Part shown: positions 1 to 64,000 of the stretch, in pieces
How the letters are laid out: every line of letters begins with the position of its first letter
Numbering within the stretch: the stretch's first letter is position 1
From: a virus
Taxonomy: Duplodnaviria > Caudoviricetes
IMG/VR virus record: IMGVR_UViG_3300014039_000012
Span: 32,001-96,000 of that record
Strand: one strand, 5' to 3'
Length of the DNA: 64,000 nucleotides
Notes under the pieces: model-generated
What the model saw: the letters and a program-made list of their open reading frames with translations, nothing else
Told to the model about the DNA's origin: nothing
Database searches by the model: none
Program-made: the position numbers and the translations under genes

Positions 1-2
1 AT

Positions 3-611
3 GAGGGTGGCAATCTGACTGTTGGCGAAACTGATGCTACGAAGTTTGTCGATGGTGTTACTTATTGCATCTCTTACTTTGCAATGGATAACCTGGCCGA
101 CCTGATCAAGATTTCTGCCAACTTCATTCCTGCGGAAATGGTTCTTGTTCTTACCGCAAAGCTGTTTGAGGGCGACGCAAATGCCCCCGAGACTGGTAAG
201 CCCGCTGGTGAGATTACGATCAAAGTCCCGAGATTCCAGCTCGATGGTCAGTTTGATCTGAGCATGGCTATGCCCTCTGCCGCCACTATTGCCCTGAATG
301 GTACCGCTCTGGCAGTTGATGCTGGTGGATGCGAAGATGACGGTATTTATGCAGAAATTGTTCAGGTTCTTGAAGGGGCTACCTATGCTTCTAAGGGCAT
401 TCGTATGATTGCTATTGATCCTGAATCTGCAGTTGCGGAAGCTATTCCTGTCGTGTATGGTCTGTATAACAATGGCTCCACTGGTCTTATTCCGAATTCT
501 GATCTGACTTTTGCACCGGCTCTTACTTCTGGGAAGTTTGCAACTGGGCAGACTTATAAAGTGACTCTTACAGAAATTCCTTCTATCGAGGATTCTGTCG
601 CTATTGCTTAA
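3..611 (+). CDS. Major tail (tube) protein, 5'-truncated by window edge
   Basis: Frame is open from position 3 (EGGNLTVGETD...) into the listed ORF. IKVPRFQLDGQFDLSM...GTALAV resembles siphophage tail tube C-terminal segments. Followed by a terminator. Confidence 0.55.
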   Translation, partial: EGGNLTVGETDATKFVDGVTYCISYFAMDNLADLIKISANFIPAEMVLVLTAKLFEGDANAPETGKPAGEITIKVPRFQLDGQFDLSMAMPSAATIALNGTALAVDAGGCEDDGIYAEIVQVLEGATYASKGIRMIAIDPESAVAEAIPVVYGLYNNGSTGLIPNSDLTFAPALTSGKFATGQTYKVTLTEIPSIEDSVAIA

Positions 612-642
612 TTAAAATTTTAAAACTATAAAATGTTTTCTT

Positions 643-674
643 GAGATGGGACCCATAAAGTCCCATCTCTTTTT
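643..674 (+). terminator. Intrinsic terminator
   Basis: GAGATGGGAC / GTCCCATCTC 10-bp stem followed by TTTTT. Confidence 0.85.
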
Positions 675-692
675 AACATTTGAAAAAAGTGA

Positions 693-710
693 ATAAAAGA
701 AAAATTTCAT
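693..710. promoter_or_regulatory. ATAAAA-N6-TTTYAT inverted-arm site, copy 1
   Basis: ATAAAA gaaaaa TTTCAT, intergenic. Confidence 0.45.
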
Positions 711-856
711 CAACAAAAATGACTGATTTTTTAGTATATATTGAATAAAATTTAGCTAATAAATGCACTATATTTTGTACAATATATACAAAGAAATTTT
801 GGCAAAATTTGCCAAAAATCTTGTAAAAACGTTAAGAAAGGATTTGGATTTGTAAA

Positions 857-1189
857 ATGGATATTTTGAACAATTTTTATGCGATTAAGGACGCAACCGC
901 TCCGATGGAGAGTGCGCCTACAACCAATGTTCAGGCAGAGACCCTAACGGTTCAGGTTGAAGGAACTGGCGATGGCATCTCCCTGCAACTTCTTGGTTGT
1001 TCTGACTTGAAGTCTGACGAATACCACGTTATGACCGGTTTTACTTCTGATTTCAATATTACGAGCGAAATGACAGAAAATGGAATCTATGCTTTCCCTG
1101 TTGACGGGATGGGTCGATTCAAGTTTAATCTGACGGCAATTGGCGGCGGTTCTGTAACCGTGTTCTGTCGTATGACAACGGGGGTGTAA
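857..1189 (+). CDS. Small beta-rich virion protein (hypothetical)
   Basis: 110-aa ORF in structural cluster, 2 nt before the next gene. Confidence 0.6.
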   Translation: MDILNNFYAIKDATAPMESAPTTNVQAETLTVQVEGTGDGISLQLLGCSDLKSDEYHVMTGFTSDFNITSEMTENGIYAFPVDGMGRFKFNLTAIGGGSVTVFCRMTTGV

Positions 1190-1191
1190 CT

Positions 1192-3189
1192 ATGGCCGTA
1201 GATAATATTGCCCGCGCTCTTGCGGCAAAAGCTCTTGGTAGTTCTGCTGGAAGTGTCACGAAAGATGATCTTGATAAAAAGTATGATAAAACTGGTGGCC
1301 CAATTAGTGGAGATGTAACGATTCAGGGCGATTTGACCGTTACTGGCACAACAACCACCGAAAAGGAAAAGCAATTACTTGTTGAAGATAACGTAATTGC
1401 GACAAATGCTAATAAAGTAGATTTGAAGGTGCTCCTTTCTGGTCTCGCAATTAATAAGAATGCGGATGCTACGTATGGTATTATGTATGATCCTGCTGAT
1501 GATACTATTAAGTTCGGCGAAGGTACTCTTGATGCTGATAATAAGTTTGTCTTTAAGTCTGGCGAAGGAAAACCTCTTGCGATTCGCGCAGATTCAGCAG
1601 ATTTTACCGATGCCCATCTTGTTAGATGGGATGCCGTGTCTATGAGTTTTGTGGACTCGGGCACTGCTATTGGTTCTTTGTCTAAAAAGATTAAAAGTCT
1701 TGATATGACATATGGAACTCCCGCCGTTACTTATGACACTACTGACGGCGTAAATACGAGAACGCAAGCGAGAATTACATATACCGATGACACAACAGAA
1801 GATGTACCAAACGAAATTGAAATTCCGATTATTGCTGGAAATGGTCTCATTATGGATGCGACCACCGATAATACGAAGGCTCAATTCAAACTCGATACCG
1901 AACACTCGGTATATATGGCAACTGCTCCAACGGCAGAAAACGCAATTCCTGTTTATGCAAAATCGAGCAAATCTTGGACCGGACTTCCGGTAACTCCGTC
2001 TGCAACCGCTTCTTCCATCGTATCTCGTGACGCAAACGGTAGATTTCAAGCTGGAGCTCCTGTAAATGATGGAGATGTTGTGATTAAAAGCTTTATGGAA
2101 AGCGCAATTGCGGAAGTTAGTAAACAAACTGGACCTATAGGTCCTACTGGTCCGCAAGGTTCAACAGGGGCCATTGGTCCTACTGGCGCAAAGGGCGCAG
2201 ATGGAAAAGGCGCGGCAAACGGAACATCTCTTACAAATCAAGATTTGGATGATTACAAAACCGAAACACAATGTGGATGGTATTATGCTGGTGGAAGTAA
2301 TACGGTAACGAACAAACCAACGGGAGTCGACGCATTTGGAATGTGGTTGTTACGCACCGCAAATGGATATTATGCACAAGAACTCTACGGTTCTAATAAT
2401 AATCTTAATAAATGTTATATGAGAACTTGGACAGCTACCGCTTGGACTGCTTGGGTTGAAAAGGGAGCTAATGGTAAGGACGGCGCTGTTGGACCTACTG
2501 GACCTACTGGCGCGACCGGTCCTGTTGGTCCTACTGGACCTGCGAGCAATGCTGGTGAAGCAGTTGCGATCGAAGGAACGGCAGAGGCAACTAATGGTAA
2601 TCTGACAGAGACGCAGTTGGCAAAGCTTCAAGCGAACGAAAATAATTATATTATGTTTAATCATAAGAAATATAGTCTTGAGGGAAAGGGGCATCAAGAA
2701 GGGTATTTGACTTATACTTATGCTGGCTACGAGAACAATCTTCACAATCTCGAGAGTATCACGATAACCATTTCTACGGGTGCTTGGGTATTAAACGCAA
2801 CAGATGTTTTAGATGCTGATGAAATTAAGGAACTGGTTGAACCGTTGATCCCAACGATTCCGGCTGCTCCAACTTGGAAGACGACAGTTCCGACAACCGA
2901 TGTAGATAAAGCAAAAGTACAATTTACAAAAGTTACGATTACGACTGCAGATACCGATCATTTCCCCGGAATGAATGGTCGATATACGGTCGTTCCTGGG
3001 TTTACAGATGATGGTTTCCAGTTTGCAACTGTTGTTTGTATGCAGGACGACCCCGCGTATGAGTTCCCTTATATTGGTTCTATTACATCGACAATGGCAA
3101 GTGGCGTCGTTATTAAGGCTGGAGTGGCTCCTACTTATGTTAGTATTGCTGATCCGGAAGTAACATTTAACTATGAGTATTTATGGTGA
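1192..3189 (+). CDS. Tail fibre protein with collagen-like repeats and pyocin-knob-like domain
   Basis: GPTGPQG/GPTGATG tracts; DLDDYKT..GWYY..NKPTG..AFGM knob-like segment; SIVSRDANGRF fibre motif. Confidence 0.75.
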   Translation: MAVDNIARALAAKALGSSAGSVTKDDLDKKYDKTGGPISGDVTIQGDLTVTGTTTTEKEKQLLVEDNVIATNANKVDLKVLLSGLAINKNADATYGIMYDPADDTIKFGEGTLDADNKFVFKSGEGKPLAIRADSADFTDAHLVRWDAVSMSFVDSGTAIGSLSKKIKSLDMTYGTPAVTYDTTDGVNTRTQARITYTDDTTEDVPNEIEIPIIAGNGLIMDATTDNTKAQFKLDTEHSVYMATAPTAENAIPVYAKSSKSWTGLPVTPSATASSIVSRDANGRFQAGAPVNDGDVVIKSFMESAIAEVSKQTGPIGPTGPQGSTGAIGPTGAKGADGKGAANGTSLTNQDLDDYKTETQCGWYYAGGSNTVTNKPTGVDAFGMWLLRTANGYYAQELYGSNNNLNKCYMRTWTATAWTAWVEKGANGKDGAVGPTGPTGATGPVGPTGPASNAGEAVAIEGTAEATNGNLTETQLAKLQANENNYIMFNHKKYSLEGKGHQEGYLTYTYAGYENNLHNLESITITISTGAWVLNATDVLDADEIKELVEPLIPTIPAAPTWKTTVPTTDVDKAKVQFTKVTITTADTDHFPGMNGRYTVVPGFTDDGFQFATVVCMQDDPAYEFPYIGSITSTMASGVVIKAGVAPTYVSIADPEVTFNYEYLW

Positions 3190-3207
3190 TTAAAAGGAGA
3201 TTAAAAG

Positions 3208-6138
3208 ATGGCAATTTCTTATAAACATAAAATTTATACAATTCTTGGTACACCAACCACTTTGTCCGAAGATGTTGTTTCTGTTACAAATAGTGTTGGT
3301 GTACCAACAAAAGATTATACAATTAAAGGTAAGACGATTGTCTGGAATCAGTTACTTCAAAATGGAATATTCAATGATTCAACTGGATGGACAGGCGTAC
3401 AAGGAAGTATATCCGTAAGTAATAATGTGCTGAAATATATTCCAAATTCCACGACTGGTACTTCTCATAGATTAAAAACAACCTTTGAGACACAAAAAAA
3501 TGGGAAATATTTTGTTTCTGCTATTATGACCGCAGAATCTGCGGGAACGGGAGTAATTGAATTTTCGAGAGGATATGTAAGACTCGCAAAATCGTTGTCT
3601 GCGAACAGTCGAACGGTAGTTGAGGGAATTATGTCGATTGGTGGAGATGAAGACGAATATAGTGTGTTGCAATTCTTTGTAAATGATTCGGACGATCTTG
3701 GAAGCGTTACATTCACTATTGAACGACTTTTTGTATGCAATCTCACCCTCATGTTCGGTACAGGCAACGAACCCGCGACCGCTGCTGAATTCCGCACGAT
3801 GTTCCCGAATGATTATTATTCTTACGAACCCGGAGTTTTAAAAAGTATTTCTGGTTATGATAAAAAGTCAGAGATGTTAAAACGCGGTTTAATGTTGAAT
3901 AAAGCTATGTTTGCCGGAAATAACGTTGTCGACAGAAATGGGATTGATTTTACATATAATAATGGTTCAATCACTATAAATGGAACCGCAACTGCACAGG
4001 CGGAGTATCGTCTTTTCGCTTCTGCTGATTCGGGCAGAACTATTCTTAACATAAAAGGAAATACAAAATATTTATTTTTATGCCATCCCGGTTCTCAAAA
4101 TAGTACGTCTTATTGGGTTTTTGGAGGAACTGACGATCCTGTCTTTTCTTATGATGAAATATATGCGCCAGGCAAAATTGTTTCAAGAGATACGGATAAA
4201 ACTGGAACGTGTTACTTTATTTTAAGAGTTCCAAGCGGGAAAACTGCCAATAACGAAGTTATGACACCGCAGCTGTTTAATTTGTCTGCTATTTTTGGAT
4301 TAGGTAATGAACCTTCTACGGTCGCTGAATTTTTAAGTTATTTCCCGTCAGATCAATATGATTATACGACCGGAGAAAAAAAAGAGAACCTCGGAGATAT
4401 TCAATTACAAAGCAGTCTTCCTCAAAGATTTCAGTTAAGTGATAAGAGAAATTATTTTACAAACACTGTTAGCGGCGTTACATTTACCAACAACGGCGAT
4501 GGAACAATGACATTAAACGGAACGGCGACTGCCACTATATGGAGACCGCTTCAACTTGGAATTTATTTTATTCCAATTGGACATAAAGTTATGTTAAGCG
4601 GAACACCTTTCGCTCAAGGATCATGGCGATGTTTGTTATACGACGGATCTGATTCGGAGCATGGATCGGATACAAGCGGAACTGGAGTAATTTATACACA
4701 ATTATATGGGTATTCTAATCCATATTTTTATGTCGCACAAAATTACGTTTGCGATAATTTGGTATTTAAGCCTCAATTATTCGACCTAACAGAAATGTTC
4801 GGATTAGGAAACGAACCAACAACTACGGCGGAATTTTGGCAAAGAATTCCAGAAGCTCTTTATAAGACTGATAAAAATGCCTATAGGACTGTCGGTGTAC
4901 AATCTTCGAAATATTTCCCTGATGGAATGAGAAGCGCTGGTTCTGTTTATGACGAAATTAACTTTTCATCACAAAAGGCAATTAAGAGGATTGGTTCTGT
5001 GGACTTGGGGACGTTGAATTGGACATATGAATCAACAGCTTCTCACGAACGTTTTACCGCAAATGTAAGCGGAATGAAGTTAGCTTCAGCGACTTCGGTA
5101 AAAGGAAATATTGTATGTTCAAAATATATTACAACTTCTGCTGATGATATCTGGCTACATACTGCAGATAAAACGATCGCTTCACATAATACCGTGGCAC
5201 AAGTTTGGGTGTATGATTCCGCCTATACAGACGCCGCCGCCTTCAAATCCGCAATGTCGGGTGTAATGCTCTATTACGAACTCGCAACTTCCGTTGAAAC
5301 AACAATTACACCGTCTCTTCAAGCTCTTTCTACTTTTAAAGGATTTACCTCTTTTTCAGCTCCGAACTCTTTAACACAGAATGGACCGTTCTCGGTTACG
5401 TATTACGCAGAAGGCGGAGAAAATCCTGAAAAAGGTTGGCTGACAAGTTACAAGAGAAAGCTTTATATGGGGAAAAACATTGAATGGAATCAGCTGTTTG
5501 ATAAAAATGCAACACCGAGTCGTAACAGTACTGCAATCACATACTCCGTAGACGGCGATATGAACACTCTGACCACTACGAGCGCTATAACGATATCGCA
5601 GTTTAATTTTCAGTGTTCTACGGTGTCTGGACATAAGTATATGATCTGCGCGAAATCGTTAGAGTGGATATCTCCAAACCATAGCAATCTGTTCGTGGGA
5701 AAAGAATCCCATCCAGATATGGCTTCGTATGCGATACTGACATCAGATAATTTGTCGAAATTTTTCACCGCGACGGGTGATACCTGCTATATCAAAAGTT
5801 ATATTTCGTATTCAGCTGGTGATTATGAATTTAGAATGAACGGTTTACAACTATTCGATCTTACTCAAATGTTCGGCGCGGGCAACGAACCCGAAACCAC
5901 AACAGATTTTTGGTCGTATTTTCCAAATAAAGTATATCCGTACAATGCCGGAGAAACTCAACCGTTATTTAAGATTTCAAGAAAGAATTATTTATATTCT
6001 GTAGAACAACCAAAACTTGCTGCTCCTACTAATTTAAGCATTAGTGGAAGTGTTTTAAGTTTTGATTCAGTTGAAGGTGCAACGAGTTATAATATCTTAG
6101 CAGATGGAACAAGCATTGGGGTATATGTTCCGTCATAA
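3208..6138 (+). CDS. Virion accessory/receptor-binding protein with four (D/N)LxxxFGxGNEP repeats and a C-terminal half Fn3-like module
   Basis: SD AAGGAG. Repeats NLTLMFGTGNEP, NLSAIFGLGNEP, DLTEMFGLGNEP, DLTQMFGAGNEP separate beta-rich domains. Confidence 0.7.
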   Translation: MAISYKHKIYTILGTPTTLSEDVVSVTNSVGVPTKDYTIKGKTIVWNQLLQNGIFNDSTGWTGVQGSISVSNNVLKYIPNSTTGTSHRLKTTFETQKNGKYFVSAIMTAESAGTGVIEFSRGYVRLAKSLSANSRTVVEGIMSIGGDEDEYSVLQFFVNDSDDLGSVTFTIERLFVCNLTLMFGTGNEPATAAEFRTMFPNDYYSYEPGVLKSISGYDKKSEMLKRGLMLNKAMFAGNNVVDRNGIDFTYNNGSITINGTATAQAEYRLFASADSGRTILNIKGNTKYLFLCHPGSQNSTSYWVFGGTDDPVFSYDEIYAPGKIVSRDTDKTGTCYFILRVPSGKTANNEVMTPQLFNLSAIFGLGNEPSTVAEFLSYFPSDQYDYTTGEKKENLGDIQLQSSLPQRFQLSDKRNYFTNTVSGVTFTNNGDGTMTLNGTATATIWRPLQLGIYFIPIGHKVMLSGTPFAQGSWRCLLYDGSDSEHGSDTSGTGVIYTQLYGYSNPYFYVAQNYVCDNLVFKPQLFDLTEMFGLGNEPTTTAEFWQRIPEALYKTDKNAYRTVGVQSSKYFPDGMRSAGSVYDEINFSSQKAIKRIGSVDLGTLNWTYESTASHERFTANVSGMKLASATSVKGNIVCSKYITTSADDIWLHTADKTIASHNTVAQVWVYDSAYTDAAAFKSAMSGVMLYYELATSVETTITPSLQALSTFKGFTSFSAPNSLTQNGPFSVTYYAEGGENPEKGWLTSYKRKLYMGKNIEWNQLFDKNATPSRNSTAITYSVDGDMNTLTTTSAITISQFNFQCSTVSGHKYMICAKSLEWISPNHSNLFVGKESHPDMASYAILTSDNLSKFFTATGDTCYIKSYISYSAGDYEFRMNGLQLFDLTQMFGAGNEPETTTDFWSYFPNKVYPYNAGETQPLFKISRKNYLYSVEQPKLAAPTNLSISGSVLSFDSVEGATSYNILADGTSIGVYVPS

Positions 6139-6142
6139 ATTA
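6052..6142 (+). repeat. 91-bp perfect direct repeat, copy A (copy B 31138-31228)
   Basis: Identical gttttaagttttgattcag...ccgtcataaatta; about 55 further bp upstream match imperfectly. Confidence 0.95.
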
Positions 6143-6171
6143 AATTTCAAAAGGAGAAAAAATAAAAAATT

Positions 6172-6471
6172 ATGGCTTGTAGAAGTTGTGATTTAAAGAG
6201 AATTTATAAGCTTTTTGAAGAGAAGAAGCGCCGCGAAGCAGAGGAAGCAAAAGCTCTTGCTGAAGAGGCTGAACTCGAAAGAAAGCAAGAAGAAGAGAGA
6301 GCGCGTAAAGAAGCGGAAGAAGCTACCAAACGCGCTCGTAAAAAGAAAGTTTACGAACCGGTAGAAGCTGTTGCTGAAACAGTCGAAAAACCGGTTATTG
6401 AAGAAGTAAAGGAAGAAATTTCTGTTGGGTCCGAAATAGTTCAACCAGAAGAATCTTTCGAGATGATTTAA
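6172..6471 (+). CDS. Small Glu/Lys-rich coiled-coil protein with N-terminal CxxC
   Basis: SD AAGGAG; MACRSC then charged helix. Confidence 0.65.
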   Translation: MACRSCDLKRIYKLFEEKKRREAEEAKALAEEAELERKQEEERARKEAEEATKRARKKKVYEPVEAVAETVEKPVIEEVKEEISVGSEIVQPEESFEMI

Positions 6472-6554
6472 AAAACAGGTGTGCGGGCGGGTTAGAGAAA
6501 ACCTCCGCCCGCCCGTATACTTAAAAATATTATAAAAAAGGAGGTTAAATAGAA

Positions 6555-9500
6555 ATGGCAATTTTTAAACCGACAGACTGTAGTCCTTTTAATGGGACGT
6601 TTGATATTAGCGAAAATTCGGCAGATTTGCCAATAATTTTTGAATGTAAAGTGGATACCTCCAATACGATTGTAACGGGGTATTCAATTGAAATATATGA
6701 TAGTAATAATGAGTTGGTATTTCCATCTGAAAATCGAGAAATTGGTCCAGTTATAAGCAATGTAACATATTTATCTGATTTAAAGTCGTATGTTATTAAT
6801 AATTTTTCGTCTTCGATTCCTAATATGAGAAATATTAATTCTGGATTGAATGGAACATATCTTGAAATTCCATTTTATGTAAGTTCAACGGATTCCACCG
6901 CTGGCTCTACGGTTTCTCGAAATCAAATGTCTTCTGGATTAGTAGAAGGACAAACTTATACTTGGAAAATTACGTTATACCAAGAAGTTAAAAAAGACGG
7001 AAGTTTTCCCCCGAGAGAAGAGAAATATTATGATATGACGGTTGCAAGCGGAACTGTCATTGGTTCTACTGAAAAACGAATTCAAACGGCATTAATTGAT
7101 AGCGACGATAGAGTTGTTGATAATTTGGTTCTCGTTGATAAATTTATTCAGCCGGTTCAAATTCAAGGTTTGAGTAATTATCACGAAGATCCCGTTAAAT
7201 GGACACAAGGCGGCCCGGAAGAATTTCCGTTTGTTGCAGCTCGTTCTTTAATTACCGGTTACGATTCGACTTATGGTTATATCTATCCGTCAACTTCCGC
7301 AGATAATGCTTTTGTAGATGGTCAAATTACGGCAGATGCAGCGAGTGGTTTTCAGATTTATAAAAACGGCAATAATCCATCTAATCTTGGAGCAACCGAT
7401 ATGGTTGAATTCATTTACGATGCCTATTCATTTAGAGGCACAATGACTTGGAAAACTTCGGCGGCAAAACCAGAACAATCACATTGGGAGCAAGTTTATA
7501 TTACGGAAGGAAAGCCAAGTGACGTTTATTATCCGTTTTATGATAGCAATTATGGTTCATATCCATTGACGGGCGGAGAAAGAATCATATTTAATGATAT
7601 TCAAAATTCAAAAGTTGAATTTGATGGAAGTTATTATGGTTCTCCTTATAATGGAATCTTTTATCCAAGTTTTTTCTCTAAAGAAGCATTAAATAATAAC
7701 GTTATTTTTGCCGGAACATATACATTTAAACAAAAACCATCTGTAACAAGTTTTACAGGAGAACAAGATTTTAGTTTTTTGACGACAAATAATAGGACTG
7801 GCGCCATTTTAGAATGTAATAAAGTAAAAATTACGTCAACTACAATGTGGTATGTTGAAAAGTCAAATAATAATTTTGTTGCATATTCGTTAAACAGCGG
7901 ATGGTATAATAACGGCTATCAAACAATCACTGTAGAATCAGATCAAGAAGTTTCTTCTGATTTTTTTGCGTGGTTCTCTCAAAACGTTAACACGATACCA
8001 TATCAGGTAACTGTTATTTGGAATAGAACAACTGATGCATCTAATTGGGGAACTCTTTCCAATAAAATAGTTTATTGTCGTCGAGATAGCAAAAATTACG
8101 AAATCAATACAAATACACAAGTTGGAGAAATTAACAAAACTCCGTTTAAATTTGTAGAAGAAGAACCAGTTAAAATTTTTAATGTGGCAGAACAAGTTAG
8201 CGAAACACAAGTTGCTGTAGGTATTGGGAATAATCGATACGTTTTCTATATCAATCGAAAAATTTCTGTTCTTTCTTCTATAGTATTGGAGGACGGAGTA
8301 GATATTACAAAAGATTGTAGTTTTGAAGCAAAAGGCGGTGCAGTTCTTTATACTCCTTCTGCCGTTCAATCTGCTAATCCAGTTGCAACAATTTCGTATA
8401 TTCCGTATGATAAAAAGGATTATACTGGCGTCATCTTCTATAATCAAAAAGCCCTCCCCGATGTTTCTGGTTATTTATATATTCGTCCATCAATCAATAT
8501 TAATAAGAATATGATTTTTAAAGAATTGACAACAACCGGTAGTTTCACTTGGTTTAATATCAATTCTTTCAATAAAGATTATAATTATATTAAATATAAA
8601 CTTGGGGACGGTAATTTAAAAGAAAATTCGACATTTAATCCAACTCCAGATAAAACACGTTATCAAATAAAGAGTTTTTATAAAGATAGTGATTACAATC
8701 CATTTTCGATTTATAAAGATCCGACAATTGTGTCTACAATTTCTGGAAATGTAATTGAATCAGGTGGATTTGAAAACAATATTATTACTCGCAATTTTAC
8801 AGTTACATCAACATATGATCAAAACAACTATATTCAATGGAAGAGTTATCAATGGTTCTTATATGATTCTGCTAAACGTACCATTCTCGAGAAAACCGAT
8901 GAGCGGTACGACGGAGAAATAACGGCAACATTTTATGGACTTGATCCACAAAAGTATTATATTCTATCGCTTGTTCTACAAACTAATACCGGAAAAATTA
9001 TCGAAATTGATTACGTAATTTATACTGATTTTACAGAAACGGCGGAACAAAAAGATTTAGTTGAAGCGGAATTTGATTGTGATACTTTGGCAATGAAAGC
9101 TAATTTGAAGCTCGTCAACACCGTTCTTGCCCCCGATGCTGATGAATATTTATCTGGTTCTACGGCTCTAACAAAAGATACGGCGTATTATTACGATCAA
9201 GATAACTTTTACAAAAAAGATGGCGAAGTAATTGCGTCAATAGATTCTGGGACCGGTGTATTAAAAATAACTGGGCAAAACGCTCTAAATTACAGCAAAT
9301 CATTTAGTGATTACGCAATTGATTCAAGTACAAGAACTGGGTCAATTCAAACGAGTTCGGATGAAATTGTTATTGAAGGAGCATTTACATTTTCGGAAGA
9401 CTATAATGGAAATATTTTTTCAATTTCCAGAGACGACAATACCAATGCAACGGTCGAAATTTCAATTCCGCAAGCCATTCAAAATATTGATAGTGAAGGT

Positions 9501-10931
9501 TTTGTCAATCTTGCTAACGATATTGACAGAATTAAGATTAAAAATGGTTCTTATTTAAAAGTGGTTGATGAAAGTGGTATTTTATCCAACATTTGGCAAA
9601 ATTCAAATGAGTTCCATAATACTTCAATCTGGAAAAAGGCAGATCAAATTCCGTCCGGAGACAGAATTAATGTAGCTAACTTTAAATATGCAGAAATAAA
9701 AAATAAAGATGGAAGCTATTCAAACTCTTATCTTAATGTTTCTGGGCCATATAACTCTTATGATTCCGAAGAATCTCTTAAAAACCCGATAAACCCGAGG
9801 CAGCAGTTATTTAATATTAACACAAAAGACAGAGATGTTTTTCGATGCAATAAAACAAAAGATAATCCAAATGGCGTTGCTTTTAACATTAATCAGCCAG
9901 ATAAATTAATTTGGCTTGATTATACTCCAACTGAAAATCAAAAATCTGTTGTTATTGATGCGGACGAAAATGGCGCACTAACACAATCGATGACTGTTAT
10001 GGAAAATACGCTTTTATATTGGCCAAGCGAAGATAAAGAAGAAAAAACAAAATGGAAAGATGGAATTTATATCGAAAGCGGTCTTGAAAAAACATTGATT
10101 GGACAGATTTTTGTTAACGATGAAGTGGTTAAATCGGAATATCTTGATGCCGTAACTCCGGTTAATTATAGTAAGTCTGGACTGACGCAACAAATTCAAG
10201 TTTCTCAAAATATTAAAGAACGTAAAGTAATTACCGATTATGAATTTACATTTAGAATTTTTGTTAACACTAATAATTTTAGCGTCGATCAGTTACGTAG
10301 TAGATGTTATGTTAAAGATATTTCAACTCCCGTTCAAACATATAATATCGTTGAGAATTTAACAAATGTGACTGCGAATACAGGTAATCCAAAAGTTATT
10401 AAAGAAAATCAAACCGTAACTCTTAAGTACGCGGTAGATAATGAATATCAATTCCCGTCATCTGTAACCGTAGAAAATTGTACAATTGTTAGTTGGAGTT
10501 ATAATTCCAATATAGGAACTCTTATTATTAAAGATCCGACAGGCGATGTTAATGTTACGATTGCTGGAAATGTCGTTGTTTATAATATCGTAGAGCGCCT
10601 GACGAATGTAATAAAAGTAGGGACGCATCCAACAACCATTGCAACAAATCAAACAATTGCTCTTGTTTATGCTGCGGCAGCAGGATATAATTTACCAGAC
10701 GTAGTTAGAATAACCGGTGCTACGAACGACTGGAAACGGCCAACCGGAACTTTGACGTTAACGAATCCAACAGGAACAGTGATGATTGAGATTGCCGGGA
10801 CATTGCCTAAGCTTGATACGCCTACTGGAGTAAGTATTACCGGCGACACATTGACTTTTAACGAGGTGGAGAATGCTGAGCAGTACGAGGTGTTTGCTGG
10901 CGATGCTTCGTTGGGGATATATATAGTGTAG
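6555..10931 (+). CDS. Large multi-domain tail/baseplate structural protein (Ig/Fn3-like modules)
   Basis: SD GGAGG; 1458 aa; two YNIVE(N/R)LTNV Ig-like repeats and a terminal half-Fn3 module; ends in TAG. Confidence 0.7.
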   Translation: MAIFKPTDCSPFNGTFDISENSADLPIIFECKVDTSNTIVTGYSIEIYDSNNELVFPSENREIGPVISNVTYLSDLKSYVINNFSSSIPNMRNINSGLNGTYLEIPFYVSSTDSTAGSTVSRNQMSSGLVEGQTYTWKITLYQEVKKDGSFPPREEKYYDMTVASGTVIGSTEKRIQTALIDSDDRVVDNLVLVDKFIQPVQIQGLSNYHEDPVKWTQGGPEEFPFVAARSLITGYDSTYGYIYPSTSADNAFVDGQITADAASGFQIYKNGNNPSNLGATDMVEFIYDAYSFRGTMTWKTSAAKPEQSHWEQVYITEGKPSDVYYPFYDSNYGSYPLTGGERIIFNDIQNSKVEFDGSYYGSPYNGIFYPSFFSKEALNNNVIFAGTYTFKQKPSVTSFTGEQDFSFLTTNNRTGAILECNKVKITSTTMWYVEKSNNNFVAYSLNSGWYNNGYQTITVESDQEVSSDFFAWFSQNVNTIPYQVTVIWNRTTDASNWGTLSNKIVYCRRDSKNYEINTNTQVGEINKTPFKFVEEEPVKIFNVAEQVSETQVAVGIGNNRYVFYINRKISVLSSIVLEDGVDITKDCSFEAKGGAVLYTPSAVQSANPVATISYIPYDKKDYTGVIFYNQKALPDVSGYLYIRPSININKNMIFKELTTTGSFTWFNINSFNKDYNYIKYKLGDGNLKENSTFNPTPDKTRYQIKSFYKDSDYNPFSIYKDPTIVSTISGNVIESGGFENNIITRNFTVTSTYDQNNYIQWKSYQWFLYDSAKRTILEKTDERYDGEITATFYGLDPQKYYILSLVLQTNTGKIIEIDYVIYTDFTETAEQKDLVEAEFDCDTLAMKANLKLVNTVLAPDADEYLSGSTALTKDTAYYYDQDNFYKKDGEVIASIDSGTGVLKITGQNALNYSKSFSDYAIDSSTRTGSIQTSSDEIVIEGAFTFSEDYNGNIFSISRDDNTNATVEISIPQAIQNIDSEGFVNLANDIDRIKIKNGSYLKVVDESGILSNIWQNSNEFHNTSIWKKADQIPSGDRINVANFKYAEIKNKDGSYSNSYLNVSGPYNSYDSEESLKNPINPRQQLFNINTKDRDVFRCNKTKDNPNGVAFNINQPDKLIWLDYTPTENQKSVVIDADENGALTQSMTVMENTLLYWPSEDKEEKTKWKDGIYIESGLEKTLIGQIFVNDEVVKSEYLDAVTPVNYSKSGLTQQIQVSQNIKERKVITDYEFTFRIFVNTNNFSVDQLRSRCYVKDISTPVQTYNIVENLTNVTANTGNPKVIKENQTVTLKYAVDNEYQFPSSVTVENCTIVSWSYNSNIGTLIIKDPTGDVNVTIAGNVVVYNIVERLTNVIKVGTHPTTIATNQTIALVYAAAAGYNLPDVVRITGATNDWKRPTGTLTLTNPTGTVMIEIAGTLPKLDTPTGVSITGDTLTFNEVENAEQYEVFAGDASLGIYIV

Positions 10932-11543
10932 ACCGGCGAAACGTGGGCGTCGAATGAAGATCTATCTGTCTCGACGGCTACTGTTATTTATGCCTGGAAA
11001 GTATTTGAAATTGACTTTCACAGTAACAATATATCTTATGTGCGATTGAGTTTTCCGGATGATTTTTTATTGGACTATAGTGACACTAAAGTATATAATG
11101 CAAATGGTTGTTTTATGGGTTGGTTGGATGACGCCTACCACGCCATCACCTTTTCTATGTCCCAACTGGTGGCCTTTTGTCTGACTGCAAGCGAATGGGG
11201 CGAAATAGGGGCGGCAACCGAATATACGCCGACATGGAATGTAAGCGATTTTGCTCCAAATGGAATTACCGTTAAAGTTAACGACGATGAAATTTCAAGT
11301 CCATATACATTAATTAACGGAGACAGAATAACATTGGATTCTGCAGATGCTATTGTTATTAATGGAGTGGTTTATGTAGAGAACACACGCTTTGATTTAT
11401 CAAACGTTGATATTATTATAACAAGAGACTTGACTCCAAATTTATACTCCAGTAATTCAGCACTTATCATTAACTATATTGCCCAACAATGTATAAACCT
11501 TCCGGTGTATAGGTTAACCGGAATTTCAAAAACAAATAAATAA
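10932..11543 (+). pseudogene. Degenerate in-frame continuation of 6555-10931 beyond a single TAG
   Basis: The same frame continues TGETWASNE...IDFHSNN..GWLDDAYHAITF, homologous to the module in 55812-56618. Its expected end (PTG.LL...LQANGAK) lies in shifted frames at 11162-11208. Confidence 0.6.
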
Positions 11544-11587
11544 TAAAAACAATAATTTACAATAACAGAAAGGAGGGTCCTCGAGAA

Positions 11588-12622
11588 ATGGGGAAACGCT
11601 CAACGGTATACCATGAACTGGTCACTCCAGAAAAGTGGGACAAAGTTAATAAAAAAAATAAAAATCTAATCAACGAATTTACGGATTATTTGCGTTCGGC
11701 AAACAAATCTCCTGCGACAATCAAACAATATGAAGCACAATTACGTACTTTTTTCGTGTTTGTGTTGGAGAGATGCGAAAATAAATTTTTTGTTGATCTA
11801 AAAAAGAGAGAATTTGTTAAATATTTTGGATATTTGACAAATGAATTGGAGGTTTCTCCGAACAGAATTTGTTCAATGAGAGCCGTCCTTTCAAGTTTAT
11901 CTAATTTTATTGAAAGAATTTTGGATGAAGATTATCCGCAGTTCCGCAATCTTGTAAAAGTTTTGGAACCAGTGGATAAAGCTTTTGTTCGCGAGCGTCC
12001 TGCGCTAACAATGGATCAAATTAAAGAATGTTTGGAAAAATTGGAAGCGGATAAGAAATATCAAGTCGCTTGCTGTCTTGCGGTTCTTGCGGCAAGCGGA
12101 ATGCGCAAAAGCGAAGTAATTCAAATGAAAATGGAATATTTCGAAAAAGATAGACTAATTTATAATGGACTTGCCTATGAAACAGATAAGATTCGTACAA
12201 AGGGTCGTGGAAAAGCCGGGAAAGTTGTAACGAGAATTGTGTTTCGTAATTTGGTTGATTTAGACCATTATATTGATTTGTGGCGCAAAAAGCGCGAAGA
12301 ACTTGGGATCAAAGATGAATGGATGTTTGTTGTTTATCACGATGGTTCGTATGAGCAAGCAACCCAATCGACAATTAATTCTTTTGCAAGAACAATTGGA
12401 AAATATCTTGGAGAAGACTTTTTCGTCCATAATGTGAGACATACAACTTCGACGGCGTTGGAACTTGCTGGATACCCGATTGATGTTGTGCAGACAATTT
12501 TCCGTTGGGCAGATCCAAAAATGGTTAAATATTATTCAAATATTAGCGATACACAGTCATTGGAAAACTTTTTTGCTAATATGAACAAAGAAGAAAAAGA
12601 AGAAAGTGAGGAAAATAAATAA
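11588..12622 (+). CDS. Tyrosine recombinase (XerC/D-like)
   Basis: N-terminal SPATIKQY core-binding motif; catalytic GMRKSE, HNVRH, FRWAD (W at the second His position) and VKYY. Confidence 0.9.
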   Translation: MGKRSTVYHELVTPEKWDKVNKKNKNLINEFTDYLRSANKSPATIKQYEAQLRTFFVFVLERCENKFFVDLKKREFVKYFGYLTNELEVSPNRICSMRAVLSSLSNFIERILDEDYPQFRNLVKVLEPVDKAFVRERPALTMDQIKECLEKLEADKKYQVACCLAVLAASGMRKSEVIQMKMEYFEKDRLIYNGLAYETDKIRTKGRGKAGKVVTRIVFRNLVDLDHYIDLWRKKREELGIKDEWMFVVYHDGSYEQATQSTINSFARTIGKYLGEDFFVHNVRHTTSTALELAGYPIDVVQTIFRWADPKMVKYYSNISDTQSLENFFANMNKEEKEESEENK

Positions 12623-13887
12623 TGCCAACATATACTACCCCTCCCGTTTGGTACAACTCAGCCGGGGTTAAAAGCGAAAGTTTGTCCGCAATAGAATATC
12701 CTTGTAATGCAATTTCAAATACCGCATTTGGAAAGAATAGTTTCGCAGGAATAATTGGCTCAAATATAGATTCTGCTGTTGCGGTTGGAAATCATGCACA
12801 AGCAACCGCAAATAGAGCAATCGCAATCGGTGGAGAAGATGCAGATAACGAAAGACTTACGCAAGCAACTGGAACGGGTTCTATTGCAATCGGATCGGGA
12901 GCGCAAGTAAATGAGATTGGCGGAATCGCAATAGGAAGCAGCTCTTTTGCAAGATCTAATTCTGTAACGATTGGAAATGGTATTTCAAATGTAGCAGAAA
13001 ATGCGGTTTCTATTGGCTATAACTCAGCGGTAACAACATCGAGTTCAATTGCAATTGGGTCTGCGCAAGCAAATGGACTCGTTTCAATTGCTATTGGCGC
13101 AACTGCGCAAGCTGACGGCAATTTTTCTGTCGCAATTGGAGATGGAGCAACTGCAAATGTCGCCAATAGCATCGCCATTGGTAATGCTGCATTTGCAAAT
13201 AGTGCTAATATGATCCAGCTCGGAGGCAATGATAGTACATATACGTTAAATATTGGAAATAGGACATTGGTTGATGCGAATGGAGTAATCGCGGCAAACT
13301 CATATAAGGTTGGGGAAAATTATGTTATCGGCAACGATCGCAGCATTAGTGGAACGAGCGTGACCGCAACCGGAAGCGTAAAAGGAGACAATATTATATC
13401 AAATGTTTTCAAGCAAGATTTGTTCGGTAACTCTTATATTTATCATAGTTACTTAAATTTAAAGAATTTTAAAAATCGCGCGTCCGATTCTTCTATAACG
13501 CTTGCCGATTTTACAAAAAAAGTTAGTAGAACTGGTTCTGCAAGATTTGGTTTTTATAATTTTTCAGAAATTACATCAGTTGGAGCAGATTGTTTATATT
13601 TGGTAAAAATTGTTGCTTCTGGCGGCACAGGAGATCAAACTTGGGAAAACGAATATTCTTCTTTGTTATCAACAATAGACGCAAAAGGAAAATGTGTTTT
13701 CGATATATATGCGGATAACACATCTGTTGAGAGCCAATATAAATGGGGAACTGTTGGTGTTACTTTCTGGTATACTTCTGAATTTGATAGTGCTTCAAGA
13801 GAATGTTTTTTGACATATAGCGGAACAACTGTTGAAATTACAATAACATGTAAAATATATTTGATTGGTAATAATGGACAATCGTAA
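12622..13887 (+). CDS. Fibre/adhesin with YadA-like head repeats
   Basis: Many (S/A)IAIG repeats; paralogue of 57033-57875 (shared TPPVWY start). Confidence 0.75.
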   Translation: MPTYTTPPVWYNSAGVKSESLSAIEYPCNAISNTAFGKNSFAGIIGSNIDSAVAVGNHAQATANRAIAIGGEDADNERLTQATGTGSIAIGSGAQVNEIGGIAIGSSSFARSNSVTIGNGISNVAENAVSIGYNSAVTTSSSIAIGSAQANGLVSIAIGATAQADGNFSVAIGDGATANVANSIAIGNAAFANSANMIQLGGNDSTYTLNIGNRTLVDANGVIAANSYKVGENYVIGNDRSISGTSVTATGSVKGDNIISNVFKQDLFGNSYIYHSYLNLKNFKNRASDSSITLADFTKKVSRTGSARFGFYNFSEITSVGADCLYLVKIVASGGTGDQTWENEYSSLLSTIDAKGKCVFDIYADNTSVESQYKWGTVGVTFWYTSEFDSASRECFLTYSGTTVEITITCKIYLIGNNGQS

Positions 13888-13931
13888 AATAATTTTATTA
13901 AAAGATTATAAAAAGGAGGTATTAAAAATAA

Positions 13932-14321
13932 ATGGCAGATTATGTAAGTCAATATACTGGCGCAAAAATTGATCAGGCTATCGGGGCATATTTTTCCGGC
14001 GATACTCGATCGACTATTGTAGTGAGAGTAAGCTCTGGGAAATGGCAAGAAAGACCGGGTAGTATTTCTTTAAATTCAAAATATTATATAAAAATTGAAT
14101 GCTCTGGCACTTCTTATATTGGGCATATGCCCGAATGTTTTTTGATAAGCACTCCAGTTGGAGATCGGATTGAACCAGAATTATTATATCTTGCCGAAGG
14201 CGCCGCAGAAGGAACAACAGAAATATGGATAGGTTCTAACATAAAATTTAATTGTGATGTGGTTCTTATTGGGTCTTCTCCAATTAGTCCGGAGTCTAAT
14301 ACCGTGGTAGTTACAACTTAA
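13932..14321 (+). CDS. Small virion protein
   Basis: SD GGAGG; N-terminal SQYTGAKIDQAI fibre-type motif. Confidence 0.6.
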   Translation: MADYVSQYTGAKIDQAIGAYFSGDTRSTIVVRVSSGKWQERPGSISLNSKYYIKIECSGTSYIGHMPECFLISTPVGDRIEPELLYLAEGAAEGTTEIWIGSNIKFNCDVVLIGSSPISPESNTVVVTT

Positions 14322-14358
14322 TTTATTTATTTTTTATGAAAGGAGATCGAAAGGGGTT

Positions 14359-15078
14359 ATGGAAGAAAATAAGCAAATAACACAAGAACAAAAAGAACAA
14401 GAAAATCAGGAAGTAGAAAACGATTCAAAAGTAAACCTTTCTCCTGATTCGGTAGATATATTAGACCTACTTGAAACAGCTTCATCGTGGCTTGTTTCGC
14501 CAGAAAATAAAGAGGCAGAAAAGAAATTTAATGAGATTAAAAATCAAATTATTGTGAAATCTTTTCTGCCCCTAACGATGAAAAACGCACTCGTGAAGAA
14601 AGCGATTTTTGACTTGCGAACATCGGACGATTCAATTGACGAATTTCCGCAAGCATTGGAAATCTCGCTTTTATTCAATGTTCTTTTTGCATATACGAAT
14701 ATTGAATGGGAAGACGGACTTGAAGTAAAAGACGCCGCATTTTATGATATTTTGTGGGCATCTGGCGTGTGCGATATGATTTTGGAATATTGTCGTCCGG
14801 ATTATGAAAGAGTAGTTCGGATGGTTGAAAATATGTTTTCGTTTGAGAACTTATATAATTTAGTTGAGACAATCAACAAGATGACACCCGACAGTGTGGA
14901 AGAGCTGACCAAAGAAGTGAAGAGGATTAGATTGGAATCTGATCCGAAGATTCTTCACGATTATGCAACACTTGCGAGATCGAGCGATCCACTCCTGCAT
15001 AAAGTTGCAGACGCTGTTGAGGAAACCGCATACAAAGCGGTAAATACGGGCTCGGAAGAAGAGGGCGTAAAAGAATAA
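14359..15078 (+). CDS. Acidic helical protein, possible tail assembly chaperone
   Basis: Lies directly upstream of the tape-measure gene; acidic and helical. Confidence 0.45.
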   Translation: MEENKQITQEQKEQENQEVENDSKVNLSPDSVDILDLLETASSWLVSPENKEAEKKFNEIKNQIIVKSFLPLTMKNALVKKAIFDLRTSDDSIDEFPQALEISLLFNVLFAYTNIEWEDGLEVKDAAFYDILWASGVCDMILEYCRPDYERVVRMVENMFSFENLYNLVETINKMTPDSVEELTKEVKRIRLESDPKILHDYATLARSSDPLLHKVADAVEETAYKAVNTGSEEEGVKE

Positions 15079-15088
15079 AACGTGAATC

Positions 15089-15120
15089 AAATTGGCGTTT
15101 TATTCAGAAGCGCCAATTTT
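15089..15120 (+). terminator. Stem-loop/terminator upstream of the tape-measure gene
   Basis: AATTGGCG(T) / (A)GCGCCAATT stem running into a short T tract. Confidence 0.6.
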
Positions 15121-15176
15121 CCTCCGGGAGGAGAAATTTTTTTAGCAAAATGATTATGAACGGAGGATGAAATATT

Positions 15177-18100
15177 ATGTATTCCGATAAAGAATCTTTA
15201 AGGAAAATATTTTCAGATGCGGGATTTATAGATGTTGGTACCGGGCAATATCTAAGCGGACGTGGCGTGGGAGATGTTGGGCAGGCAAAGGCTGTAGTAT
15301 CTGCTCAGCAAAATAATTTAATAAATAGTATATACACTCTTGGCGCTCAGCTTTCAAGCGCAGGCATCAATTCTCAAACAAGCATTAAAAATAATAATTT
15401 AATTTTTGAATATTGGGATTCTAAAGATCCGTCATCAAAAGAGACAATTATACAGCCATTGCCAGATATGACTACGGTCGGTAAAAATATTGAAAATTTT
15501 GTTGGCGTTTTTGTGAGAAATAAATTACAATTCGTTGCCAACAGCGCTGCAAATATTGCCGTTGCAAATCAGAGAATGGCGACAGAATGGGGAAAACAAC
15601 AACTAAAAACCAATAAAGTTGCGGCCGTTAAACAGATTTTTCAATGGGCAAGAAAAGATGTTCTGGAACTATCGAGCACTGCTGGTTCAGAAGCAGTTTC
15701 TGATGCGTTTAAGGAAACAACGGCGGGAAGTGCGGCGGTTAATGCACAAAATGCTCAAAGGGTAAAATTAAAGCCTTATTTTCAAGGCGTAGCTTTTGCC
15801 AGCGGAATTGATTTTGAGAAATTTAATAACGAACTATATGAAATGTTTGCGTTGGTAACTATGGCACGAGATTTTCAAACCGCGAGAAAGGTACTTGATA
15901 GTGATCCAACTTTCAAAAAATTAAGAGAAAATAAACAATCATACGAAAAAGCTTTAAGATTATTTAATTCTGCGAGAAATCAAAACTTTGGACTCGGAAT
16001 AGCGGCGACTTCTGAAACATCTCAAGAAGGTTTGACTTTTTCTTTTGAGGGAGCAGAAACCACTATAGATCCTTTGGGAGGAGCTCGCCCTGCGTATAAG
16101 AGGGGTCAGCATAGGCCAGCTCGAATGAAAATGGTTTCTGACGTAAAATTATTTACAAGCCCAATTGCATCTAAGCACGGAGAGGGGCTTGGCTTAAAAT
16201 ATGGTCAAAGGGCCGCAGTTGCCAGAGGCGAGGCAATTCCGTTTGATGCTTTACTGAAAGGAATGGAAGTTAAAGAATCTGATCTTAAAGGAACGGGGAT
16301 GTCTATTCACGGCGGTCAGATGGAAATAACACCAGAAGCTGCGGAAATGTTTGGAACCGCGATGCAAGAATTTAATATCATTCTGACGCCAGATGATATA
16401 CAAGATTTTATTGAAAAAGAGCAAAAAAAGAAAAGAAACAAAAATAAGACAAAAGAACAGCTTATGGAGACTCTTATTAGTAAGACAATTGGAGAAACCG
16501 GACTGTCAGATGTCGATTTTCAAAAACTTGTAGATGAAGAAACGGGCGCAATAACCCTTGTTGGCAGCGGACGTAAGGCGTATAAAGATTTTCAGCGCGT
16601 TACAAGCGCGTCAGGCATTCGTGCAGCAACACATAAGTCAACAAAAGAAGCGTTTTCTCAATTAACTTCTCAATTAATGGATGTGGAAGACGAGGAAATT
16701 AGTTTTATCGTTGGACAAAGTGAGCTAAACAGCAGAAACTATCAAGAGGTGCTTGAACAAGATATAAGAACTGTTTTTGCTGAAGCGTATCAAAACAAAT
16801 TGGGTGCCTCTCAAAAAGGTCTTAAAGAACTAAAAGAAATCATCGAAAGAGATGCCGCAACCGAAGGGGATTTCAAGGAAATTGCTGGCATTTTTAAGGA
16901 TGCGTTTGAGTTCGATGAAGATAGTGGCCTTGTTTATGTGACTAACGATTGGCGTCAAAAAATGCAAGAATCTTCTGACCAAGATATTTTTGGTAGAGCG
17001 TTATTATATATAGACAATCTCATTCACGGTGAGCAAGAAAAGGATAAACATTTTTATAGTGAAACGGTTGATGAAGCTGGTCGTTTAATTGTAAAGAGAA
17101 ACGACCAAGTTAGAAGATATTTTTACGACGCAGTCAGCGCAACCGATCAATATAGATATGGAGAGTGGTCGCAGAGAGGCGCTGTTTCGCTATCTTCTGG
17201 CGCAGATTCATTAAGAAGATTGGCCGGAACAGTAAGTTCGAATGTTCGTGTTGGTGGTAGAAAATTGACACCGGAAGAAATAGTGGAAGCTGCGAATTCT
17301 ATAGCTGGAAGACTTGAGCCAACAAAAGAACAGCAAGAAATGCTTGATAGGGCGCAGAAGGCAGAGGAGGAAGCTCGTAATCTTACTTTATCGACAATGC
17401 GTTCTGATTTTACAAAATTTGGCGATGACGTAGTCGTAATTGGTCGCGGTGCAGATGCGGGAATAAATATTTCTGACATAAAACCAGCGGCGGAATACAA
17501 ATACGGAAAACCAACTAACGAAGAAGAAATGCTCGTTGGGCGCATTGAAGAGTATAAAAAGAAATATATTCAAGAACAAGTTGCAAGAGGCGTAGCAGAG
17601 GAAGAAGCAAAAAAAATGGCGGATGCCTTAAAATTTGCAATAGATTTGGAGCAAGGGGTTTCTTCTTCTGTAAAATATGACGACAAAATTTATGGTGTCG
17701 GGGGAAAATATTTTGTATTAAGAGAGGGGTTTGATGCCCAAACAGGTGGGGCGAAAGAGGCTCAGTCTCTTATCAATGCTATAAATGAAGGAAAAACGGA
17801 TGCTATTTCGGGTAGATTTGCAAGTGCGCTGAAAGCAAGTTATGAAGATGTCCACACAAAAAGAGGTCAGACGTATAAAAGAATTTGGAAACAAAAGCAA
17901 CCAGAAAGTATGTACGGGAGCGTCGGTACGTTTGGTGCGGCCGATGTTTTAACAGATGAAGAATATGAAAAGGCAGACAATGTTGCAAAATTAAAGAGTG
18001 ATATTGCGTCTGCCGGTGCTGCCATTTCTGCAAAAACAGCAAAAAAAATGCTGAAGGCAACTGACATCAAAGAACTCAGGGAAATGTACTCGACGTTTTC

Positions 18101-21100
18101 CGGAATTGAAGATGTTGAAGGTTTAAAAAAAGGAGATTTAATCGAAAATATAATTAAATATTTGACGATTGACTCTGATGAATTTAAGCAAGCTGCTTCA
18201 TCTGGCAGATTGAAAGAAGGTATTCGCAGCGTTGCTGGTCGTTTACCATTTATGAGCGGACTTGATATGAATGCAATTAATAAATTGTTCATAGCATCTG
18301 ATTTGGAAGACGACGGGGTCAGACTTTCTCTCGGTGGCGCGCTGAAAATGAATGCTGACTACGACGGAGATAAAGTTGCAATTGCCAGAATAAAAGATTT
18401 GAACGAACAAGAAAGAGCACTCTATGATGCTATGGCAGAAAGAACATCAAAAGTTCTTCGAACAATGGCGCTTATTGAAAAAGCCAACCAAGAAAAAGCA
18501 GACAAAGAGTCTGAGACGGTGCTTGGGAGTGAGCAATCTGATATTTTAAAAAATAAAAATATTGAATTTGCGGCGTCTATTGCGTCTCGTTTCGGTAAAT
18601 CGTCTACGGGCATTTTCTCGAACATTGCGAGTGAATTAAGGGCTTGGGTAAAAGAAGAAGGTCTTGATGAAATTTCTCTGCTTGAAAGTGGTGGCGGTGA
18701 TGCCGATCAAATAAAAACCGCAATTCAAGCTTCTATAATGAGATCGTTCTTTGAAGCTATGGAGCAGGATGTTATTAGTTCAAAAAAAACTATTAACAGG
18801 ATGGCAAAAATTCAAAGACAAAAAGATACTGGAGTAGATTCAGAGGACTTTAAATCTGAATCGGAAATGGAAGAGTTTTATCTTAAAAGCGTCTTTTCAG
18901 TAAGAGATTTGGTTAATAGATTTTTTGATAGAGAAAATGGACTAACTTTTAAAGAGTTGGTTGACACTCTTCAAGAAATGGGCGTGGTTGATGGATCTGA
19001 CGAAAATGCATTTTTAAAAGGGCGAGTTCCGCAACAATTAATGGCTTCTGCGGAAGGAATGGTGGCCGGAAGATCTGATGCTGATGATATCCTAAAAAGT
19101 GTTTTTGGAGAAAATTTCAAAAGTTTTGTAGAGTTGTCTAAATCAGACAAAGAAATAGAATATGGTAAATTGTCCAAAAATGTTGTTATGGGTGCCATTG
19201 AAAATATGGCTGGCTCTCTTGGTGTCGATGTAGAGGATTTATTAAGTTCGGCAACTAGACATAAATATACACCAGAAAAACAATCTATAACCGAAGAGAA
19301 TATGGCGTATTGGTTGTCTGGAAAACAATTGATTAATAAAAGTATTTTAGATCCTACATTTTATGATCAAATTGTTAAAAATGCTAATGAAGCAGAAGAT
19401 GCCGTTGATAGTGAACGAGTGGCAGAAGAAAAGAAAATTAAGGTTGCTAAAGATGAGGCAAAAGCAATTCTTGAAGCAAGTAGAGCCTATGGGACTCTTT
19501 CTGGGCAATTGGCAGATGCAAAAGACGCTTATGATAAATTCGGAACCGGGAAAAGTTATGGCGCAACTGCTCACGATATTGCAAGTTTGTTAAATCCATC
19601 CAGTTATACTGTTGTTGAAGGAAAATCCATTAGTAGAGACGCGCTGGCAGAACAAATTGTTTCGGCTACTTCTGCAAAATCTGATTCGGAACTTTATAAA
19701 ATAAAGAAAGAACTGGGAGACTCAAATTATATTCAAGCGCTTAAAGAGACGGCAGAGGCGTTAGATAAAGGAGCCGAGGAAAGACTCGCTGCTCAATCTG
19801 GTTTAACCGGAACAGATTTATTAAAAGAAAGAAACAGATTAGTTAGAGAAGCAAAGCAGAACGCAGAAGCTCGCCTTGGATTTAAAGGTACAATTAAAGA
19901 GTTTAGAGACAAGAGAGAATCCTTTATCCACACCCAAGAAGGCACTTACATTCACGCATTAGCTCAACAAATCGACACTGCGGGGAAAGATAACGTAATT
20001 AATGCAGAGGTAGAAAAGCAGCGAGCTCTTCTCGGTGCTCAAATGAGATCGCTTGGTTTTGCAGAATCTGAGATTACTAAAAGGGTTGAAAAGGCAAGTA
20101 CAAGCGCAAAAGCATTATATGAAAAAACGAGATCATTCGGCAATGTAGATTTTACAGAACAAAAGCTGACTTCTACACAAAGTGGTTCGCAAGGTTTTGT
20201 TCACGGCGCTGCCGACGCAATTGCGATTGATGAAAACGGCAATATTACGATTATTGACTGGAAGACAGGACAGAAATCTATTACAGACGAAAACAAGGCA
20301 CAGGTTGCGGTTTATCAATCGATACTTGAAGAATACAGAGGAAAGCTTAAAGATATTTACGAGAAGAGCTTCGATGGCAAATTTGCTTTAAGAAATCAAA
20401 GTGGCGATGATTCTTATGTCGAAGACATAATTAATCAGTTTTATAAAGAGAATATTGTTCATGAAGGATTGAAAGCAAGGTTTGGAGAAGAAGGGGCGAA
20501 GGATTTATTACGAAAGATTCTCTTGACCGGTGGCGGCAGAGAGGACGCGGAAGGGAACAGGATATTTGACCAAGCAATAAGGGGCGCTATCGTACTTTCA
20601 AATTCTCAAGGCATTAGTAGTTGGTCCGGCGCTGGTGGCATTCCTCCTGTTCTTGCAGAAAAACTTCTTTATAATCCAGAAAATTTAAGCCGTGATGAAA
20701 AAGCGATTATTTACGCTGGCGGTACGTATATTCCTGCTGGTTCTTCTACTGGTAAAAAAGGAAAAGGAAAATCGTCCGGAGGAGGATCTTCTGCGGGCGG
20801 AAGTAGCGAAAGAGAAAATTCCTTAAAGTCTGAATATATTAAGCTTCTTAAAGAACAGTACGATCTTATGATAAAGATCAATATTCTCGAACACAAGAGA
20901 GATGAAATGCTTGGCCGTGGAGAAGATGTAACGGCTGTAGAAAAGGATATAGACGTCTTAAAATCGGCTCTCGAGCAACAGAAAGAAATTCTTTCTGATA
21001 AACGTTTTAAAAAAACAGCAAAAGACAAAGGCGTTTTAGATTATATTTCTACGCAAGAGCATCGGGTTTCTTATCAAAAATCTCTTCTTGGTGTTGGAGA

Positions 21101-22259
21101 TGCAGAAGATACACTGAGAGCTTTTGAAAGATACGCTACAAAGCGCATGAAGCTTGAAAGCGAGATTGAACAAGCGCAACTTAAAGCCAGCACAACAGTT
21201 GGGAATGAGAAAAAAGCTTGGGAAAATGTTGTTGCATTAAAACAACAAAGTTTGAAAGTATCCGAGGACACTTATGAGATTCTGAAGAAGCAAGCAATTG
21301 GTGTTGATAAAGATAGAGCCCAAGAGATTATTGATGCTGTTGATCAGCAAAAAGCAATACTGTCTGCCCAAAAGCTCGCTGGCAATCGGGGCAATCGTAC
21401 AATCTTCGATGTTATTAAATCCGACATTCAACGTGCGACGATGCGTATCACCGATTTTGGTCTTGCGGCAAAAGTTCTCAATACTGCTCGCAAAGAAATT
21501 CAGCAAGTTTATCAGAATATTTTAAAGCTTGACGAAGCAATGACGAATCTTCGCATTGTTACCGGTTCCAACACCGAGCAAGCGAAGAGTATGATGAATA
21601 CCTACAACGATCTTGCAATGCAGCTCGGTACAACTACGCAAGCGGTTGCGTCTTCTGCGGCGGAATGGTTGAGACAGGGTTATTCTGTTTCTGAAACCAA
21701 CGAGCTGATTAAGTCTTCGACGTATTTGTCTCGTCTTGGCTTTATGGATATGAATCAGTCTGTTACGGCGCTGACCTCTGTTATGAAAGGTTTCCGTATT
21801 GAGGCAACCGACTCGATGGATATTGTCGATAAGCTGACGCAGCTTGATGCGAAATACGCAACCACGGCTGGCGATATCGCTACGGCTCTTTCGAGAACTT
21901 CTGCAGTTGCTCGCGAAGCAGGGCTCGATCTTGACCAGACAGCGGCGGCATTGACTACGATGATTGACGTATCACAGCAGGATGCAAGCAGCGTTGGTAA
22001 CGCTTTCAGAACGATTCTTGCGCGATACGGAAACGTTAAAGCTGGTGCGTTTACTTCTTTGGTTGGTGACTCTGATGATATTGATGACACAAATGGTTCT
22101 ATAAACGATACCGAAAAGGTGCTTGGAGCGATTGGAATTAAAATTCGTTCGTCTTCAAGTGATATGCGTGATTTTGACGACGTTATGGATGAACTTGCTG
22201 ATAAGTGGGTAACTCTTACAGACGTCGAAAAGAATGCCGTTTCAACGGCACTCGCAGGT
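15177..22259 (+). CDS. Exon 1 of giant tape-measure polyprotein: two-barrel RNA polymerase-like region, PD-(D/E)xK nuclease and phage tape-measure core domain
   Basis: NADYDGD at 18351-18371; GRLP at 18237; R-x7-R at 16596-16622; GTYIH...AAD...IIDWKTG...QVAVY nuclease motifs; LDEAMTNLRIVTG...GNAFRTILAR...DELADKW...STALAG tape-measure motifs. Confidence 0.85.
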
Positions 22260-22655
22260 GAACTAGCGCCTGTGTGTGGGCTAAAATACACACAAAGAAC
22301 ACATTTAATTGCAGGTAAAATCTTAGAGCCTTTTACCACAATAATCAAGAAATTAGATTATGACGGTTTGAAAACAAAAGGATTGGTAGATCTGCAGCGA
22401 AGCTCCTAAATGAATATTTCACAAGGAGAACGTTCAACGACCATCCCCCGATGAGGGGCATATTAATTATGTTACAGGAGTACGGCGCAAATAAAGGCGT
22501 GGGTGAAAATCCCTTAAATGGAAATGGTGTGGCTCGGTATGAAAATACAGGGTTAAGAAATGGTCTATTCTTACGCGAAAGCGTAAGCTGAAATTTGATA
22601 TAATTAAATTATATTAAATTTCGGGTCGGAGTTATGAACCGACCGAATATTAAAA
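22260..22655 (+). ncRNA. Group I intron (ORF-less, 396 nt) in tape-measure gene
   Basis: P1 gcaggU/Gccugu with U.G pair; P10 cuagc/guuag; core elements GTTCAACGACCAT and AAGAAATGGTC (P7). Removal restores ALAG|VRQRNIF in frame. Confidence 0.88.
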
Positions 22656-25600
22656 GTTAGACAGCGCAATATTTTCGGGATCTATATGGAAAATTACGAC
22701 ACATATAAGCAAGCAATTTCCGAAGCCGAAAAAGCAGAAGGTACAGCTGCTCGTAAAATGGAAGCATATAATGAGAGTATTGCTTATAGTATTAATCAGC
22801 TTTCTGCGGCTTGGGAAGGATTTACTCAAAAACTTGAAGCAAGCGGAGCGGTAAAACTTTTCTTCCAATTATTGACCGTAAGTGTAAAAAAATTTGGAAC
22901 AATTCTTTCTCAGGTTTTATCTACCGTCGTCTCTCTTCGTTCTTTCAAGTTGACAACCGACTTAAAACGTCTTGCCGACTTCTTTGGATTTAGTTCTTCT
23001 GAAGGAAAGGGTCGTTTGAGGACTAAGTGGGACAAAACAAAAGCTTGGTTTAGTCCGAACCGTATGACGAAACAAGCGGAACAAGAAAAAGAAAAGTATG
23101 AACAGCAAAGAGCGGACACGAGCGAAAAGAAGTCTCGAAACGAGGTTGTTAATTCTAACAACAAAGTCGTTGATGCATTAAATAGAAATGCCGACGCTCT
23201 TGATAGAAATAGCAATGCTCAAAACGCCAAACAAGCGGCGCAATCTGCGTCTCCGATGTCGGCGTCAAATACTCCTTCCGTTAAATCTTGGGCTACCGAA
23301 TATGGTACTTTAAATGGCAAATATGTCTATAAGACTGTTGATGGAAAATGGAAATACGGAAATAGGCACAATATAGACGATATAAGTATCTCTAATATAA
23401 AATCAATCGCTCCTCCTTCTGGCTCGTCGGCCACTTCAGCTATGAACCAAGTAAACGAACAGGAAGACAGAGTCCCGTCACGTTTTTGGTTGGCTGGACT
23501 ATCTGGGTCAACCATTGTTTCTGGCGGTGGACTTTTTGGAATTCGCGCTTCTGCTGCGAAAAAAGTTCTTTCTATAGACAAGCAGATAGAAGATTTAAAA
23601 AATGGACCCGCTGCATTTGGAAACGAGGACTTAACAAGAGACAGAATTACCGAACTTAAAAATCAAAGAAATAATATTTATAAAAAATATGGATTTTCTG
23701 AAGATGAAGACCTAAATCAAATTATTCAAGATAGACAATTGCGTACTCAAGAACTCAAGGCTAACTGGAAACAGGGCGCAATTCGAGGGGGCGGAACTGG
23801 CTTGGCGGCGGGTATTATTTCCGGAATGTCTGCAGAAGGTGATGTTCAAGATAAATTAGTAGCTGGCGCTACAACCGCTATTACAACCGGATTACTCAGC
23901 GCAATTCCTGGAGTTGGAACAATTCTTGGTCCAATTTTAGGCCCTATTTTGGGTGGATTCTTCGGTAAAGAGATTAATAAACTTCTTAAAGCAGACGAAG
24001 TCGCTCGAAAAAAACGTGTCGAAGATGCTAAAAAGCAGCTTGAAACAATTAAGGGAATCGGAAATTCAGTTACCGGACTAATTGATCTTAACAAAAAAGA
24101 TCAAGCGTTGTGGGATTCTGACGATTGGAAGCAGTTTAATGAGCAAGTTGAAACAATCAATGAGGCTCTTGAAAAGTCAAAACTTGGAGATAGGCTTATT
24201 GATCTGGGAGATAGCACACAAACTCTTTCTGAGTATTTCGAAGAAGCGGCAAGAACTGGAAATAAAGATATGCTTGCCCGCGTCGAAGCAGAAAAGATTC
24301 GTTTTGAGGCGGAAAAGACATACGCAGCAGGAGAACAAGATCGTTATACTCTTCAAAAAGAGATTAACGAGAATCAAAAGAAACTCGCAAATCTTGACGA
24401 CGACGAGATATCGAAAAAGAAAGAACTAACCGCAGCAATTAAGGCTGCAAAAGCAGAAATAGAAGACTACTCCGAAACCCTGAAGAATGGTTATATGGAA
24501 GCATCATTCTACTCTTCTGGTGTTGGCACAATGGAGTCTTATGACATTGGAAACGCAACGCTCGATAGAGTAATTATGCAAATTGCTCGCGAATGGGCAA
24601 AAGACAGCCCGGATATTTTTGCTGGAAATCAATTGACGAGTGATGCCCGTTCTGATATTATTTCGTATCTGCGCGAACAGTCCGGTTATTCTTCGCTGTT
24701 TAAAAATGATACGAAGAATGTTAGAGATATGTTGAATGCGGAAAAGGCTGTTGAGAATCTTAGAACTACTCTCGGCGTGTCTCAAAAACAGCTAAAAGAA
24801 TTTGCTAACAGCAAAGATCTTTCTGAAATTGCTGATAAATTCGGCGCAACTGGGGATGCTCTCTACAAAATTATCGACCAAGTCAACCTTGTTGATGAAG
24901 ATGGAATTTCAACTATCGCTCACGCAATGAATATGACGGTCGAGCAGTTTAGGGAGGCGAACTCCGAAGGCGCATTTGACTGGCTGACTACAGATGTTGC
25001 AATTGGCGGTCTTGATAAACTCAATGAGAAACTCGCGACGTTTAACGAGCTTTTGCTTGCAGCGTCTGAAAATTCTCTATTCTCACAGGAAAACATCAAC
25101 AAGATCGTTAGCCAATATCCAACGCTGCTTAAAAAAATTGACGAAGAAACTGGAAAAATTTCTGTTTCTATGGACAACGTTCAAGAAAATTTGGTCGATA
25201 TTCTTGCCGGAGGAGAAAGTTTACAAAAATTATATACTGGATTTTTTACAAGAAAGATCGCCACGGATGAAGAGACGTGGGAAGTCTTTATCTCCTCCAT
25301 TAGAGAAGATATTGAAAAGGATTCTAATCTTGACGATATAAGGGACGAGATATTTGAACAGACAGATTATTCTGGTTTCTATAAAATTTATGAAGAGAAT
25401 AAAGATGTACTCGAATCTTATAATCAAAGTTTTATTGAATATGCGAAGAGTCTATTTTCAGCAGATGTTTTTGATGCCAGACAAGAAATCCTAACCAAAT
25501 ATGCAACAAATACTCTTGAAACAGAGATTTCTAATCTTGAATCAATTCGAGACTCTCTTGATGAAGTTAACAAACAACGCGAGAAGGAAATTGAATTAAT

Positions 25601-27200
25601 CAAAGCAAAAGAAGCTCTTGAAAATGCATCAAAAGAAAAGAAACGCGTTTATCGTGCCGGTGTAGGATTCGTTTACACAACAGACCAGGAAGCAGTTAAA
25701 TCCGCGCAGGATAAAGTTGACGAACTTGAAAGACAACGAGACAAGGATAATATTCAATACCAAATCGATTCGCTGCAACAACAGAAAGAAATTCTTGAAA
25801 ACATTAAAGACAACGAACAGTTAAAGGCGTTGCAAAAAGAAGCGGAAGAAATACTTGGAGCACTTGGTGTTAATGGAAGCATTGTTACCGCTATTTTAAG
25901 TGAGAGCAAAGAAGAATTTGAAGCAAACATAAAAAAAAATCTTGGTGGAAGTATTGGCGAGGGCGCAGCAGATGTGAATGCGGAGATAGTTTCTGAAACA
26001 GAAAATGAATATTATCGTGCCAAAGCTGAATTAGAAGCATTCCAGCAAGGTAAGGTTATTCTTGGATATAATAAGAAAAAAGATAAGAATGGTAATGAAG
26101 TAGATGATTATACTAGCCCAATAGTAAGGAATATGACAGATAAAGAACTTGAAGCATATGGTGGAATGACACCGGGGCAAGTTTCTCAAAATAAAAATTC
26201 TCCATTTTATTCCGAAGCTAAAAAGGAAGAGGGAAGGCTTATTGGAAATGTGGAAAGTGCTAAAAATAGGTGGGCGGCAGTGGATCCAACAGTAAAAGAT
26301 AAAATTGAAAATCCAACAACTTTATTTGAAAAACAAGATTATAAAACAAGCTTTTTAATGACAAATCCACAAGATAATTATGATAATAAAACGGAGAATG
26401 AGTATGGTTTATTCTCGGTTTCTAATGAACAGATAATAGATATGTCTAATAGAATTGATGGAGATATTAAAAAATTTAGATACGCCTTGCAAAATGCAGA
26501 TGGTACAATCGGGAGTTGGGAAAGTTTTAGTTCTAATGTTGCAAAAGATGGAAGTGTTGAAAAACAAATTTCTGATTTAAAAGGTCCTGTTGTTATTGCA
26601 AATTTAGACGATCGTCCAAATACTGTTTTCTATAAGGGAGCAGATGGTTTGTATTATAAAATGTATGGATATGACAATACAATGAATCAATTTGATGAAG
26701 GCAAGGCCACTGGAAATTCTAAAAAACTTTGGGCTTGGAAATTTATAAATGGAGAGCCTTATATTTTAAATGTTCCATCTGGAGTTTCTACAGAAGCACA
26801 TCAAAGTAATACTAATAAAGGCCGAGAATTGATTGGTTATCCAGAAGCGACTTTTGCTTCCGGTACGCTTTCAGCACCCGGCGGTCGTTCTCTAATCAAC
26901 GAAAACGGTCTTGAATCTATCATAACTCCTTCTGGCACAATCACTTCTCTTCCTGCTAAATCCGGAATCATTCCTGCCGATCTTACTCGCAACTTGTGGG
27001 CTCTCGGCGAGGTTGCTCCTAACCTTATTGCTCGTCTTGGTGGAAATAGTCTTCAGACCAATAATTCTAATTCTTCTACCGACAATTCGATTAATATTCA
27101 GAATCTTGATGCTACGTTTAATACGCAAAGCGACTTCGATGGACATCGCTTCTTGACAGATCTTCGTAATCAAGTTATTTTGACTGCGAATAATCACTAA
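22656..27200 (+). CDS. Exon 2 of tape-measure polyprotein
   Basis: VRQRNIFGIYMENY continues the tape-measure motif; long coiled coil; Gly-rich hydrophobic segment; C-terminal FASGT..INENGLE..IIPADLT typical of tape-measure ends. Confidence 0.85.
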   Translation, partial: VRQRNIFGIYMENYDTYKQAISEAEKAEGTAARKMEAYNESIAYSINQLSAAWEGFTQKLEASGAVKLFFQLLTVSVKKFGTILSQVLSTVVSLRSFKLTTDLKRLADFFGFSSSEGKGRLRTKWDKTKAWFSPNRMTKQAEQEKEKYEQQRADTSEKKSRNEVVNSNNKVVDALNRNADALDRNSNAQNAKQAAQSASPMSASNTPSVKSWATEYGTLNGKYVYKTVDGKWKYGNRHNIDDISISNIKSIAPPSGSSATSAMNQVNEQEDRVPSRFWLAGLSGSTIVSGGGLFGIRASAAKKVLSIDKQIEDLKNGPAAFGNEDLTRDRITELKNQRNNIYKKYGFSEDEDLNQIIQDRQLRTQELKANWKQGAIRGGGTGLAAGIISGMSAEGDVQDKLVAGATTAITTGLLSAIPGVGTILGPILGPILGGFFGKEINKLLKADEVARKKRVEDAKKQLETIKGIGNSVTGLIDLNKKDQALWDSDDWKQFNEQVETINEALEKSKLGDRLIDLGDSTQTLSEYFEEAARTGNKDMLARVEAEKIRFEAEKTYAAGEQDRYTLQKEINENQKKLANLDDDEISKKKELTAAIKAAKAEIEDYSETLKNGYMEASFYSSGVGTMESYDIGNATLDRVIMQIAREWAKDSPDIFAGNQLTSDARSDIISYLREQSGYSSLFKNDTKNVRDMLNAEKAVENLRTTLGVSQKQLKEFANSKDLSEIADKFGATGDALYKIIDQVNLVDEDGISTIAHAMNMTVEQFREANSEGAFDWLTTDVAIGGLDKLNEKLATFNELLLAASENSLFSQENINKIVSQYPTLLKKIDEETGKISVSMDNVQENLVDILAGGESLQKLYTGFFTRKIATDEETWEVFISSIREDIEKDSNLDDIRDEIFEQTDYSGFYKIYEENKDVLESYNQSFIEYAKSLFSADVFDARQEILTKYATNTLETEISNLESIRDSLDEVNKQREKEIELIKAKEALENASKEKKRVYRAGVGFVYTTDQEAVKSAQDKVDELERQRDKDNIQYQIDSLQQQKEILENIKDNEQLKALQKEAEEILGALGVNGSIVTAILSESKEEFEANIKKNLGGSIGEGAADVNAEIVSETENEYYRAKAELEAFQQGKVILGYNKKKDKNGNEVDDYTSPIVRNMTDKELEAYGGMTPGQVSQNKNSPFYSEAKKEEGRLIGNVESAKNRWAAVDPTVKDKIENPTTLFEKQDYKTSFLMTNPQDNYDNKTENEYGLFSVSNEQIIDMSNRIDGDIKKFRYALQNADGTIGSWESFSSNVAKDGSVEKQISDLKGPVVIANLDDRPNTVFYKGADGLYYKMYGYDNTMNQFDEGKATGNSKKLWAWKFINGEPYILNVPSGVSTEAHQSNTNKGRELIGYPEATFASGTLSAPGGRSLINENGLESIITPSGTITSLPAKSGIIPADLTRNLWALGEVAPNLIARLGGNSLQTNNSNSSTDNSINIQNLDATFNTQSDFDGHRFLTDLRNQVILTANNH

Positions 27201-27258
27201 AAACAAAAAGAGGGCTGTGGTGAGAAATTATCATAGCCCTCCATATGTTGGAGGATTT

Positions 27259-27885
27259 ATGAAAAGTAACAAAAAATTAACAATTCTAATTTGGGTTCTT
27301 TCGTTCACTTGGGCACTTCCGACAACTCTTGCTGGATGTGTTGTTGCGTTATATCTACGACTTCGTGGTCATAAACCGCAGAGATTTGGTCCAATTTTCT
27401 ATTTTCCAATTACTGATGATTATGGATTAAATCTCGGTCCTTTTATTCTTGTTCCTAAAAATACTGATTTCTATTTAAATGCGCACGAACTTGGCCACCA
27501 TCTTCAAGCGTGTTTTAGATATGGCCCTTTTACGGTTTTTGTTGTTGCTATTCCGAGTGTTATTCGTTTTTGGTTGAGAGAGCAGAAAACATATGACGGA
27601 AAACTTTTATATGCTTGCTTGCTTGTTATCGCAATTTACATTGTAAGCGCAGTGTTTAGTTGGATTGGATATTTTACTAAAATTCTTGCACTTGCAATTA
27701 TTGGATTGCTTTTGACGATTTATGGGATTTGTATTCAAGTCTGGTTGAATAGATTTGAAGTACCTCGTTATAAAGACGACGAATATCCTTCGTATGATGA
27801 TGCGTGGTTTGAGGGAGATGCAACTAAAAAAGGAACTGATTTTATGAAAAAGTATTATAGCGATGAGGTTAAGAGAAATTGGTAA
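27259..27885 (+). CDS. Membrane protein with HExxH motif (putative zincin-like)
   Basis: SD GGAGG before ATG 27259; AHELGHHLQ; several hydrophobic helices; WFEGDA. Confidence 0.6.
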   Translation: MKSNKKLTILIWVLSFTWALPTTLAGCVVALYLRLRGHKPQRFGPIFYFPITDDYGLNLGPFILVPKNTDFYLNAHELGHHLQACFRYGPFTVFVVAIPSVIRFWLREQKTYDGKLLYACLLVIAIYIVSAVFSWIGYFTKILALAIIGLLLTIYGICIQVWLNRFEVPRYKDDEYPSYDDAWFEGDATKKGTDFMKKYYSDEVKRNW

Positions 27886-28541
27886 AGTATAATTGCAATT
27901 TGTCAAATTATGATTATGTTTTAAGTTTTGATTTGGCAAAGCAAAAAACCGGTTGGGCACTTGTTAATATTAAGTCAAACAGAGTTGAAATGTCTGGGAT
28001 GATTGTTTTAGACGAAAAAGCAAATTCTGTTTGGCTTGATATATACGATAAAATCGTAGCCGTGTTGGAAAGTATTAAAAGACATTGCCAAAATTTAGGA
28101 AAACGATTTTTTGTGTTAAAAGAAAAACTTCCAAATCAGGCTGGTAAATTTACCACAATTGCCTCTCTTCAAGGGCTTGCGCAAGTCCACGCGATTTGGG
28201 AACTTGCTTGTGAAAAATCGGATGTAGAAATTTATGATTTCGACGGCGTTCATTCTGTTAGCGTTAAAGCTTTCTACAAAAGAAAGTACGAGGTCGAGAA
28301 ACCGCAAAAAGAAGATATTGCAAAATTAGTTTGTGAAAATTATTGTTTTGACATTGGAGATAATCCTTTAGATATTACCGACGCAATTGCTTGTGTTCAG
28401 ACATTGACTGAATATAAGTGGAACGAAGATATAAAAGATAAAATCAAAGAACTCAAAAAAGAACAAAAGAATTACAAAACAGATAAAAAGAAAAATCAGA
28501 TCGCCGAAGAAATTCAGCGATTGGAAAGGCTGGAGGAATAA
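27879..28541 (+). CDS. RuvC-like Holliday junction resolvase
   Basis: VLSFDLAKQKTGWA, LKEK and DITDAIAC acidic motifs of the RNase H/RuvC fold. Confidence 0.75.
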   Translation: MVKYNCNLSNYDYVLSFDLAKQKTGWALVNIKSNRVEMSGMIVLDEKANSVWLDIYDKIVAVLESIKRHCQNLGKRFFVLKEKLPNQAGKFTTIASLQGLAQVHAIWELACEKSDVEIYDFDGVHSVSVKAFYKRKYEVEKPQKEDIAKLVCENYCFDIGDNPLDITDAIACVQTLTEYKWNEDIKDKIKELKKEQKNYKTDKKKNQIAEEIQRLERLEE

Positions 28542-28543
28542 TT

Positions 28544-28870
28544 ATGGAAAATATTGGTTTATATTTAGGTATTGGTGCTGTCATTCTCGCCTTTCTTTCG
28601 TATTTTGTGCCGCAAATTATTAAGTTCTGTAAGATGTCTAAGGACGATAAAAGGAAGCTTTTATTAACATATCTTGCAGGGCTTGTAACGATGGCAGAGG
28701 AAAAAATTGGCGCGGGGCACGGTGCGGAGAAGCTGGCAGAGGTTGAAGAATATTTCAAGAAAAATGCCGGTGCATTTTATAAGATGCTGTTAAAGGTGTT
28801 TGGTAAGGAGAATTTGAAAGGTTTGATCGAAGAAGCACTTCAATTGGTTAAAAAGAATTTTGAAAAGTAA
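28544..28870 (+). CDS. Putative holin (LL-H-like)
   Basis: One N-terminal TM helix; LVTMAEEKIGAGHGAEKL motif. Confidence 0.6.
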   Translation: MENIGLYLGIGAVILAFLSYFVPQIIKFCKMSKDDKRKLLLTYLAGLVTMAEEKIGAGHGAEKLAEVEEYFKKNAGAFYKMLLKVFGKENLKGLIEEALQLVKKNFEK

Positions 28871-28894
28871 AATTTTTTGTAAGGAGGAGTCAAA

Positions 28895-29347
28895 ATGATT
28901 TCGCTTTTAAATTTCAAGAAAAACGCTAATAACTACACCGTACTTTTAATGATGGAAAAGTGGGACACGGTCGATATGCTTCCGAATGCCCAAAGACCAC
29001 TTTCTCCAAAATATTATCGAGTAATGACAAATTATGGCGTACCAGCGCTTGGTTCTCTCGCAATCAATTATGCTACTCAAGAGCAGTATATTTATGGTGT
29101 GGATGGGTGGTCGGAGGCAACTCCAGAAGCGGTTCTTGGTATTCTGAATGCTATTGAAAATAAAACTTATGTTCCTGAAAAGGGACTCGATGGTTATAAT
29201 AAGGTAATCGTTAATGTTCCACAACTCGACACGTCTGATGCAACTGCTGTTTCGGCAGATATTCGTTTAGATAAAACGGCGTATGTAAACGGCGAAAAAA
29301 TTACTGGAACTATTGAAGATTATAATGGCGAAAGTCAAAACAACTAA
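28895..29347 (+). CDS. Virion accessory protein (paralogue family with 34183 and 56646)
   Basis: RPLSPKYY...NYGVPALGS; C-terminal TSDATA...TAYVNGEKITGT fibre motif. Confidence 0.65.
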   Translation: MISLLNFKKNANNYTVLLMMEKWDTVDMLPNAQRPLSPKYYRVMTNYGVPALGSLAINYATQEQYIYGVDGWSEATPEAVLGILNAIENKTYVPEKGLDGYNKVIVNVPQLDTSDATAVSADIRLDKTAYVNGEKITGTIEDYNGESQNN

Positions 29348-29365
29348 TTGAAAGGAGAAAATATT

Positions 29366-30553
29366 ATGCAAATTCAACTTAAATCTCAAAATGGCGCAAC
29401 TCTTCTGACGAATGGCAAATATTGCGCAGAAGACATTGAGGTGATTCCCGCACTGCAGGAAAAGACTGTTGACGCAACGACTGCAAGCCAGACCGTTTCT
29501 CCTGACGAAAATTATGCCGGTCTAAGTTCCGTTACCGTAAATGCAATCCAGACACAAACCAAATCCGCAACTCCGAGTACGAGCGCGCAGACAATTAACG
29601 CGGACGTCGGAAAATATCTGACCTCTGTGGCCGTTGCGGCAACCCCGCTGGATCCCGCACAAGAAGTGACCGCTGGAACTACGGACATTTCTGTGGCTCC
29701 GACTGAAGGAAATATCGGTCTTGCGAGCGTCACTGTTCACCCGACTCCGACTGAAACCAAAACGATCGATGCGAATGGTACATTTACTCCGTCTGCTGGT
29801 AAATATTTCAGTTCTGTTACAGTCAATGTAAACACTGCAAAACCGGAGCAGGAAAAGTCAATCGATATTGTTTCAATGGATGCGGTTGAGATTACTCCAG
29901 ACGATGGATATACTCTTTCCAAGGTTACGGCTACTCCTGCGGCGCCGCTTGCGGATACCAGTGATGCAACCGCAAAGGCTGCCGATATTCTGACCGGAAT
30001 TACCGCTTACGTGAACGGTGCAAAGATTACCGGTACTATCGTTAAACAGACGAAGAGTGCGACTCCTAGTACTGCTGCTCAGACCATTACCCCAGACGCC
30101 GGAAACCTTCTGTCGAGCGTGACAGTGACGGCAACGCCTCTTGACGCTGCACAGACGGTAACGGCTGGAACTGCTGCTAAAACCGTTAATCCGACCACTG
30201 GTAAAATTGGTCTTGCAAGTGTTACGATTAATCCGACTCCGAGTTCTGCAAAGACTGCAACTCCGACAAAAGATGAGCAGACAATCTCTCCAGAGGCTGG
30301 ACAACTCCTTTCAAGTGTAACGGTTAATCCGATTCCAGATGAATATATTGTTCCTACTGGTTCACAGACCATTACAGCTAATGGCACCGTTGACGTTACT
30401 GCACTTGCTTCGGTTGTTGTTGCTGTTCCAGATCCCGATCTGAGCGATGCTACTGCTACTGCGGCAAAAATCCTTTCTGGATATACTGCTTATACAGGAG
30501 ATGGAAAAATCACTGGTACGATTCCAACTTATGATGGATCTATTAGAGAATGA
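29366..30553 (+). CDS. Thr/Ala-rich repetitive fibre protein
   Basis: SD AAGGAG; repeated KSATPST..QTI.PD.G..LSSVTV and DATA.A..IL.G.TAY modules. Confidence 0.75.
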   Translation: MQIQLKSQNGATLLTNGKYCAEDIEVIPALQEKTVDATTASQTVSPDENYAGLSSVTVNAIQTQTKSATPSTSAQTINADVGKYLTSVAVAATPLDPAQEVTAGTTDISVAPTEGNIGLASVTVHPTPTETKTIDANGTFTPSAGKYFSSVTVNVNTAKPEQEKSIDIVSMDAVEITPDDGYTLSKVTATPAAPLADTSDATAKAADILTGITAYVNGAKITGTIVKQTKSATPSTAAQTITPDAGNLLSSVTVTATPLDAAQTVTAGTAAKTVNPTTGKIGLASVTINPTPSSAKTATPTKDEQTISPEAGQLLSSVTVNPIPDEYIVPTGSQTITANGTVDVTALASVVVAVPDPDLSDATATAAKILSGYTAYTGDGKITGTIPTYDGSIRE

Positions 30554-30567
30554 TGGGGTAAAATATT

Positions 30568-30981
30568 ATGGCAACAACAAATATTGAACTGAATAAAGCG
30601 TCGGTTACCCTTGCTACGCAAGGGACTTATTGCACCAATGATATTTTGGTTACCGCGAAATTGCAGGAAAAAACAACAACCGCCGGGCTTTCTGCGGTTT
30701 CTGTTTCTCCTGATGCTAATTACGCTGGATTGAGTAAGGTAACTGTTAATCCAACTCCATCGAGCTCTAAAACAACAACTGTAAATGGAACAGTAAATCC
30801 TGATTCTGGCAAATTGCTTTCGAGTGTTGTTGTAAATGTTCCCCCTTATGTACAAGATGTTGCAACTGCAGCAGAAATGGCCACTAATCTTGTTTCTGCA
30901 AATGTTGGAAGAGCGTATAGGTTTGTGGGGACAACTGATAGCACTTATACAAACGGAGATATTTACGTTGTGGAGGGATGA
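30568..30981 (+). CDS. Short fibre protein related to 29366-30553
   Basis: TL.T.G.YC..DI.V...LQEKT N-terminus shared with the previous gene. Confidence 0.7.
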   Translation: MATTNIELNKASVTLATQGTYCTNDILVTAKLQEKTTTAGLSAVSVSPDANYAGLSKVTVNPTPSSSKTTTVNGTVNPDSGKLLSSVVVNVPPYVQDVATAAEMATNLVSANVGRAYRFVGTTDSTYTNGDIYVVEG

Positions 30982-30984
30982 TAA

Positions 30985-31224
30985 ATGGATGAAACTAAAA
31001 GAGTTCCAGAACTTCCAACATATAAAAGATATTATAAAAATGAATCTTTAATTGGTACGGGAGCATACAAATACAGAAGATATTCCACAGAACAACCAAA
31101 ACTTACAGCACCTACTAATTTAAGTATCAGCGGAAACGTTTTAAGTTTTGATTCAGTTGAAGGTGCAACGAGTTATAATATCTTAGCAGATGGAACAAGC
31201 ATTGGGGTATATGTTCCGTCATAA
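30985..31224 (+). CDS. 79-aa protein: basic Tyr-rich peptide plus half Fn3-like module
   Basis: C-terminal 44 aa nearly identical to the end of 3208-6138. Confidence 0.7.
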   Translation: MDETKRVPELPTYKRYYKNESLIGTGAYKYRRYSTEQPKLTAPTNLSISGNVLSFDSVEGATSYNILADGTSIGVYVPS

Positions 31225-31228
31225 ATTA
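31138..31228 (+). repeat. 91-bp perfect direct repeat, copy B
   Basis: Identical to 6052-6142. Confidence 0.95.
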
Positions 31229-31329
31229 GTTCACAACAGAATATTTTGGTACTTGAATCTCAATAAACCCTCATCAAGCGGTAGTATAGGTTAGACCGCT
31301 TTGATTAAAAAAGAAAGGAGCCCTGAAGC

Positions 31330-32511
31330 TTGAAGATTAAATTTTCAATTGGTCCTGGTAACACTCTTAAGACTGGAGTTTCTGGGACTTCGGAATCATT
31401 AAATTTGCAATATATTAAATCAAATTTTTTCTACGTTTCCACTTCGGAAAACGGCATTGCTCCACGAGCAGATAACGGGGCTCCTGAAAAAATTGAAAAT
31501 GCAAATATTTTAGACGTTCTTGATGAGAATCTCCGTGCTGTTCTTGGTATTTTTAATTTTGAAAATGTTCGAGGAACAGATGGTCAATTAATGACCACGG
31601 CAGCAGCACAGGGCGTATCTAATGCAGACCAGTCTCTATATTCAATTTCTGTTTATAAAAAAGAAATTTGGTACGATCGAGAAACTGGAAAACCAATGGA
31701 GCAAGATGTTTGGACTCCGGTTGCGTTAGAGGAGGCTTCGAGCGTAATTCGAGATTTCAATATTGGGAATGGTCGTTATTATAAATATGTTTTCCGACTC
31801 GTAGAAAATATGGTCGGCGGTGGAGTTGAATATCAGTCTGGAATTATTGTTCCAATCAAAACTAGTTGGCAAGGTTGGTCAATTGTGGAACTTCACGAAA
31901 CCGATAATCCAAAAGTGTTTACTGCTGCTCCAAAAGATGTTTGGAAATTTAAATATAATGTTTCTACGGGAGCACAAACGCAGAATATTTCTAAAACACA
32001 ACAAGATACATTGTCTCGTTATCCGATATTTAGCCACGGTGTGAAAAATGCGGTTAGCGGTAGCGTAACGTGTTTATTGGGTCGAGAAATGATTAACGCC
32101 AATTATACTAATAAAGAATGGGTATATTCACAAGATCCAAATACAACCGAACCGAGTTTGATTTGGCAAGAAACTTATGGAACAACAAAAAATCTTGGTG
32201 GCTATAAAGAACGTCTTGGAAGAACACAATCTGCTTGCGGGTCTAACGTGGATTATCTTTCCGCATCTGTTCTTGGATTTAGAAATCTAACGTCTAACGA
32301 GGCGGTAGATATGTTGGACAAATGGCGTGATGTTTGTTATTCTGGAAATCCGAAACTTTTGAGGGATGAAAAAGGACAGACGTTTATTATTCAAATTACC
32401 GATCCAACAAATACAACAAACGAAACTTGGGATAGACAACCAGAAGAAATTTCGTTTAACTGGATTGAAATTGCGGACGCAAAAGATTGTCGCGTAATCC
32501 AATCTGATTAA
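31330..32511 (+). CDS. Tail/baseplate structural protein (distal-tail-like)
   Basis: SD AAGGAG plus TTG start; WKFKYNV..QN.SKT..DTLSRYP and PKLLRDEKG motifs; next to a hub-like gene. Confidence 0.5.
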   Translation: MKIKFSIGPGNTLKTGVSGTSESLNLQYIKSNFFYVSTSENGIAPRADNGAPEKIENANILDVLDENLRAVLGIFNFENVRGTDGQLMTTAAAQGVSNADQSLYSISVYKKEIWYDRETGKPMEQDVWTPVALEEASSVIRDFNIGNGRYYKYVFRLVENMVGGGVEYQSGIIVPIKTSWQGWSIVELHETDNPKVFTAAPKDVWKFKYNVSTGAQTQNISKTQQDTLSRYPIFSHGVKNAVSGSVTCLLGREMINANYTNKEWVYSQDPNTTEPSLIWQETYGTTKNLGGYKERLGRTQSACGSNVDYLSASVLGFRNLTSNEAVDMLDKWRDVCYSGNPKLLRDEKGQTFIIQITDPTNTTNETWDRQPEEISFNWIEIADAKDCRVIQSD

Positions 32512-32534
32512 AATAATACAAGGAGGCGGCGTCA

Positions 32535-33794
32535 ATGCCACAAATTTCTAATAAAATCAAAATGGGATCCGGCGAAAATTACGAATATGTAATTGACGGG
32601 AAAGATGCCGCTGTCGCAGATCTTGAAAAATATTTAAAGATTTCAGAAATTAAAAAAATCATAGGAAGAAAAACAATTTACCCTCGTTTTAGGATTTATA
32701 TTTTAAATCCCGATGAAACAATTTGTTATCAATTGCCAAATGAAGACATTTTGTCTGGCGGTTCGTATAGCGAAAACTACCAAAATGGTTCTCGTCGAAC
32801 ATTGTCTTTTTCATTGAATAATCAGGAAGGGAAATATACTCCTTCAATTAATAATTTGTGGGTAGATACAAAGGTTTTGCTCGATATCGGATTGGAAGTG
32901 CCAGACGAGGGACTAGTTATTTGGTTTCACAAAGGCGTATTTGTTATTACGTCGGCGAATCCGTCTAAATCAACAGAGACAAAAACGGTGTCAATTAGTT
33001 GTGCAGACAAATTTGAGATTTTGAATGGGCGACGCGGTACGGTCGGAACAACTGTTGAAGTTCCACCGGGGATGGTTATTAAAGATGTAATTCAGGATGT
33101 TTTATGGTACGACAGTGGAACAGGAGATGTTCTTGATCCGATTCCATTTTTCTATCATCCTGTGTTTGAGGGAAAGGTAACGCCCGTTACATTAACGCTT
33201 TCGGCTGGTTCAAATTATGGAAATTTAATTACGCAAATTGCCGATGTTTTATCAGCAGAAGTGTTTTATGATTCATATGGACATTTGAATTTTGTTCCAA
33301 CGGTCGACGTTATTTCGGATGGAGATAAACCGAATCTTTATGATTATTCAATTGAAAATCTACAAAATGAGAATTTTTCAATTGATCTAAATTCTTTTGT
33401 TAACTGCGTTTATGTCGTTGGAGCAAATGTTAATGGACATACTTGTACGGCGGTTAAAAAGAACGAAGATCCAACTTCTCCAATTTCGGTCGGAAGGATC
33501 GGGCTGCGTGTTGCTGATGTAATTAACGATTCTAATATTACAACCGACCAGTTGGCGGAAGAACGAGCAGATTATGAGTTGCGGAAAAAGATTATAGCGG
33601 AAAGCACATTGAGTAGTTCTGTTATGTTTAATCCGCTTTTAAGTGTTAATAATATTGTAACATATACTGACGAGGAAGATTTTAATATGAGACGCGAAAG
33701 ATTTTTGATTCAGAGTATTTCATTTAATTTGGGATATGATGGAATTATGTCGTTAAGCGTTTCTAATATAAACAATCTTCCGTTTGTATATTAA
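32535..33794 (+). CDS. Baseplate hub/tail-tip-like protein
   Basis: RRTLSFSL..., GVFVI, VSISCADKF, FYDSYGHLNF and LAEERADYEL pattern typical of hub proteins. Confidence 0.6.
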   Translation: MPQISNKIKMGSGENYEYVIDGKDAAVADLEKYLKISEIKKIIGRKTIYPRFRIYILNPDETICYQLPNEDILSGGSYSENYQNGSRRTLSFSLNNQEGKYTPSINNLWVDTKVLLDIGLEVPDEGLVIWFHKGVFVITSANPSKSTETKTVSISCADKFEILNGRRGTVGTTVEVPPGMVIKDVIQDVLWYDSGTGDVLDPIPFFYHPVFEGKVTPVTLTLSAGSNYGNLITQIADVLSAEVFYDSYGHLNFVPTVDVISDGDKPNLYDYSIENLQNENFSIDLNSFVNCVYVVGANVNGHTCTAVKKNEDPTSPISVGRIGLRVADVINDSNITTDQLAEERADYELRKKIIAESTLSSSVMFNPLLSVNNIVTYTDEEDFNMRRERFLIQSISFNLGYDGIMSLSVSNINNLPFVY

Positions 33795-33815
33795 TATTTA
33801 GAAAGGAGATTAAAT

Positions 33816-34151
33816 ATGGCGAGTGTCAATAGTACTTCCTCTAATGAATCTGGATGTATTTCCGGCGGCCTTCCTCTAAAAGTTATGCGCATCGCAATGG
33901 AAAATAAAGGAATGTTTGAAGGATTAAGACCGGGTGCGCTATATTGTTTTACGGGGAAGACAACCAATGTATCGGTAGAGTTAGAAGATGGAACGTCCGA
34001 AATATACGAAGTCCCGATAACGTTTGCTATCAATGGTCCAGAAGAATTAAAAGATGGAGCTGCTACGGGTCAAAATTACGGAATCCGATTTTATAGCAAT
34101 GAAAAGAATGAACTTATCGGTGGAGAATTAGTTCCAATCGATTTAAGTTGA
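33816..34151 (+). CDS. Hypothetical protein
   Basis: SD AAGGAG; 111 aa. Confidence 0.6.
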   Translation: MASVNSTSSNESGCISGGLPLKVMRIAMENKGMFEGLRPGALYCFTGKTTNVSVELEDGTSEIYEVPITFAINGPEELKDGAATGQNYGIRFYSNEKNELIGGELVPIDLS

Positions 34152-34182
34152 ATTAAAAATAAAAAAGTGAGGTATTAATAAA

Positions 34183-34770
34183 ATGGCGATTTCAATTCTT
34201 AACTATTATGAACAGCCAGACGGCAAGAATCTGATGATTATGGCTGACGACCTTTACGAGAGGAATCCGGGCGAAGCTCCGGACGATAATATGCCAATGG
34301 ATCCGACCAATTACGCAATTTCACAGAATCTTGGTATTCCGGCAGATGGCTCAATTACGATCGTTAGAGATTTTGATGAAAACAAGAAAGTAAAGACTGT
34401 TACTAATGTTTTTAAGGAGGGTGAATGGAAAGATTCTACCGACGGTAACGAAAATGATATTAAATTGGGATATCTTGAATATCATATTTCGGGTGGTAGT
34501 AAATATTATTATCCAGAAGATTTACTTGATATTTTAAAAAATTGCGACATGCTTCTTGTAAAATATCAGGACGTGGATTATCCGGAAAAAGAATATATTG
34601 GATATGTATGTAGTTTTATAACATTAAATCTTGAAATGCGATTTGAAGGACCAACGGTAGGTTATATAGGAAAAGATGTAGAAACTGAAATTAGCGGAGA
34701 AACAGAGGCAGAAATTATTGATCTTTTGAAAACAAAATTTTCAAAACAAATTAAAGTAAGTTATACCTAA
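34183..34770 (+). CDS. Virion accessory protein (paralogue family with 28895 and 56646)
   Basis: MPMDPTNY..SQNLGIPADGSITI. Confidence 0.6.
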   Translation: MAISILNYYEQPDGKNLMIMADDLYERNPGEAPDDNMPMDPTNYAISQNLGIPADGSITIVRDFDENKKVKTVTNVFKEGEWKDSTDGNENDIKLGYLEYHISGGSKYYYPEDLLDILKNCDMLLVKYQDVDYPEKEYIGYVCSFITLNLEMRFEGPTVGYIGKDVETEISGETEAEIIDLLKTKFSKQIKVSYT

Positions 34771-34772
34771 TA

Positions 34773-35402
34773 ATGATTTTATATACAAAAATTAAAACCT
34801 GTTCTAAACGCCCAGGTTTTGCTCAAAAATCAATAAACACAATTGGATTGTCTGAAGAAAATATTTGGTATGATTTAAGAGAATTAGAACCTCAATATAA
34901 AAATAAATCATATTCTTGGAATACGGCAAAAGGATGGGAAAGTTTTAAAGAAATAAATTGTACTCATTGTATGTTCATGGATGATGATTTGGACTTTTGT
35001 GATAATTTTTTAGAAATTTGTGAAAAGATTATTACAGTACATCCAAACGCTGTGATTGGTTTATTTCCATATTATTATAGGGACAAAGATGTTGTGCAAA
35101 ACGAGTCTCCTTATTGGAGCGCTGGAATCATTTCTGGTGCTTGTATAATAATTCCAAAAAAATATTTAAACGATCTTTGTGAATTTATGTTTTCAAGATG
35201 TGATAAAATTTCACAGGACGATCTTTTGGTTTATATGTGGTGTTTATATAATCACATTCAAATGATAACAACAATTCCATCGTTAATTCAGCATATCGGA
35301 GATCAATCTTTGTATGATCCAACCGCGCCAATTCGAAGAACTCAGTATTTCGATAAAAACCCAAGTGCAAATTGGGATTCAAAAATAATTAATTCTTTGT
35401 GA
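34773..35402 (+). CDS. GT-A-fold glycosyltransferase
   Basis: HCMFMDDDLDF (DxD), QDDL and IPSLIQHIG motifs. Confidence 0.7.
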   Translation: MILYTKIKTCSKRPGFAQKSINTIGLSEENIWYDLRELEPQYKNKSYSWNTAKGWESFKEINCTHCMFMDDDLDFCDNFLEICEKIITVHPNAVIGLFPYYYRDKDVVQNESPYWSAGIISGACIIIPKKYLNDLCEFMFSRCDKISQDDLLVYMWCLYNHIQMITTIPSLIQHIGDQSLYDPTAPIRRTQYFDKNPSANWDSKIINSL

Positions 35403-35563
35403 AAACGGGAATTTTGTTGTGGGGATTGATCGATTGAAGTGCTGACGATAGTTATAATCTTGTTTTTTCAAAATTGATCTTTCAAAAGTGTTTTGGACGA
35501 AATCTAAATAATTCAAAAAATAAAAATATTCTAAAATTAATTATTAAACAAAGGAGGTAAAAT

Positions 35564-35878
35564 ATGGTCAGAGGAACAACGCCAACTGTTTTGTTTTGTT
35601 CAAAACAGATTAAAAAAGATGAAGTTACCGATGCCGAATTTACCTTCTCACAATATGGTCGAATAGTTTTAACAAAAGAAATGTGTACCGGAGACGAATC
35701 ATTTGTTGTCGTCGATGGCGGTGTATCCGTTACACTTTCTCAAATTGAGACATTAATGTTTGACGCAAGGGCGCCTCTTTTGGCGCAATTAAGAGTTGAG
35801 ATGGGGAGTTTGGTAATGGCAACTCCACCGTCTAAAATGGTTGTTGAAGAATCTTTGGATGGAGGGGTGATGACGTGA
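35564..35878 (+). CDS. BppU-N-like structural adaptor
   Basis: MVRGTTPT start; VTLSQIETL..F; QLRV. Confidence 0.6.
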   Translation: MVRGTTPTVLFCSKQIKKDEVTDAEFTFSQYGRIVLTKEMCTGDESFVVVDGGVSVTLSQIETLMFDARAPLLAQLRVEMGSLVMATPPSKMVVEESLDGGVMT

Positions 35879-36150
35879 TTAAGACAGGAAAAAATTGTTG
35901 CGTTTTGAACGGAACGTTTGACGAGATATACGTCAGAAACTGGCAGGGTGATACCGAAATGTCGGATACTTCAACCAGACCCGTTCAAAACAAGGTTATT
36001 AAACAATATGTAGACGAAAAGTTGCAAAATGTTGATGTAAATTTGGACTCTGTAGTTACGCGGTTGGACACGGTTATTGATTTGTTGACACAAATTAAAG
36101 ACAAGCCGTCCGGTGGAGGAACTATGGAAGCCGAATTGATTTATTTCTAA
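35875..36150 (+). CDS. Small fibre-associated protein
   Basis: DTEMSDTSTRPVQNKVI motif; GTGA overlap with the previous gene. Confidence 0.6.
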   Translation: MIKTGKNCCVLNGTFDEIYVRNWQGDTEMSDTSTRPVQNKVIKQYVDEKLQNVDVNLDSVVTRLDTVIDLLTQIKDKPSGGGTMEAELIYF

Positions 36151-36171
36151 TGGCAGGAGGATAATATTCCA

Positions 36172-36660
36172 ATGAAATTCGCATATGGAAGTATAAAAAA
36201 AATTAACGAAGCGATTGAAGCTGGAACAATTCCTGCCGAAACGCTAATTATAACTTCGGATAGCGCAGATGTTGCAGAGTTATTTTTCTATGACAAAAGT
36301 AAGCTACTAAAAAAGGTTGAAAGAAAGAATAAATTTTTAACAATTGATGAAGCAAAAGAATGGGCTCCAACTTGGGGTATAGAGGGCGACGTTATTTCTG
36401 TTAAAAATTCAAAAGGAGATTGGGAACTTGGAGTTGTTGATAGCAATAAAGAAATTGTTATGCAATCTTCAAGCGTCGGAGGGGTTGTTTCCGATGATAC
36501 TTCCGAAAAATTCCCAGAAGTTGGACAAAAGGGAAAAATTTATGTCGATACCAATGACCAATCATTATATCTTTGGGACGAAGCATCTTCTTCGTATATC
36601 TTGGTTGGATCTGGTTATAATAATTTAATTTATAGTGGAGGAGACGCTTATGGCGACTAA
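36172..36660 (+). CDS. Small fibre-associated protein
   Basis: FPEVGQKGKIYVD...LYLWD motif; ends IYSGGDA. Confidence 0.65.
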   Translation: MKFAYGSIKKINEAIEAGTIPAETLIITSDSADVAELFFYDKSKLLKKVERKNKFLTIDEAKEWAPTWGIEGDVISVKNSKGDWELGVVDSNKEIVMQSSSVGGVVSDDTSEKFPEVGQKGKIYVDTNDQSLYLWDEASSSYILVGSGYNNLIYSGGDAYGD

Positions 36661-37909
36661 AACAATCAAGACCAGATTTCAGATGAGAAATGATTCTGCT
36701 GAAAACTGGAAAACGGCTAATTCGGTTCTTCTTGCAGGAGAAATCGGAGTTGAAAATGATACTCGTAAATTCAAGTTCGGTGATGGTACGACGGCGTGGA
36801 ACGATCTGCCTTATGCCGGCACAGATGCCGCGCAGATTCAGGCACTGATCGATGCGGCCGAAGATAATTATTATTCGGTAGAAAGAAGTGCGGGCGAAGA
36901 AGACAACGCCGCGATCTCTCGCGCTCTTGGTGATAAAACTGCAAGCAAAGGTGATATTTGTGTAATTAAGACTGCTCTCGGCACCGAGCCAGAATCTTAT
37001 TCCTTTATGGGATATGTTTATGACGGTACTATTTGGGGCGCTATGGATGGCAACGTTTCTGCAGAAAACGTTGTTATGGCAAAAGATATTACTCTTGCCG
37101 GTAATTATACTTCTGTTGGTAACGTCCAGCTTTCTAGCAAGACTCTGCCCGCGAAGGGAAAGACTCTTGATAAGCTGTTTGAATCTATCTTTACGAAGGA
37201 ACTTTATCCTTCGAAGCCAACTCCTACTTGTGCAATTACCCTGACTGGTGCTGGCGCTAAAGAAGTTGGTACAACGTTTACTCCTGCTTATACTGCTACG
37301 TTTGACAAGAAGTCCTATGCTTATGCTCCGACAGATACCGGCGTTGCTGTTACTGCTTGGGAAATTAAAGATACCAACGATGTAACGAAGACTGCGGCCA
37401 CCGGTACGTTTGAGGCGTTTGTCGTTAATGAAACCACCAACTATAAGCTGACCGCGAAGGCTACTTATGGAGATGGTAAAGTTCCGAAGACCAATCTCGG
37501 TAACGATTACGCTGCTGCGCAAATCAAGGCTGGCACTACAGCTACCGCTACTTCTGGCGCCATTACCGGTTATCGTAACTGGTTCTATGGCTACAAGAAT
37601 GCGGCTGGAGTTCTGGATGCTGCGACTCTTACTTCTGCACAAATTCGTGCGCTGACTCCTCGCAACGGTTCGTTCCCCGCGACGATTGACACCAATGGAA
37701 TGCAGCAGATGTTCTTCGCGATTCCGAAGGGCAAGAAGACTTCTGTGAAGTGCTCCAACAACGTTAACGGTGCTCCTTGCACGATGAGCAAGACCGAAGT
37801 GAGCGTTGAGGGCGCTAACGGTTTTACTGCCATTGCCTATGATGTTTGGTATGTCAACTCTGCTTCCGCAGACAGTGGCGCAAACACCTATAAGATCGTT
37901 GTATCGTAA
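36650..37909 (+). CDS. Fibre protein with Mtd_N/hyaluronidase-N-type domain
   Basis: SD GGAGG; RNDSAENW..N.VLLAGEIGVENDTRKFKFGDG..AWNDLPY. Confidence 0.75.
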   Translation: MATKTIKTRFQMRNDSAENWKTANSVLLAGEIGVENDTRKFKFGDGTTAWNDLPYAGTDAAQIQALIDAAEDNYYSVERSAGEEDNAAISRALGDKTASKGDICVIKTALGTEPESYSFMGYVYDGTIWGAMDGNVSAENVVMAKDITLAGNYTSVGNVQLSSKTLPAKGKTLDKLFESIFTKELYPSKPTPTCAITLTGAGAKEVGTTFTPAYTATFDKKSYAYAPTDTGVAVTAWEIKDTNDVTKTAATGTFEAFVVNETTNYKLTAKATYGDGKVPKTNLGNDYAAAQIKAGTTATATSGAITGYRNWFYGYKNAAGVLDAATLTSAQIRALTPRNGSFPATIDTNGMQQMFFAIPKGKKTSVKCSNNVNGAPCTMSKTEVSVEGANGFTAIAYDVWYVNSASADSGANTYKIVVS

Positions 37910-37940
37910 TTTTGATAATTGGTAATGGAGGTAAAAATAT

Positions 37941-39983
37941 ATGACAAGACAAGAATTTTTTGAGATGAAAGCTGCCGGCGCTCTTTGGGACGTTGGCGTT
38001 TCGATTAACAGAACTAACCCGCTTCCTCTTGACAAGAACGCGGTATTTGAAAGCTATGATAAGGCGCTTGAATATGCAAAGGGTGTTCTGTCCTATCCCG
38101 GTCAGTTTATCGCCGTTGTTGCAGAAGATAGCACTGTAACCGGTTATATTATTACTGTTGCCGGCGGAGATGGTGCAACGCTGCAGAAGCTTGCTGCGCA
38201 AACCTCTACCGGAGACGTCGTCGCAGATCTTGCCGCTCTGACCAACCGTGTTGGAGTGCTTGAGACTTCTGTTGGCGACATCAAAACCGAAATCGGTGCG
38301 AAAGCAGCTGGCGAAACCGCCGCTTCCGGTATTTACAAGTATGTTGATGATAAGGTTGCGGCGGCTACTCCTGAAGGATACGCCGGTGTTAAAGCCGACG
38401 TTACGAAGCTGGTTGGCGTTGACAAAGGAGAAGATGGCAGAGCGAACAAGTCTGTTAGAGAAATCGCGGCTGAAGAGGTTGCAAAAATCGTTGATGGCGC
38501 AGATGCGAGTTTTGATACCCTGAAAGAGGTTTCTGACTGGATTTCTACGCACGGAACTGATGCCGCCGCGATGAATACGCAGATTAATGCCAATAAATCT
38601 GCGATCGAAAAGCTGAACGGGGCTGCGGAGACAGAAGGTTCTGTTGCGAATACTGTCGACGCTGCAATCAATGGCGCTCTGAAAGTGGACGGCAAAGATA
38701 AGTATGCTCTTGCAACCGATCTAACTGCCGCTAATGGTAAAATCGCTGCTCTTGAAACCAAGACTGCTGGCTTGGTGGATGCAGACGGTGCAGATACGAC
38801 CGTCAAAGCATATGTTGATGCTGGTGATGCGAAGGTCGAAGCTAAAGTTACAGCTCTTTCGACTAAGGTTGAAAACCTTGGTTCTCTTGCTTCGAAGAGC
38901 GAAGTCGCTGAGAGTGATCTGGCTGCTGCGCTGAAAGCGAAGATTGACGGTAAGGCAGATAAGGCCACCACGCTGGCTGGCTATGGCATCGAAGATGCCT
39001 ACACGAAAACCGGCGCGGAAGGAATGGTTGATACCAAGATTACCGCGCTTGGTCTTGGAACGATGTCTAAAGAGGTCGCAGCAGATTACACTAAGACCGC
39101 AGATCTTGAAACTGCTCTTGCTGGCAAGTATGACGCAGCAGGTGCAGCAAAGGAAGTCGACGATAAACTTCCTGCAATGGATACTGCAATTAAGGCTAAT
39201 ACCGATGCAATCACTAAGCTGAATGGTGCGGCAAGTGTAACCGGTTCTGTTGCCGAAAAGATTCAGACCGCAATTACCGATCTTGATCTTGCAAATACAT
39301 ATGCTGCTAAGTCCCATACTCATGCAATGGAGCAGGTCACTGGCCTGGCAGAAGAGTTTGCAAAGTATCAGGCAAAAGGTGATTACGCGCTGAAGTCCGA
39401 TCTTGATGGAACCGATGCCGAAGTTGAAGCACTGACCACTCTTGTTGGCACGCTTCCTGCCGACGCAAAAGCAAAGACTGTTGTTGAATATGCAAAGGAA
39501 GTTGCCGATGCGGCTACCGGCAATGCTGCTACTGTTGGCGCAAAAGTTGATACTCTTATTGGCGATGATGCTAATAAGTCCGTTAGAACGATTGCTAATG
39601 AAGAGCTTGCGGCCGCGCTAATCCCTGAAAACGCACAGGATTCTCTCGATACACTGAAAGAGATTGCGGATTGGATTCAGTCCCACCCGGCAGAAGTAAC
39701 AGAGATGAACAGCAAGATTACCGCTCTTGAAGGCAAGGCTCACGAGCACGCCAACAAGACCGTTCTCGATGGAATCACTGCTGATAAAGTTTCGAAGTGG
39801 GATTCTGCTCTTCACGATGGCGATATTCCTGCTGCTACCGCTGCCGCGCTCGGCCTCGTGAAGGTGGACAACACTTCTATCGAAGCTTCTGCCGACGGCA
39901 CTATCGGCGTGAAGGCTGTTGACGTTCAGAAACTGTTTGTTGCCGAAGGCGATGAATTTATTCTAGATGGCGGAAAAGCTTAA
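37941..39983 (+). CDS. Ala-rich coiled-coil fibre protein
   Basis: Two DTLKE(V/I).DWI..H repeats; KATTLAGYGI.DAY motif; ends FILDGGKA. Confidence 0.75.
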   Translation: MTRQEFFEMKAAGALWDVGVSINRTNPLPLDKNAVFESYDKALEYAKGVLSYPGQFIAVVAEDSTVTGYIITVAGGDGATLQKLAAQTSTGDVVADLAALTNRVGVLETSVGDIKTEIGAKAAGETAASGIYKYVDDKVAAATPEGYAGVKADVTKLVGVDKGEDGRANKSVREIAAEEVAKIVDGADASFDTLKEVSDWISTHGTDAAAMNTQINANKSAIEKLNGAAETEGSVANTVDAAINGALKVDGKDKYALATDLTAANGKIAALETKTAGLVDADGADTTVKAYVDAGDAKVEAKVTALSTKVENLGSLASKSEVAESDLAAALKAKIDGKADKATTLAGYGIEDAYTKTGAEGMVDTKITALGLGTMSKEVAADYTKTADLETALAGKYDAAGAAKEVDDKLPAMDTAIKANTDAITKLNGAASVTGSVAEKIQTAITDLDLANTYAAKSHTHAMEQVTGLAEEFAKYQAKGDYALKSDLDGTDAEVEALTTLVGTLPADAKAKTVVEYAKEVADAATGNAATVGAKVDTLIGDDANKSVRTIANEELAAALIPENAQDSLDTLKEIADWIQSHPAEVTEMNSKITALEGKAHEHANKTVLDGITADKVSKWDSALHDGDIPAATAAALGLVKVDNTSIEASADGTIGVKAVDVQKLFVAEGDEFILDGGKA

Positions 39984-40004
39984 TTGTTAAAATAAATGTT
40001 CTGT

Positions 40005-40031
40005 GACCACGGAAGAATCCATTCCGTGGTC
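40005..40031 (+). terminator. Stem-loop after 37941-39983
   Basis: GACCACGGAA / TTCCGTGGTC; no U-tract. Confidence 0.45.
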
Positions 40032-40181
40032 ATGAGGAAATAAATATAGCAAAAAAAATTATCTACACCGAAAAATGTTAAAATATCTAGTGATGGAACA
40101 TTGAGTTTTGACGCTGTTCCAAACGCTACAAGTTATGATATTTTGGTAAATAATACGGTTATAGGAAATAGTGGAGGAAAT

Positions 40182-42017
40182 ATGGCAGAAAAAGTATTAA
40201 AAACAAGAATCCAATTAAAATATGATGAATATGCTAATTGGACTAAAAACGATCCAGTCCTTAAAAAGGGCGAAATGGCAGTTACGGTTATCCCGACTGG
40301 TACGTCCGTCGAACAGACAACGCCTCCTGCAATTATGTTTAAAGTAGGAGATGGCACAAAAAAATTTAGTGCGCTTCCGTGGGCAAGCGCTCTTGCCGCA
40401 GATGTTTATGCATGGGCAAAAGCCGCTACTCCGCAAGCTATTATCGATGAAGCACGCGACGGTTTAATCGGCGCAGATAGTGTTGTTAAAACGCTTAATA
40501 GCCTCAAGGGAGATATTACACTTGCTGTGGCAAGTGGCGAAAAGCGTCTTGTTGTTGGGGAAAGTGGACAGAGCATTACTCTTGCTCTTAATTTTACAGA
40601 TACAGAAGCAGCCGCTCTTGCATCTGGCATTACGGCAAACAAAGTTAAAACATACGATGGTTATGCGACAAGTAAGCAGGATACAATCGATGCGACTCAT
40701 AAACTTTCTCATGAACTCGTTAGCGGACTTGGGACTGCGGCGACAAAGAGCGCAGATGCTTTTGATGCGGCTGGCGCTGCCGATGCAGTTCTTGGTAAGT
40801 CGACTGATGCCGCTACCGCTAACACCGTTTATGGCGCAAAGAAAGCTGCGGCTAATGCGCAATCTACTGCTGACTCGGCAAAAACAACAGCAGAGGCTGC
40901 TCTTCCGAATGCTACATTTGAAAGCTTTAAAACCGCAAATGATACAGCACTTGCTGGAAAAGTAGACAAAACGACGACTGTTAATGGTCACGAGTTGTCT
41001 GCGAATGTTACACTTACAAAGTCGGACGTTGAACTTGGTAACGTTGAAAACAAGGCACTCGATACAACTGTTACGAAAGATTCCGGGAACTATATCACAT
41101 CTGGAGCCGTAAAGACTGCCATTGATAACGCCATTGGTGGTGTTACACAGTTTGATATTGTTAAATATGACAGTTTCGATAAACTCCCAAAAACCGGTAA
41201 GAAGGGCGTTATTTATATCATCGCTCATTCCCACAGCGACAGCAATGATAGTTATGATGAGTATATCTGGAACACCGCGCTTACAACACCGGCGTATGAA
41301 AAAATCGGCAACACCGACGTAAACCTTTCTGAATATGTTAATACGCTTTCTGGAACAGCTAATAGCGGCGTTATTACCAATCTTACAAAGTCTGGGAATA
41401 CCCTTACCGTAACCTCAAAGAGTCTTGCCACAATCGATCCTACCGCAAATGGAACTGGCCTTACATTTATTGATACCGTTTCACAGGCTGCGGATGGTAA
41501 GATTACTGCTACAAAGAAGACCGTTTCGGATGCAACGACTACGGCCCACGGTCTTATGACTGCGGCAGATAAGGTAAAACTTAACGGGATTGCTGAAGGC
41601 GCTACAAAAGTAACGGATGCGACCGTTTCTGGCTGGGGATATATCAAGTCTTATACTGATACAAACCAGAAGATTAAGGCGAAATCTGGATCGACAGATG
41701 TTACGTTCGGAGACAACGATGTTATCGAATTTGTCGCCGGTTCTAATGTTACGATTACTCCAGACAAGACGAATAAGAAAATTACAATTGCCGCTACGCA
41801 GAAGTCTGATACCGCAATCAATACTCTGATTGATACAAAGCTTACGGCATATACTACTGCTCATCCTGGCGTTGATAAAGTTGGTACGGTCACGAGCGTA
41901 GCTGCGGCGGCTGATTCTGGTTTCAAGATTACCGGAACAGCATCAACGACCCCGACAATTGATTGGGACGATACTGTCACGCTTGTTTTCGACTGCGGAG
42001 ATTCAAGCGATATCTAA
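40182..42017 (+). CDS. Fibre protein with Mtd_N-type N-terminus
   Basis: SD GGAGG before ATG 40182; KTRIQLKYD...NW...PVLKKGE...KVGDG; GLMTAADKVKLNGI motif. Confidence 0.75.
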   Translation: MAEKVLKTRIQLKYDEYANWTKNDPVLKKGEMAVTVIPTGTSVEQTTPPAIMFKVGDGTKKFSALPWASALAADVYAWAKAATPQAIIDEARDGLIGADSVVKTLNSLKGDITLAVASGEKRLVVGESGQSITLALNFTDTEAAALASGITANKVKTYDGYATSKQDTIDATHKLSHELVSGLGTAATKSADAFDAAGAADAVLGKSTDAATANTVYGAKKAAANAQSTADSAKTTAEAALPNATFESFKTANDTALAGKVDKTTTVNGHELSANVTLTKSDVELGNVENKALDTTVTKDSGNYITSGAVKTAIDNAIGGVTQFDIVKYDSFDKLPKTGKKGVIYIIAHSHSDSNDSYDEYIWNTALTTPAYEKIGNTDVNLSEYVNTLSGTANSGVITNLTKSGNTLTVTSKSLATIDPTANGTGLTFIDTVSQAADGKITATKKTVSDATTTAHGLMTAADKVKLNGIAEGATKVTDATVSGWGYIKSYTDTNQKIKAKSGSTDVTFGDNDVIEFVAGSNVTITPDKTNKKITIAATQKSDTAINTLIDTKLTAYTTAHPGVDKVGTVTSVAAAADSGFKITGTASTTPTIDWDDTVTLVFDCGDSSDI

Positions 42018-42028
42018 TTTTTTTGTTA

Positions 42029-42046
42029 ATAAAATACTGCTTTTAT
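42029..42046. promoter_or_regulatory. ATAAAA-N6-TTTTAT site, copy 2
   Basis: ATAAAA tactgc TTTTAT, 11 nt after the stop codon. Confidence 0.5.
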
Positions 42047-42047
42047 T

Positions 42048-42070
42048 AGGAGGGGTTTTACCCCTCCTTT
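42048..42070 (+). terminator. Intrinsic terminator
   Basis: AGGAGGGGT / ACCCCTCCT stem plus short T run. Confidence 0.7.
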
Positions 42071-42148
42071 ATGGGCGGATCTGGAACGGACGGTCCGTCC
42101 AGTTCTCCAAAAATTTGGAAACGATAATTTCGAAAGGAGAAATTAAAA

Positions 42149-44308
42149 ATGGCAACTGAAAGAACTTTAAAGACACGAGTTATATTAAAGCATGACACAG
42201 AAGAAAACTGGAACAAGGCAACGACATTTGTTCCGAAGAAAGGCGAGGTGATTATTTATGACCCCGACAACGCACATCCTTATTCGCGACAAAAGTTAGG
42301 AGATGGAGAAAAGACGGTAGTTAATTTACCGTTTTTTGAAAACATAGGTCCCGTTGGACCAACTGGTCCTACTGGACCTATAGGTCCTCAAGGGCCAACC
42401 GGTGCAGGTGGAGCAGTAGGCCCGACTGGAGCAACTGGAAGCGTTGGACCTACAGGTTCTCCCGGAAAGGATATAACAGAAATAGATATTAATAGCATTG
42501 ATACGTTTTTAAGTGATAGTCCTGTTAGTGGATCATTTGGACCATATGGAACTATGATCATTTCTGGAAGAACCGTAGTAGATGTTGGAGGCGATGCCAA
42601 AAGTATTGATACAATTTTTGATACCAGCATTGCCCCTGGAACATATATTAAAGCGACATTTAATGAAGACCCTAATTATTTTTCAATTGATGTTGATAAA
42701 GATAAACTTGGATCAGAACTCTCAACTCAAGTCGGAACTTCCGATAATCTCTCTCATCTTTCTAAAATTCTTTACACAGAAGAGTCCGCTATTCCCGCCA
42801 CTCCAGATGCTACGATTGAATATGCCGTAACAGATTTTATCGGCTACGAAGACCTTGATTCAAGTTTACAAGCTCAGATTGATAAAATGGGAAATACCGG
42901 TCCTACAGGCCCTGCTGGAGCAAAGGGAGACAAGGGAGATACAGGCGCTACGGGAAATGTTGGTCCGACAGGATCTACAGGTCCAGTAGGTCCTACTGGT
43001 TTACAAGGAGAAATTGGGCCTCAAGGACCTACGGGTGAAACAGGTCCGACCGGAGAAGTGGGGGCACCAGGTCCTCAAGGCCCAAAAGGCGATGGCATTG
43101 AACAAATCAACGAGTTCAACACAGGAGTCCCCCAAACCGTCATTTATGACACAACCACTGGAGCAGAAATAACCAGCAATGCCACAATTGATTATGTGGA
43201 TAGCACTACCGGACAAACCAAAGGCCGCACCTTCACAATGAGAAGCAAAATGCCCATTCAACCCGGCAAGTACATCAGCATTGATGCCAACAGCGAAAGT
43301 GATGCCATTGAAGTAAAAGTCGATGATACGGCGCTTTCGTTGGATTATGTGCCAATTCCTAAAGGATTAAGTGCGGACAGTAGCTTATCTGTTGAAAATG
43401 GCAAATGTGTTTGGTATACGAACTCAAGCTACGCAGTGCCCAAGTCATTTGTTTGGAGAGACGCTAATGGAGACTGTGATTTTAACAATGTAATATTACA
43501 AGCTATCAGGGCGAATCGTCAAGGCGCATATGAAACATCTCTTGCACAGATATATTTCTCTTGTGCCGATGTCTATTTTTCTGTAGCTAAAACCTCAACC
43601 GACACAGGAACGTTAGGACCAATCGACTTTTCAAGAATTCAGGCCTACCCTAACATTCGTATTAACTACGACAATCAGGTATACATTCTTCAAGACCCAA
43701 ACACCGCGCCAGATGGCACACTCAACTATGTCCACATTGATGAAGATGGAACAACTAAGTGCTTTTCAATTACTGTTTCTGATCGTTCTTGGAAAGTTAC
43801 GACAATACCAACTTCAAGTATTAAAATTGGAACGGCAAATTCTTCTGAAAATCTTTCAAATATTGCTTATTTGGCGAACAACGACCTTCCTGCTTCTCCT
43901 GCATCCAATACAGAATATGCGATTACCGATTTAATTGGGTATGACGATCTTGATTCTGAACTACAGGCAAAAATTGATGCTGGAGGTTCTGGCGGAGGAG
44001 AATACCTACCTCTTAGTGGTGGAACATTGTCTGGGAGCTTATCGGTGAAAGATGTAGCCAGAGAAGGCGTGGACATTACCCCATCGGGTATTTATTTTTA
44101 TGTAAGTGGCGGCAGTGGTAGTGGCCAGCTTATTGGGATTTCTGATGAGGCTGGAACTTCTTCGGCAATTGCTCTTTCGCAAAAAGGCGTAGCCGATAAT
44201 TATGTTGCAAGAACAGATTTTCCCTCTAATTTGTTGAAATACAAAATTGTAACTTCTACTTCCCAAATTGGAACTGACGCGAACACAGCTTATCTGATTC
44301 TTGAATAA
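42149..44308 (+). CDS. Collagen-like fibre protein with Mtd_N-type N-terminus
   Basis: LKHDTEENW...PKKGE...KLGDG; GPTG repeats; internal duplication EYA(V/I)TD.IGY.DLDS.LQA.ID. Confidence 0.75.
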   Translation: MATERTLKTRVILKHDTEENWNKATTFVPKKGEVIIYDPDNAHPYSRQKLGDGEKTVVNLPFFENIGPVGPTGPTGPIGPQGPTGAGGAVGPTGATGSVGPTGSPGKDITEIDINSIDTFLSDSPVSGSFGPYGTMIISGRTVVDVGGDAKSIDTIFDTSIAPGTYIKATFNEDPNYFSIDVDKDKLGSELSTQVGTSDNLSHLSKILYTEESAIPATPDATIEYAVTDFIGYEDLDSSLQAQIDKMGNTGPTGPAGAKGDKGDTGATGNVGPTGSTGPVGPTGLQGEIGPQGPTGETGPTGEVGAPGPQGPKGDGIEQINEFNTGVPQTVIYDTTTGAEITSNATIDYVDSTTGQTKGRTFTMRSKMPIQPGKYISIDANSESDAIEVKVDDTALSLDYVPIPKGLSADSSLSVENGKCVWYTNSSYAVPKSFVWRDANGDCDFNNVILQAIRANRQGAYETSLAQIYFSCADVYFSVAKTSTDTGTLGPIDFSRIQAYPNIRINYDNQVYILQDPNTAPDGTLNYVHIDEDGTTKCFSITVSDRSWKVTTIPTSSIKIGTANSSENLSNIAYLANNDLPASPASNTEYAITDLIGYDDLDSELQAKIDAGGSGGGEYLPLSGGTLSGSLSVKDVAREGVDITPSGIYFYVSGGSGSGQLIGISDEAGTSSAIALSQKGVADNYVARTDFPSNLLKYKIVTSTSQIGTDANTAYLILE

Positions 44309-44323
44309 TCGAGGTACTTGTAA

Positions 44324-45907
44324 ATGTATTATGTTAATGGAAAACAAGTAAAGGAAATGTTAATGAAAGGTAACGATGGGTTTTTACATAGAACCGCTTA
44401 TGGATATTTAAGTAATAGTAGAAAGTTTTATAGTAGAGATTCCTCTTATGAAAGTCCTCTTGTCGATGTCCACGTTTATTGTGAAGGCGAGCGTATTTTA
44501 ACGAGTCCACAGTTTGTAAAAAGATCCGAATTAGGCTCTACGACAATTACGGTGCAAGATACTTTTCAATATGATTTAAAAGTTTCTAGCCCAAGTGCTT
44601 CTGGAGTAACCAATTTTTCTGGAACTAAAGGAAGAAATCCGACATTTAAACTTGATCCAACCGTTATTGGGACAAAATCAAGTATAAATATTTATTTGTT
44701 AAAAATACCAGAATCTGCTTCTGATTGGACCGACACAGGTTCTTATTCAATAATATTTGACGATTATAATTTTTCGTCGATTCCTACTGCAGCGCTTTAC
44801 AAGGATTGTGGGTTCGAAAACGCGGCAGCATATGTGAAAGGTTTTGGAAATGTTTATAATTTATGTTATGTTTCTGGATTAGGAATTCTTCCAGCCCCAG
44901 GACATGAAACTTTTGCGTATGTATCGTTAAATCTTGTAAATCCTCCAGAAATTTCCTTTTCGGGTTCTCAATCTCTTGTTCATTTTGGTTATTTACCAAA
45001 AGACACAGCTGAAGCAATGGGGTTTACCGCTGAAGAAAATCCAAACGGAGAGTCAAAAGAATCAGCAGATTATTATGGCTGGGGTTGTTGGGCGGATAAT
45101 GAACAGTGGTTTTGGTCCGACGATGAATTGCGCGAAATCTTTTCGTCTGGAAGCGGAACAATTAATCAAATGTTTCTTGATAGTTTTGTAACAAATTCAA
45201 CGCTAACTTATGCTGATACGTGGCACTGGGGAGTTTATGATCTTGACGCCAATGGTTTAGGTGGAAGTATTTCGTTTATTCACAATCCTGTATTTTCGGA
45301 TGGATGGATTTTTGATCACGATGACACACAAATGTTTTCTGATATTATCTCGCTACAAAACACGACTCTCACAGATGTATTAAATACCAATTTTTCAAGC
45401 CCTCAAGGAACAATAACTATAATTATTCCATATTCTCAACAAAGTATTAATTCGACTGATACGATGGGAGGGCTTTGGGGTGAGTTAGAGAACGATTCGA
45501 TATTAACGACTGATATTTTTAATTATGCAGAGCAATTCTTTAATGCCGATACTAATATCAAACCTCTTCCGACAGACAATCTTGTTACAGGTACTTTTGA
45601 AACAAATATCGGCTCTACAGATGGATATTTGTATTGTTGCAGTAATTTTGGAAATTCTGAAATAATGACAGCTACGGAATCGAACGTCGTAACATTCAAT
45701 ATTGGAACAGATACAAGTATTGTATATCTTGGGGCGAGAAACAAGAATGCTGTTTTAAGTTTGAATTTTAATGAGTCGACGAGTGGGCTTGTTGATATGT
45801 TTAATAGTGAAAGATTTAGTTATTATAAATTGCTTCCATTTATTACCGGACAAAATGATGGTGCCATTTCTACTGATGGAACAATTGGTTTGGAAATTTC
45901 TGAGTAA
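44324..45907 (+). CDS. Hypothetical virion protein (acidic, aromatic-rich; possible receptor-binding tip)
   Basis: 527 aa; follows a fibre gene; MYYVNGKQVKE start. Confidence 0.55.
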   Translation: MYYVNGKQVKEMLMKGNDGFLHRTAYGYLSNSRKFYSRDSSYESPLVDVHVYCEGERILTSPQFVKRSELGSTTITVQDTFQYDLKVSSPSASGVTNFSGTKGRNPTFKLDPTVIGTKSSINIYLLKIPESASDWTDTGSYSIIFDDYNFSSIPTAALYKDCGFENAAAYVKGFGNVYNLCYVSGLGILPAPGHETFAYVSLNLVNPPEISFSGSQSLVHFGYLPKDTAEAMGFTAEENPNGESKESADYYGWGCWADNEQWFWSDDELREIFSSGSGTINQMFLDSFVTNSTLTYADTWHWGVYDLDANGLGGSISFIHNPVFSDGWIFDHDDTQMFSDIISLQNTTLTDVLNTNFSSPQGTITIIIPYSQQSINSTDTMGGLWGELENDSILTTDIFNYAEQFFNADTNIKPLPTDNLVTGTFETNIGSTDGYLYCCSNFGNSEIMTATESNVVTFNIGTDTSIVYLGARNKNAVLSLNFNESTSGLVDMFNSERFSYYKLLPFITGQNDGAISTDGTIGLEISE

Positions 45908-45957
45908 AATAATAAATAAAAATAGTTACATATTTTATATTTTAAAGACACGGAGCA

Positions 45958-45992
45958 GAAATCCCAATCCCTAAAGGGATTGGGTAGTTCAC
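45958..45992 (+). mobile_element. Orphan IS200/IS605-family right-end hairpin (no transposase or TnpB)
   Basis: GAAAT-CCCAATCCC-TAAA-GGGATTGGG-TAGTTCAC fits the subterminal palindrome plus TTCAC end of tnpB elements. Confidence 0.55.
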
Positions 45993-46030
45993 ATTCATAA
46001 TTTATTTACAAAAAACTTTTCTAAAACTAC

Positions 46031-46059
46031 TTGACAAAACGATAAATATCGTGTATAAT
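46031..46059 (+). promoter_or_regulatory. SigA/sigma70-type promoter
   Basis: TTGACA-17-TATAAT, perfect consensus. Confidence 0.8.
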
Positions 46060-46060
46060 A

Positions 46061-46224
46061 GGGGTGGTTGGGCGGGAATAGATAATTAAGAATATATAAT
46101 AATATAATATATATAATAATTAGCATATAATAATATTTATAACATTTATTATTATATAATAGAGATCTATATTATTATAGACATACTTTACATCTATTCC
46201 ATTTGTTCAATCACCCTGTTTTTT
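46061..46224 (+). ncRNA. Candidate structured small RNA (or origin-like AT-rich element)
   Basis: 23-bp closing stem with G.U pairs around a 108-nt A/T-rich interior, followed by a T run. Confidence 0.4.
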
Positions 46225-46273
46225 CCATTTAGAAAATTCAAGAAAAAAGAAAGGAGGGACACTTGCGAATCAT

Positions 46274-49996
<3,723 letters not shown>

Positions 49997-50035
49997 AAGA
50001 ATCAAAAAAAATAATAGTATAAGGAGGGTTTTACG

Positions 50036-51115
50036 ATGCGTAAGAAAGTAAGTCAGAACGAAACACCGCAGGATTTGCTGAAGAATTACAAATCCCGTCT
50101 TGCAAAAGAAGGATGGCTGAAAGCCGCACTTTGCGGAATGTCCGTAGGGTTCAGTGCCGATATTCTTTGTGCGATTGCCTTTTGGATTTTCGGCATCAAG
50201 TTGTTCTGGATTTGCATCCTTGTCTTTGCGGCGGTAACTGCGATTGCAACACCACTGTTCTACTTTGGCAGATTCAAGAGCTCCCGCCGTCAGGTTGCTT
50301 CCCGCGTCGATATGCTCGGGCTGGAAGAAAGAATCCTGACCATGACGCAGCTTGAAAATGACGATTCCTATATCGCACGTCGCCAGAGAGAAGACGCAAT
50401 GAACGCACTCAAGAGCGTCAATTCGTCCTTCATTAAGATCGCTGTTTCCGCTTCGATGGTGGTGGTTTGCTGCGTAACGCTGGTGCTTGGCGTGGGCGCA
50501 ACCACGGTGTCCGCCGTGTCGGATAAATCCCTTATGGATTTGATCCGCGAAAAGCAGGAGGAGAAGGAGGCGATTGAAAATACCTTCCACCTGACATACG
50601 GCGTCAAAGACAGTGTGGGCGGCAGAGTGGACGGCGAGCTGGAACAGACTGTTAAGGGCGGAGAAGCCGGAAAGACTGTGCAGGCAGTTGCTGAAGATGG
50701 ATATGTTTTCATCGGATGGACAGACGGCTATGTGGATGCTACTCGCACGGATGCGGATGTGCAGAAGGATGTTACCGTGAACGCCGTGTTCGTGGAGATC
50801 GAAGACAACGAGGAAGACGATGTGACGGAAGAGGAAAAAGGCGAAGGCGAAGGCGAGCAGGGCAATAGCAATAACAACGGCCCGCAGCAACCCGGAGATC
50901 CCGGCGACGGTACTGGCAGCAGCGACGAAGCCGGAGACGGTGCCGGAGCAGGTGCTGACGCGGCATCCAATCAGGTGATTGACGGCTCGACCTATTACGG
51001 GGATGAATACAGTGGCAGTCTTTCCGACGCGCAGAATTCTATGAACTCCGACAGCAATCTGTCCGGAGACGAAAAGGGCGTCATCGGCGACTATTTCCAC
51101 AATATTCAAAAGTGA
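50036..51115 (+). CDS. Host-like membrane protein with InlB-B/Listeria-Bacteroides-type repeat and acidic low-complexity tail
   Basis: Three TM segments; VQAVAEDGYVFIGWTDG...DVTVNAVF; visibly higher GC and codon usage unlike its neighbours. Confidence 0.7.
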   Translation: MRKKVSQNETPQDLLKNYKSRLAKEGWLKAALCGMSVGFSADILCAIAFWIFGIKLFWICILVFAAVTAIATPLFYFGRFKSSRRQVASRVDMLGLEERILTMTQLENDDSYIARRQREDAMNALKSVNSSFIKIAVSASMVVVCCVTLVLGVGATTVSAVSDKSLMDLIREKQEEKEAIENTFHLTYGVKDSVGGRVDGELEQTVKGGEAGKTVQAVAEDGYVFIGWTDGYVDATRTDADVQKDVTVNAVFVEIEDNEEDDVTEEEKGEGEGEQGNSNNNGPQQPGDPGDGTGSSDEAGDGAGAGADAASNQVIDGSTYYGDEYSGSLSDAQNSMNSDSNLSGDEKGVIGDYFHNIQK

Positions 51116-51142
51116 TTTTGTTCTAAAATTTTGTAAAACCTC

Positions 51143-51171
51143 TTGACAAAAGAGCAAATTTATGATATAAT
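51143..51171 (+). promoter_or_regulatory. SigA-type promoter with extended -10
   Basis: CCTC-TTGACA-17-TATAAT with TG at the extended -10 position. Confidence 0.85.
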
Positions 51172-51221
51172 ATAATTGCGGGAGAAGTCTATATTTCTCC
51201 CGCAGAAAGTTGAGGAAATTA

Positions 51222-51692
51222 ATGAGAAAGTTTGAAGAAGTAAGAGAAGAATTTAAAGTGTTTCCGAATGTGGAAACAAAACTTCCGGAGAGAAGTGATT
51301 CTAGAAGTGCGGGATACGATCTCCATTCAAAAGAAGATTATGTGCTTCAACCGGGAGAATCGCACGTATTTTGGACGGACGTTTGTGCGACAATGTTTTT
51401 TGACAATGTCTTGATGATTTACGCAAGATCTGGGCTTGGTTGTAAAAAAGGTGTCGTTCCGAAAAACTGTACGGGGATTATAGACGCATCATATTATGGT
51501 AATTCAACAAATTTCGGAAATATTGGCGTCTGTTTGGTTAATAATGGAGATGAGCCGTTTGAAGTAAAAATCGGAGACCGGATCAGCCAGTGCGTATTTA
51601 CGCGCTATTTGATCGTGGACGACGATCGCTTCCTTTCGCAGAAAGAAAATGGATCAGAGCGTTCTGGCGGATTTGGAAGTACGGGGAGGTAA
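51222..51692 (+). CDS. dut: Trimeric dUTPase
   Basis: SAGYDL, ARSGLG, GIIDASYYG, GDRISQ and RSGGFGSTG motifs I-V. Confidence 0.95.
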   Translation: MRKFEEVREEFKVFPNVETKLPERSDSRSAGYDLHSKEDYVLQPGESHVFWTDVCATMFFDNVLMIYARSGLGCKKGVVPKNCTGIIDASYYGNSTNFGNIGVCLVNNGDEPFEVKIGDRISQCVFTRYLIVDDDRFLSQKENGSERSGGFGSTGR

Positions 51693-51698
51693 CTGGAG

Positions 51699-51899
51699 AT
51701 GAAAGTCGTATTTTATACAATTGGATGCCCGCAGTGCTTGCTTGTAGAAAGAAAGTTGAAAGAGAAACATATTCAATATGAAGAGAAAAATGATATCGAG
51801 GAAATGATTTCTCTGGGATTTGAGCACGCGCCGATTCTTGTTGTGGATGGAAAGAGTATGGGCGTTAAAGAGTCTTTAAATTGGATTAAATCTATTTGA
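51699..51899 (+). CDS. Glutaredoxin-like NrdH
   Basis: CPQC; APILVVDG; next to nrdD. Confidence 0.8.
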   Translation: MKVVFYTIGCPQCLLVERKLKEKHIQYEEKNDIEEMISLGFEHAPILVVDGKSMGVKESLNWIKSI

Positions 51900-51915
51900 A
51901 TTGGCGGTGGTTGAT

Positions 51916-54339
51916 ATGGATAAAAATTCTTTAAATAAAAAACTTAATTATTTGAAATCTTATATGGATGTCACAAAAAATGCGGCAACTCTATCGGCAG
52001 TTGATAGTAATGCAAATGTAACTTCTCGTAACGTCGCAACAATGTTCGCAGAATTACCTAAAGAAGATACAATCGCAGTAAATAGAGCAATTGTTGAAGA
52101 ATATCTTTTAAAACTTTATGGAGAGGATTTGGTTAATAGCTTTAGGGAAGATATGAAACATCATATTTTATATTCTCACGACGAGTCTTCTCTTATGCCG
52201 TATTGTGTTGCGATTTCTTTATATCCATATCTTTTGGATGGACTTAAACCGCTTGGCGGAACTTCTGGTCCTCCTAAACACTCCGATTCTTTCATCGGAG
52301 GACTAACTAATTTAATCTTTTTAATTGCGGGGCAGTTTGCTGGCGCCGTCGCCGTCCCCGAAACAATTCCATATCTCGATCATTTTCTTCGCGTAGACTA
52401 TGGAGACGATTATACAGAACATCTTGACGATATTGTAGAATCATTTGGAAATAGAAGATACACCCTTCGTAAAAAAATTGAGGATTTGTTTCAGCAGTTT
52501 GTATATTGCGTGAATCAGCCGGCTGCAGCACGCGGATACCAAAGTCCGTTCGTAAATATAGCATACTTCGACAGAGGATATTTCAATTCCATTTTTAAAG
52601 ACTTTGTCTTCCCCGATGGAGACGAGGCAAGTTATGAATCAACATCCGTTCTTCAGAAGATGTTTATGAAGTGGTTCAACAAGGAAAGAACCAAAGAGGT
52701 TATTACGTTTCCCGTTGAGACGATGAATCTGTTATACGACAAAGATACAAAGAAATTTGTCGATGAAGATATGGCAGATTTTACGGCAGAAATGTGGGCG
52801 GAGGGACATTCCTTCTTTCTGTATAATTCTGATTCTGCTGACGCGTTGAGTTCATGCTGTTTTAGTGGAGAACAAACGTGCCTCTCAAGATCTTCAGATG
52901 GTGTAAATTATATGACATTTAAAGAATTATATAATGCGCCGTATAATATAACAAAAAGAAATTTTACTATCTTTCACAATGGGAACTGGTGCCAAGGAAA
53001 ATTAATTCGTCTCCCCGCACGAGAAATGTATCATATAACAACTGTTAATAACAAAGATCTTTTTGTTACAGACAACCATATTAATCCAACATATAGCGGA
53101 AACAAAAGAACGATTGATTTAACAGAAGATGACTATCTTATGTTTAATACAGGTGTTTTAAATGCTGTTCACGAAACAGATAGAAACCTTAGTTATGAAC
53201 AAGGATATCTTATTGGAATGTATTTGGGCGATGGGAGTATGGAGTCGGAAGATTCGAATAATACAACAACCGTACACCTTAGTTTAAATGAAGAAAAGTA
53301 TAAGAACTCATTTGAAATTATTCAAAGAGCAGTACCGATGGCAAAAGTTTCCCTCGGACGGGTTTATCACAATGTCTATCCCGTGTCGATTCGGAATAAT
53401 GAGGTGGCCTCGTTTGTTAGACAATTTGTATATGGGAAATATTCGTTCGAAAAGGAGCTGAATCCCGATTGTCTGTTGCAGTCTGTTGAATTTCGAAGAG
53501 GAATTCTTGATGGATATTATGAAACCGATGGAGGAAATTCTAATAGAATTTATACGACTTCGTATAAATTAGTCGGGCAGATCGAACTTTTGTGTACGAG
53601 CCTCGGAATCAATACTATTGTTAATGTTTCTGATAGAACGGGCGATGGACTTGTCGTAATTAGAGGAAGAGAATTTAACAGAAACTATCCCGTTTATTGC
53701 ATTCGTTGGTATGAGACATATAAAAGGAATCAGGCAAACATATATAAGAGAAAGAATAACTCGATTTATTTCAAAATTAAATCTATTGAAAAATGCGACT
53801 ACGAAGACGAGTATGTATATTGCTTTGAAATGAAAAATGAGGAAGAGCCATACTTTACACTTCCAAACGGCATTATTACTCATAATTGTCGTTTAAAGAG
53901 CGGAATTGAAAATAATGTGTTTAGTTATACGCTTGGGGCTGGAGGACTTCGTACTGGCTCCAAAAAAGTAATTACGTTAAACTTAAACAGAATTACGCAG
54001 GATTGGGATAGAGCGGGAAGAAAAGAGCCAATTGAAGAATATGTTGGAGTAATTGTAAAACGAGTTCATAAATATTTGATCGCTTGGAATGAATGGCTGA
54101 AAAATCTTTATAAGGCCGGACTTCTTACTGTTTACTCCGCTGGATATATTGCACTCGAAGATCAATATTTGACTGTTGGCATCAATGGAGGTCTTGAAGC
54201 GGCTGAGTATCTTGGAATTGAAACGAGGGCAGATAATCTCGAATACCAGAAACTTATGAACGCTGTTCTAACGAAAATTAAAAACATTAATCTTGAGGAC
54301 AGAACGCCAGAAATAAAGTTTAATACGGAATTTGTGCCT
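51916..54339 (+). CDS. nrdD: Anaerobic ribonucleoside-triphosphate reductase, exon 1 (contains intein)
   Basis: YSHDES..PYCVA, QFAGAVA, QSPFVN, TFPVET and SSC|CRL motifs. Confidence 0.92.
52858..53886 (+). mobile_element. Intein (343 aa) with LAGLIDADG homing endonuclease in NrdD
   Basis: Starts CFSGEQ; block B VTDNH; YLIGMYLGDG and GILDGYYETDG; ends ITHN before Cys. Excision gives ALSSCCRL. Confidence 0.93.
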
Positions 54340-54571
54340 AAAGCGTGTGGGCACCTAAAATAATAAAATTTTAGTAAAAAACCTTTTCTAATTGACTTGG
54401 AATCCCGGTTCGGGAGACAGGGCGGAAGCTGAAGCACCGTGAACGACTAAATGAAAAGGCGCCATAATATTTGGCGATGCGATAGTCTGAACTTCGCTAT
54501 ATAAAGAAAGCGAAGAGTAAAATTTAACGATTTTACCGCCGAAATGTTTCGGTCATAAAAGCAACAGAATG
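54340..54571 (+). ncRNA. Group I intron (232 nt, ORF-less) in nrdD
   Basis: P1 gugccU/Gggcac; P7 GACTA/TAGTC; terminal omega-G at 54571. Splicing gives TEFVP|AENASVK. Confidence 0.9.
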
Positions 54572-55039
54572 GCAGAAAATGCCTCCGTAAAACTTTATAA
54601 TTGGGATAAAAGAGATGGCTATTGGGTCCCGACTTGCCGAAATTTGTATAATTCTTATTTCTTTCCGGTTGAAGATCCGACGTATAATGTTTTGGAAAAA
54701 ATTCGTGCTCACGGAAGGGCATTTATTTCCAATCTTGATGGCGGGTCCGCTGCACACATTGGACTTGACGCGCATCTTTCAAAACAGCAATATCGCTTGG
54801 CAATGAATTATTGTGCCGAATGCGGTTGTTCTTATATCACATGGAACGTACCGAATACGATTTGTAATGATTGTGACAATATCGATAAAAGATACTTGAA
54901 AGAGTGTCCGGAATGCGGTTCTGAAAACATTGATTACGCAACGAGAATTATCGGATATTTAAAGAGGGTTTCTAACTTTAGTGAAGCTCGGCAAAAAGAA
55001 GCCGCAAAAAGATTTTACGCGCACGGGGTTGGAAAATAA
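54572..55039 (+). CDS. nrdD: nrdD exon 2
   Basis: LYNSYF, LDGGSA, CxxC..CxxC zinc site, TRIIGYL glycyl-radical loop. Confidence 0.92.
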   Translation, partial: AENASVKLYNWDKRDGYWVPTCRNLYNSYFFPVEDPTYNVLEKIRAHGRAFISNLDGGSAAHIGLDAHLSKQQYRLAMNYCAECGCSYITWNVPNTICNDCDNIDKRYLKECPECGSENIDYATRIIGYLKRVSNFSEARQKEAAKRFYAHGVGK

Positions 55040-55045
55040 TTTGGT

Positions 55046-55573
55046 ATGTTAAAATATTTCGATTACAGTGTAACGTTCGCCGAATTTCCAGATGAAATTT
55101 CTCTTTGTGTGAATATTTCTAATTGTCCAAATAAATGTGAAAAATGTTCGGAATCTTGGTTGGCACAAGATATCGGGACAGTATTAAATGAAGACTCAAT
55201 TTCTGAATTAATAGAAAAAAATCCCGGAATTACCCTATTTGGGTTTATGGGTGGAGATAATGATCCAGAAGAGCGGGTTAGGCTATCTAAATTTATTAAA
55301 AATAAGTTTAAAATTAAGACCGGCGTTTATAGTGGGGCAAATAGTATTTATCTAAATGGAATTGAAACATTTAATTATTATAAATACGGGAAATGGATTT
55401 ATCCGTTTGACGAAAACGGGGTTTTAATTTCAAATAAACAGTGCGGCCCAATTTGTTATGTTGGAACAAACCAAAAAATGTTTAAAATTATAGATGGAAA
55501 AATGACGGATGTAACATATTGGTTTCAGAAAGATAAAATATCTAATCTTAAAAACTTTGTTAAAGAGGAATAA
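55046..55573 (+). CDS. nrdG: Anaerobic RNR activating radical-SAM protein
   Basis: CPNKCEKC; FMGGD; follows nrdD. Confidence 0.85.
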   Translation: MLKYFDYSVTFAEFPDEISLCVNISNCPNKCEKCSESWLAQDIGTVLNEDSISELIEKNPGITLFGFMGGDNDPEERVRLSKFIKNKFKIKTGVYSGANSIYLNGIETFNYYKYGKWIYPFDENGVLISNKQCGPICYVGTNQKMFKIIDGKMTDVTYWFQKDKISNLKNFVKEE

Positions 55574-55575
55574 TT

Positions 55576-55788
55576 ATGGTAACAGCGAAAGTTAATGACG
55601 ATAAAGAACTTGTTACAGAAATTAGAGAGAAAATCAAGGAGAACGATGGATATTGTGCCTGCGCCATTAAAAGATGTCCAGAGGTAAAATGTCCTTGCTC
55701 TAATTTCCGTCAAATGTTAAAAGAAGGGCGAGTTGGAGAGACTTGCCATTGTGGACTCTACGAGATTGTAGAGATCCCACAAAAATAA
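55576..55788 (+). CDS. Ferredoxin-thioredoxin reductase catalytic-subunit-like protein
   Basis: GYCAC...CPC...CHCGLY. Confidence 0.75.
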   Translation: MVTAKVNDDKELVTEIREKIKENDGYCACAIKRCPEVKCPCSNFRQMLKEGRVGETCHCGLYEIVEIPQK

Positions 55789-55811
55789 TATTTTTATAAG
55801 GAGGAATTTAA

Positions 55812-56618
55812 ATGGCAATATCTGTTGATTTAACTACTCTTTCTGGTTATTCTACCTTAGAAGAGGGAAAGACTTATAAAATATCTTGCCAAGCGATGGC
55901 AACTGGATATCAAAACTCCGATATGTCTGCGACTGTAAATTATACAGTTCCGGAAACAACAAAAACTCTTCCGGCTGGAACGTATGAGTGGGTTACAGAT
56001 AGTTCTGGTTGGTCGTCTTGGACAGAAGAATTTAATTTTATAAGCAATGGAAAACAATACACAAAAATGTCTTTGGTTGCCGGAACAAGTAGCATTCGAT
56101 TTTACTATTATGGAAATTCTGAGACGGCCGGAAGAGTTCTTGTGTCAAATGGATCGCAATGGACAGACGAAGTTTATAAAACGTTTACAATAATTGAAGA
56201 CCAGACGGTTTCTTCAAGCTTTTATACGTGGGCCGTTACTAATGGAAATCTCGAGAAAAAAGAACCGGAAACATGGCTATTGAATGAGACTCTCGACAAC
56301 GTACTTCGTGTCTATTATGGTCCATATGATTCTATTGAAAATTTTGCAACTTCTGTAGTAAATGGAAGTGGAGCATATTGGGTAATTGGTTTTACAAGTT
56401 ATGATCAGAATTATGGCGCTATTGGGTATGATCAATCTTCGGTGGCACAATCAGGAGCAGACGGCGCGGCAACATTGGTGTACTCTGTTGTTGAAACTAC
56501 GGGTGCCAAACCGACGACATGGTGGGTCGATGACGCATATCGGACTATCACATTCTCGCAGCCTGTTACCAATGAAACCCTACTTGCTTGGCTTGAAACG
56601 AACGGAACAAAACAATAA
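55812..56618 (+). CDS. Virion accessory protein beginning with the C-terminal half of an Fn3-like domain
   Basis: MAISVDLTTL...TYKISCQAMATGYQNSDMS; two W.D..Y(K/R)T.T. modules. Confidence 0.65.
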   Translation: MAISVDLTTLSGYSTLEEGKTYKISCQAMATGYQNSDMSATVNYTVPETTKTLPAGTYEWVTDSSGWSSWTEEFNFISNGKQYTKMSLVAGTSSIRFYYYGNSETAGRVLVSNGSQWTDEVYKTFTIIEDQTVSSSFYTWAVTNGNLEKKEPETWLLNETLDNVLRVYYGPYDSIENFATSVVNGSGAYWVIGFTSYDQNYGAIGYDQSSVAQSGADGAATLVYSVVETTGAKPTTWWVDDAYRTITFSQPVTNETLLAWLETNGTKQ

Positions 56619-56645
56619 TTTTTATTAAAAAGGAGAAAATCAAAA

Positions 56646-56978
56646 ATGATTACGCTCGAAGATTTTACAAAAAATGCAAATGGTACCTATCGCCAGGTAC
56701 TTTCTCTTAAACCGACCGACTCTCTTGATGAACTGCCTTCCGCAGTTCGTCCTATGAGTCCGGAATATTTCGCGGTTACTGTCGATTATGGTGTTCCTGC
56801 TGACGGCTCTGTAGCCATTGTTGAAGGTGGAGCATCTTATCTCTACTCAAATGGTGTCTGGGCAGAATCTCGCGGTCCTGCGGTTTTAAAAGAGTTGGAA
56901 GTGGATACGAATGGTACTTATGAACCAGATGAGGGTGTTGACGGTTATAGTAAGGTTACCGTTAATGTTAATGCCTGA
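56646..56978 (+). CDS. Virion accessory protein (paralogue of 28895)
   Basis: RPMSPEYF..DYGVPADGS; NGTYEPDEGVDGYSKVTVNV. Confidence 0.7.
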   Translation: MITLEDFTKNANGTYRQVLSLKPTDSLDELPSAVRPMSPEYFAVTVDYGVPADGSVAIVEGGASYLYSNGVWAESRGPAVLKELEVDTNGTYEPDEGVDGYSKVTVNVNA

Positions 56979-56995
56979 TAAAATGATGGTTTCAT
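56978..56995. promoter_or_regulatory. ATAAAA-N6-TTTYAT site, copy 3
   Basis: ATAAAA tgatgg TTTCAT overlapping the stop codon. Confidence 0.5.
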
Positions 56996-57032
56996 CAATT
57001 AAAATTATTTATTAAGAGAAAGGAGATAAATT

Positions 57033-57875
57033 ATGTCAACTTTTTTGACCCCGCCTGTATGGTATGGTAGTTCTGGAGAAGAAGACAAATCCTTAGTCAA
57101 TACCAAGACTTATGCCGCTGGTGGGCCTGACAACACTCCCTTTGGATATCTCGCAGTAGCTGGAAATCCAAATGGGGACAGTTTTGGAGCGGTAGCTATT
57201 GGATGTCAAGCACAAGCAACGGCGAGTAAGGCAATAGCAATTGGTTCTTATGATGAGAATGGAACAAGTCGCGATGTAATTGCTGCCGGGACTGGTTCAA
57301 TCGCAATTGGTGCAGGAGCTAAAGTAGAAGCAACTGGTGGAATGGCAATTGGTACTGGTTCAAGCGCCTTAGAAGGCGGTATTGCCATTGGAGAAAGTGC
57401 TTCTGCTTCTGGAAATATGATTCAAATCGGAAATCCAAGCACAAGATATGATTTAAAGATTGGAAATGGAAATTTTTCTCTCGTGAAAGGTTCGACTGCA
57501 CAAAACGGAGGAAATTGGATCAGTATAACAAGCGATGGAATTTCCGAAGGGTTATATCTTGTAAGATATGGCGGTGGTACACATATGAATGTTGTATATT
57601 TAATGGCTCCAATTACCATTACAGAACAAACTACCGGAACAACATCGGTAAACGATTGGTACTTTCCATATAGCACAGGGGAATTTCCTGTAACAGTAAA
57701 CAGCGTCAAAGTACCGGTTGATAAGAGCTATTATTTAAAAGTAGATAAAACTAGCACATCTTCAAATTTAAAAATTATTGCTGGAAGCTATACATACAAT
57801 AGTAGCCAAACACAGGCAACATTTACAAAAGATACAGATGCAACGGCGTACACTTATTTATTTAGAATTCTTTAA
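57033..57875 (+). CDS. YadA-head-repeat adhesin (paralogue of 12622)
   Basis: TPPVWY start; AIAIG repeats. Confidence 0.75.
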   Translation: MSTFLTPPVWYGSSGEEDKSLVNTKTYAAGGPDNTPFGYLAVAGNPNGDSFGAVAIGCQAQATASKAIAIGSYDENGTSRDVIAAGTGSIAIGAGAKVEATGGMAIGTGSSALEGGIAIGESASASGNMIQIGNPSTRYDLKIGNGNFSLVKGSTAQNGGNWISITSDGISEGLYLVRYGGGTHMNVVYLMAPITITEQTTGTTSVNDWYFPYSTGEFPVTVNSVKVPVDKSYYLKVDKTSTSSNLKIIAGSYTYNSSQTQATFTKDTDATAYTYLFRIL

Positions 57876-57883
57876 AATCCCTC

Positions 57884-57912
57884 TTGACAAATCAATTTTT
57901 TTATGCTATAAT
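57884..57912 (+). promoter_or_regulatory. SigA-type promoter with extended -10
   Basis: CCTC-TTGACA-17-TATAAT with TG. Confidence 0.85.
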
Positions 57913-57980
57913 ATAACCAGCGGAAACCACTCCAATTCTAAAATTAATTTTTCGAAGAAAGGCGGCTTCAAAAAAGGACA

Positions 57981-57998
57981 ATAAAACAGACATTTTAT
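57981..57998. promoter_or_regulatory. ATAAAA-N6-TTTTAT site, copy 4 (inside a larger inverted repeat)
   Basis: ATAAAA cagaca TTTTAT enclosed by AAGAAAGGCGGC / GCCGCCTTTCTT. Confidence 0.5.
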
Positions 57999-58047
57999 GG
58001 CCGCCTTTCTTGCGGAAAAGCTTAAAGCTTAAAAGGAGATAAGAAAG

Positions 58048-58383
58048 ATGATTTCACCTATCAAAAGAATTATCGAAAATATCAGAGCGAAGCGTGAGGA
58101 GAAGAAAACAATTGAGCAATATCTTCGAGCTTGCGAAATTTTCGATAGATTAAAAGACAACTGCGGTTATGTTTCAGTCGGAGATTGTTTATGGTCGTTT
58201 AGTGATCCGGAATCATTTTTCTGGTGGGTTCGCGGAGAGGACGATGGTAAATTTACAAAAGACGCCACTCTTCTTCACGAGCGCTACGTTAGACGTTCAA
58301 TTGCGAAAACTCTCGGATGTTCGACAATCGAAGAATTTACTGAAAAGATTAAAAATTATATTCTAAAAGGAGAAAAGATTTAA
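58048..58383 (+). CDS. Hypothetical protein
   Basis: SD AAGGAG; first gene after a promoter. Confidence 0.65.
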   Translation: MISPIKRIIENIRAKREEKKTIEQYLRACEIFDRLKDNCGYVSVGDCLWSFSDPESFFWWVRGEDDGKFTKDATLLHERYVRRSIAKTLGCSTIEEFTEKIKNYILKGEKI

Positions 58384-58386
58384 GTT

Positions 58387-58638
58387 ATGAAGAATTCCAA
58401 TTACGATGTAAGAGTAGTTGAAGGAAGGACCAAAACTTGGTCTCCGTATGATTTGCAAAACGCAAGTTTTGATGACGTCCTTGCAGCGCTAAAAGACATC
58501 TTCGAAGGAGCATATGAAGAGGGTCGAAGAGCGGGATTTGAATCCGGCCTTGAACAAGCTCGTGGTTGTTGCGAAGAGTGCGAGGATTTCGAAGATTTGG
58601 AAGATGATTACGACATAGACGAGGTAATGGGGCGATGA
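58387..58638 (+). CDS. Small acidic hypothetical protein
   Basis: SD AAGGAG; ATGA overlap with the next gene. Confidence 0.6.
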   Translation: MKNSNYDVRVVEGRTKTWSPYDLQNASFDDVLAALKDIFEGAYEEGRRAGFESGLEQARGCCEECEDFEDLEDDYDIDEVMGR

Positions 58639-59156
58639 GAAGCAAAGAGGAAAAATTAAAAAAGAAGTTTTTCGACAAAAAGCAGAAGGCTTCCGAAAAA
58701 GACTACCAATTGAATGTTTGGAAATTTTGGAACGATGGGAATATTTTCCGGAGAATCAGTGGATTTTTCAACAAGGTGAAATACGCAAGAGACCGCGCCC
58801 GTAAAGGATTCTGCGATTACGATCTTTGGGATATGGATATTTTTCTTGTCGATTTGATCATCCGATCTCTCGAAGAGCATAAGGAGTATACGTGCGGATA
58901 TCCTGACGGTAAATATTCGAGTTTCGAAGATTGGACAAATGCCATCGAGGAAGGAATCAATCATTTTAAGAAATATAAATATTTGATGAACGATGACAAT
59001 AACATATATTACCTCGCGTATATGCAGGTAATCAGAAAAGAAGACGGTTCCGACAAGTTTGATGCTGAAAGTAGAGAAATGTATGAGGAAGCACAAAACG
59101 AACTTCGTCTTGGGTTTGAATTTTTGATTGAAAATCTGCGGCATCTTTGGTGGTAA
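58635..59156 (+). CDS. Hypothetical phage protein
   Basis: RARKGFCDYDLWDMD...LRHLWW. Confidence 0.65.
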   Translation: MRSKEEKLKKKFFDKKQKASEKDYQLNVWKFWNDGNIFRRISGFFNKVKYARDRARKGFCDYDLWDMDIFLVDLIIRSLEEHKEYTCGYPDGKYSSFEDWTNAIEEGINHFKKYKYLMNDDNNIYYLAYMQVIRKEDGSDKFDAESREMYEEAQNELRLGFEFLIENLRHLWW

Positions 59157-59173
59157 GCGAAAGGAGATAAAAA

Positions 59174-60433
59174 GTGGATAAGAAAAGATTGAAAGTTTCC
59201 GTTTATGCCATTATGAAGGACGAAGAGCAGTTCTTCGATCGTTGGATTGAATCAATGTGGGACAATGGTAATGGAGCGGATGAAATTTGTGTGCTTGACA
59301 CTGGTTCGGAAGATGGTTGGGAGGAGTTATTATACGCGGCGGCAGATAAGGCCGGAATGCCCGCTGATTATCTAAAAGTCGATCAAAAGGTTTATTCTCC
59401 GTGGAGATTTGACATTCCTCGTAATGACAGTATGAAATTAATTTCGGATGACGCTGATATCTGCATTTGCACGGACTTGGATGAGATTCTGAAGCCCGGT
59501 TGGGGGACGGAACTTCGTAGGGTTGCAGAAGAGAATCCAACTGCTGGACAGATTTACTATTATTATGCTTGGAGCAGTGATGAAAAGACTGGCGAAGCAA
59601 AAAGATATTTCTGGTATAATAAATGTCATCGGAATCCGAAATATGGAGTCGAATGGAAGTATCCGGTTCACGAAACGTTAACATATAGCGACGAGTATCA
59701 GAAAATGTTTCCTAACAGCGCTCGAATGACCGACCAGACGATTTGGTTGTGGCACTATCCTGATCAAACAAAGAGTCGCGGAAGTTATCTTGGACTTCTT
59801 GAGCTTCGAGCACAGGAATCACCAGAAGATATGTACGGATTATTTTATCTTGCTCGCGAATATACTTTCCGTGGAATGTGGGATAAATGTTACCAATGGG
59901 CATCCTATTTGCTTGCGAGAATCAAGTCGACAGGCAATGACGATATGTTGATGGAGCCGGCGGTATATGTTTTGCTCGGAGAGGCGAGCGACAGAATTGG
60001 TGCGGTAGATGAATGCGAGTTCTATTATAAGGAAGCGATTAAACTCTATCCGACATATAGAGATTCGTATATTAGACTGGCGCAAAAGTTCGCATATTCC
60101 AACCGTCCTGCGGAATGTTTTGAAGTTTTGAAGGAAATGGACGAAAAGTCTGAAAGAGTTCGAGACTGGAGAAATCTGGATTATATGTGGCGTGAGTGGA
60201 AGACTTGTCAAATCAGAGCAGATGCGCTAATGTGGATGGGTCGATATCTTGAAGCCGCCGAAGAAATGCAGAAAGCGGTTGTTGATATTAAGTCAGATGA
60301 TGACACAAGAGAGGCTCGACAAGAAGGATTTTATGGGGATTTGAAATTCTTGCAAAATAAGTTGAGCGCATTATCGAGAGCGAATGAGGAAACAAACAAG
60401 GCATCGGAAGAAGCAAAAGAGACAAAAGAATAA
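59174..60433 (+). CDS. GT2 glycosyltransferase with C-terminal TPR repeats
   Basis: VYAIMKDE, VLDTGSED, RNDS, DLDE, PVHETL; TPR-like FYLAREY and YYKEAIKLYP. Confidence 0.85.
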   Translation: MDKKRLKVSVYAIMKDEEQFFDRWIESMWDNGNGADEICVLDTGSEDGWEELLYAAADKAGMPADYLKVDQKVYSPWRFDIPRNDSMKLISDDADICICTDLDEILKPGWGTELRRVAEENPTAGQIYYYYAWSSDEKTGEAKRYFWYNKCHRNPKYGVEWKYPVHETLTYSDEYQKMFPNSARMTDQTIWLWHYPDQTKSRGSYLGLLELRAQESPEDMYGLFYLAREYTFRGMWDKCYQWASYLLARIKSTGNDDMLMEPAVYVLLGEASDRIGAVDECEFYYKEAIKLYPTYRDSYIRLAQKFAYSNRPAECFEVLKEMDEKSERVRDWRNLDYMWREWKTCQIRADALMWMGRYLEAAEEMQKAVVDIKSDDDTREARQEGFYGDLKFLQNKLSALSRANEETNKASEEAKETKE

Positions 60434-60438
60434 TTACT

Positions 60439-60469
60439 AAAAAAGAGGGGATTATACCCCTCTTTTTTT
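60439..60469 (+). terminator. Intrinsic (bidirectional-type) terminator
   Basis: AAAAAAGAGGGG / CCCCTCTTTTTTT. Confidence 0.85.
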
Positions 60470-60488
60470 ATGCGTTTTAACAAAATGA

Positions 60489-60506
60489 ATAAAACAATCC
60501 TTTTAT
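60489..60506. promoter_or_regulatory. ATAAAA-N6-TTTTAT site, copy 5
   Basis: ATAAAA caatcc TTTTAT, 12 nt upstream of a -35 box. Confidence 0.5.
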
Positions 60507-60518
60507 TTGCAAAACCTC

Positions 60519-60547
60519 TTGACAAATCAAAACTTTTATGGTATACT
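60519..60547 (+). promoter_or_regulatory. SigA-type promoter with extended -10
   Basis: CCTC-TTGACA-17-TATACT with TG. Confidence 0.8.
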
Positions 60548-60594
60548 ATACTTGCGGTGAAAGACCGAAATTATATTAAAGGAGCGAAAACGAA

Positions 60595-61239
60595 GTGAAA
60601 GCTATTTTACCCGAAAACACAAATACCGAATACAATCCTAATCGAAAGCAGAAAAGAAAGATGCTTCAAAGTCTGAATCGAAAGGCAAAGCGTCCAATTA
60701 CAAAGGACGAGTTTGAACAGTTTCTGATGGTTCAGAGACTTCGTCACGGAGACGTTCGAGATAACGATATCCGCAAGATGGCAATGAACAACGTTGCCCA
60801 TTACGACAATCCCGACAAGTTCCCGAATGGAATTGAAGTTAAGCTGAATTATGCAGAGATTTCGCAGAGAAAGCGCGAGGACTTCCGCGAGGAATATTGG
60901 CAGTGGGTCGAGGAGCATAAGGATGATGTCTTCCATCTTGATCGCGAGGAAAACGCAAGCTCCCTTGTTTGTCTGGCAGAAGATGAAAGATATCGGGAAG
61001 TGGATGGAGAGAAGGTTAGAATTCCGAGATGGGAGTTTGACCTGTTTGCCGATCTGCTGGTTAAGAATGAGGCTGGAGAATTTGTGTCTCCGTGGGACAT
61101 TCCTGACAGTACTGGAGATTTTGTAGATTCGACTGTTGCCAACGAAGTTCTCGCTGAAAGAGAAAATGAAAAGGCGGCAGAAGCGAAGAAGGAAGATGTT
61201 GTTGAAACACCCGTAGAAACTTGCAGGGAGTCGGTGTGA
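60595..61239 (+). CDS. Hypothetical protein
   Basis: SD AAGGAG; GTG start; 214 aa. Confidence 0.65.
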   Translation: MKAILPENTNTEYNPNRKQKRKMLQSLNRKAKRPITKDEFEQFLMVQRLRHGDVRDNDIRKMAMNNVAHYDNPDKFPNGIEVKLNYAEISQRKREDFREEYWQWVEEHKDDVFHLDREENASSLVCLAEDERYREVDGEKVRIPRWEFDLFADLLVKNEAGEFVSPWDIPDSTGDFVDSTVANEVLAERENEKAAEAKKEDVVETPVETCRESV

Positions 61240-61397
61240 AAATTTATGCCGTAATGGATCTCAATTATTATGGAAATGAGATCAAAGGATTATTTTTAGG
61301 TGAACAAAACGCCGAAAAGTACATTGAAAAAATTATGCAGTCAGACGATGATTATTTGGATTTGTTTATTTCCGAGTTTTCGGTTTTGGATGCGTGA
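61236..61397 (+). CDS. Small hypothetical protein (53 aa, absent from ORF track)
   Basis: GTGA overlap with the upstream stop; SD GGGAG; MKIYAVMDLNYYGNEIKGLF... Confidence 0.55.
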   Translation: MKIYAVMDLNYYGNEIKGLFLGEQNAEKYIEKIMQSDDDYLDLFISEFSVLDA

Positions 61398-61414
61398 AGA
61401 AAGGAGAAGACGAA

Positions 61415-62053
61415 ATGTCAATGGTTGAATATAATAAGATCGAGACGATTTATCGTCGCGATGAAAAAACAAAGAAACTTGTTATCGGAGAGTTTACCAA
61501 TCCGACGATTGAGTTTTGTAAAGATCTTCCGTGGACTTTTACGGAAAAGATTGACGGAACTTCAATGCGAGCCTATTGGGATGGTCACACGGTAACATTT
61601 GGCGGAAGAACAGACAGAGCACAGATTCCAGCGCCTCTTGTTAATCGAATGAATGAGCTTTTTGGCGGAGAGGCGAACGCACAGTTATTCGAACAGAAGT
61701 TCGGAGAAACGGAAGTTATTCTTTTCGGAGAAGGATATGGACCGAAGATTCAGAACGGCGGAGGTTATCGAGACGATGTTGACTTCATCCTTTTTGACAT
61801 TATGATTGCTGGAAATTATCAGCCTCGTTCTTCGGTAGAAGATATTGCCCAGTATTTTGGTATCGATATTGTTCCGATTGTTTTGGAGGGAACTATTGCC
61901 GAAGGCGTTGATTACGTCCTCCACAATCGTAAGAGCCTGATTGCGAAGAATGGGGCGCTGATTGAGGGGCTTGTCGGAAGACCGAAAATCGAACTTCGGG
62001 ATAGGGTTGGCAAGAGATTGATTTGTAAGATTAAGTACAAAGATTTCGAGTAA
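61415..62053 (+). CDS. RNA ligase (Rnl2-like nucleotidyltransferase domain)
   Basis: TEKIDGT (KxDG), LFGEGYG, FILFDI, EGLVGRP, ICKIK. Confidence 0.85.
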   Translation: MSMVEYNKIETIYRRDEKTKKLVIGEFTNPTIEFCKDLPWTFTEKIDGTSMRAYWDGHTVTFGGRTDRAQIPAPLVNRMNELFGGEANAQLFEQKFGETEVILFGEGYGPKIQNGGGYRDDVDFILFDIMIAGNYQPRSSVEDIAQYFGIDIVPIVLEGTIAEGVDYVLHNRKSLIAKNGALIEGLVGRPKIELRDRVGKRLICKIKYKDFE

Positions 62054-62071
62054 AAATTTTTGAAAAACCTC

Positions 62072-62100
62072 TTGACAAAAGAGGAGAAATATGTTATAAT
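62072..62100 (+). promoter_or_regulatory. SigA-type promoter with extended -10
   Basis: CCTC-TTGACA-17-TATAAT with TG. Confidence 0.85.
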
Positions 62101-62168
62101 ATAATCGTGGCGGAGAAAGCCCCGAATAAACGAAAATATTTTTAATTAATGAAACGGAGATTTTAACG

Positions 62169-63311
62169 ATGGCAGCAACATTTGAATTCGTAGGAAAGCT
62201 GAAGAAAATCGAAAAGGAAACCGAGAAGTTTAAGGCGTTTGACGAGAAGCGTTATGATTCCGGTTGGACTAATCAGACTTTCAAATTCAATGCGATTAAC
62301 GGCAATAACTCGCATATTATGCAGATTCGCGCCGGATTTTGGAGTAAAGCAGATAGCTCGGTAGACGTGAGTAAGATGAAGATTTATGCACGGTCGAAGG
62401 CAGAGGGCGGTGCAAAGAGCCAGCAGTTGGAAGTAGCATTCGCTGATAGAACGAATCCCGAAGTCCTTGCTAAGATCGCGTATTACAGCAAGTTTGGAAT
62501 TAACCTGAATAAGCCCGGCGAAGAGAAGCTTGCTTCTAATGATCGCGAGTATCTTTTTGAGGGCGATTTTATGAATGCTCTTCGTAAGCTGATGGATAAT
62601 CCAAATTTCACCGGACGTAAGATTCGTATTAAAGGGAATGTAGATTTCCAGTATGGCGAAAGCACTGGTGTTTTCTATCGTACTTTTACACCGACTCGTG
62701 TCTGGCTTGCCGGCGATGATGAGAAAGAAATGATGAAGATGTCCGTTGATCTGATTTACGGTCCGGAGTCGATTGATGAAAGTGACGATGGTATTGTTCG
62801 TGTGAATTGCTATCATAGATATTACGACGTGAATTATCGTAAGGATGCTTGCAAGGGACAGACGACTTGTCCGATTCAGTTTGTTGTAAGAGATCAGAAG
62901 ATTTTCGACCTCGTTTGTCGCAGATTTACAAACTTCCCCGACGAGTGCAAGTTTGCAAAGACAGATGTAATGCTTGATGTCATCAATGGCACAGAGATGG
63001 TGTCGCTGACATATGATGATCTTTCTGATGAGGCGAAGGAAAATATCGATTTCGGTCTTTCTACTCTCGAGGATGAGATTCGTCTCGCTGGAGGAACCGC
63101 ATTTGGAGATCGCGTAACAGAACTGCGTTTTGCAAGTTCGAGAAATATTCAGGGGACGGCATATGAGGCGGAAGATCTGTTTCCTCCGAGACACGATGGT
63201 GTTGATGATAGAGACATCAGCGAAGTTGATGAAGCAGACGATACGAAGAGTGGACTTTCAACAGAGAAAAAGGCTGACGATGAAGATTTCGATCTGTTCG
63301 GAGATCTTTAA
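62169..63311 (+). CDS. Putative single-stranded DNA-binding protein
   Basis: OB-like FEFVGKL start; acidic aromatic tail DDEDFDLFGDL. Confidence 0.5.
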   Translation: MAATFEFVGKLKKIEKETEKFKAFDEKRYDSGWTNQTFKFNAINGNNSHIMQIRAGFWSKADSSVDVSKMKIYARSKAEGGAKSQQLEVAFADRTNPEVLAKIAYYSKFGINLNKPGEEKLASNDREYLFEGDFMNALRKLMDNPNFTGRKIRIKGNVDFQYGESTGVFYRTFTPTRVWLAGDDEKEMMKMSVDLIYGPESIDESDDGIVRVNCYHRYYDVNYRKDACKGQTTCPIQFVVRDQKIFDLVCRRFTNFPDECKFAKTDVMLDVINGTEMVSLTYDDLSDEAKENIDFGLSTLEDEIRLAGGTAFGDRVTELRFASSRNIQGTAYEAEDLFPPRHDGVDDRDISEVDEADDTKSGLSTEKKADDEDFDLFGDL

Positions 63312-63384
63312 TTAATAAGGATGTGTGGGCAGATGGATTGAAGATGGATGGATGAGAATCTGTCTGCTCACACAAAATTGAAGT

Positions 63385-64000
63385 ATGGAAGAAAAAGAAG
63401 ACAGACGTTGGTGCGTTTATATGCACGTTTTTCCGAATAATAAAAAATATGTTGGAATAACGTGTGAAAAACCACAAAATAGGTGGGGTAAGGATGGCAG
63501 TGGATATTTAACAGTTCGAAACGGGAAATATACACAACCGGCTATTGCCAATGCAATCAATAAATATTGTCCAAATAGTGGGGATTGGGATAATCTTGTA
63601 AAACATAAGGTTTTATTTGAAAATCTTACCCAAAGTGAAGCTGGCGAAAAAGAGAAATATTTAATAAAAAAATATGATACTACAAATGGGTTATACGGAT
63701 ATAATATTAGAGAAGGTGGAATTGATGGCATAAATGCAGGATTGTGTTATCCAGTTATTCAATTAGATCTATTTGGAAATTATATTGCGAGATATAAAAG
63801 CTGTGCGGAGGCCGGGGTATTACTAGATATAGACGAAAGATATATAGTAGATTGTAAAAATCATAATAGAGGTTGTGCTTGTGGTTTTATATTTATATCG
63901 GAGGAAGAATACGATCCAAATAAAGATTATAAGTATAAATTTCGCGGAATAGAGGTTGTGCAATTTACTATAGAGGGAGAGTATCTTAAAACATTCTTAA
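63385..64000 (+). CDS. GIY-YIG homing endonuclease with NUMOD1 repeats, 3'-truncated
   Basis: WCVYMH...KYVGIT...RW, EKYLI, GYNI..GG; VIQLDLFGNYI and VVQFTIEGEYL NUMOD1-like segments. Confidence 0.85.
   Translation, partial: MEEKEDRRWCVYMHVFPNNKKYVGITCEKPQNRWGKDGSGYLTVRNGKYTQPAIANAINKYCPNSGDWDNLVKHKVLFENLTQSEAGEKEKYLIKKYDTTNGLYGYNIREGGIDGINAGLCYPVIQLDLFGNYIARYKSCAEAGVLLDIDERYIVDCKNHNRGCACGFIFISEEEYDPNKDYKYKFRGIEVVQFTIEGEYLKTFL

Follow-up and report, generated by a model that had tools for sequence, protein, structure and literature searches.

Complementary halves of an Fn3-like domain on separate proteins of a gut phage: a candidate case of fold complementation in trans

Our analysis of a gut phage with a genome of 169,441 bp revealed an Fn3-like domain of ~83 residues that is present only in pieces. 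An HMM search through all six frames of the entire 169-kb genome gave four N-halves, each comprising strands A, B, C and C', one C-half with strands E, F and G, and zero complete copies; an N-half running contiguously into a C-half on one chain (about 80-90 aa) was not found. Since both halves are real and complementary and other phages, related and unrelated, carry this split too, we consider joining in trans by fold complementation, which would link separate virion proteins, the best explanation, and we give it about an even chance of being right. The stretch analysed here, called the window below, covers 64,000 nucleotides; a megablast of 20 kb of it against GenBank phages gave no match.

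Three N-halves terminate open reading frames on the plus strand, whose products belong to the tail-fibre region, most surely in the case of P0002. The first (6004-6135) forms the last 44 residues of P0001 (ORF 3208-6138, 976 aa) and is closed by a TAA stop at 6136, the second (10803-10928) forms the last 42 residues of P0002 (ORF 6555-10931, 1458 aa), and the third (31087-31221) follows a 35-aa leader and reaches the C-terminus of the 79-aa P0003 (ORF 30985-31224), which has the Shine-Dalgarno (SD) sequence GGAGGG 7 nt 5' of its ATG. The fourth copy is an open plus-strand frame at 40050-40178 without a start codon. The HMM scans thereby place the terminal N-halves where the initial annotation had put them, within a few bases, and recover the vestigial copy that it had assigned to 40053-40170. 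Its statement that no N-half runs on into the remaining strands was borne out as well: none of the N-halves in the window extends into strands E-G. The C-half sits at the predicted place, the N-terminus of P0004 (ORF 55812-56618, 268 aa, plus strand), where 55812-55952 encodes the start codon and the C-half (residues 2-46, nt 55815-55952). The rest of P0004 (55953-56618) holds an unnamed domain (domain X) twice, recognised by the motifs GTYxW or ETWxLNE ... AYRTITF ... LLAWLxxNGTKQ. P0004 has its own SD and ATG, lies 25-50 kb away from the N-halves and matched no Pfam or PHROG family.

For the assignment of both halves to one domain family we took 85 complete domains from unrelated proteins and built a model of 83 positions. 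The window N-halves align to positions 2-38 of this model (ends ranging from 2-35 to 2-38), with E-values of 3e-14 to 3e-11 among five target sequences and of 9e-11 to 2e-8 in the six-frame translated genome, and P0004 residues 8-46 align to positions 48-83 with E 1e-7; the separate C-half model found the P0004 C-half in the genome search with E 1.4e-24. This complementary coverage upholds the earlier reading of the halves as one Fn3-like domain. The N-half match is also above chance, because a profile made from the four N-halves matches 4476 proteins among 1.84 billion representatives, mostly tandem arrays with a period of 80-90 aa in which the C-half model matches 9-26 residues past the N-half. 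The complete relative P0135 reads '...SSFGTV-STT-SVDLSTLSGW...' across the junction, and its contiguous sequence shows that the split lies exactly between C' and E. Indeed, the split falls at the same junction everywhere, and the halves are complementary parts of one family. Pfam fn3 (PF00041) did not match P0001-P0004 at E <= 1; half-length queries cannot reach its gathering threshold, and even the multi-repeat relative P0022 scored 42.8 bits overall with no single stretch above that threshold. The closest solved relative of the complete domain is the Fn3 domain of the Enterococcus faecalis GH31 alpha-N-acetylgalactosaminidase (PDB 6M76, 7F7R). The similarity is weak (E 0.002 between residues 147-224 of P0135 and 873-952 of the chain, E 0.007 between the N-half profile and residues 891-917), and there the domain is complete and belongs to an LPXTG surface enzyme of a bacterium, in contrast to the split phage halves. 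The loci that we fetched contain 14 complete domains but, counted without duplicates, 43 orphan N-halves and 61 orphan C-halves, which suggests that split halves are widespread. Where complete domains are mostly hydrophobic, the orphans are so too (88-100% at every such position except one), a comparison made on a selection-biased set, because the HMMs that found the orphans reward those same residues.

Other phages divide the domain at this junction too, between neighbouring genes that are often translationally coupled. P0140, P0137 and P0096 were recovered through the N-half profile alone, with no C-half information, and all of them end in an N-half. In 3/3 cases the next gene starts with a C-half, after gaps of 2, 65 and 1 nt. 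Pairs in which a gene ending in an N-half is followed by one starting with a C-half occur at five loci (L023, L024, L026, L068 and L074); those of L068 and L074 come from a metagenome scan with the C-half (7-row alignment), and the L074 junction is a TAATG overlap. Overall, a C-half gene lies at most 700 nt away in 7/14 non-redundant C-terminal N-halves. Among relatives of our phage, G002 and G003 each have one terminal N-half, which ends the P0002 ortholog, and one initial C-half, which starts the P0004 ortholog; the complete genome G003 contains exactly one N-half and exactly one C-half, and its P0002 ortholog ends with TAA followed by a promoter. In G009 the P0002 ortholog stops just short of the N-half position, and neither P0004 nor a C-half nor domain X was found there, so that the P0002 N-half and P0004 are co-present or co-absent in four related genomes. 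The initial annotation had named co-occurrence of the two halves across phage genomes as a check on its reading, and N-halves common in genomes lacking any C-half as one observation that would speak against it. The adjacent pairs and G002/G003 agree with this reading; G009 (98% complete) and G010 (100% complete) go part of the way against it, since they encode mini-proteins (85 and 66 aa) with an N-half only, and a C-half was not found in either genome even at E 1-10.

Judged by identity comparison, the C-half is the best conserved part of the P0004 family: across full-length homologs it is 64-91% identical, compared with 28-38% for domain Y, which comes next, and 48-57% for domain X. This is the usual pattern of a virion-anchoring end, and in having an N-terminal part more conserved than the distal part the P0004 homologs resemble phage receptor-binding proteins. 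An Fn3 fold has seven strands in an ABE and a C'CFG sheet; in monomer AF2 models of P0004 and P0016 the C-half reaches pLDDT 82-92, with only F-G paired and strand E unpaired. Pairing of the halves in cis in P0016 was considered and rejected; its N-half is modelled at pLDDT ~30 and unpaired with the C-half, and the short G-to-A linker would in any case not allow such pairing. A fused 'Rosetta-stone' protein, N-half plus C-half plus P0004-like part, was absent among longer proteins, the sole match (P0169) likewise starting with the C-half. A structural search with the whole P0004 model returned nothing above Z 4.7, and the ESM Atlas search for its fold returned nothing useful.

Taken together, we propose that after translation an N-half and a C-half would rebuild one beta-sandwich between two polypeptides, and that the rebuilt sandwich would hold P0004 at the end of the fibre, where P0004 would probably act as a distal binding module. 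P0002 would be the surest socket, and P0001 and the mini-protein P0003 could serve as further ones. Binding between the halves, a place of P0004 in the virion and the use of P0001 and P0003 as additional sockets are inferences. Several docking sites with interchangeable adhesins, as suggested in the initial annotation, would in this phage be built from one plug and three sockets.

The half-domains could also be autonomous modules that pair with themselves (N-N, or three around a trimeric fibre axis) or pack on domain X, with co-occurrence reflecting a shared tail-fibre toolkit. We regard this as rather unlikely. The N-only genomes G009 and G010 fit it and argue against obligate pairing, as do the common internal orphans (N then X, X then C, and C-then-N dyads) and the unequal half counts (4 C and 1 N in G008, 3-4 N and 1 C in the window). 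It is further favoured by the C-terminal end of P0137, which consists of two tandem N-halves, by P0140, which carries an N-half at both ends, and by the confident monomer AF2 modelling of the C-half alone. The tandem N-halves also count against joining in trans, together with the low-confidence, unpaired N-half in the AF2 model of P0016, the distance of P0004 from the N-halves and the neighbours of its ortholog in L001, a syntenic relative, which are NRDD and Fer4_12 (nrdD/nrdG-type) genes. Against autonomous modules stand the C-started gene that comes next to all three N-terminated proteins found without C-half information, the coupling of two of these three junctions and that of L074 (1-2 nt or the TAATG overlap), and the position of stop and start, which coincides precisely with the border between C' and E in the complete domain. 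The one-to-one terminal pair in G003 and the loss of both parts in G009 likewise favour joining in trans.

A less probable view holds that the halves are functionless scars, truncated coding ends left by recombination or gene fission inside a conserved repeat, with P0003 and the 40050 copy as debris. We consider this improbable. The 3' ends of P0001 and P0003 share a 160-nt DNA repeat (family D6; 5994-6153 and 31080-31239, both on the plus strand, 90% identical) that spans the N-half and 15 nt past the stop. P0003 lies directly upstream of a gene whose G009 counterpart comes immediately after the P0002 ortholog. This arrangement indicates a rearrangement, and P0003 may be a 3' gene fragment that was left by it. 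The 40050 copy, which lacks a start codon, has TAA and TAG just 5' of its frame and is preceded by a strong hairpin (40003-40034); its frame continues into a Mtd_N-like fibre gene (40182-42017, 611 aa) that starts with the ATG at 40182, and the N-half stretch contains the SD of this gene, GGAGGA. A frameshift into this copy is out, with no upstream ORF open in any frame, and the A8 run could restore only a frame beginning with ATA. A tyrosine recombinase is encoded nearby, but DNA inversion or a shufflon driven by it was rejected too, all N-half copies in the six-frame scan of the genome being direct repeats with zero on the minus strand. Debris may thus be the origin of the 40050 copy and possibly also of P0003. 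The in-frame TAG of P0002 where a homolog has Q can be added to this side. Scars would not be expected, however, to leave the C-half as the best conserved part of P0004, to retain the core residues in orphan halves or to produce the same split at many unrelated loci. The P0002 orthologs keep the terminal N-half (40% identity in the N-half, 55% in the body), and it is still terminal in the window copy despite ~160 residues inserted ahead of it.

The end of P0002 needs a correction of the initial annotation. The N-half is indeed terminal, but the TAG stop is followed by 203 open in-frame codons (together with the TAG, 10929-11543, plus strand) that start with TGETWASNE, lie in a region of 34% G+C and encode a different domain, weakly similar to domain X. 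In the L016 homolog the N-half, the sequence SPQ-TGETWVLN and domain X follow each other in one frame, so that the TAG aligns with Q of a contiguous N-X protein. Among 180 crudely called ORFs, TAA closes 133, TGA 38 and TAG 9, and TAG therefore acts as an ordinary stop. Stop-codon reassignment behind the truncations can be discarded: TAG is rare, a suppressor tRNA is missing from the genome, and TAA terminates both P0001 and P0003, which are closed downstream in every frame. That read-through or frameshifting yields longer products and so abolishes the split is therefore very improbable, even with the open codons past P0002 and an in-frame TAG directly 5' of a complete domain in G010, since a read-through product of P0002 would bear domain X instead of strands E-G, the other two terminal N-halves have nothing open behind them, and the C-half gene is far away with its own translation start.

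The proposed joining in trans can be compared with known systems. In chaperone-usher pili, the incomplete Ig-like sandwich of one subunit is completed by a strand (G) from another polypeptide; this Gram-negative system depends on an usher and a periplasmic chaperone. Both this donor-strand complementation and the joining proposed here would be modular and strong and would order subunits. The phage domain differs in being cut mid-domain between C' and E into 4 + 3 strands and in lying in a phage tail-gene cluster, and Pfam and PHROG scans of 35 window proteins matched no chaperone or usher. The split Fn3-like domain is not a member of chaperone-usher complementation but may work in a similar mode. 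SpyTag/SpyCatcher (split CnaB2) and split GFP are man-made cases in which beta-rich fragments reassemble in trans as plug and socket. Our halves would likewise derive from a single beta-rich domain. With SpyTag an isopeptide bond is formed; in our family several copies have Q in place of the lysine with which the N-half begins (PKL) and the Asp of the C-half is invariant, and the lack of a conserved Lys for this Asp argues against such a bond. Phage structural proteins reportedly carry Ig-like or Fn3 domains, some added by programmed frameshift, as Fraser and co-workers are said to have described in 2006. Ours is similarly an Fn3-like module at the C-terminus of virion proteins with a possible recoding site adjoining (the P0002 TAG), but those accessory domains are complete on one chain, whereas here each chain has half a domain. 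In the podophages A1002 and GP4, fibre dimers dock on a 'rope' protein by beta-sheet augmentation (PMC13730344). There, as proposed here, fibre subunits are held on a carrier by a shared beta-sheet; unlike our halves, complete domains add edge strands, no domain is split and the sequences are unrelated (PMC13730344). A published split Fn3 or Ig domain in phage fibres was not found in the literature that we searched, and a paper on modular adhesins of gut phages (PMC13370021) makes no mention of a split domain.

Going further, and at somewhat below even confidence, we tentatively suggest a connector system of gut phages that has so far not been described. N-halves as sockets and C-halves as plugs, terminal or internal, and C-then-N dyads as adaptors would chain or branch tail-fibre parts and swappable distal domain-X modules, with recombination at the half-domain boundary. 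If the halves reassemble, nature would have divided a common beta-sandwich, 4 + 3 strands, between two proteins as plug and socket. This would provide a small natural protein-ligation pair for phage host-range engineering in laboratory strains, and the many tail proteins with a start or end that comes 'too early' could be annotated better. It would also explain how distal binding modules are attached and exchanged in gut phages with large, fast-changing tail-fibre clusters.

The complementary half-domains reported in the initial annotation are real, and they are spread more widely than could be told from that first reading. In translation, the motif KLxxPxNxxIsGxxLsFdxVxxAxxYxIxxxxxxxG, the N-half (strands A-C') of an Fn3-like domain, occurs at four sites, and an HMM of the four copies matches only these in six frames of the window and the whole genome. 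The N-half forms the final 42-45 residues of ORFs 3208-6138 (P0001), 6555-10931 (P0002) and 30985-31224 (P0003). A 160-nt DNA repeat occurs in both P0001 and P0003, with 90% identity between the copies, and extends 15 nt beyond the stop. The fourth copy, at 40050-40178, had fairly been called vestigial: it lacks a start codon, TAA and TAG lie close upstream, and no open frame was found there in the other frames. At its end lie the SD and ATG (40182) of the downstream Mtd_N-like fibre gene. An A8 run (40051-40058) stands at its beginning, and a strong 16-bp hairpin without a T-run (40003-40034; -25.4 kcal/mol, z -6.3) separates it from the stop of ORF 37941-39983.

The window covers bases 32001-96000 of a single virus record of 169,441 bp (38.8% G+C), in which the + strand carries nearly all long ORFs. 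PHROG matches outline a large tail/fibre gene cluster with collagen-like fibres, Mtd_N or hyaluronidase-type fibre N-termini and a phrog_1887 tail protein. Megablast with 20 kb of the window gave no match to a close relative among the phages in GenBank; relatives do occur in IMG/VR and in assembled gut metagenomes. Three fibre-type ORFs (1192-3189, 42149-44308 and 46274-49996) contain long collagen-like Gly-X-Y tracts (repeat families D1, D2), the last also having four internal repeats of ~520-600 nt (D3, D4). Five near-identical 57-nt TTGACA-N17-TATAAT promoter cassettes (D5) lie at 46013, 51125, 57866, 60501 and 62054.

The sole C-half (strands E-G) of the whole genome opens P0004 (ORF 55812-56618), whose gene has its own SD and whose product begins Met-Ala-Ile, followed by SVDLTTLSGY...YKISCQAMATGY...SATVNYTV. 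In P0004 homologs (38-66% identity) the C-half also sits directly behind the start codon and is the most conserved part, being 64-91% identical versus 28-38% for the next domain. The ortholog in the syntenic relative L001 adjoins nrdD/nrdG-type genes, outside the fibre cluster. In the predicted P0004 model (mean pLDDT 66.5) the C-half reaches pLDDT 82-92, with strands F/G paired and the E segment unpaired, and it looks the same in the model of P0016, a protein with a C-half and an N-half. These models are compatible with an incomplete sandwich, which is not proof of one. Behind the C-half, P0004 carries two copies of an unnamed ~100-residue domain X (GTYxW or ETWxLNE ... AYRTITF ... LLAWLxxNGTKQ), which is found at 55953-56618, at 10932-11160 and at P0002 residues ~385-480. 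Many gut phages carry further copies of domain X in their tail-cluster proteins, often beside half-domains; neither Pfam nor PHROG has a family for it, and no structure matched it clearly.

A profile of the four N-halves found 4476 matches among 1.84 billion representative proteins. Within the best 150, the N-half recurs at 80-90-residue spacing, and a C-half model made from P0004 homologs has a match 9-26 residues further downstream in 77 cases. On an 83-position model, built from 85 complete domains out of these unrelated proteins, the window N-halves occupy positions 2-38 and P0004 positions 48-83. Comparison with the uninterrupted form in the database protein P0135, '...SSFGTV-STT-SVDLSTLSGW...', shows that the breaks in the window proteins coincide exactly with the C'/E junction. 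The name Fn3-like appears reasonable from sequence: the complete form weakly matches the Fn3 domain of an E. faecalis LPXTG glycosidase (PDB 6M76, E 0.002), and Pfam fn3 is found in a multi-repeat relative, each single stretch lying below threshold.

Three of the 150 listed matches (P0140, P0137 and P0096), picked up without any C-half information, have the N-half at their C-terminus, and in all three cases the next gene opens with a C-half: MARISVDLTTLSGW... 2 nt past the stop (L023), MPNIDLTTLPGW... 65 nt past it (L024) and, as a weaker match, MATKNISIDIKDCAGY... 1 nt past it (L026). A C-half-seeded metagenome scan adds the pairs L068 (59 nt) and L074 (TAATG overlap). Once redundant loci are removed, a C-half gene lies no more than 700 nt away from 7 of 14 C-terminal N-halves; the exceptions are mostly large phages, with the partner distant (window, G002, G003) or missing (G009, G010). 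The expected co-occurrence of the halves across phages is seen in these neighbours and in G002 and G003, and fails in G009 and G010, which have N-halves and no detectable C-half. In three contigs (L024:2357-2421, L059:1022-1077, L068:2930-2988), the gap between a gene with a terminal N-half or domain X and a gene that starts with a C-half contains the conserved element CACCTTTCGGTG hairpin ... AACCGAAA ... AGGAG.

The split is not peculiar to this genome. In G002 and G003 the P0002 ortholog ends in an N-half (40% identical there, 55% in the body), followed by TAA and a promoter, and the complete 137-kb genome of G003, which has terminal repeats, contains a single N-half and a single C-half. 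In G009 (98% complete) the ortholog stops right at the expected N-half start, and P0004, the C-half and domain X are all absent. Across the four related genomes examined, P0002 thus has its terminal N-half where the C-half protein is present and lacks it where that protein is absent. When window 30985-32511 is compared with G009 41535-45100, a 'KLKFSIGPG' gene stands directly behind the P0002 ortholog in G009, whereas its window homolog (31330-32511) comes after P0003, some 20 kb away from P0002. A large rearrangement or insertion is therefore indicated between P0002 and 31330-32511, a stretch that includes the integrase and the 2410-aa ORF. P0003 may be a 3' fragment left by a rearrangement, because it lies just upstream of 31330-32511, the neighbour of the P0002 ortholog in G009.

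P0002 stops at a TAG, beyond which 203 in-frame codons are open (10929-11543, 34% G+C). They begin TGETWASNE and weakly resemble domain X (E 0.008); this extension is not the missing Fn3-like half. A homologous 1240-aa protein of L016 is contiguous there, '...GTYSPQ-TGETWVLN...', with Q in place of the TAG. The TAG could be a recent nonsense change, an assembly variant or a leaky read-through site giving two isoforms; no suppressor tRNA was found in the 169-kb genome, in which TAG terminates 9 of 180 ORFs. G010 has an in-frame TAG right before a complete Fn3-like domain (131782-133059, minus strand), and both TAGs could mark leaky read-through at fibre-gene domain junctions. Directly after the read-through ORF, mid tail cluster, lies a tyrosine recombinase (11588-12622; phrog_1 integrase, E 9e-32), which is unusual for a 169-kb phage.

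The fetched phage loci yielded 43 unique orphan N-halves and 61 unique orphan C-halves versus 14 complete domains. Halves stand at fibre-protein N-termini (L003, L016), internally beside domain X (N then X, or X then C), or as C-then-N dyads (P0016, L010, L016, L065), an order like that across the boundary of two consecutive tandem repeats. The linker within a dyad is short and should block cis pairing, and the AF2 model of P0016 contained none. Positions with at least 70% hydrophobic residues in complete domains are, with one exception, 88-100% hydrophobic in the orphans, an outcome that HMM detection favours.

Several findings speak against an obligate pairing of N- with C-halves, among them the possible fragment origin of P0003 and the place of the P0004 ortholog in L001 outside the fibre cluster. 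Sensitive six-frame scans of G009 and G010 found no C-half beside their N-half-only products (85-aa protein and 66-aa ORF, respectively), P0137 ends in two tandem N-halves, and the numbers of N- and C-halves differ in several complete genomes, the window genome expressing three sockets (N-halves) for one plug (C-half). The halves might instead work homotypically or autonomously, which would accommodate such cases and seems to us rather unlikely. That the halves are plain scars is quite improbable overall, the 40050 copy and P0003 being the likeliest cases.

We found no published description of a split of this kind; it comes closest to donor-strand complementation in pili and to the beta-sheet augmentation docking of phage fibres (PMC13730344). 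P0001 and P0003 might serve as further docking sites, which we consider doubtful. The mechanism that best fits the sequences, and to which we give an even chance, is that the halves reassemble between polypeptides, which would fasten the domain-X protein P0004 onto the end of the P0002 fibre.

Follow-up and report, generated by a model that had tools for sequence, protein, structure and literature searches.

Single-chain and tape-measure-fused RNA polymerases

A two-barrel RNA polymerase (RNAP) fused to a tape measure protein (TMP) and carried in the virion has been published for gp96 of the Thermus phage P23-45 (Chaban et al. 2024, PMC10770324; PDB 8H2M/8H2N), whose fragments show RNAP activity and occur in virions (PMC10770324). 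The gp96 group comprises P23-45 together with P74-26, G20c and TSP4. A single chain with a beta-like barrel followed by a beta'-like barrel is likewise seen in the phi14:2 (crAss-like phage) protein gp66 (PDB 6VR4), which is packaged in the virion and ejected and is not part of a TMP, and in YonO of Bacillus SPbeta and QDE-1 of Neurospora. YonO is not known as a virion protein. The virion RNAP of coliphage N4 has a T7-like right-hand fold and is not a two-barrel enzyme. It is mentioned in the gp96 study (PMC10770324) and offers a functional analogy only, as a giant virion protein injected for early transcription.

Here we describe a window (the whole stretch of DNA analysed, 64,000 nucleotides) from the 169 kb genome of an uncultured phage, whose giant TMP very probably begins with a complete cellular-type RNAP core. 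A single-chain two-barrel RNAP fused N-terminally to a genuine TMP, as an earlier sequence-only reading had proposed, is supported by the sequence profiles, by a structure predicted with confidence and by a fold search run exhaustively. That reading knew of no described TMP-RNAP fusion; such a fusion had already been described and biochemically proven in gp96 (PMC10770324), and the concept is therefore not new. The phage's module is a predicted TMP-fused RNAP of a family with no detectable relation to the published gp96 fusion beyond the common fold.

Gene and domain architecture

The tape measure ORF, as listed, spans positions 15177-22409 (2410 aa) on the plus strand, as do all features below. 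Both the ORF and the TMP are as the sequence-only reading had them, but the ORF is exon 1 plus intron codons and not the whole gene: a 396-nt group I intron without an endonuclease ORF (22260-22655; Rfam RF00028, 55.9 bits) breaks the coding sequence after codon 2361 and itself encodes the final 49 residues of the listed ORF. When spliced, the gene (15177-27200) forms one open frame of 3875 aa. Exon 1 (15177-22259, codons 1-2361; the tblastn match of P0002, a relative without the interruption, stops at 22259) encodes the RNAP module, a nuclease domain and the start of the TMP core, while exon 2 (22656-27200, 1514 codons plus stop), recognized by homology to the uninterrupted proteins of relatives, encodes the C-terminal half. 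The intron borders, set by homology to intron-less relatives, are ambiguous by 1 nt (22260-22655 or 22261-22656), with an identical mRNA either way; the exon junction peptide ALAG/VRQRN (slash at the junction) agrees with these relatives, and the P1 pairing GCAGGU/GCCUGU covaries with GCGGGU/GCCCGU in the intron copies L012-L014. Intron-less relatives, one of them 99.5% identical over exon 1, encode a single uninterrupted protein of 3690-3880 aa, and the records of many close relatives list a product of ~2370 aa. Without splicing, the RNAP-bearing product would miss the C-terminal 1514 residues of the ruler.

The protein opens with a region that is weakly conserved in the family alignment (aa 1-287, 15177-16037; weak local phmmer matches in 10 of the 17 long relatives). 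Next come the beta-like module, which holds the second double-psi barrel (DPBB-B; aa ~288-669, 16038-17183), delimited by VIA alignment and bearing the conserved basic residues R474, R482 and R520, and a connector between the barrels (aa ~670-906, 17184-17894), placed by structural alignments. The beta'-like double-psi barrel (DPBB-A; aa ~907-1101, 17895-18479), supported by profile, Pfam and structure, contains R1022-L-P1024, the Mg-binding NADYDGD and a helical insertion at aa ~920-1015. A PD-(D/E)XK nuclease domain (aa 1586-1720, 19932-20336; Pfam PF12705, E 1.1e-9, and PHROG exonuclease families), which among the more distant relatives has a local phmmer match in five only, separates the RNAP module from the TMP core. 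The tape measure identity of the C-terminal part is established by the core (PhageMin_Tail, aa 2144-2361, 21606-22259, its end cut by the intron), where Pfam PF10145 is matched over its full length (profile positions 1-201, E 9.3e-33), and by PHROG tape-measure families matching from aa ~1920 onward. The exon 2 product has no match in Pfam or PHROG; it is 57-66% identical to the C-terminal halves of uninterrupted relatives and includes a Gly-rich hydrophobic segment (spliced aa 2774-2793, 23892-23951). Among the 17 long relatives, 15 have the RNAP module upstream of their TMP core, and conservation of the fusion extends across a divergent family.

Sequence-profile and structural affinities of the N-terminal module

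In the PDB the family profile gave 74 matches, each of them an RNAP chain of the beta' type with the alignment on RxP...NADFDGD, e.g. vaccinia rpo147 (7e-4), phiKZ gp55 (1.4e-3) and E. coli beta' (0.018), the E-values for this motif type in multisubunit beta' chains running from 7e-4 to 0.02. Pfam RNA_pol_Rpb1_2 (PF00623) is matched by 6 of 22 relatives (best E 4.9e-7), and PHROG 2987, 'RNAP beta subunit', matches the tape measure ORF at 1.6e-4. The profile of the beta-like barrel alone found no beta subunit by sequence in the PDB, and the identity of this barrel is a prediction drawn solely from the structural model.

An AlphaFold2 model of aa 280-1400 (pLDDT 80.9, pTM 0.79) was compared with 48,161 PDB chains in an exhaustive VIA fold search; the 19 best of these chains are all two-barrel polymerases. 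The VIA Z-scores of 6-11 are moderate for a 1121-residue model. Beta-type subunits align to aa ~288-669, with Z up to 10.3-11.1, RNAP beta/Rpb2-type subunits, including the beta-like chains of the phiKZ/AR9 non-virion RNAPs, aligning at Z 10-11 over 250-285 residues (phiKZ, Z 10.3, 281 residues), and beta'-type subunits cover aa ~735-1385 (Z 8.5). The predicted structure matches beta and then beta' subunits, the order to be expected. Single chains matching across both barrels include QDE-1 (Z 8.2), P74-26 gp62 (7.6), plant RDR2 (7.0), phi14:2 gp66 (6.3) and P23-45 gp96 (6.1, 294 residues).

DPBB-A aligns with residues 421-564 of Mtb beta' at Z 8.7 and with S. pombe A190 at an rmsd of 2.7 Å over 110 residues, and isolated DPBB domains align at aa 910-1072. 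For a sub-model of aa 690-1235 the top 11 matches are exclusively RNAP largest subunits; in a Foldseek search against the PDB, the matches listed are RNAP chains, nearly all beta'-type, with AR9 7s01_d first, and crAss-like phage proteins are among the matches of a BFVD search. By position, the second half of the connector lines up tentatively, at a high rmsd (7.5-13.7 Å), with the clamp part at the N-terminus of beta': structural alignments that begin at aa ~735 set it against residues 13-21 of beta'/A'/Rpb1 chains, and the beta'/Rpb1 alignments reach model residue ~1085-1105. A predicted 40-residue helix (aa 1121-1160, 18537-18656; model H842-881) is a candidate bridge helix by its position after DPBB-A, and a helix-break-helix (aa 1176-1218, 18702-18830; model H897-922 and H924-939) is a candidate trigger loop, both being conserved. 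Profiles, model and fold search support an arrangement of a beta-like barrel, then a beta'-like barrel, followed by a bridge-helix-like helix and trigger-loop-like helices.

Conservation of the predicted active site

The eight peptides quoted in the sequence-only reading were all found in the ORF translation at the positions given there: IHGGQ... (aa 377-392), QRVTSASGIRAA (aa 473-484), ISFIVGQ... (aa 508-527), KQKQPESMYGSV (aa 905-916), GRLP (aa 1021-1024), NADYDGD (aa 1059-1065, 18351-18371), STGIFSN (aa 1143-1149) and EQDVISSKK (aa 1196-1204). The motifs are the most conserved columns in an alignment with relatives of 19-38% identity. Throughout its 22 sequences R1022, P1024 and the three aspartates of DxDGD (D1061, D1063, D1065) are invariant, as are G1145, S1148 and N1149 of the candidate bridge helix, where K1141 is conserved with one exception, and Q1197, S1201, K1203 and K1204 of EQDxISSKK, at the break of the candidate trigger helices. 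The protein also passes the [RK]xP-x(20-100)-DxDxD filter used for RNAPs by Chaban et al. (PMC10770324). Given these top-conserved columns, the beta'-only PDB profile matches, the Pfam matches and the beta/beta' structural order, the polymerase motifs are not chance.

In the beta-like barrel the aligned relatives have R or K at the positions of R474, R482 and R520, some of them reading GDK...KGS, and the two most divergent sequences account for single exceptions at R474 and at R520; R474 and R482 are candidate equivalents of the two beta lysines. The K-to-R change, once suspected of signalling altered chemistry or inactivity, is normal variation in a family that uses both residues. The same suspicion about ED-to-HG shrinks to the phage's close clade and to the loss of one accessory acidic residue, the Mg-binding triad being intact: position 379 is Gly in 23/23 close relatives and acidic in 15/18 distant ones, and Gly here could weaken binding of the second metal. 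Measured against one relative, the DPBB-A/bridge/trigger part has a dN/dS of 0.005 (dS 0.71), as compared with 0.053 for DPBB-B and 0.18 for the TMP part; the fusion is under very strong purifying selection.

Comparison with known polymerases

The module shares with gp96 the layout of a two-barrel RNAP in a single chain that forms the N-terminal part of a giant TMP, with RxP...DxDGD in the beta'-like barrel, and by analogy it may have the same role of an injected enzyme for the first transcripts. Nevertheless, the two show no family-level sequence relation (hhalign probability 3%, with only the RxP...DFDGD stretch aligned), and the module matches beta/beta' subunits better than it does gp96. 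Its connector has ~240 residues as against the 67-residue disordered one of gp96, its extra domain is a PD-(D/E)XK nuclease rather than a metallopeptidase, and no second polymerase is detectable in the phage genome, whereas P23-45 has gp64. Unlike the Thermus phages, the phage is mesophilic (39% G+C); in the genome collection it matches only two bins from metagenomes, which carry the labels Christensenellaceae and Bacilli. Separately, many of its later genes have sigma-70-like promoters.

The best sequence and structure matches are the beta/beta' subunits of multisubunit RNAPs, including the split phiKZ/AR9 non-virion RNAPs (PDB 7OGP, 7S00), from which the module differs in having both barrels in one chain and in being fused to a tail protein. 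No other RNAP subunits or sigma-like factor were identified in the phage, and the ~80 residues from the SVREG-like strand to the basic hairpin leave, by size argument only, no room for a flap (SBHM) insertion. The module showed no sequence-level match to gp66, YonO or QDE-1.

Functional interpretation and alternatives

We consider it likely that the first ~1400 residues of the 3875-aa TMP act as a single-chain DNA-dependent RNAP that is injected and transcribes the first genes. In a mechanism modelled by analogy on P23-45 gp96, the TMP would be incorporated into the tail lumen as length ruler and expelled at infection before the DNA or together with it, and its C-terminal and hydrophobic stretches would help to build a conduit through the envelope. 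The N-terminal polymerase would then refold or dock at the cytoplasmic end and transcribe the first-entering genes without the host polymerase; later genes would fall to the host enzyme, as no second phage polymerase is detectable. A folded enzyme of ~155 kDa cannot traverse the tail tube, so delivery would require unfolding or some other arrangement.

The fold might instead persist without polymerisation: an exapted, catalytically dead domain could work as DNA-binding pilot or plug, or could be a structural element that caps the ruler on the side of the head. The Gly at aa 379, where most distant relatives hold an acidic residue, and a beta-like barrel undetectable by sequence would fit this, yet we regard it as rather unlikely: the three aspartates, the RxP arginine and EQDxISSKK persist at 19-38% identity, nearly every relative keeps R or K at the basic positions of the other barrel, and the lowest dN/dS coincides exactly with the catalytic part, a degree of metal-ligand conservation unexpected for a purely structural role. 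Slightly less probable again is an active two-barrel polymerase with another task, i.e. a QDE-1/RDR-type RdRP, a primase-like replication starter or a PolD-like DNA polymerase. Sequence does not reveal template preference, QDE-1 and RDR2 match across both barrels, and the nuclease in the same chain would suit DNA-end processing or replication; however, the profiles match DNA-dependent beta'/Rpb1 and RNA_pol_Rpb1_2 and not RdRP families, DNA-dependent enzymes lead the structural matches, the model contains candidates for the bridge helix and the trigger loop, and PolD has only the barrels in common (PMC10770324).

Least probable of all, in our estimate, is a polymerase not delivered with the ruler, freed by proteolysis or made from unspliced mRNA as a non-virion or head-packaged enzyme. 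The intron does separate the RNAP-nuclease part from the C-terminal 1514 residues, unspliced translation ends 49 codons into it, and the ~2370-aa records of close relatives are compatible with such a product. Against this, the intron-less relatives encode the uninterrupted protein and the fusion is kept in nearly all long relatives; moreover, the break falls after the TMP core and not between RNAP and TMP, which leaves the two joined even in the short product.

An N-terminal polymerase module in the tape measure protein

The plus strand of the window carries, at 15177-22409, an ORF of 2410 codons encoding a tape measure protein (TMP, the tail "ruler"), in which approximately the first 1400 residues constitute a predicted single-chain two-barrel RNA polymerase (RNAP) module. 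The TMP core matches the full PhageMin_Tail profile (Pfam PF10145) at aa 2144-2361 (E = 9.3e-33; score 114 bits, cut-off 33.2), PHROG tape-measure families match the protein down to 1e-42, and tail-fibre and tail genes flank the gene on either side. The architecture is conserved: the RNAP module is N-terminal and lies about 1000 residues upstream of the TMP core in 15 of the 17 relatives longer than 1700 aa, and the same gene neighbourhood is found in a relative of 36% identity. The fusion had been proposed in a sequence-only reading of this DNA, and the proposal is supported by the profile matches, an AlphaFold2 model, fold searches and the match to PF10145.

Catalytic motifs and their conservation

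The eight peptides on which that proposal was built were all found at the residues assigned to them, including NADYDGD at aa 1059-1065 (nt 18351-18371). R1022-L-P1024 is followed, after 36 residues, by D1061-Y-D-G-D1065, and the protein passes the RNAP filter [RK]xP-x(20-100)-DxDxD of Chaban et al. (PMC10770324, Supplementary Data 4). The family is small: a word-indexed search among 5.8 billion proteins gave 28 matches, and HMMER, run exhaustively against 1.84 billion cluster representatives, gave 22. Nearly all of its members are giants, 1.7-5 thousand residues long. In an alignment of 22 sequences covering aa 280-1400, which share 19-38% identity once the close clade is set aside, the invariant positions are R309, G947, R1022, P1024, D1061, D1063, D1065, G1145, S1148 and N1149, along with Q1197, S1201, K1203 and K1204. 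Thus, the conservation of DxDGD among homologs, which the earlier reading had left to be checked, extends to all three aspartates in all 22 sequences, and the residues it had picked out are the catalytic ones among the invariant columns.

The beta-type barrel of two-barrel RNAPs contributes two basic residues (PMC7824862). R474 and R482, the candidates for this role, are basic (R or K) throughout the aligned relatives apart from R474 in the most divergent one; they lie on neighbouring strands of the AlphaFold2 model, and the barrel's own profile matches no beta subunit. Three relatives read GDK...(I/M/V)KGS here, close to the beta-subunit motif with which the sequence-only reading had compared this stretch, and R520, in the context (D/N)xR(N/K), is R or K in all relatives but one. 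The lysine-to-arginine change noted earlier amounts to ordinary family variation. The reported change from ED to HG is real but limited to the close clade: the position of G379 is Glu or Asp in 15 of 18 distant relatives (consensus SVREGQ), whereas all 23 close relatives read SIHGGQ.

Selection was estimated per segment as dN/dS between the window's protein and its relative encoded on the contig L011 (88% protein identity). The segment at aa 906-1260, comprising the beta'-like barrel and the predicted bridge and trigger elements, gave 0.005 (dS 0.71), the beta-like module 0.053 and the TMP part 0.18. The polymerase core is thus the most constrained part of the TMP.

Relationship to known polymerases

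Single-sequence searches gave weak hints: PHROG 2987 ("RNA polymerase beta subunit") matched aa 988-1081 with E = 1.6e-4, and a phmmer search of PDB with aa 1-1400 returned only a marginal match to phiKZ gp55 (E = 2.7), both aligned on R-x-P...NADFDGD. The family profile recovered 74 distinct sequences from PDB, every one a beta'-type RNAP chain aligned on RxP...NADFDGD, e.g. vaccinia rpo147 (7e-4), phiKZ gp55 (1.4e-3) and E. coli beta' (0.018). Searched singly, six of the 22 members match RNA_pol_Rpb1_2 (PF00623), the best with 4.9e-7. A profile of the beta-like region alone, run against PDB, returned coiled-coil noise and no beta subunit. The module found no match in 50,697 GenBank phage records by megablast and tblastn, a scan of viral contigs with the family alignment confirmed no relative, and a corresponding scan of a genome collection yielded only two metagenome-bin contigs, labelled Christensenellaceae and Bacilli.

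The AlphaFold2 model computed from the alignment for aa 280-1400 (mean pLDDT 80.9, pTM 0.79) contains a predicted beta-type barrel at the N-terminal side followed by a double-psi barrel bearing DxDxD, and this, with Foldseek, bears out the structural check suggested by the earlier reading. The Foldseek matches listed against PDB are RNAP chains, nearly all beta'-type, with the AR9 non-virion RNAP as the best (5e-4). On re-alignment, residues 9-390 of the model (aa 288-669) correspond to beta/Rpb2-type subunits in their C-terminal half, with 250-285 residues aligned at Z 10-11. Independently of Foldseek, the model was compared exhaustively with 48,161 PDB representatives, of which the best 19 (Z 7.0-10.3) are all two-barrel polymerases. 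The top nine are beta-type subunits aligned on aa 288-669, led by the beta-like chain of the phiKZ nvRNAP (Z 10.3, 281 residues), while beta'-type subunits align on aa ~735/890-1385 (Rpb1 and A190 with Z 8.5; Mtb beta' with Z 8.5 over 416 residues). Single-chain enzymes cover both barrels: QDE-1 (Z 8.2), P74-26 gp62 (7.6) and RDR2 (7.0), as do phi14:2 gp66 (6.3) and P23-45 gp96 (6.1, 294 residues).

At the beta'-like barrel, predicted aa 907-1101 superimpose on Mtb beta' 421-564 with Z 8.7 and an rmsd of 4.5 Å over 137 residues, and on S. pombe A190 with 2.7 Å over 110 residues. Alignment with isolated and designed double-psi barrels covers aa 910-1072 (Z 5.3-6.7) and places the first strand at ...SMYGSVGTF, just where the sequence-only reading had put it. 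A second model, of aa 690-1235 (pLDDT 75), retrieved only RNAP largest subunits among its top 11 matches, with an rmsd of 2.7-4.5 Å for the barrel core. Following the barrel, the model has a helix of 40 residues (aa 1121-1160) with K..TGxFSN and invariant residues, and then a helix-break-helix element (aa 1176-1218), also with invariant residues and with EQDxISSKK at the break; the alignments to beta'/Rpb1 extend into this region. By their position, these are a candidate bridge helix and a candidate trigger loop, respectively. The segment at aa ~735-905 corresponds in position to the N-terminal clamp region of beta' chains, but only at an rmsd of 7.5-13.7 Å, so that a clamp, which the flat gp96-type structure lacks, is a possible feature here.

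In the viral predicted-structure library BFVD, by far the best match is A0A8S5SD80_1, a "minor tail protein" of uncultured Siphoviridae sp. ctnpt50 (Foldseek E = 2e-22, TM 0.54, 988 columns, 14% identity). Judging from these predicted models, the two-barrel fold appears to be hidden in other tail proteins by public annotation. The family is annotated in public data only as "minor tail protein" or is unnamed, and so such enzymes are being missed.

Comparison with gp96 of phage P23-45

The sequence-only reading knew of no fusion of a TMP with an RNAP, but one has been published: gp96 of Thermus phage P23-45 is a 5002-aa TMP, the N-terminal ~1100 residues of which are an active two-barrel RNAP (Chaban et al., 2024; PMC10770324). 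It is present in virions, transcribes the pre-early genes and has been crystallized (8H2M/8H2N), and Chaban et al. place its proposed site of action at the TMP pore, during DNA entry (PMC10770324). A search of the supplement of that study for further TMP fusions found none. Hence, this kind of fusion is already established by gp96, and the window's protein adds a different version of it.

The two proteins share the placement of the RNAP module at the N-terminus of the TMP. Beyond the generic two-barrel core no homology with the gp96 family was found: an hhalign comparison of the family alignment with gp96 1-1200 gave a probability of 3% and E = 0.015 over 78 columns around DxDGD only, and the structural Z of 6.1 falls below the values for cellular-type subunits. 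The window's module has a stronger affinity, in both structure and sequence, to beta/beta'-type enzymes than to gp96. The connector between the barrels has ~240 residues as against 67 in gp96; the TMP further carries a PD-(D/E)XK nuclease domain where gp96 has a metallopeptidase; and P23-45 encodes a paralogous non-virion RNAP, gp64, whereas a second, gp64-like polymerase is not detectable in the window's genome. Thus, the protein is gp96-like in architecture and is not a member of the gp96 family.

The nuclease domain and exchange of modules

The nuclease domain is of the RecB/Cas4-like PD-(D/E)XK type (PF12705, 1e-9) and is located between the polymerase module and the TMP core (aa 1586-1720; window 19932-20336). 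Purifying selection on the domain is strong (dN/dS 0.03); of the more distant relatives, only five gave a detectable match to it. The relatives P0002, P0005, P0025 and P0026 were compared with the window's protein by halves: where the RNAP half is near-identical, identity in the C-terminal half is 41-57%. P0002 shows 98% identity in the RNAP part and 57% in the TMP part; P0025 shows 33% and 66%, respectively, and by blastp has no similarity to the window's protein in the nuclease segment. The TMP gene is a recombination mosaic, with modules apparently exchanged between phages, and the fusion is therefore maintained through recombination.

Genomic context and predicted function

The source record in IMG/VR (169,441 bp, estimated complete, 38.8% G+C), of which the window is bases 32001-96000, surrounds the TMP gene with portal, structural, tail-fibre, collagen-like fibre and holin-like genes. 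A search for the sheath family (PF04984) found none, and the tail is therefore probably non-contractile; Pfam searches of the small ORFs near the TMP gene for tail tube and chaperone proteins returned no families. NADxDGD occurs once in the record, and a genome-wide search for a second polymerase by regular expression and profile yielded nothing convincing, the family profile matching the TMP gene only. The other DxDxD matches in the genome fall in short or acidic ORFs, including a DYDGD within an acidic stretch of a 453-aa ORF (genome 11017-12375). A very divergent second enzyme could have escaped these searches.

We consider it likely that the module is an active DNA-dependent RNAP, which is borne on the ruler and injected, and which starts the infection programme before later genes pass to the host enzyme. 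Of this, the analysis shows the predicted fold, the catalytic residues, the fusion and the selection; such a protein would further possess RNAP activity, reside in the virion and be ejected at infection, and its targets would be the genes with which that programme begins. More tentatively, the family could represent an independent, second origin of the fusion: a single-chain enzyme of beta/beta' type, rather than of the gp96/gp64 type, would have been joined on the ruler with a PD-(D/E)XK nuclease to give an injected multi-enzyme that is also the sole polymerase of the phage.

A ruler-borne polymerase solves the problem of starting transcription ahead of any phage protein synthesis and also ties transcription to DNA entry. 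So far, this concept is based on one thermophilic phage lineage; the window's family, which is unrelated in sequence to gp96 and comes solely from metagenomic phage contigs and two bins labelled as Firmicutes, would show the strategy to be a recurring one. As an injected RNAP it would also supply a mesophilic model in which to study the passage of a ~155-kDa enzyme through the tail tube, and would add a compact single-chain polymerase of cellular type to structural and evolutionary comparison.

A group I intron within the TMP gene

An Rfam match (55.9 bits) places a group I intron at 22228-22587, and comparison with relatives lacking it sets the borders at window 22260-22655 (396 nt, no endonuclease ORF). 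The alignment with P0002, an uninterrupted protein of 3763 aa that is 99.5% identical over exon 1, stops at nt 22259 and restarts at ~22659. The junction in intron-less relatives, ...STALAG|VRQRNIFGIY..., exactly matches exon 1 joined to the frame opening at 22656. Since the intron interrupts the frame at a junction kept by these relatives, the final 49 residues of the 2410-codon ORF are intron-encoded, and splicing yields an open frame of 3875 aa. The 5' splice site after U22259 is backed by P1 pairing of exon GCAGGU and intron GCCUGU, for which three further copies of the same intron, on IMG/VR contigs L012-L014, show the compensatory change to GCGGGU with GCCCGU. The borders are uncertain by one base because G22260 and G22656 are interchangeable, giving the same mRNA both ways. 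The base preceding exon 2 is an A unless the splice sites are moved by one base; given this possible shift it is ambiguous whether the intron has the usual terminal G, which is absent in the copy on L015. In other IMG/VR contigs the same intron has an ORF after P9.

The region where the TMP core ends is a hotspot of group I introns: in addition to the copies on L012-L015, introns are present in relatives at L010 9044-9313 and 9434-9768 and at L011 9047-9315. The two in L010, a 97%-identical relative, lie ~8 codons upstream and ~12 codons downstream of the window's intron site.

Other features of the genome

A tyrosine-recombinase (integrase-like) gene (window 11588-12622) lies within the tail module, where it precedes the TMP gene by three genes, and is placed likewise in the relatives L009 and L011. 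The gene for the anaerobic ribonucleotide reductase NrdD (window 51901-54363) contains an intein with a LAGLIDADG endonuclease domain (PF13597, PF14890, PF14528). In the head module, two large HNH/homing-endonuclease genes (PHROG 3339, E = 1e-88 and 1e-102) adjoin the portal-like gene, at genome 21806-23182 and 25114-26907 (6806-8182 and 10114-11907 of L005, a piece of the genome). With these genes, the introns and the intein, the genome is rich in selfish elements. Two large fibre proteins (window 42149-44308 and 46274-49996) have long collagen triple-helix repeats (PF01391, up to 4e-39). The genome also contains 24 copies of GGGAGCGG, mostly lengthened to GGGAGCGGTT; 22 of these are clustered, in both orientations, within 8 kb outside the window (genome 142106-150169), just ahead of the switch of genes from the plus to the minus strand. 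This GGGAGCGG(TT) cluster is a candidate polymerase or replication signal.

Follow-up and report, generated by a model that had tools for sequence, protein, structure and literature searches.

A RecB-family nuclease domain predicted within the giant tape-measure protein of an uncultured phage

The giant tape-measure protein of an uncultured 169-kb phage contains a genuine RecB-family PD-(D/E)xK nuclease that is probably active. We examined this protein in a window of 64,000 nucleotides, the whole stretch of phage DNA analyzed here. A first-pass annotation made from the same DNA had proposed a RecB/Cas4-type PD-(D/E)xK nuclease embedded between RNA-polymerase-like and tape-measure parts. The family profile, the predicted fold, and the conservation of key residues agree on the nuclease. 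Its position is also borne out, with the region carrying the NADYDGD signature before the domain and the PF10145 core after it.

Layout of the tape-measure gene

The gene is read from two exons on the plus strand, and its main features are listed below.

15177..22259, + strand: exon 1 of the giant tape-measure gene, 2361 codons (from the open reading frame list, the translation, and the junction compared with intron-less homologs)
18138..18419, + strand: RNA-polymerase beta'-like core, aa 988-1081 (phrog_2987 and family profile)
18351..18371, + strand: NADYDGD metal-binding signature, aa 1059-1065 (window translation)
19599..20822, + strand: predicted nuclease cassette, aa ~1475-1882, comprising a helical N-terminal sub-domain, the PD-(D/E)xK core, and a Gly/Ser-rich tether
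19932..20336, + strand: predicted PD-(D/E)xK catalytic core, aa 1586-1720 (Pfam PDDEXK_1, PHROG matches, and conservation)
20772..20807, + strand: Gly/Ser linker SSGGGSSAGGSS, aa 1866-1877, connecting the nuclease to the coiled-coil portion of the tape measure
21606..22259, + strand: tape-measure core, Pfam PhageMin_Tail PF10145, aa 2144-2361, E 9.3e-33, its end interrupted by the intron
22260..22655, + strand: group I intron, 396 nt, ORF-less (Rfam RF00028)
22656..27200, + strand: exon 2, 1514 codons plus stop (codons 22656-27197), translated in frame with exon 1

Exon 1 encodes an N-terminal region of unassigned fold and, after it, the RNA-polymerase-like region and the nuclease cassette; a coiled-coil stretch then leads into the initial portion of the tape-measure core. 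Exon 2 supplies the remaining tape measure, including a Gly-rich hydrophobic stretch and a conserved C-terminal end, and similarity runs on through it in homologs of 37xx-38xx aa. The two exons together encode a mature chain of 3875 aa, so the length of about 3875 aa given in the first-pass annotation is exact once the 396-nt intron is removed. The intron matches Rfam RF00028 at 22228-22587 with 55.9 bits (cut-off 50). Its boundaries can be placed in two ways that differ by one base (22260-22655 or 22261-22656), and the mRNA is identical either way. At the exon junction, ...STALAG is followed directly by VRQRNIFGIYMENY, and intron-less homologs read straight through with the same sequence. We also considered recoding of the in-frame stop codon at 22407-22409. 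This was rejected in favor of a group I intron on the basis of the Rfam match and the junction in intron-less homologs.

The core profile, the tail-gene surroundings, and the very long helical chain identify the protein as a tape measure. Five PHROG tape-measure families (4211, 14917, 28, 991, and 167) match it. Large Bacillus, Lactococcus, and Enterococcus siphophages have annotated tape measures that the core also matches, mostly at 22-30% identity and, among the matches listed, at 36.5% at most. The nearest recognized structural genes encode tail proteins, upstream at 1192-3189 and downstream at 32535-33794, with tail-fiber genes from 36635 onward. Most of the immediate gene neighbors have no family match, and an integrase-like gene lies at 11588-12622. 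A Pfam search found no peptidase domain in the tape-measure protein.

The N-terminal part of the tape measure includes a region that is RNA-polymerase-like in sequence and carries a conserved DxDxD metal-binding loop. This region matches phrog_2987, annotated as "RNA polymerase beta subunit", with E 1.6e-4. When compared with known structures, the family profile found a piece of the phiKZ RNA polymerase beta' subunit (7ogp_A, E 1.4e-6), followed by cellular beta' chains (E 0.17-0.94). The strict signature, DxDGD or DxDAD, is present in 45/54 homologs, and DxDxD is present in all of the full-length ones. The variants are DYDSD in P0054 and DFDKD, the latter as checked in three members (P0031, P0033, and P0036) of the group P0031 to P0036. 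P0040 and P0041 are fragments without the polymerase-signature region. AlphaFold modeled aa 560-1460 poorly (pLDDT 49.5), and searching with this model in VIA-align gave only generic helical hairpins (Z <=7.5).

Motifs and predicted fold of the nuclease domain

The five sequence motifs on which the first-pass annotation based its assignment, the residues D1680, D1694, and K1696, and the Gly/Ser linker are all found in the window translation at the places it gave for them. The motifs are as follows.

aa 1588-1597 (19938..19967), + strand: EGTYIHALAQ
aa 1659-1664, + strand: FTEQKL
aa 1675-1682, + strand: VHGAADAI, including D1680
aa 1692-1698, + strand: IIDWKTG, including D1694 and K1696
aa 1708-1714, + strand: AQVAVYQ

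The linker lies about 50 nt past position 20720, where that annotation ended its feature. Key residues of the core are H1593 (GTYIH), E1661, D1680 (GAAD), D1694-x-K1696 (IIDWKTG), and Q1709...Y1713 (QVAVY). The domain matches every element of the motif set of the RecB family: G-x-x-x-H, E, G-x-x-D, (D/E)-x-K-T, and Q-x-x-x-Y.

Profile searches gave a consistent family assignment. The HMM search that had been suggested as a check returned Pfam PDDEXK_1 (PF12705) over aa 1586-1720 with E 1.1e-9. The score was 39.1 bits against a gathering cut-off of 22, or 40.6 bits for the domain alone. Three PHROG exonuclease families (phrog_69, phrog_3953, and phrog_1218) match over the same stretch. An NCBIfam search returned AddB and Cas4, both below threshold. 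Neighbors of the domain in the protein atlas are viral PF12705 clusters (score 0.91).

A restriction-endonuclease-like fold is predicted by the AlphaFold model and by structural searches with it; the first-pass annotation had named the lack of such a prediction as grounds for refutation. The model of aa 1462-1848 has a pLDDT of 84.2 and a pTM of 0.78, and its core has the predicted order alpha-beta-beta-beta-alpha-beta. E1661, D1680, and D1694/K1696 are placed on three successive strands and Q1709/Y1713 on the next helix (model residues 243-270). We compared the model with 48,161 chains using VIA-align, and ranks 1-19 were all occupied by this nuclease clade (Z 11.4 to 6.6). The first rank was the nuclease-like part of DinG (9kqh; Z 11.4, rmsd 3.7, 134 aligned). 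Other matches were AdnA (9np6; Z 9.8, 197 aligned), Cas4 (7mi4; Z 9.2), MGME1 (Z 8.8), EXO5 (Z 8.3), Dna2 (Z 7.8), AddB (Z 7.6), and RecE and lambda exonuclease (Z 7.0). Rank 20 was a PD-(D/E)xK repair endonuclease (2vld), and unrelated helical matches began at rank 21 (Z <=6.5). The best Foldseek matches came from the same families, including EXO5 (E 9.9e-3) and Cas4 SSO0001 (probability 1.00), with E-values of 0.01 or weaker. A three-copy complex prediction of aa 1543-1848, based on the idea of a trimer ring like that of lambda exonuclease, was uninformative either way (score 0.00, mark 0.42).

The predicted fold is shared with the RecB-family/PDDEXK_1 enzymes, a group that includes AdnA, AddB, and RecB nuclease domains, MGME1, EXO5, Dna2, RecE, and lambda exonuclease (Z 7.0-9.8). 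Sequence identity to solved members of this family is 9-17%. Unlike these enzymes, the window domain is neither fused to a helicase nor stand-alone, but embedded in a virion structural protein. The same predicted fold is found in Cas4 (SSO0001, 4ic1; Cas4-Cas1-Cas2, 7mi4/8d3l), with Z of 9.2 (for 7mi4), 7.6, and 7.5.

The description of the domain as Cas4-like holds for its predicted RecB/Cas4-type fold and its motifs but not for a Cas4-type Fe-S cluster. Cas4 is defined by four cluster-binding cysteines, and AddB, Dna2, and EXO5 also carry an Fe-S cluster. The window domain differs from all of these in having no cysteines. The entire mature protein of 3875 aa contains 0 cysteines, compared with ~67 expected from the other ORFs (P ~4e-30), so a cluster of this type is not possible. 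The domain is further distinguished from Cas4 sensu stricto (TIGR00372/PF01930) by the absence of a CRISPR context and by a TIGR00372 match that falls far below the cut-off of 65 (E 6.9e-4, 19.5 bits). Full-length relatives contain no cysteines or almost none. The absence of cysteine, itself a new observation, fits a chain that has to travel unfolded or outside the cytoplasm.

We searched for close relatives of the domain in several collections. An exhaustive HMMER search of 1.84 billion representatives returned 5 proteins at E <=1e-3, each of them a giant tape measure or a piece of one, and found no stand-alone close relative of the nuclease domain. In a tblastn search of 50,697 GenBank phage records, the sole match was a weak one (E 0.03), to a stand-alone PD-(D/E)XK nuclease that Psychrobacillus phage Perkons encodes in its replication module. 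The whole exon-1 protein (2410 aa), compared with 50,697 phage records, found matches only through the tape-measure core. A pattern scan of IMG/VR identified one related locus, L008, at 78% identity. A single-sequence search of solved structures gave nothing significant for the domain, with AdnAB nuclease parts at E 0.28-0.8. The top entry of that search, adenylosuccinate lyase (E 0.0064), was judged spurious. The same phage genome also encodes a stand-alone phrog_69 exonuclease (genome 111880-112917), a Sak4-like annealing protein, and an exonuclease V-like helicase. We rejected the idea that the domain is a recent copy of the phage's own phrog_69 exonuclease (BLASTP E 1.2).

Conservation and exchange of the nuclease cassette

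The protein belongs to a family that occurs in uncultured phages and has at least 54 members. Every full-length relative has the DxDxD polymerase signature, the nuclease, and the tape-measure core, with the polymerase signature and the nuclease adjacent on one chain. We examined residue conservation in a set of 54 sequences, consisting of the window and 53/54 homologs; P0042 ends before the domain and was left out. The first-pass annotation had made its assignment depend on conservation of the catalytic residues in homologs, and these residues are retained: D1680, D/E1694, and K1696 are each present in 54/54. Q1709 is present in 54/54, Y1713 in 53/54, E1661 in 52/54, and H1593 in 48/53, with S or Q at the H1593 position in the other 5/53 sequences. 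One relative, P0053, has lost both E1661 and Y1713. The catalytic motifs persist even in a cassette with only 24% identity.

No other part of the gene is as exchangeable as the nuclease cassette. The edges of the cassette are marked by BLAST similarity to relatives with other cassettes, which ends at aa 1474 and resumes at aa 1883. Polymerase types A and B are each found with both the N1' and N2 nuclease cassettes, and P0005 joins a further N-terminal type to the window's own nuclease cassette. Judged from these sequence combinations, the nuclease cassette is reassorted independently of the RNA-polymerase-like module, which is a new observation. The tape-measure core is 92-100% identical in 41/47 core-bearing relatives. 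In relatives, the linker is replaced by other low-complexity or charged linkers. A variable low-complexity linker of this kind fits a flexible tether and a cleavage site equally well.

Proposed roles at genome entry

The nearest precedent is gp96 of Thermus phage P23-45, in which a tape measure and a two-barrel RNA polymerase of the virion form one fusion protein (Chaban et al., Nat Commun 2024, PMC10770324). Proteins of this type are also described in P74-26, G20c, and TSP4 (PMC10770324). Both gp96 and the window protein are giant tape measures with an N-terminal DxDGD signature (DFDGD in gp96, NADYDGD here) and with enzymatic cargo upstream of the ruler part, and in both cases the cargo is proposed to be delivered along with the tape measure. 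Beyond the polymerase, only metallopeptidase and membrane domains are reported for gp96 in the main text, where the word "nuclease" occurs 0 times (PMC10770324). The window protein differs in having a RecB-type nuclease cassette after the polymerase-like part, a group I intron, and no peptidase domain that we could find. Tape measures with a lytic transglycosylase or peptidase, such as those of the SPbeta type, follow the same principle of a ruler that carries an entry enzyme. The target of their enzymes is the cell wall, outside the cytoplasm, whereas a nucleic-acid enzyme must reach DNA. Among the literature titles and abstracts listed, we found none describing a nuclease inside a tape measure; the supplements of the P23-45 paper could name further domains.

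By analogy with gp96, we infer that the nuclease is brought into the cell with the phage DNA. The best explanation overall, toward which we lean with modest confidence, is that the domain is an end-dependent DNase, tethered to the tape measure and active as the genome enters. The enzymatic N-terminal half would be built into the virion with the tape measure, as is the case for the P23-45 virion RNA polymerase. It would leave the tail at ejection, and the flexible linker would keep it tethered at the DNA entry site. There it would act as a metal-dependent DNase requiring a free DNA end, a requirement suggested by the nearest structural relatives, which are all end-processing (AdnA, AddB, RecB, Cas4, MGME1, EXO5, Dna2, RecE, and lambda exonuclease). 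The free end at time zero would be the terminus of the incoming phage genome, so trimming or resecting that end would be the most likely job. Trimming would precede any phage gene expression and could free single strands of a terminal repeat to anneal, or pre-empt host AddAB/RecBCD. The lumen of the tail tube measures ~4 nm. A folded nuclease of ~30 kDa should not fit this space, so the domain would be unfolded or in the neck or head. The phage's own exonuclease, Sak4-like protein, and exonuclease V-like helicase mean that end resection need not come ready-made.

Alternatively, the tethered nuclease could be a delivered weapon or counter-defense that attacks host nucleic acids at entry rather than phage ends. 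Its targets could be chromosome breaks, plasmids, the DNA or RNA of defense systems, or DNA ends made by host nucleases. An exchangeable module beside an invariant core is typical of conflict-driven selection, and the cassette and tape-measure core form such a pair. The frequent exchange of cassettes suggests selection from a variable host factor, and an offensive or counter-defense role would fit this no less well than housekeeping end processing would. That the phage already encodes separate recombination enzymes also speaks for this reading. We nevertheless consider it unlikely. All of its closest structural relatives depend on free DNA ends, mostly of single strands, so an intact circular chromosome would be a poor substrate. 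No immunity or inhibitor gene was recognized adjoining the tape-measure gene, and a tethered enzyme present as a single copy or trimer would be weak for bulk degradation.

Three further explanations appear quite improbable to us. In the first, the domain would bind and perhaps cap the genome terminus in the virion and at entry. As a pilot or end protector, it would pull the DNA along after the tape measure, with cleavage absent or incidental. Work on lambda and T5 places the N-terminal half of a tape measure at the head-proximal end of the tail, beside the DNA end, and domains of the RecB family grip such ends. The full catalytic set (D, D/E-x-K, and Q...Y) is strictly retained in 53-54/54 sequences across 24-100% identity, which favors catalysis over mere binding.

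We give similarly little credence to a nuclease that assists the RNA-polymerase-like module beside it. Such a nuclease might uncover a single-stranded template or promoter where the genome end enters, generate a 3' end or primer, or act in processing the earliest transcripts. The adjacency of the polymerase signature and the nuclease in every full-length member is consistent with such a partnership, but the free reassortment of polymerase and nuclease types argues against tight co-adaptation. In addition, P23-45 gp96 works as a polymerase, and its main text names no nuclease (PMC10770324). A combined two-step scheme, which may be called an "entry processor", is just as speculative. Here, the tethered nuclease would resect one strand of the leading genome end as it leaves the tape-measure channel, the resulting single-stranded template or promoter would serve the neighboring polymerase for its first transcripts, and the swappable nuclease cassettes would be variants selected for escaping host factors that block this step.

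Finally, the enzymatic N-terminal half might not be delivered at all, being removed at tail assembly or active only in the producing cell. Some phage tape measures are proteolytically processed, such as gpH of lambda; the low-complexity linker could be a cleavage site, and a folded domain does not fit the tail lumen. This too seems a poor prospect, given that the P23-45 precedent has its polymerase in the virion (PMC10770324). Cysteine is missing from the whole window protein, enzymatic half included, which would be hard to explain for a purely cytoplasmic enzyme.

Tape-measure proteins have long been regarded as passive rulers. Work on P23-45 in 2024 showed one tape measure that carries a virion RNA polymerase (PMC10770324). 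If the tethered, end-dependent DNase acts as we propose, long-tailed phages would be able to import a ready-made DNA-processing enzyme before any gene expression. This would bear on how linear phage genomes survive or use the end-processing enzymes of their hosts, AddAB and RecBCD among them, on the organization of pre-early events, and on possible targets of host defense. The free exchange of nuclease cassettes behind a near-invariant ruler core offers a natural set of variants for testing, and complete lack of cysteine provides an easily read sequence signature of chains that pass through the tail.

Gene structure and nuclease domain of the tape-measure protein

The giant tape-measure protein is encoded by two ORFs in the same frame, 15177-22409 (2410 aa) and 22686-27200 (1504 aa), with a group I intron between them (Rfam RF00028, 22228-22587; 55.9 bits, cut-off 50). 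In homologues that lack the intron, the sequence ...NAVSTALAG-VRQRNIFGIYMENYDTYKQ... is uninterrupted; the window has ...ALAG up to 22259 and VRQRN... from 22656. Removing 396 nt thus gives a protein of 3875 aa, the length estimated in the first-pass annotation. A G flanks the intron at either end, which leaves the splice point uncertain by one base.

15177-22259, + strand, exon 1
22260-22655, group I intron, 396 nt, no ORF, within the most conserved core of the tape-measure gene
22656-27200, + strand, exon 2

Searching a 5.8-billion-protein collection twice, together with an exhaustive HMMER search, yielded 54 related proteins; aside from a few truncated pieces, each of them is a giant tape measure. 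The HMMER search returned no stand-alone close relative and only 5 representatives at E <= 1e-3. The intron site is unbroken in 29 of the 54, and two carry the read-through tail of a window-type intron. Another 13 end after ...DVEKN, eight codons upstream, which at the protein level suggests a second insertion site; the remaining 10 end elsewhere or do not match the search patterns. Within the intron, 53 nt (22476-22528) match intergenic DNA of Vibrio phages JA-1, VCO139 and JSF3 at 90.7% identity.

The motifs from which the first-pass annotation had proposed a RecB/Cas4-like PD-(D/E)xK nuclease were all found at the residues it had named. Over aa 1586-1720 the protein scores 39.1 bits with Pfam PDDEXK_1 (cut-off 22, E 1.1e-9). 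PHROG exonuclease families 69, 3953 and 1218 match the same stretch, and NCBIfam gives AddB and Cas4 matches that all fall below threshold. The domain adjoins viral PF12705 clusters in a protein atlas (score 0.91). Its single match among 50,697 GenBank phage records is weak, to a stand-alone replication-module nuclease.

Conservation was scored in 54 sequences, that of the window and those of 53 homologues (P0042 stops short of the domain and was left out), fitted to a family profile, which is biased toward agreement because 15 of the aligned sequences were used to build it: D1680, D1694 (D or E), K1696 and Q1709 are conserved in 54/54, Y1713 in 53/54, E1661 in 52/54 and H1593 in 48/53 (otherwise four S and one Q). 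Free MAFFT alignments show the same conserved nuclease columns. The catalytic residues on which the earlier proposal depended are thus retained across the homologues.

We modeled aa 1462-1848 from an 18-row alignment (mean pLDDT 84.2, pTM 0.78). The model places a helical N-terminal sub-domain before strands bearing E1661, D1680 and D1694/K1696, a long helix with Q1709 and Y1713, and further strands, the predicted order being that expected for a PD-(D/E)xK core. A structure search independent of Foldseek, against 48,161 representative solved chains, placed members of the RecB/Cas4/lambda-exonuclease clade at all of ranks 1-19. Matches include the DinG nuclease-like part (9kqh, Z 11.4), AdnA (9.8 and 9.2), Cas4-Cas1-Cas2 (9.2), MGME1 (8.8), ACE1 (8.5), LHK-Exo (8.4), EXO5 (8.3), Dna2 (7.8), SSO0001 and AddB (7.6 each), the RecC/RecB complex (7.1), and RecE and lambda exonuclease (7.0 each); since Z 7-8 is common among unmatched models in this search, we place weight for the fold on the consistency of the list, the top Z of 9-11 and the sequence evidence. 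Rank 20 is the PD-(D/E)xK repair endonuclease 2vld (Z 6.5), followed by generic helical matches. Foldseek gave weak E-values (best 9.9e-3), with top matches in the same families. The restriction-endonuclease-like fold anticipated in the first-pass annotation is therefore predicted by the model and by its clade-consistent matches.

The mature 3875-aa protein (15177-27197, spliced) contains no cysteine; about 67 would be expected at the 1.7% frequency of the phage's other ORFs (P ~4e-30). The only cysteine of the 2410-aa ORF falls in intron read-through, and relatives that are intron-less or full-length likewise lack it, apart from an occasional single residue. This rules out an Fe-S cluster of the Cas4/AddB type in this domain. 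The domain is thus not Cas4 proper, and we class it within the RecB branch, as a member that lacks the cluster. Two neighboring large tail proteins, 37941-39983 and 40101-42017, contain 0 and 1 cysteine.

Polymerase-like region and cassette exchange

Upstream of the nuclease, aa 1059-1065 read NADYDGD, and full-length relatives carry NADYDGD, NADFDGD or GDYDGD, or the variants DFDKD or DYDSD. The family profile matches a phiKZ RNA polymerase beta' fragment (7ogp_A, E 1.4e-6), then many cellular beta' chains (E 0.17-0.94), and phrog_2987, "RNA polymerase beta subunit", also matches (E 1.6e-4). An invariant R-x-P lies about 39 residues ahead of the aspartate loop, a spacing that we take to recall the beta' barrel. 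The structure model of this region is poor (pLDDT 49.5), so it is from sequence that the term "RNA-polymerase-like" is supported.

Segment-wise BLAST revealed the tape-measure gene to be a patchwork. Of the 47 relatives with a tape-measure core, 41 share 92-100% identity with the window over that core, and the upstream parts fall into types.

Types of upstream segment (identity to the window)
N-terminal and polymerase-like part, type A: the window's own
N-terminal and polymerase-like part, type B: 39-40%
N-terminal and polymerase-like part, further types: 25-31% or undetectable
Nuclease cassette, type N1: the window's own, 77-100%
Nuclease cassette, type N1': 63-66%
Nuclease cassette, two further types: 31-33% and 27-32%
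Nuclease cassette, type N2: 23-24%

Sequence comparison indicates that polymerase-like types and nuclease cassettes reassort. Over aa 1-1440, homologue P0043 shares 94-96% identity with the window, whereas its cassette shows 24% identity to the window's and 92% to that of P0048; the polymerase-like parts of P0048 and P0043 are only 40% identical. P0023 joins the window's polymerase type (95%) to the cassette of P0021 (94%), which has the other polymerase type (41%). P0005 carries the window's cassette (92%) behind yet another N-terminal type (40% identical to P0037). Similarity is lost at ~aa 1474 and regained at ~aa 1883, so the exchanged unit comprises the helical sub-domain, nuclease core and linker. 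The N2 cassette falls below the Pfam reporting level and retains TAAH, PEQ, GQID, VDYK and QVLTY at aligned positions.

The phage genome

The window covers bases 32001-96000 of one contig of 169,441 bp (G+C 38.8%), a large phage genome. Family scans identified terminase, portal, head protease and many tail-fiber proteins, together with a DNA polymerase, primase, DnaB-type helicase, nucleotide-metabolism enzymes and many homing endonucleases. The scanned ORFs yielded no tail-sheath family, and large siphophages of Bacillus, Lactococcus and Enterococcus have tape-measure cores similar to this one; the phage thus probably has a long non-contractile tail and probably infects a Gram-positive host. 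Further genes were recorded as follows.

Window 3208-6138, large ORF, 976 aa, no Pfam or PHROG match
Window 6555-10931, large ORF, 1458 aa, no Pfam or PHROG match
Window 11588-12622, tyrosine recombinase (phage integrase; phrog_1 E 8.7e-32, Pfam Phage_integrase E 1.1e-15)
Window 12622-13887, 421-aa protein with YadA-head repeats (PF05658, E 1.1e-15)
Window 51901-54363 and 54569-55039, NrdD pieces, 820 aa and 156 aa (C-terminal)
Genome 97015-98211, Sak4-like annealing protein
Genome 105570-110756 (L003:10570-15753, local numbering), DNA polymerase (phrog_405), three consecutive ORFs
Genome 111880-112917 (L003:16880-17914), stand-alone PD-(D/E)xK exonuclease, replication module (phrog_69 E 8.7e-16)
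Genome 120953-123319, exonuclease V-like helicase

The two large ORFs upstream of the tape-measure gene may encode further virion or ejected proteins. The integrase is surrounded by structural genes, a short way upstream of the tape measure, and is unexpected in a 169-kb phage having its own replication machinery; the adjoining YadA-head protein brings an adhesin-type repeat into the structural region. The anaerobic ribonucleotide reductase NrdD is apparently split, its pieces ~200 nt apart, which could reflect another intron or insertion. The three polymerase ORFs, separated by gaps, align to successive parts of the phrog_405 profile. Many HNH and homing endonuclease genes occur throughout the genome, which looks heavily colonized by introns or inteins. 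BLAST found the stand-alone phrog_69 exonuclease to be unrelated to the tape-measure nuclease.

Possible roles of the nuclease

The closest precedent is gp96 of Thermus phage P23-45, in which a virion RNA polymerase is described as forming the N-terminal part of the tape-measure fusion; its proposed task is transcription of pre-early genes as DNA passes through the tape-measure pore (PMC10770324). Besides the polymerase, that paper reports only peptidase and membrane domains, and the word "nuclease" is absent from its main text (PMC10770324). Among the matches listed by full-text literature searches, no title or abstract describes a nuclease inside a tape measure. The carrier principle and the nuclease family are each known, and their combination is not yet described in print; cassette exchange and the cysteine-free chain are further additions of this analysis.

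By analogy with P23-45, the enzymatic half would be packaged and ejected, and the nuclease would stay at the entry site, tethered by its flexible linker. We lean toward a delivered, active, end-dependent DNase. Use of the nuclease for host attack or counter-defense is unlikely, though free cassette reassortment, which speaks for a module that may work alone under variable selection, lends it some support. The same reassortment argues against polymerase and nuclease working as one tightly integrated machine, which we consider quite improbable. Strict catalytic conservation makes a purely structural end-holder similarly hard to credit, and removal of the enzymatic half before packaging is very doubtful given the P23-45 precedent and the lack of cysteine along the entire chain.

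For a delivered DNase, the nearest structural relatives all act on free DNA ends, and the only obligatory free end at entry is the phage's own. Together these points favor a nuclease that would trim or resect the incoming phage genome end, which we regard, with less assurance than end-dependent activity itself, as its favored substrate.
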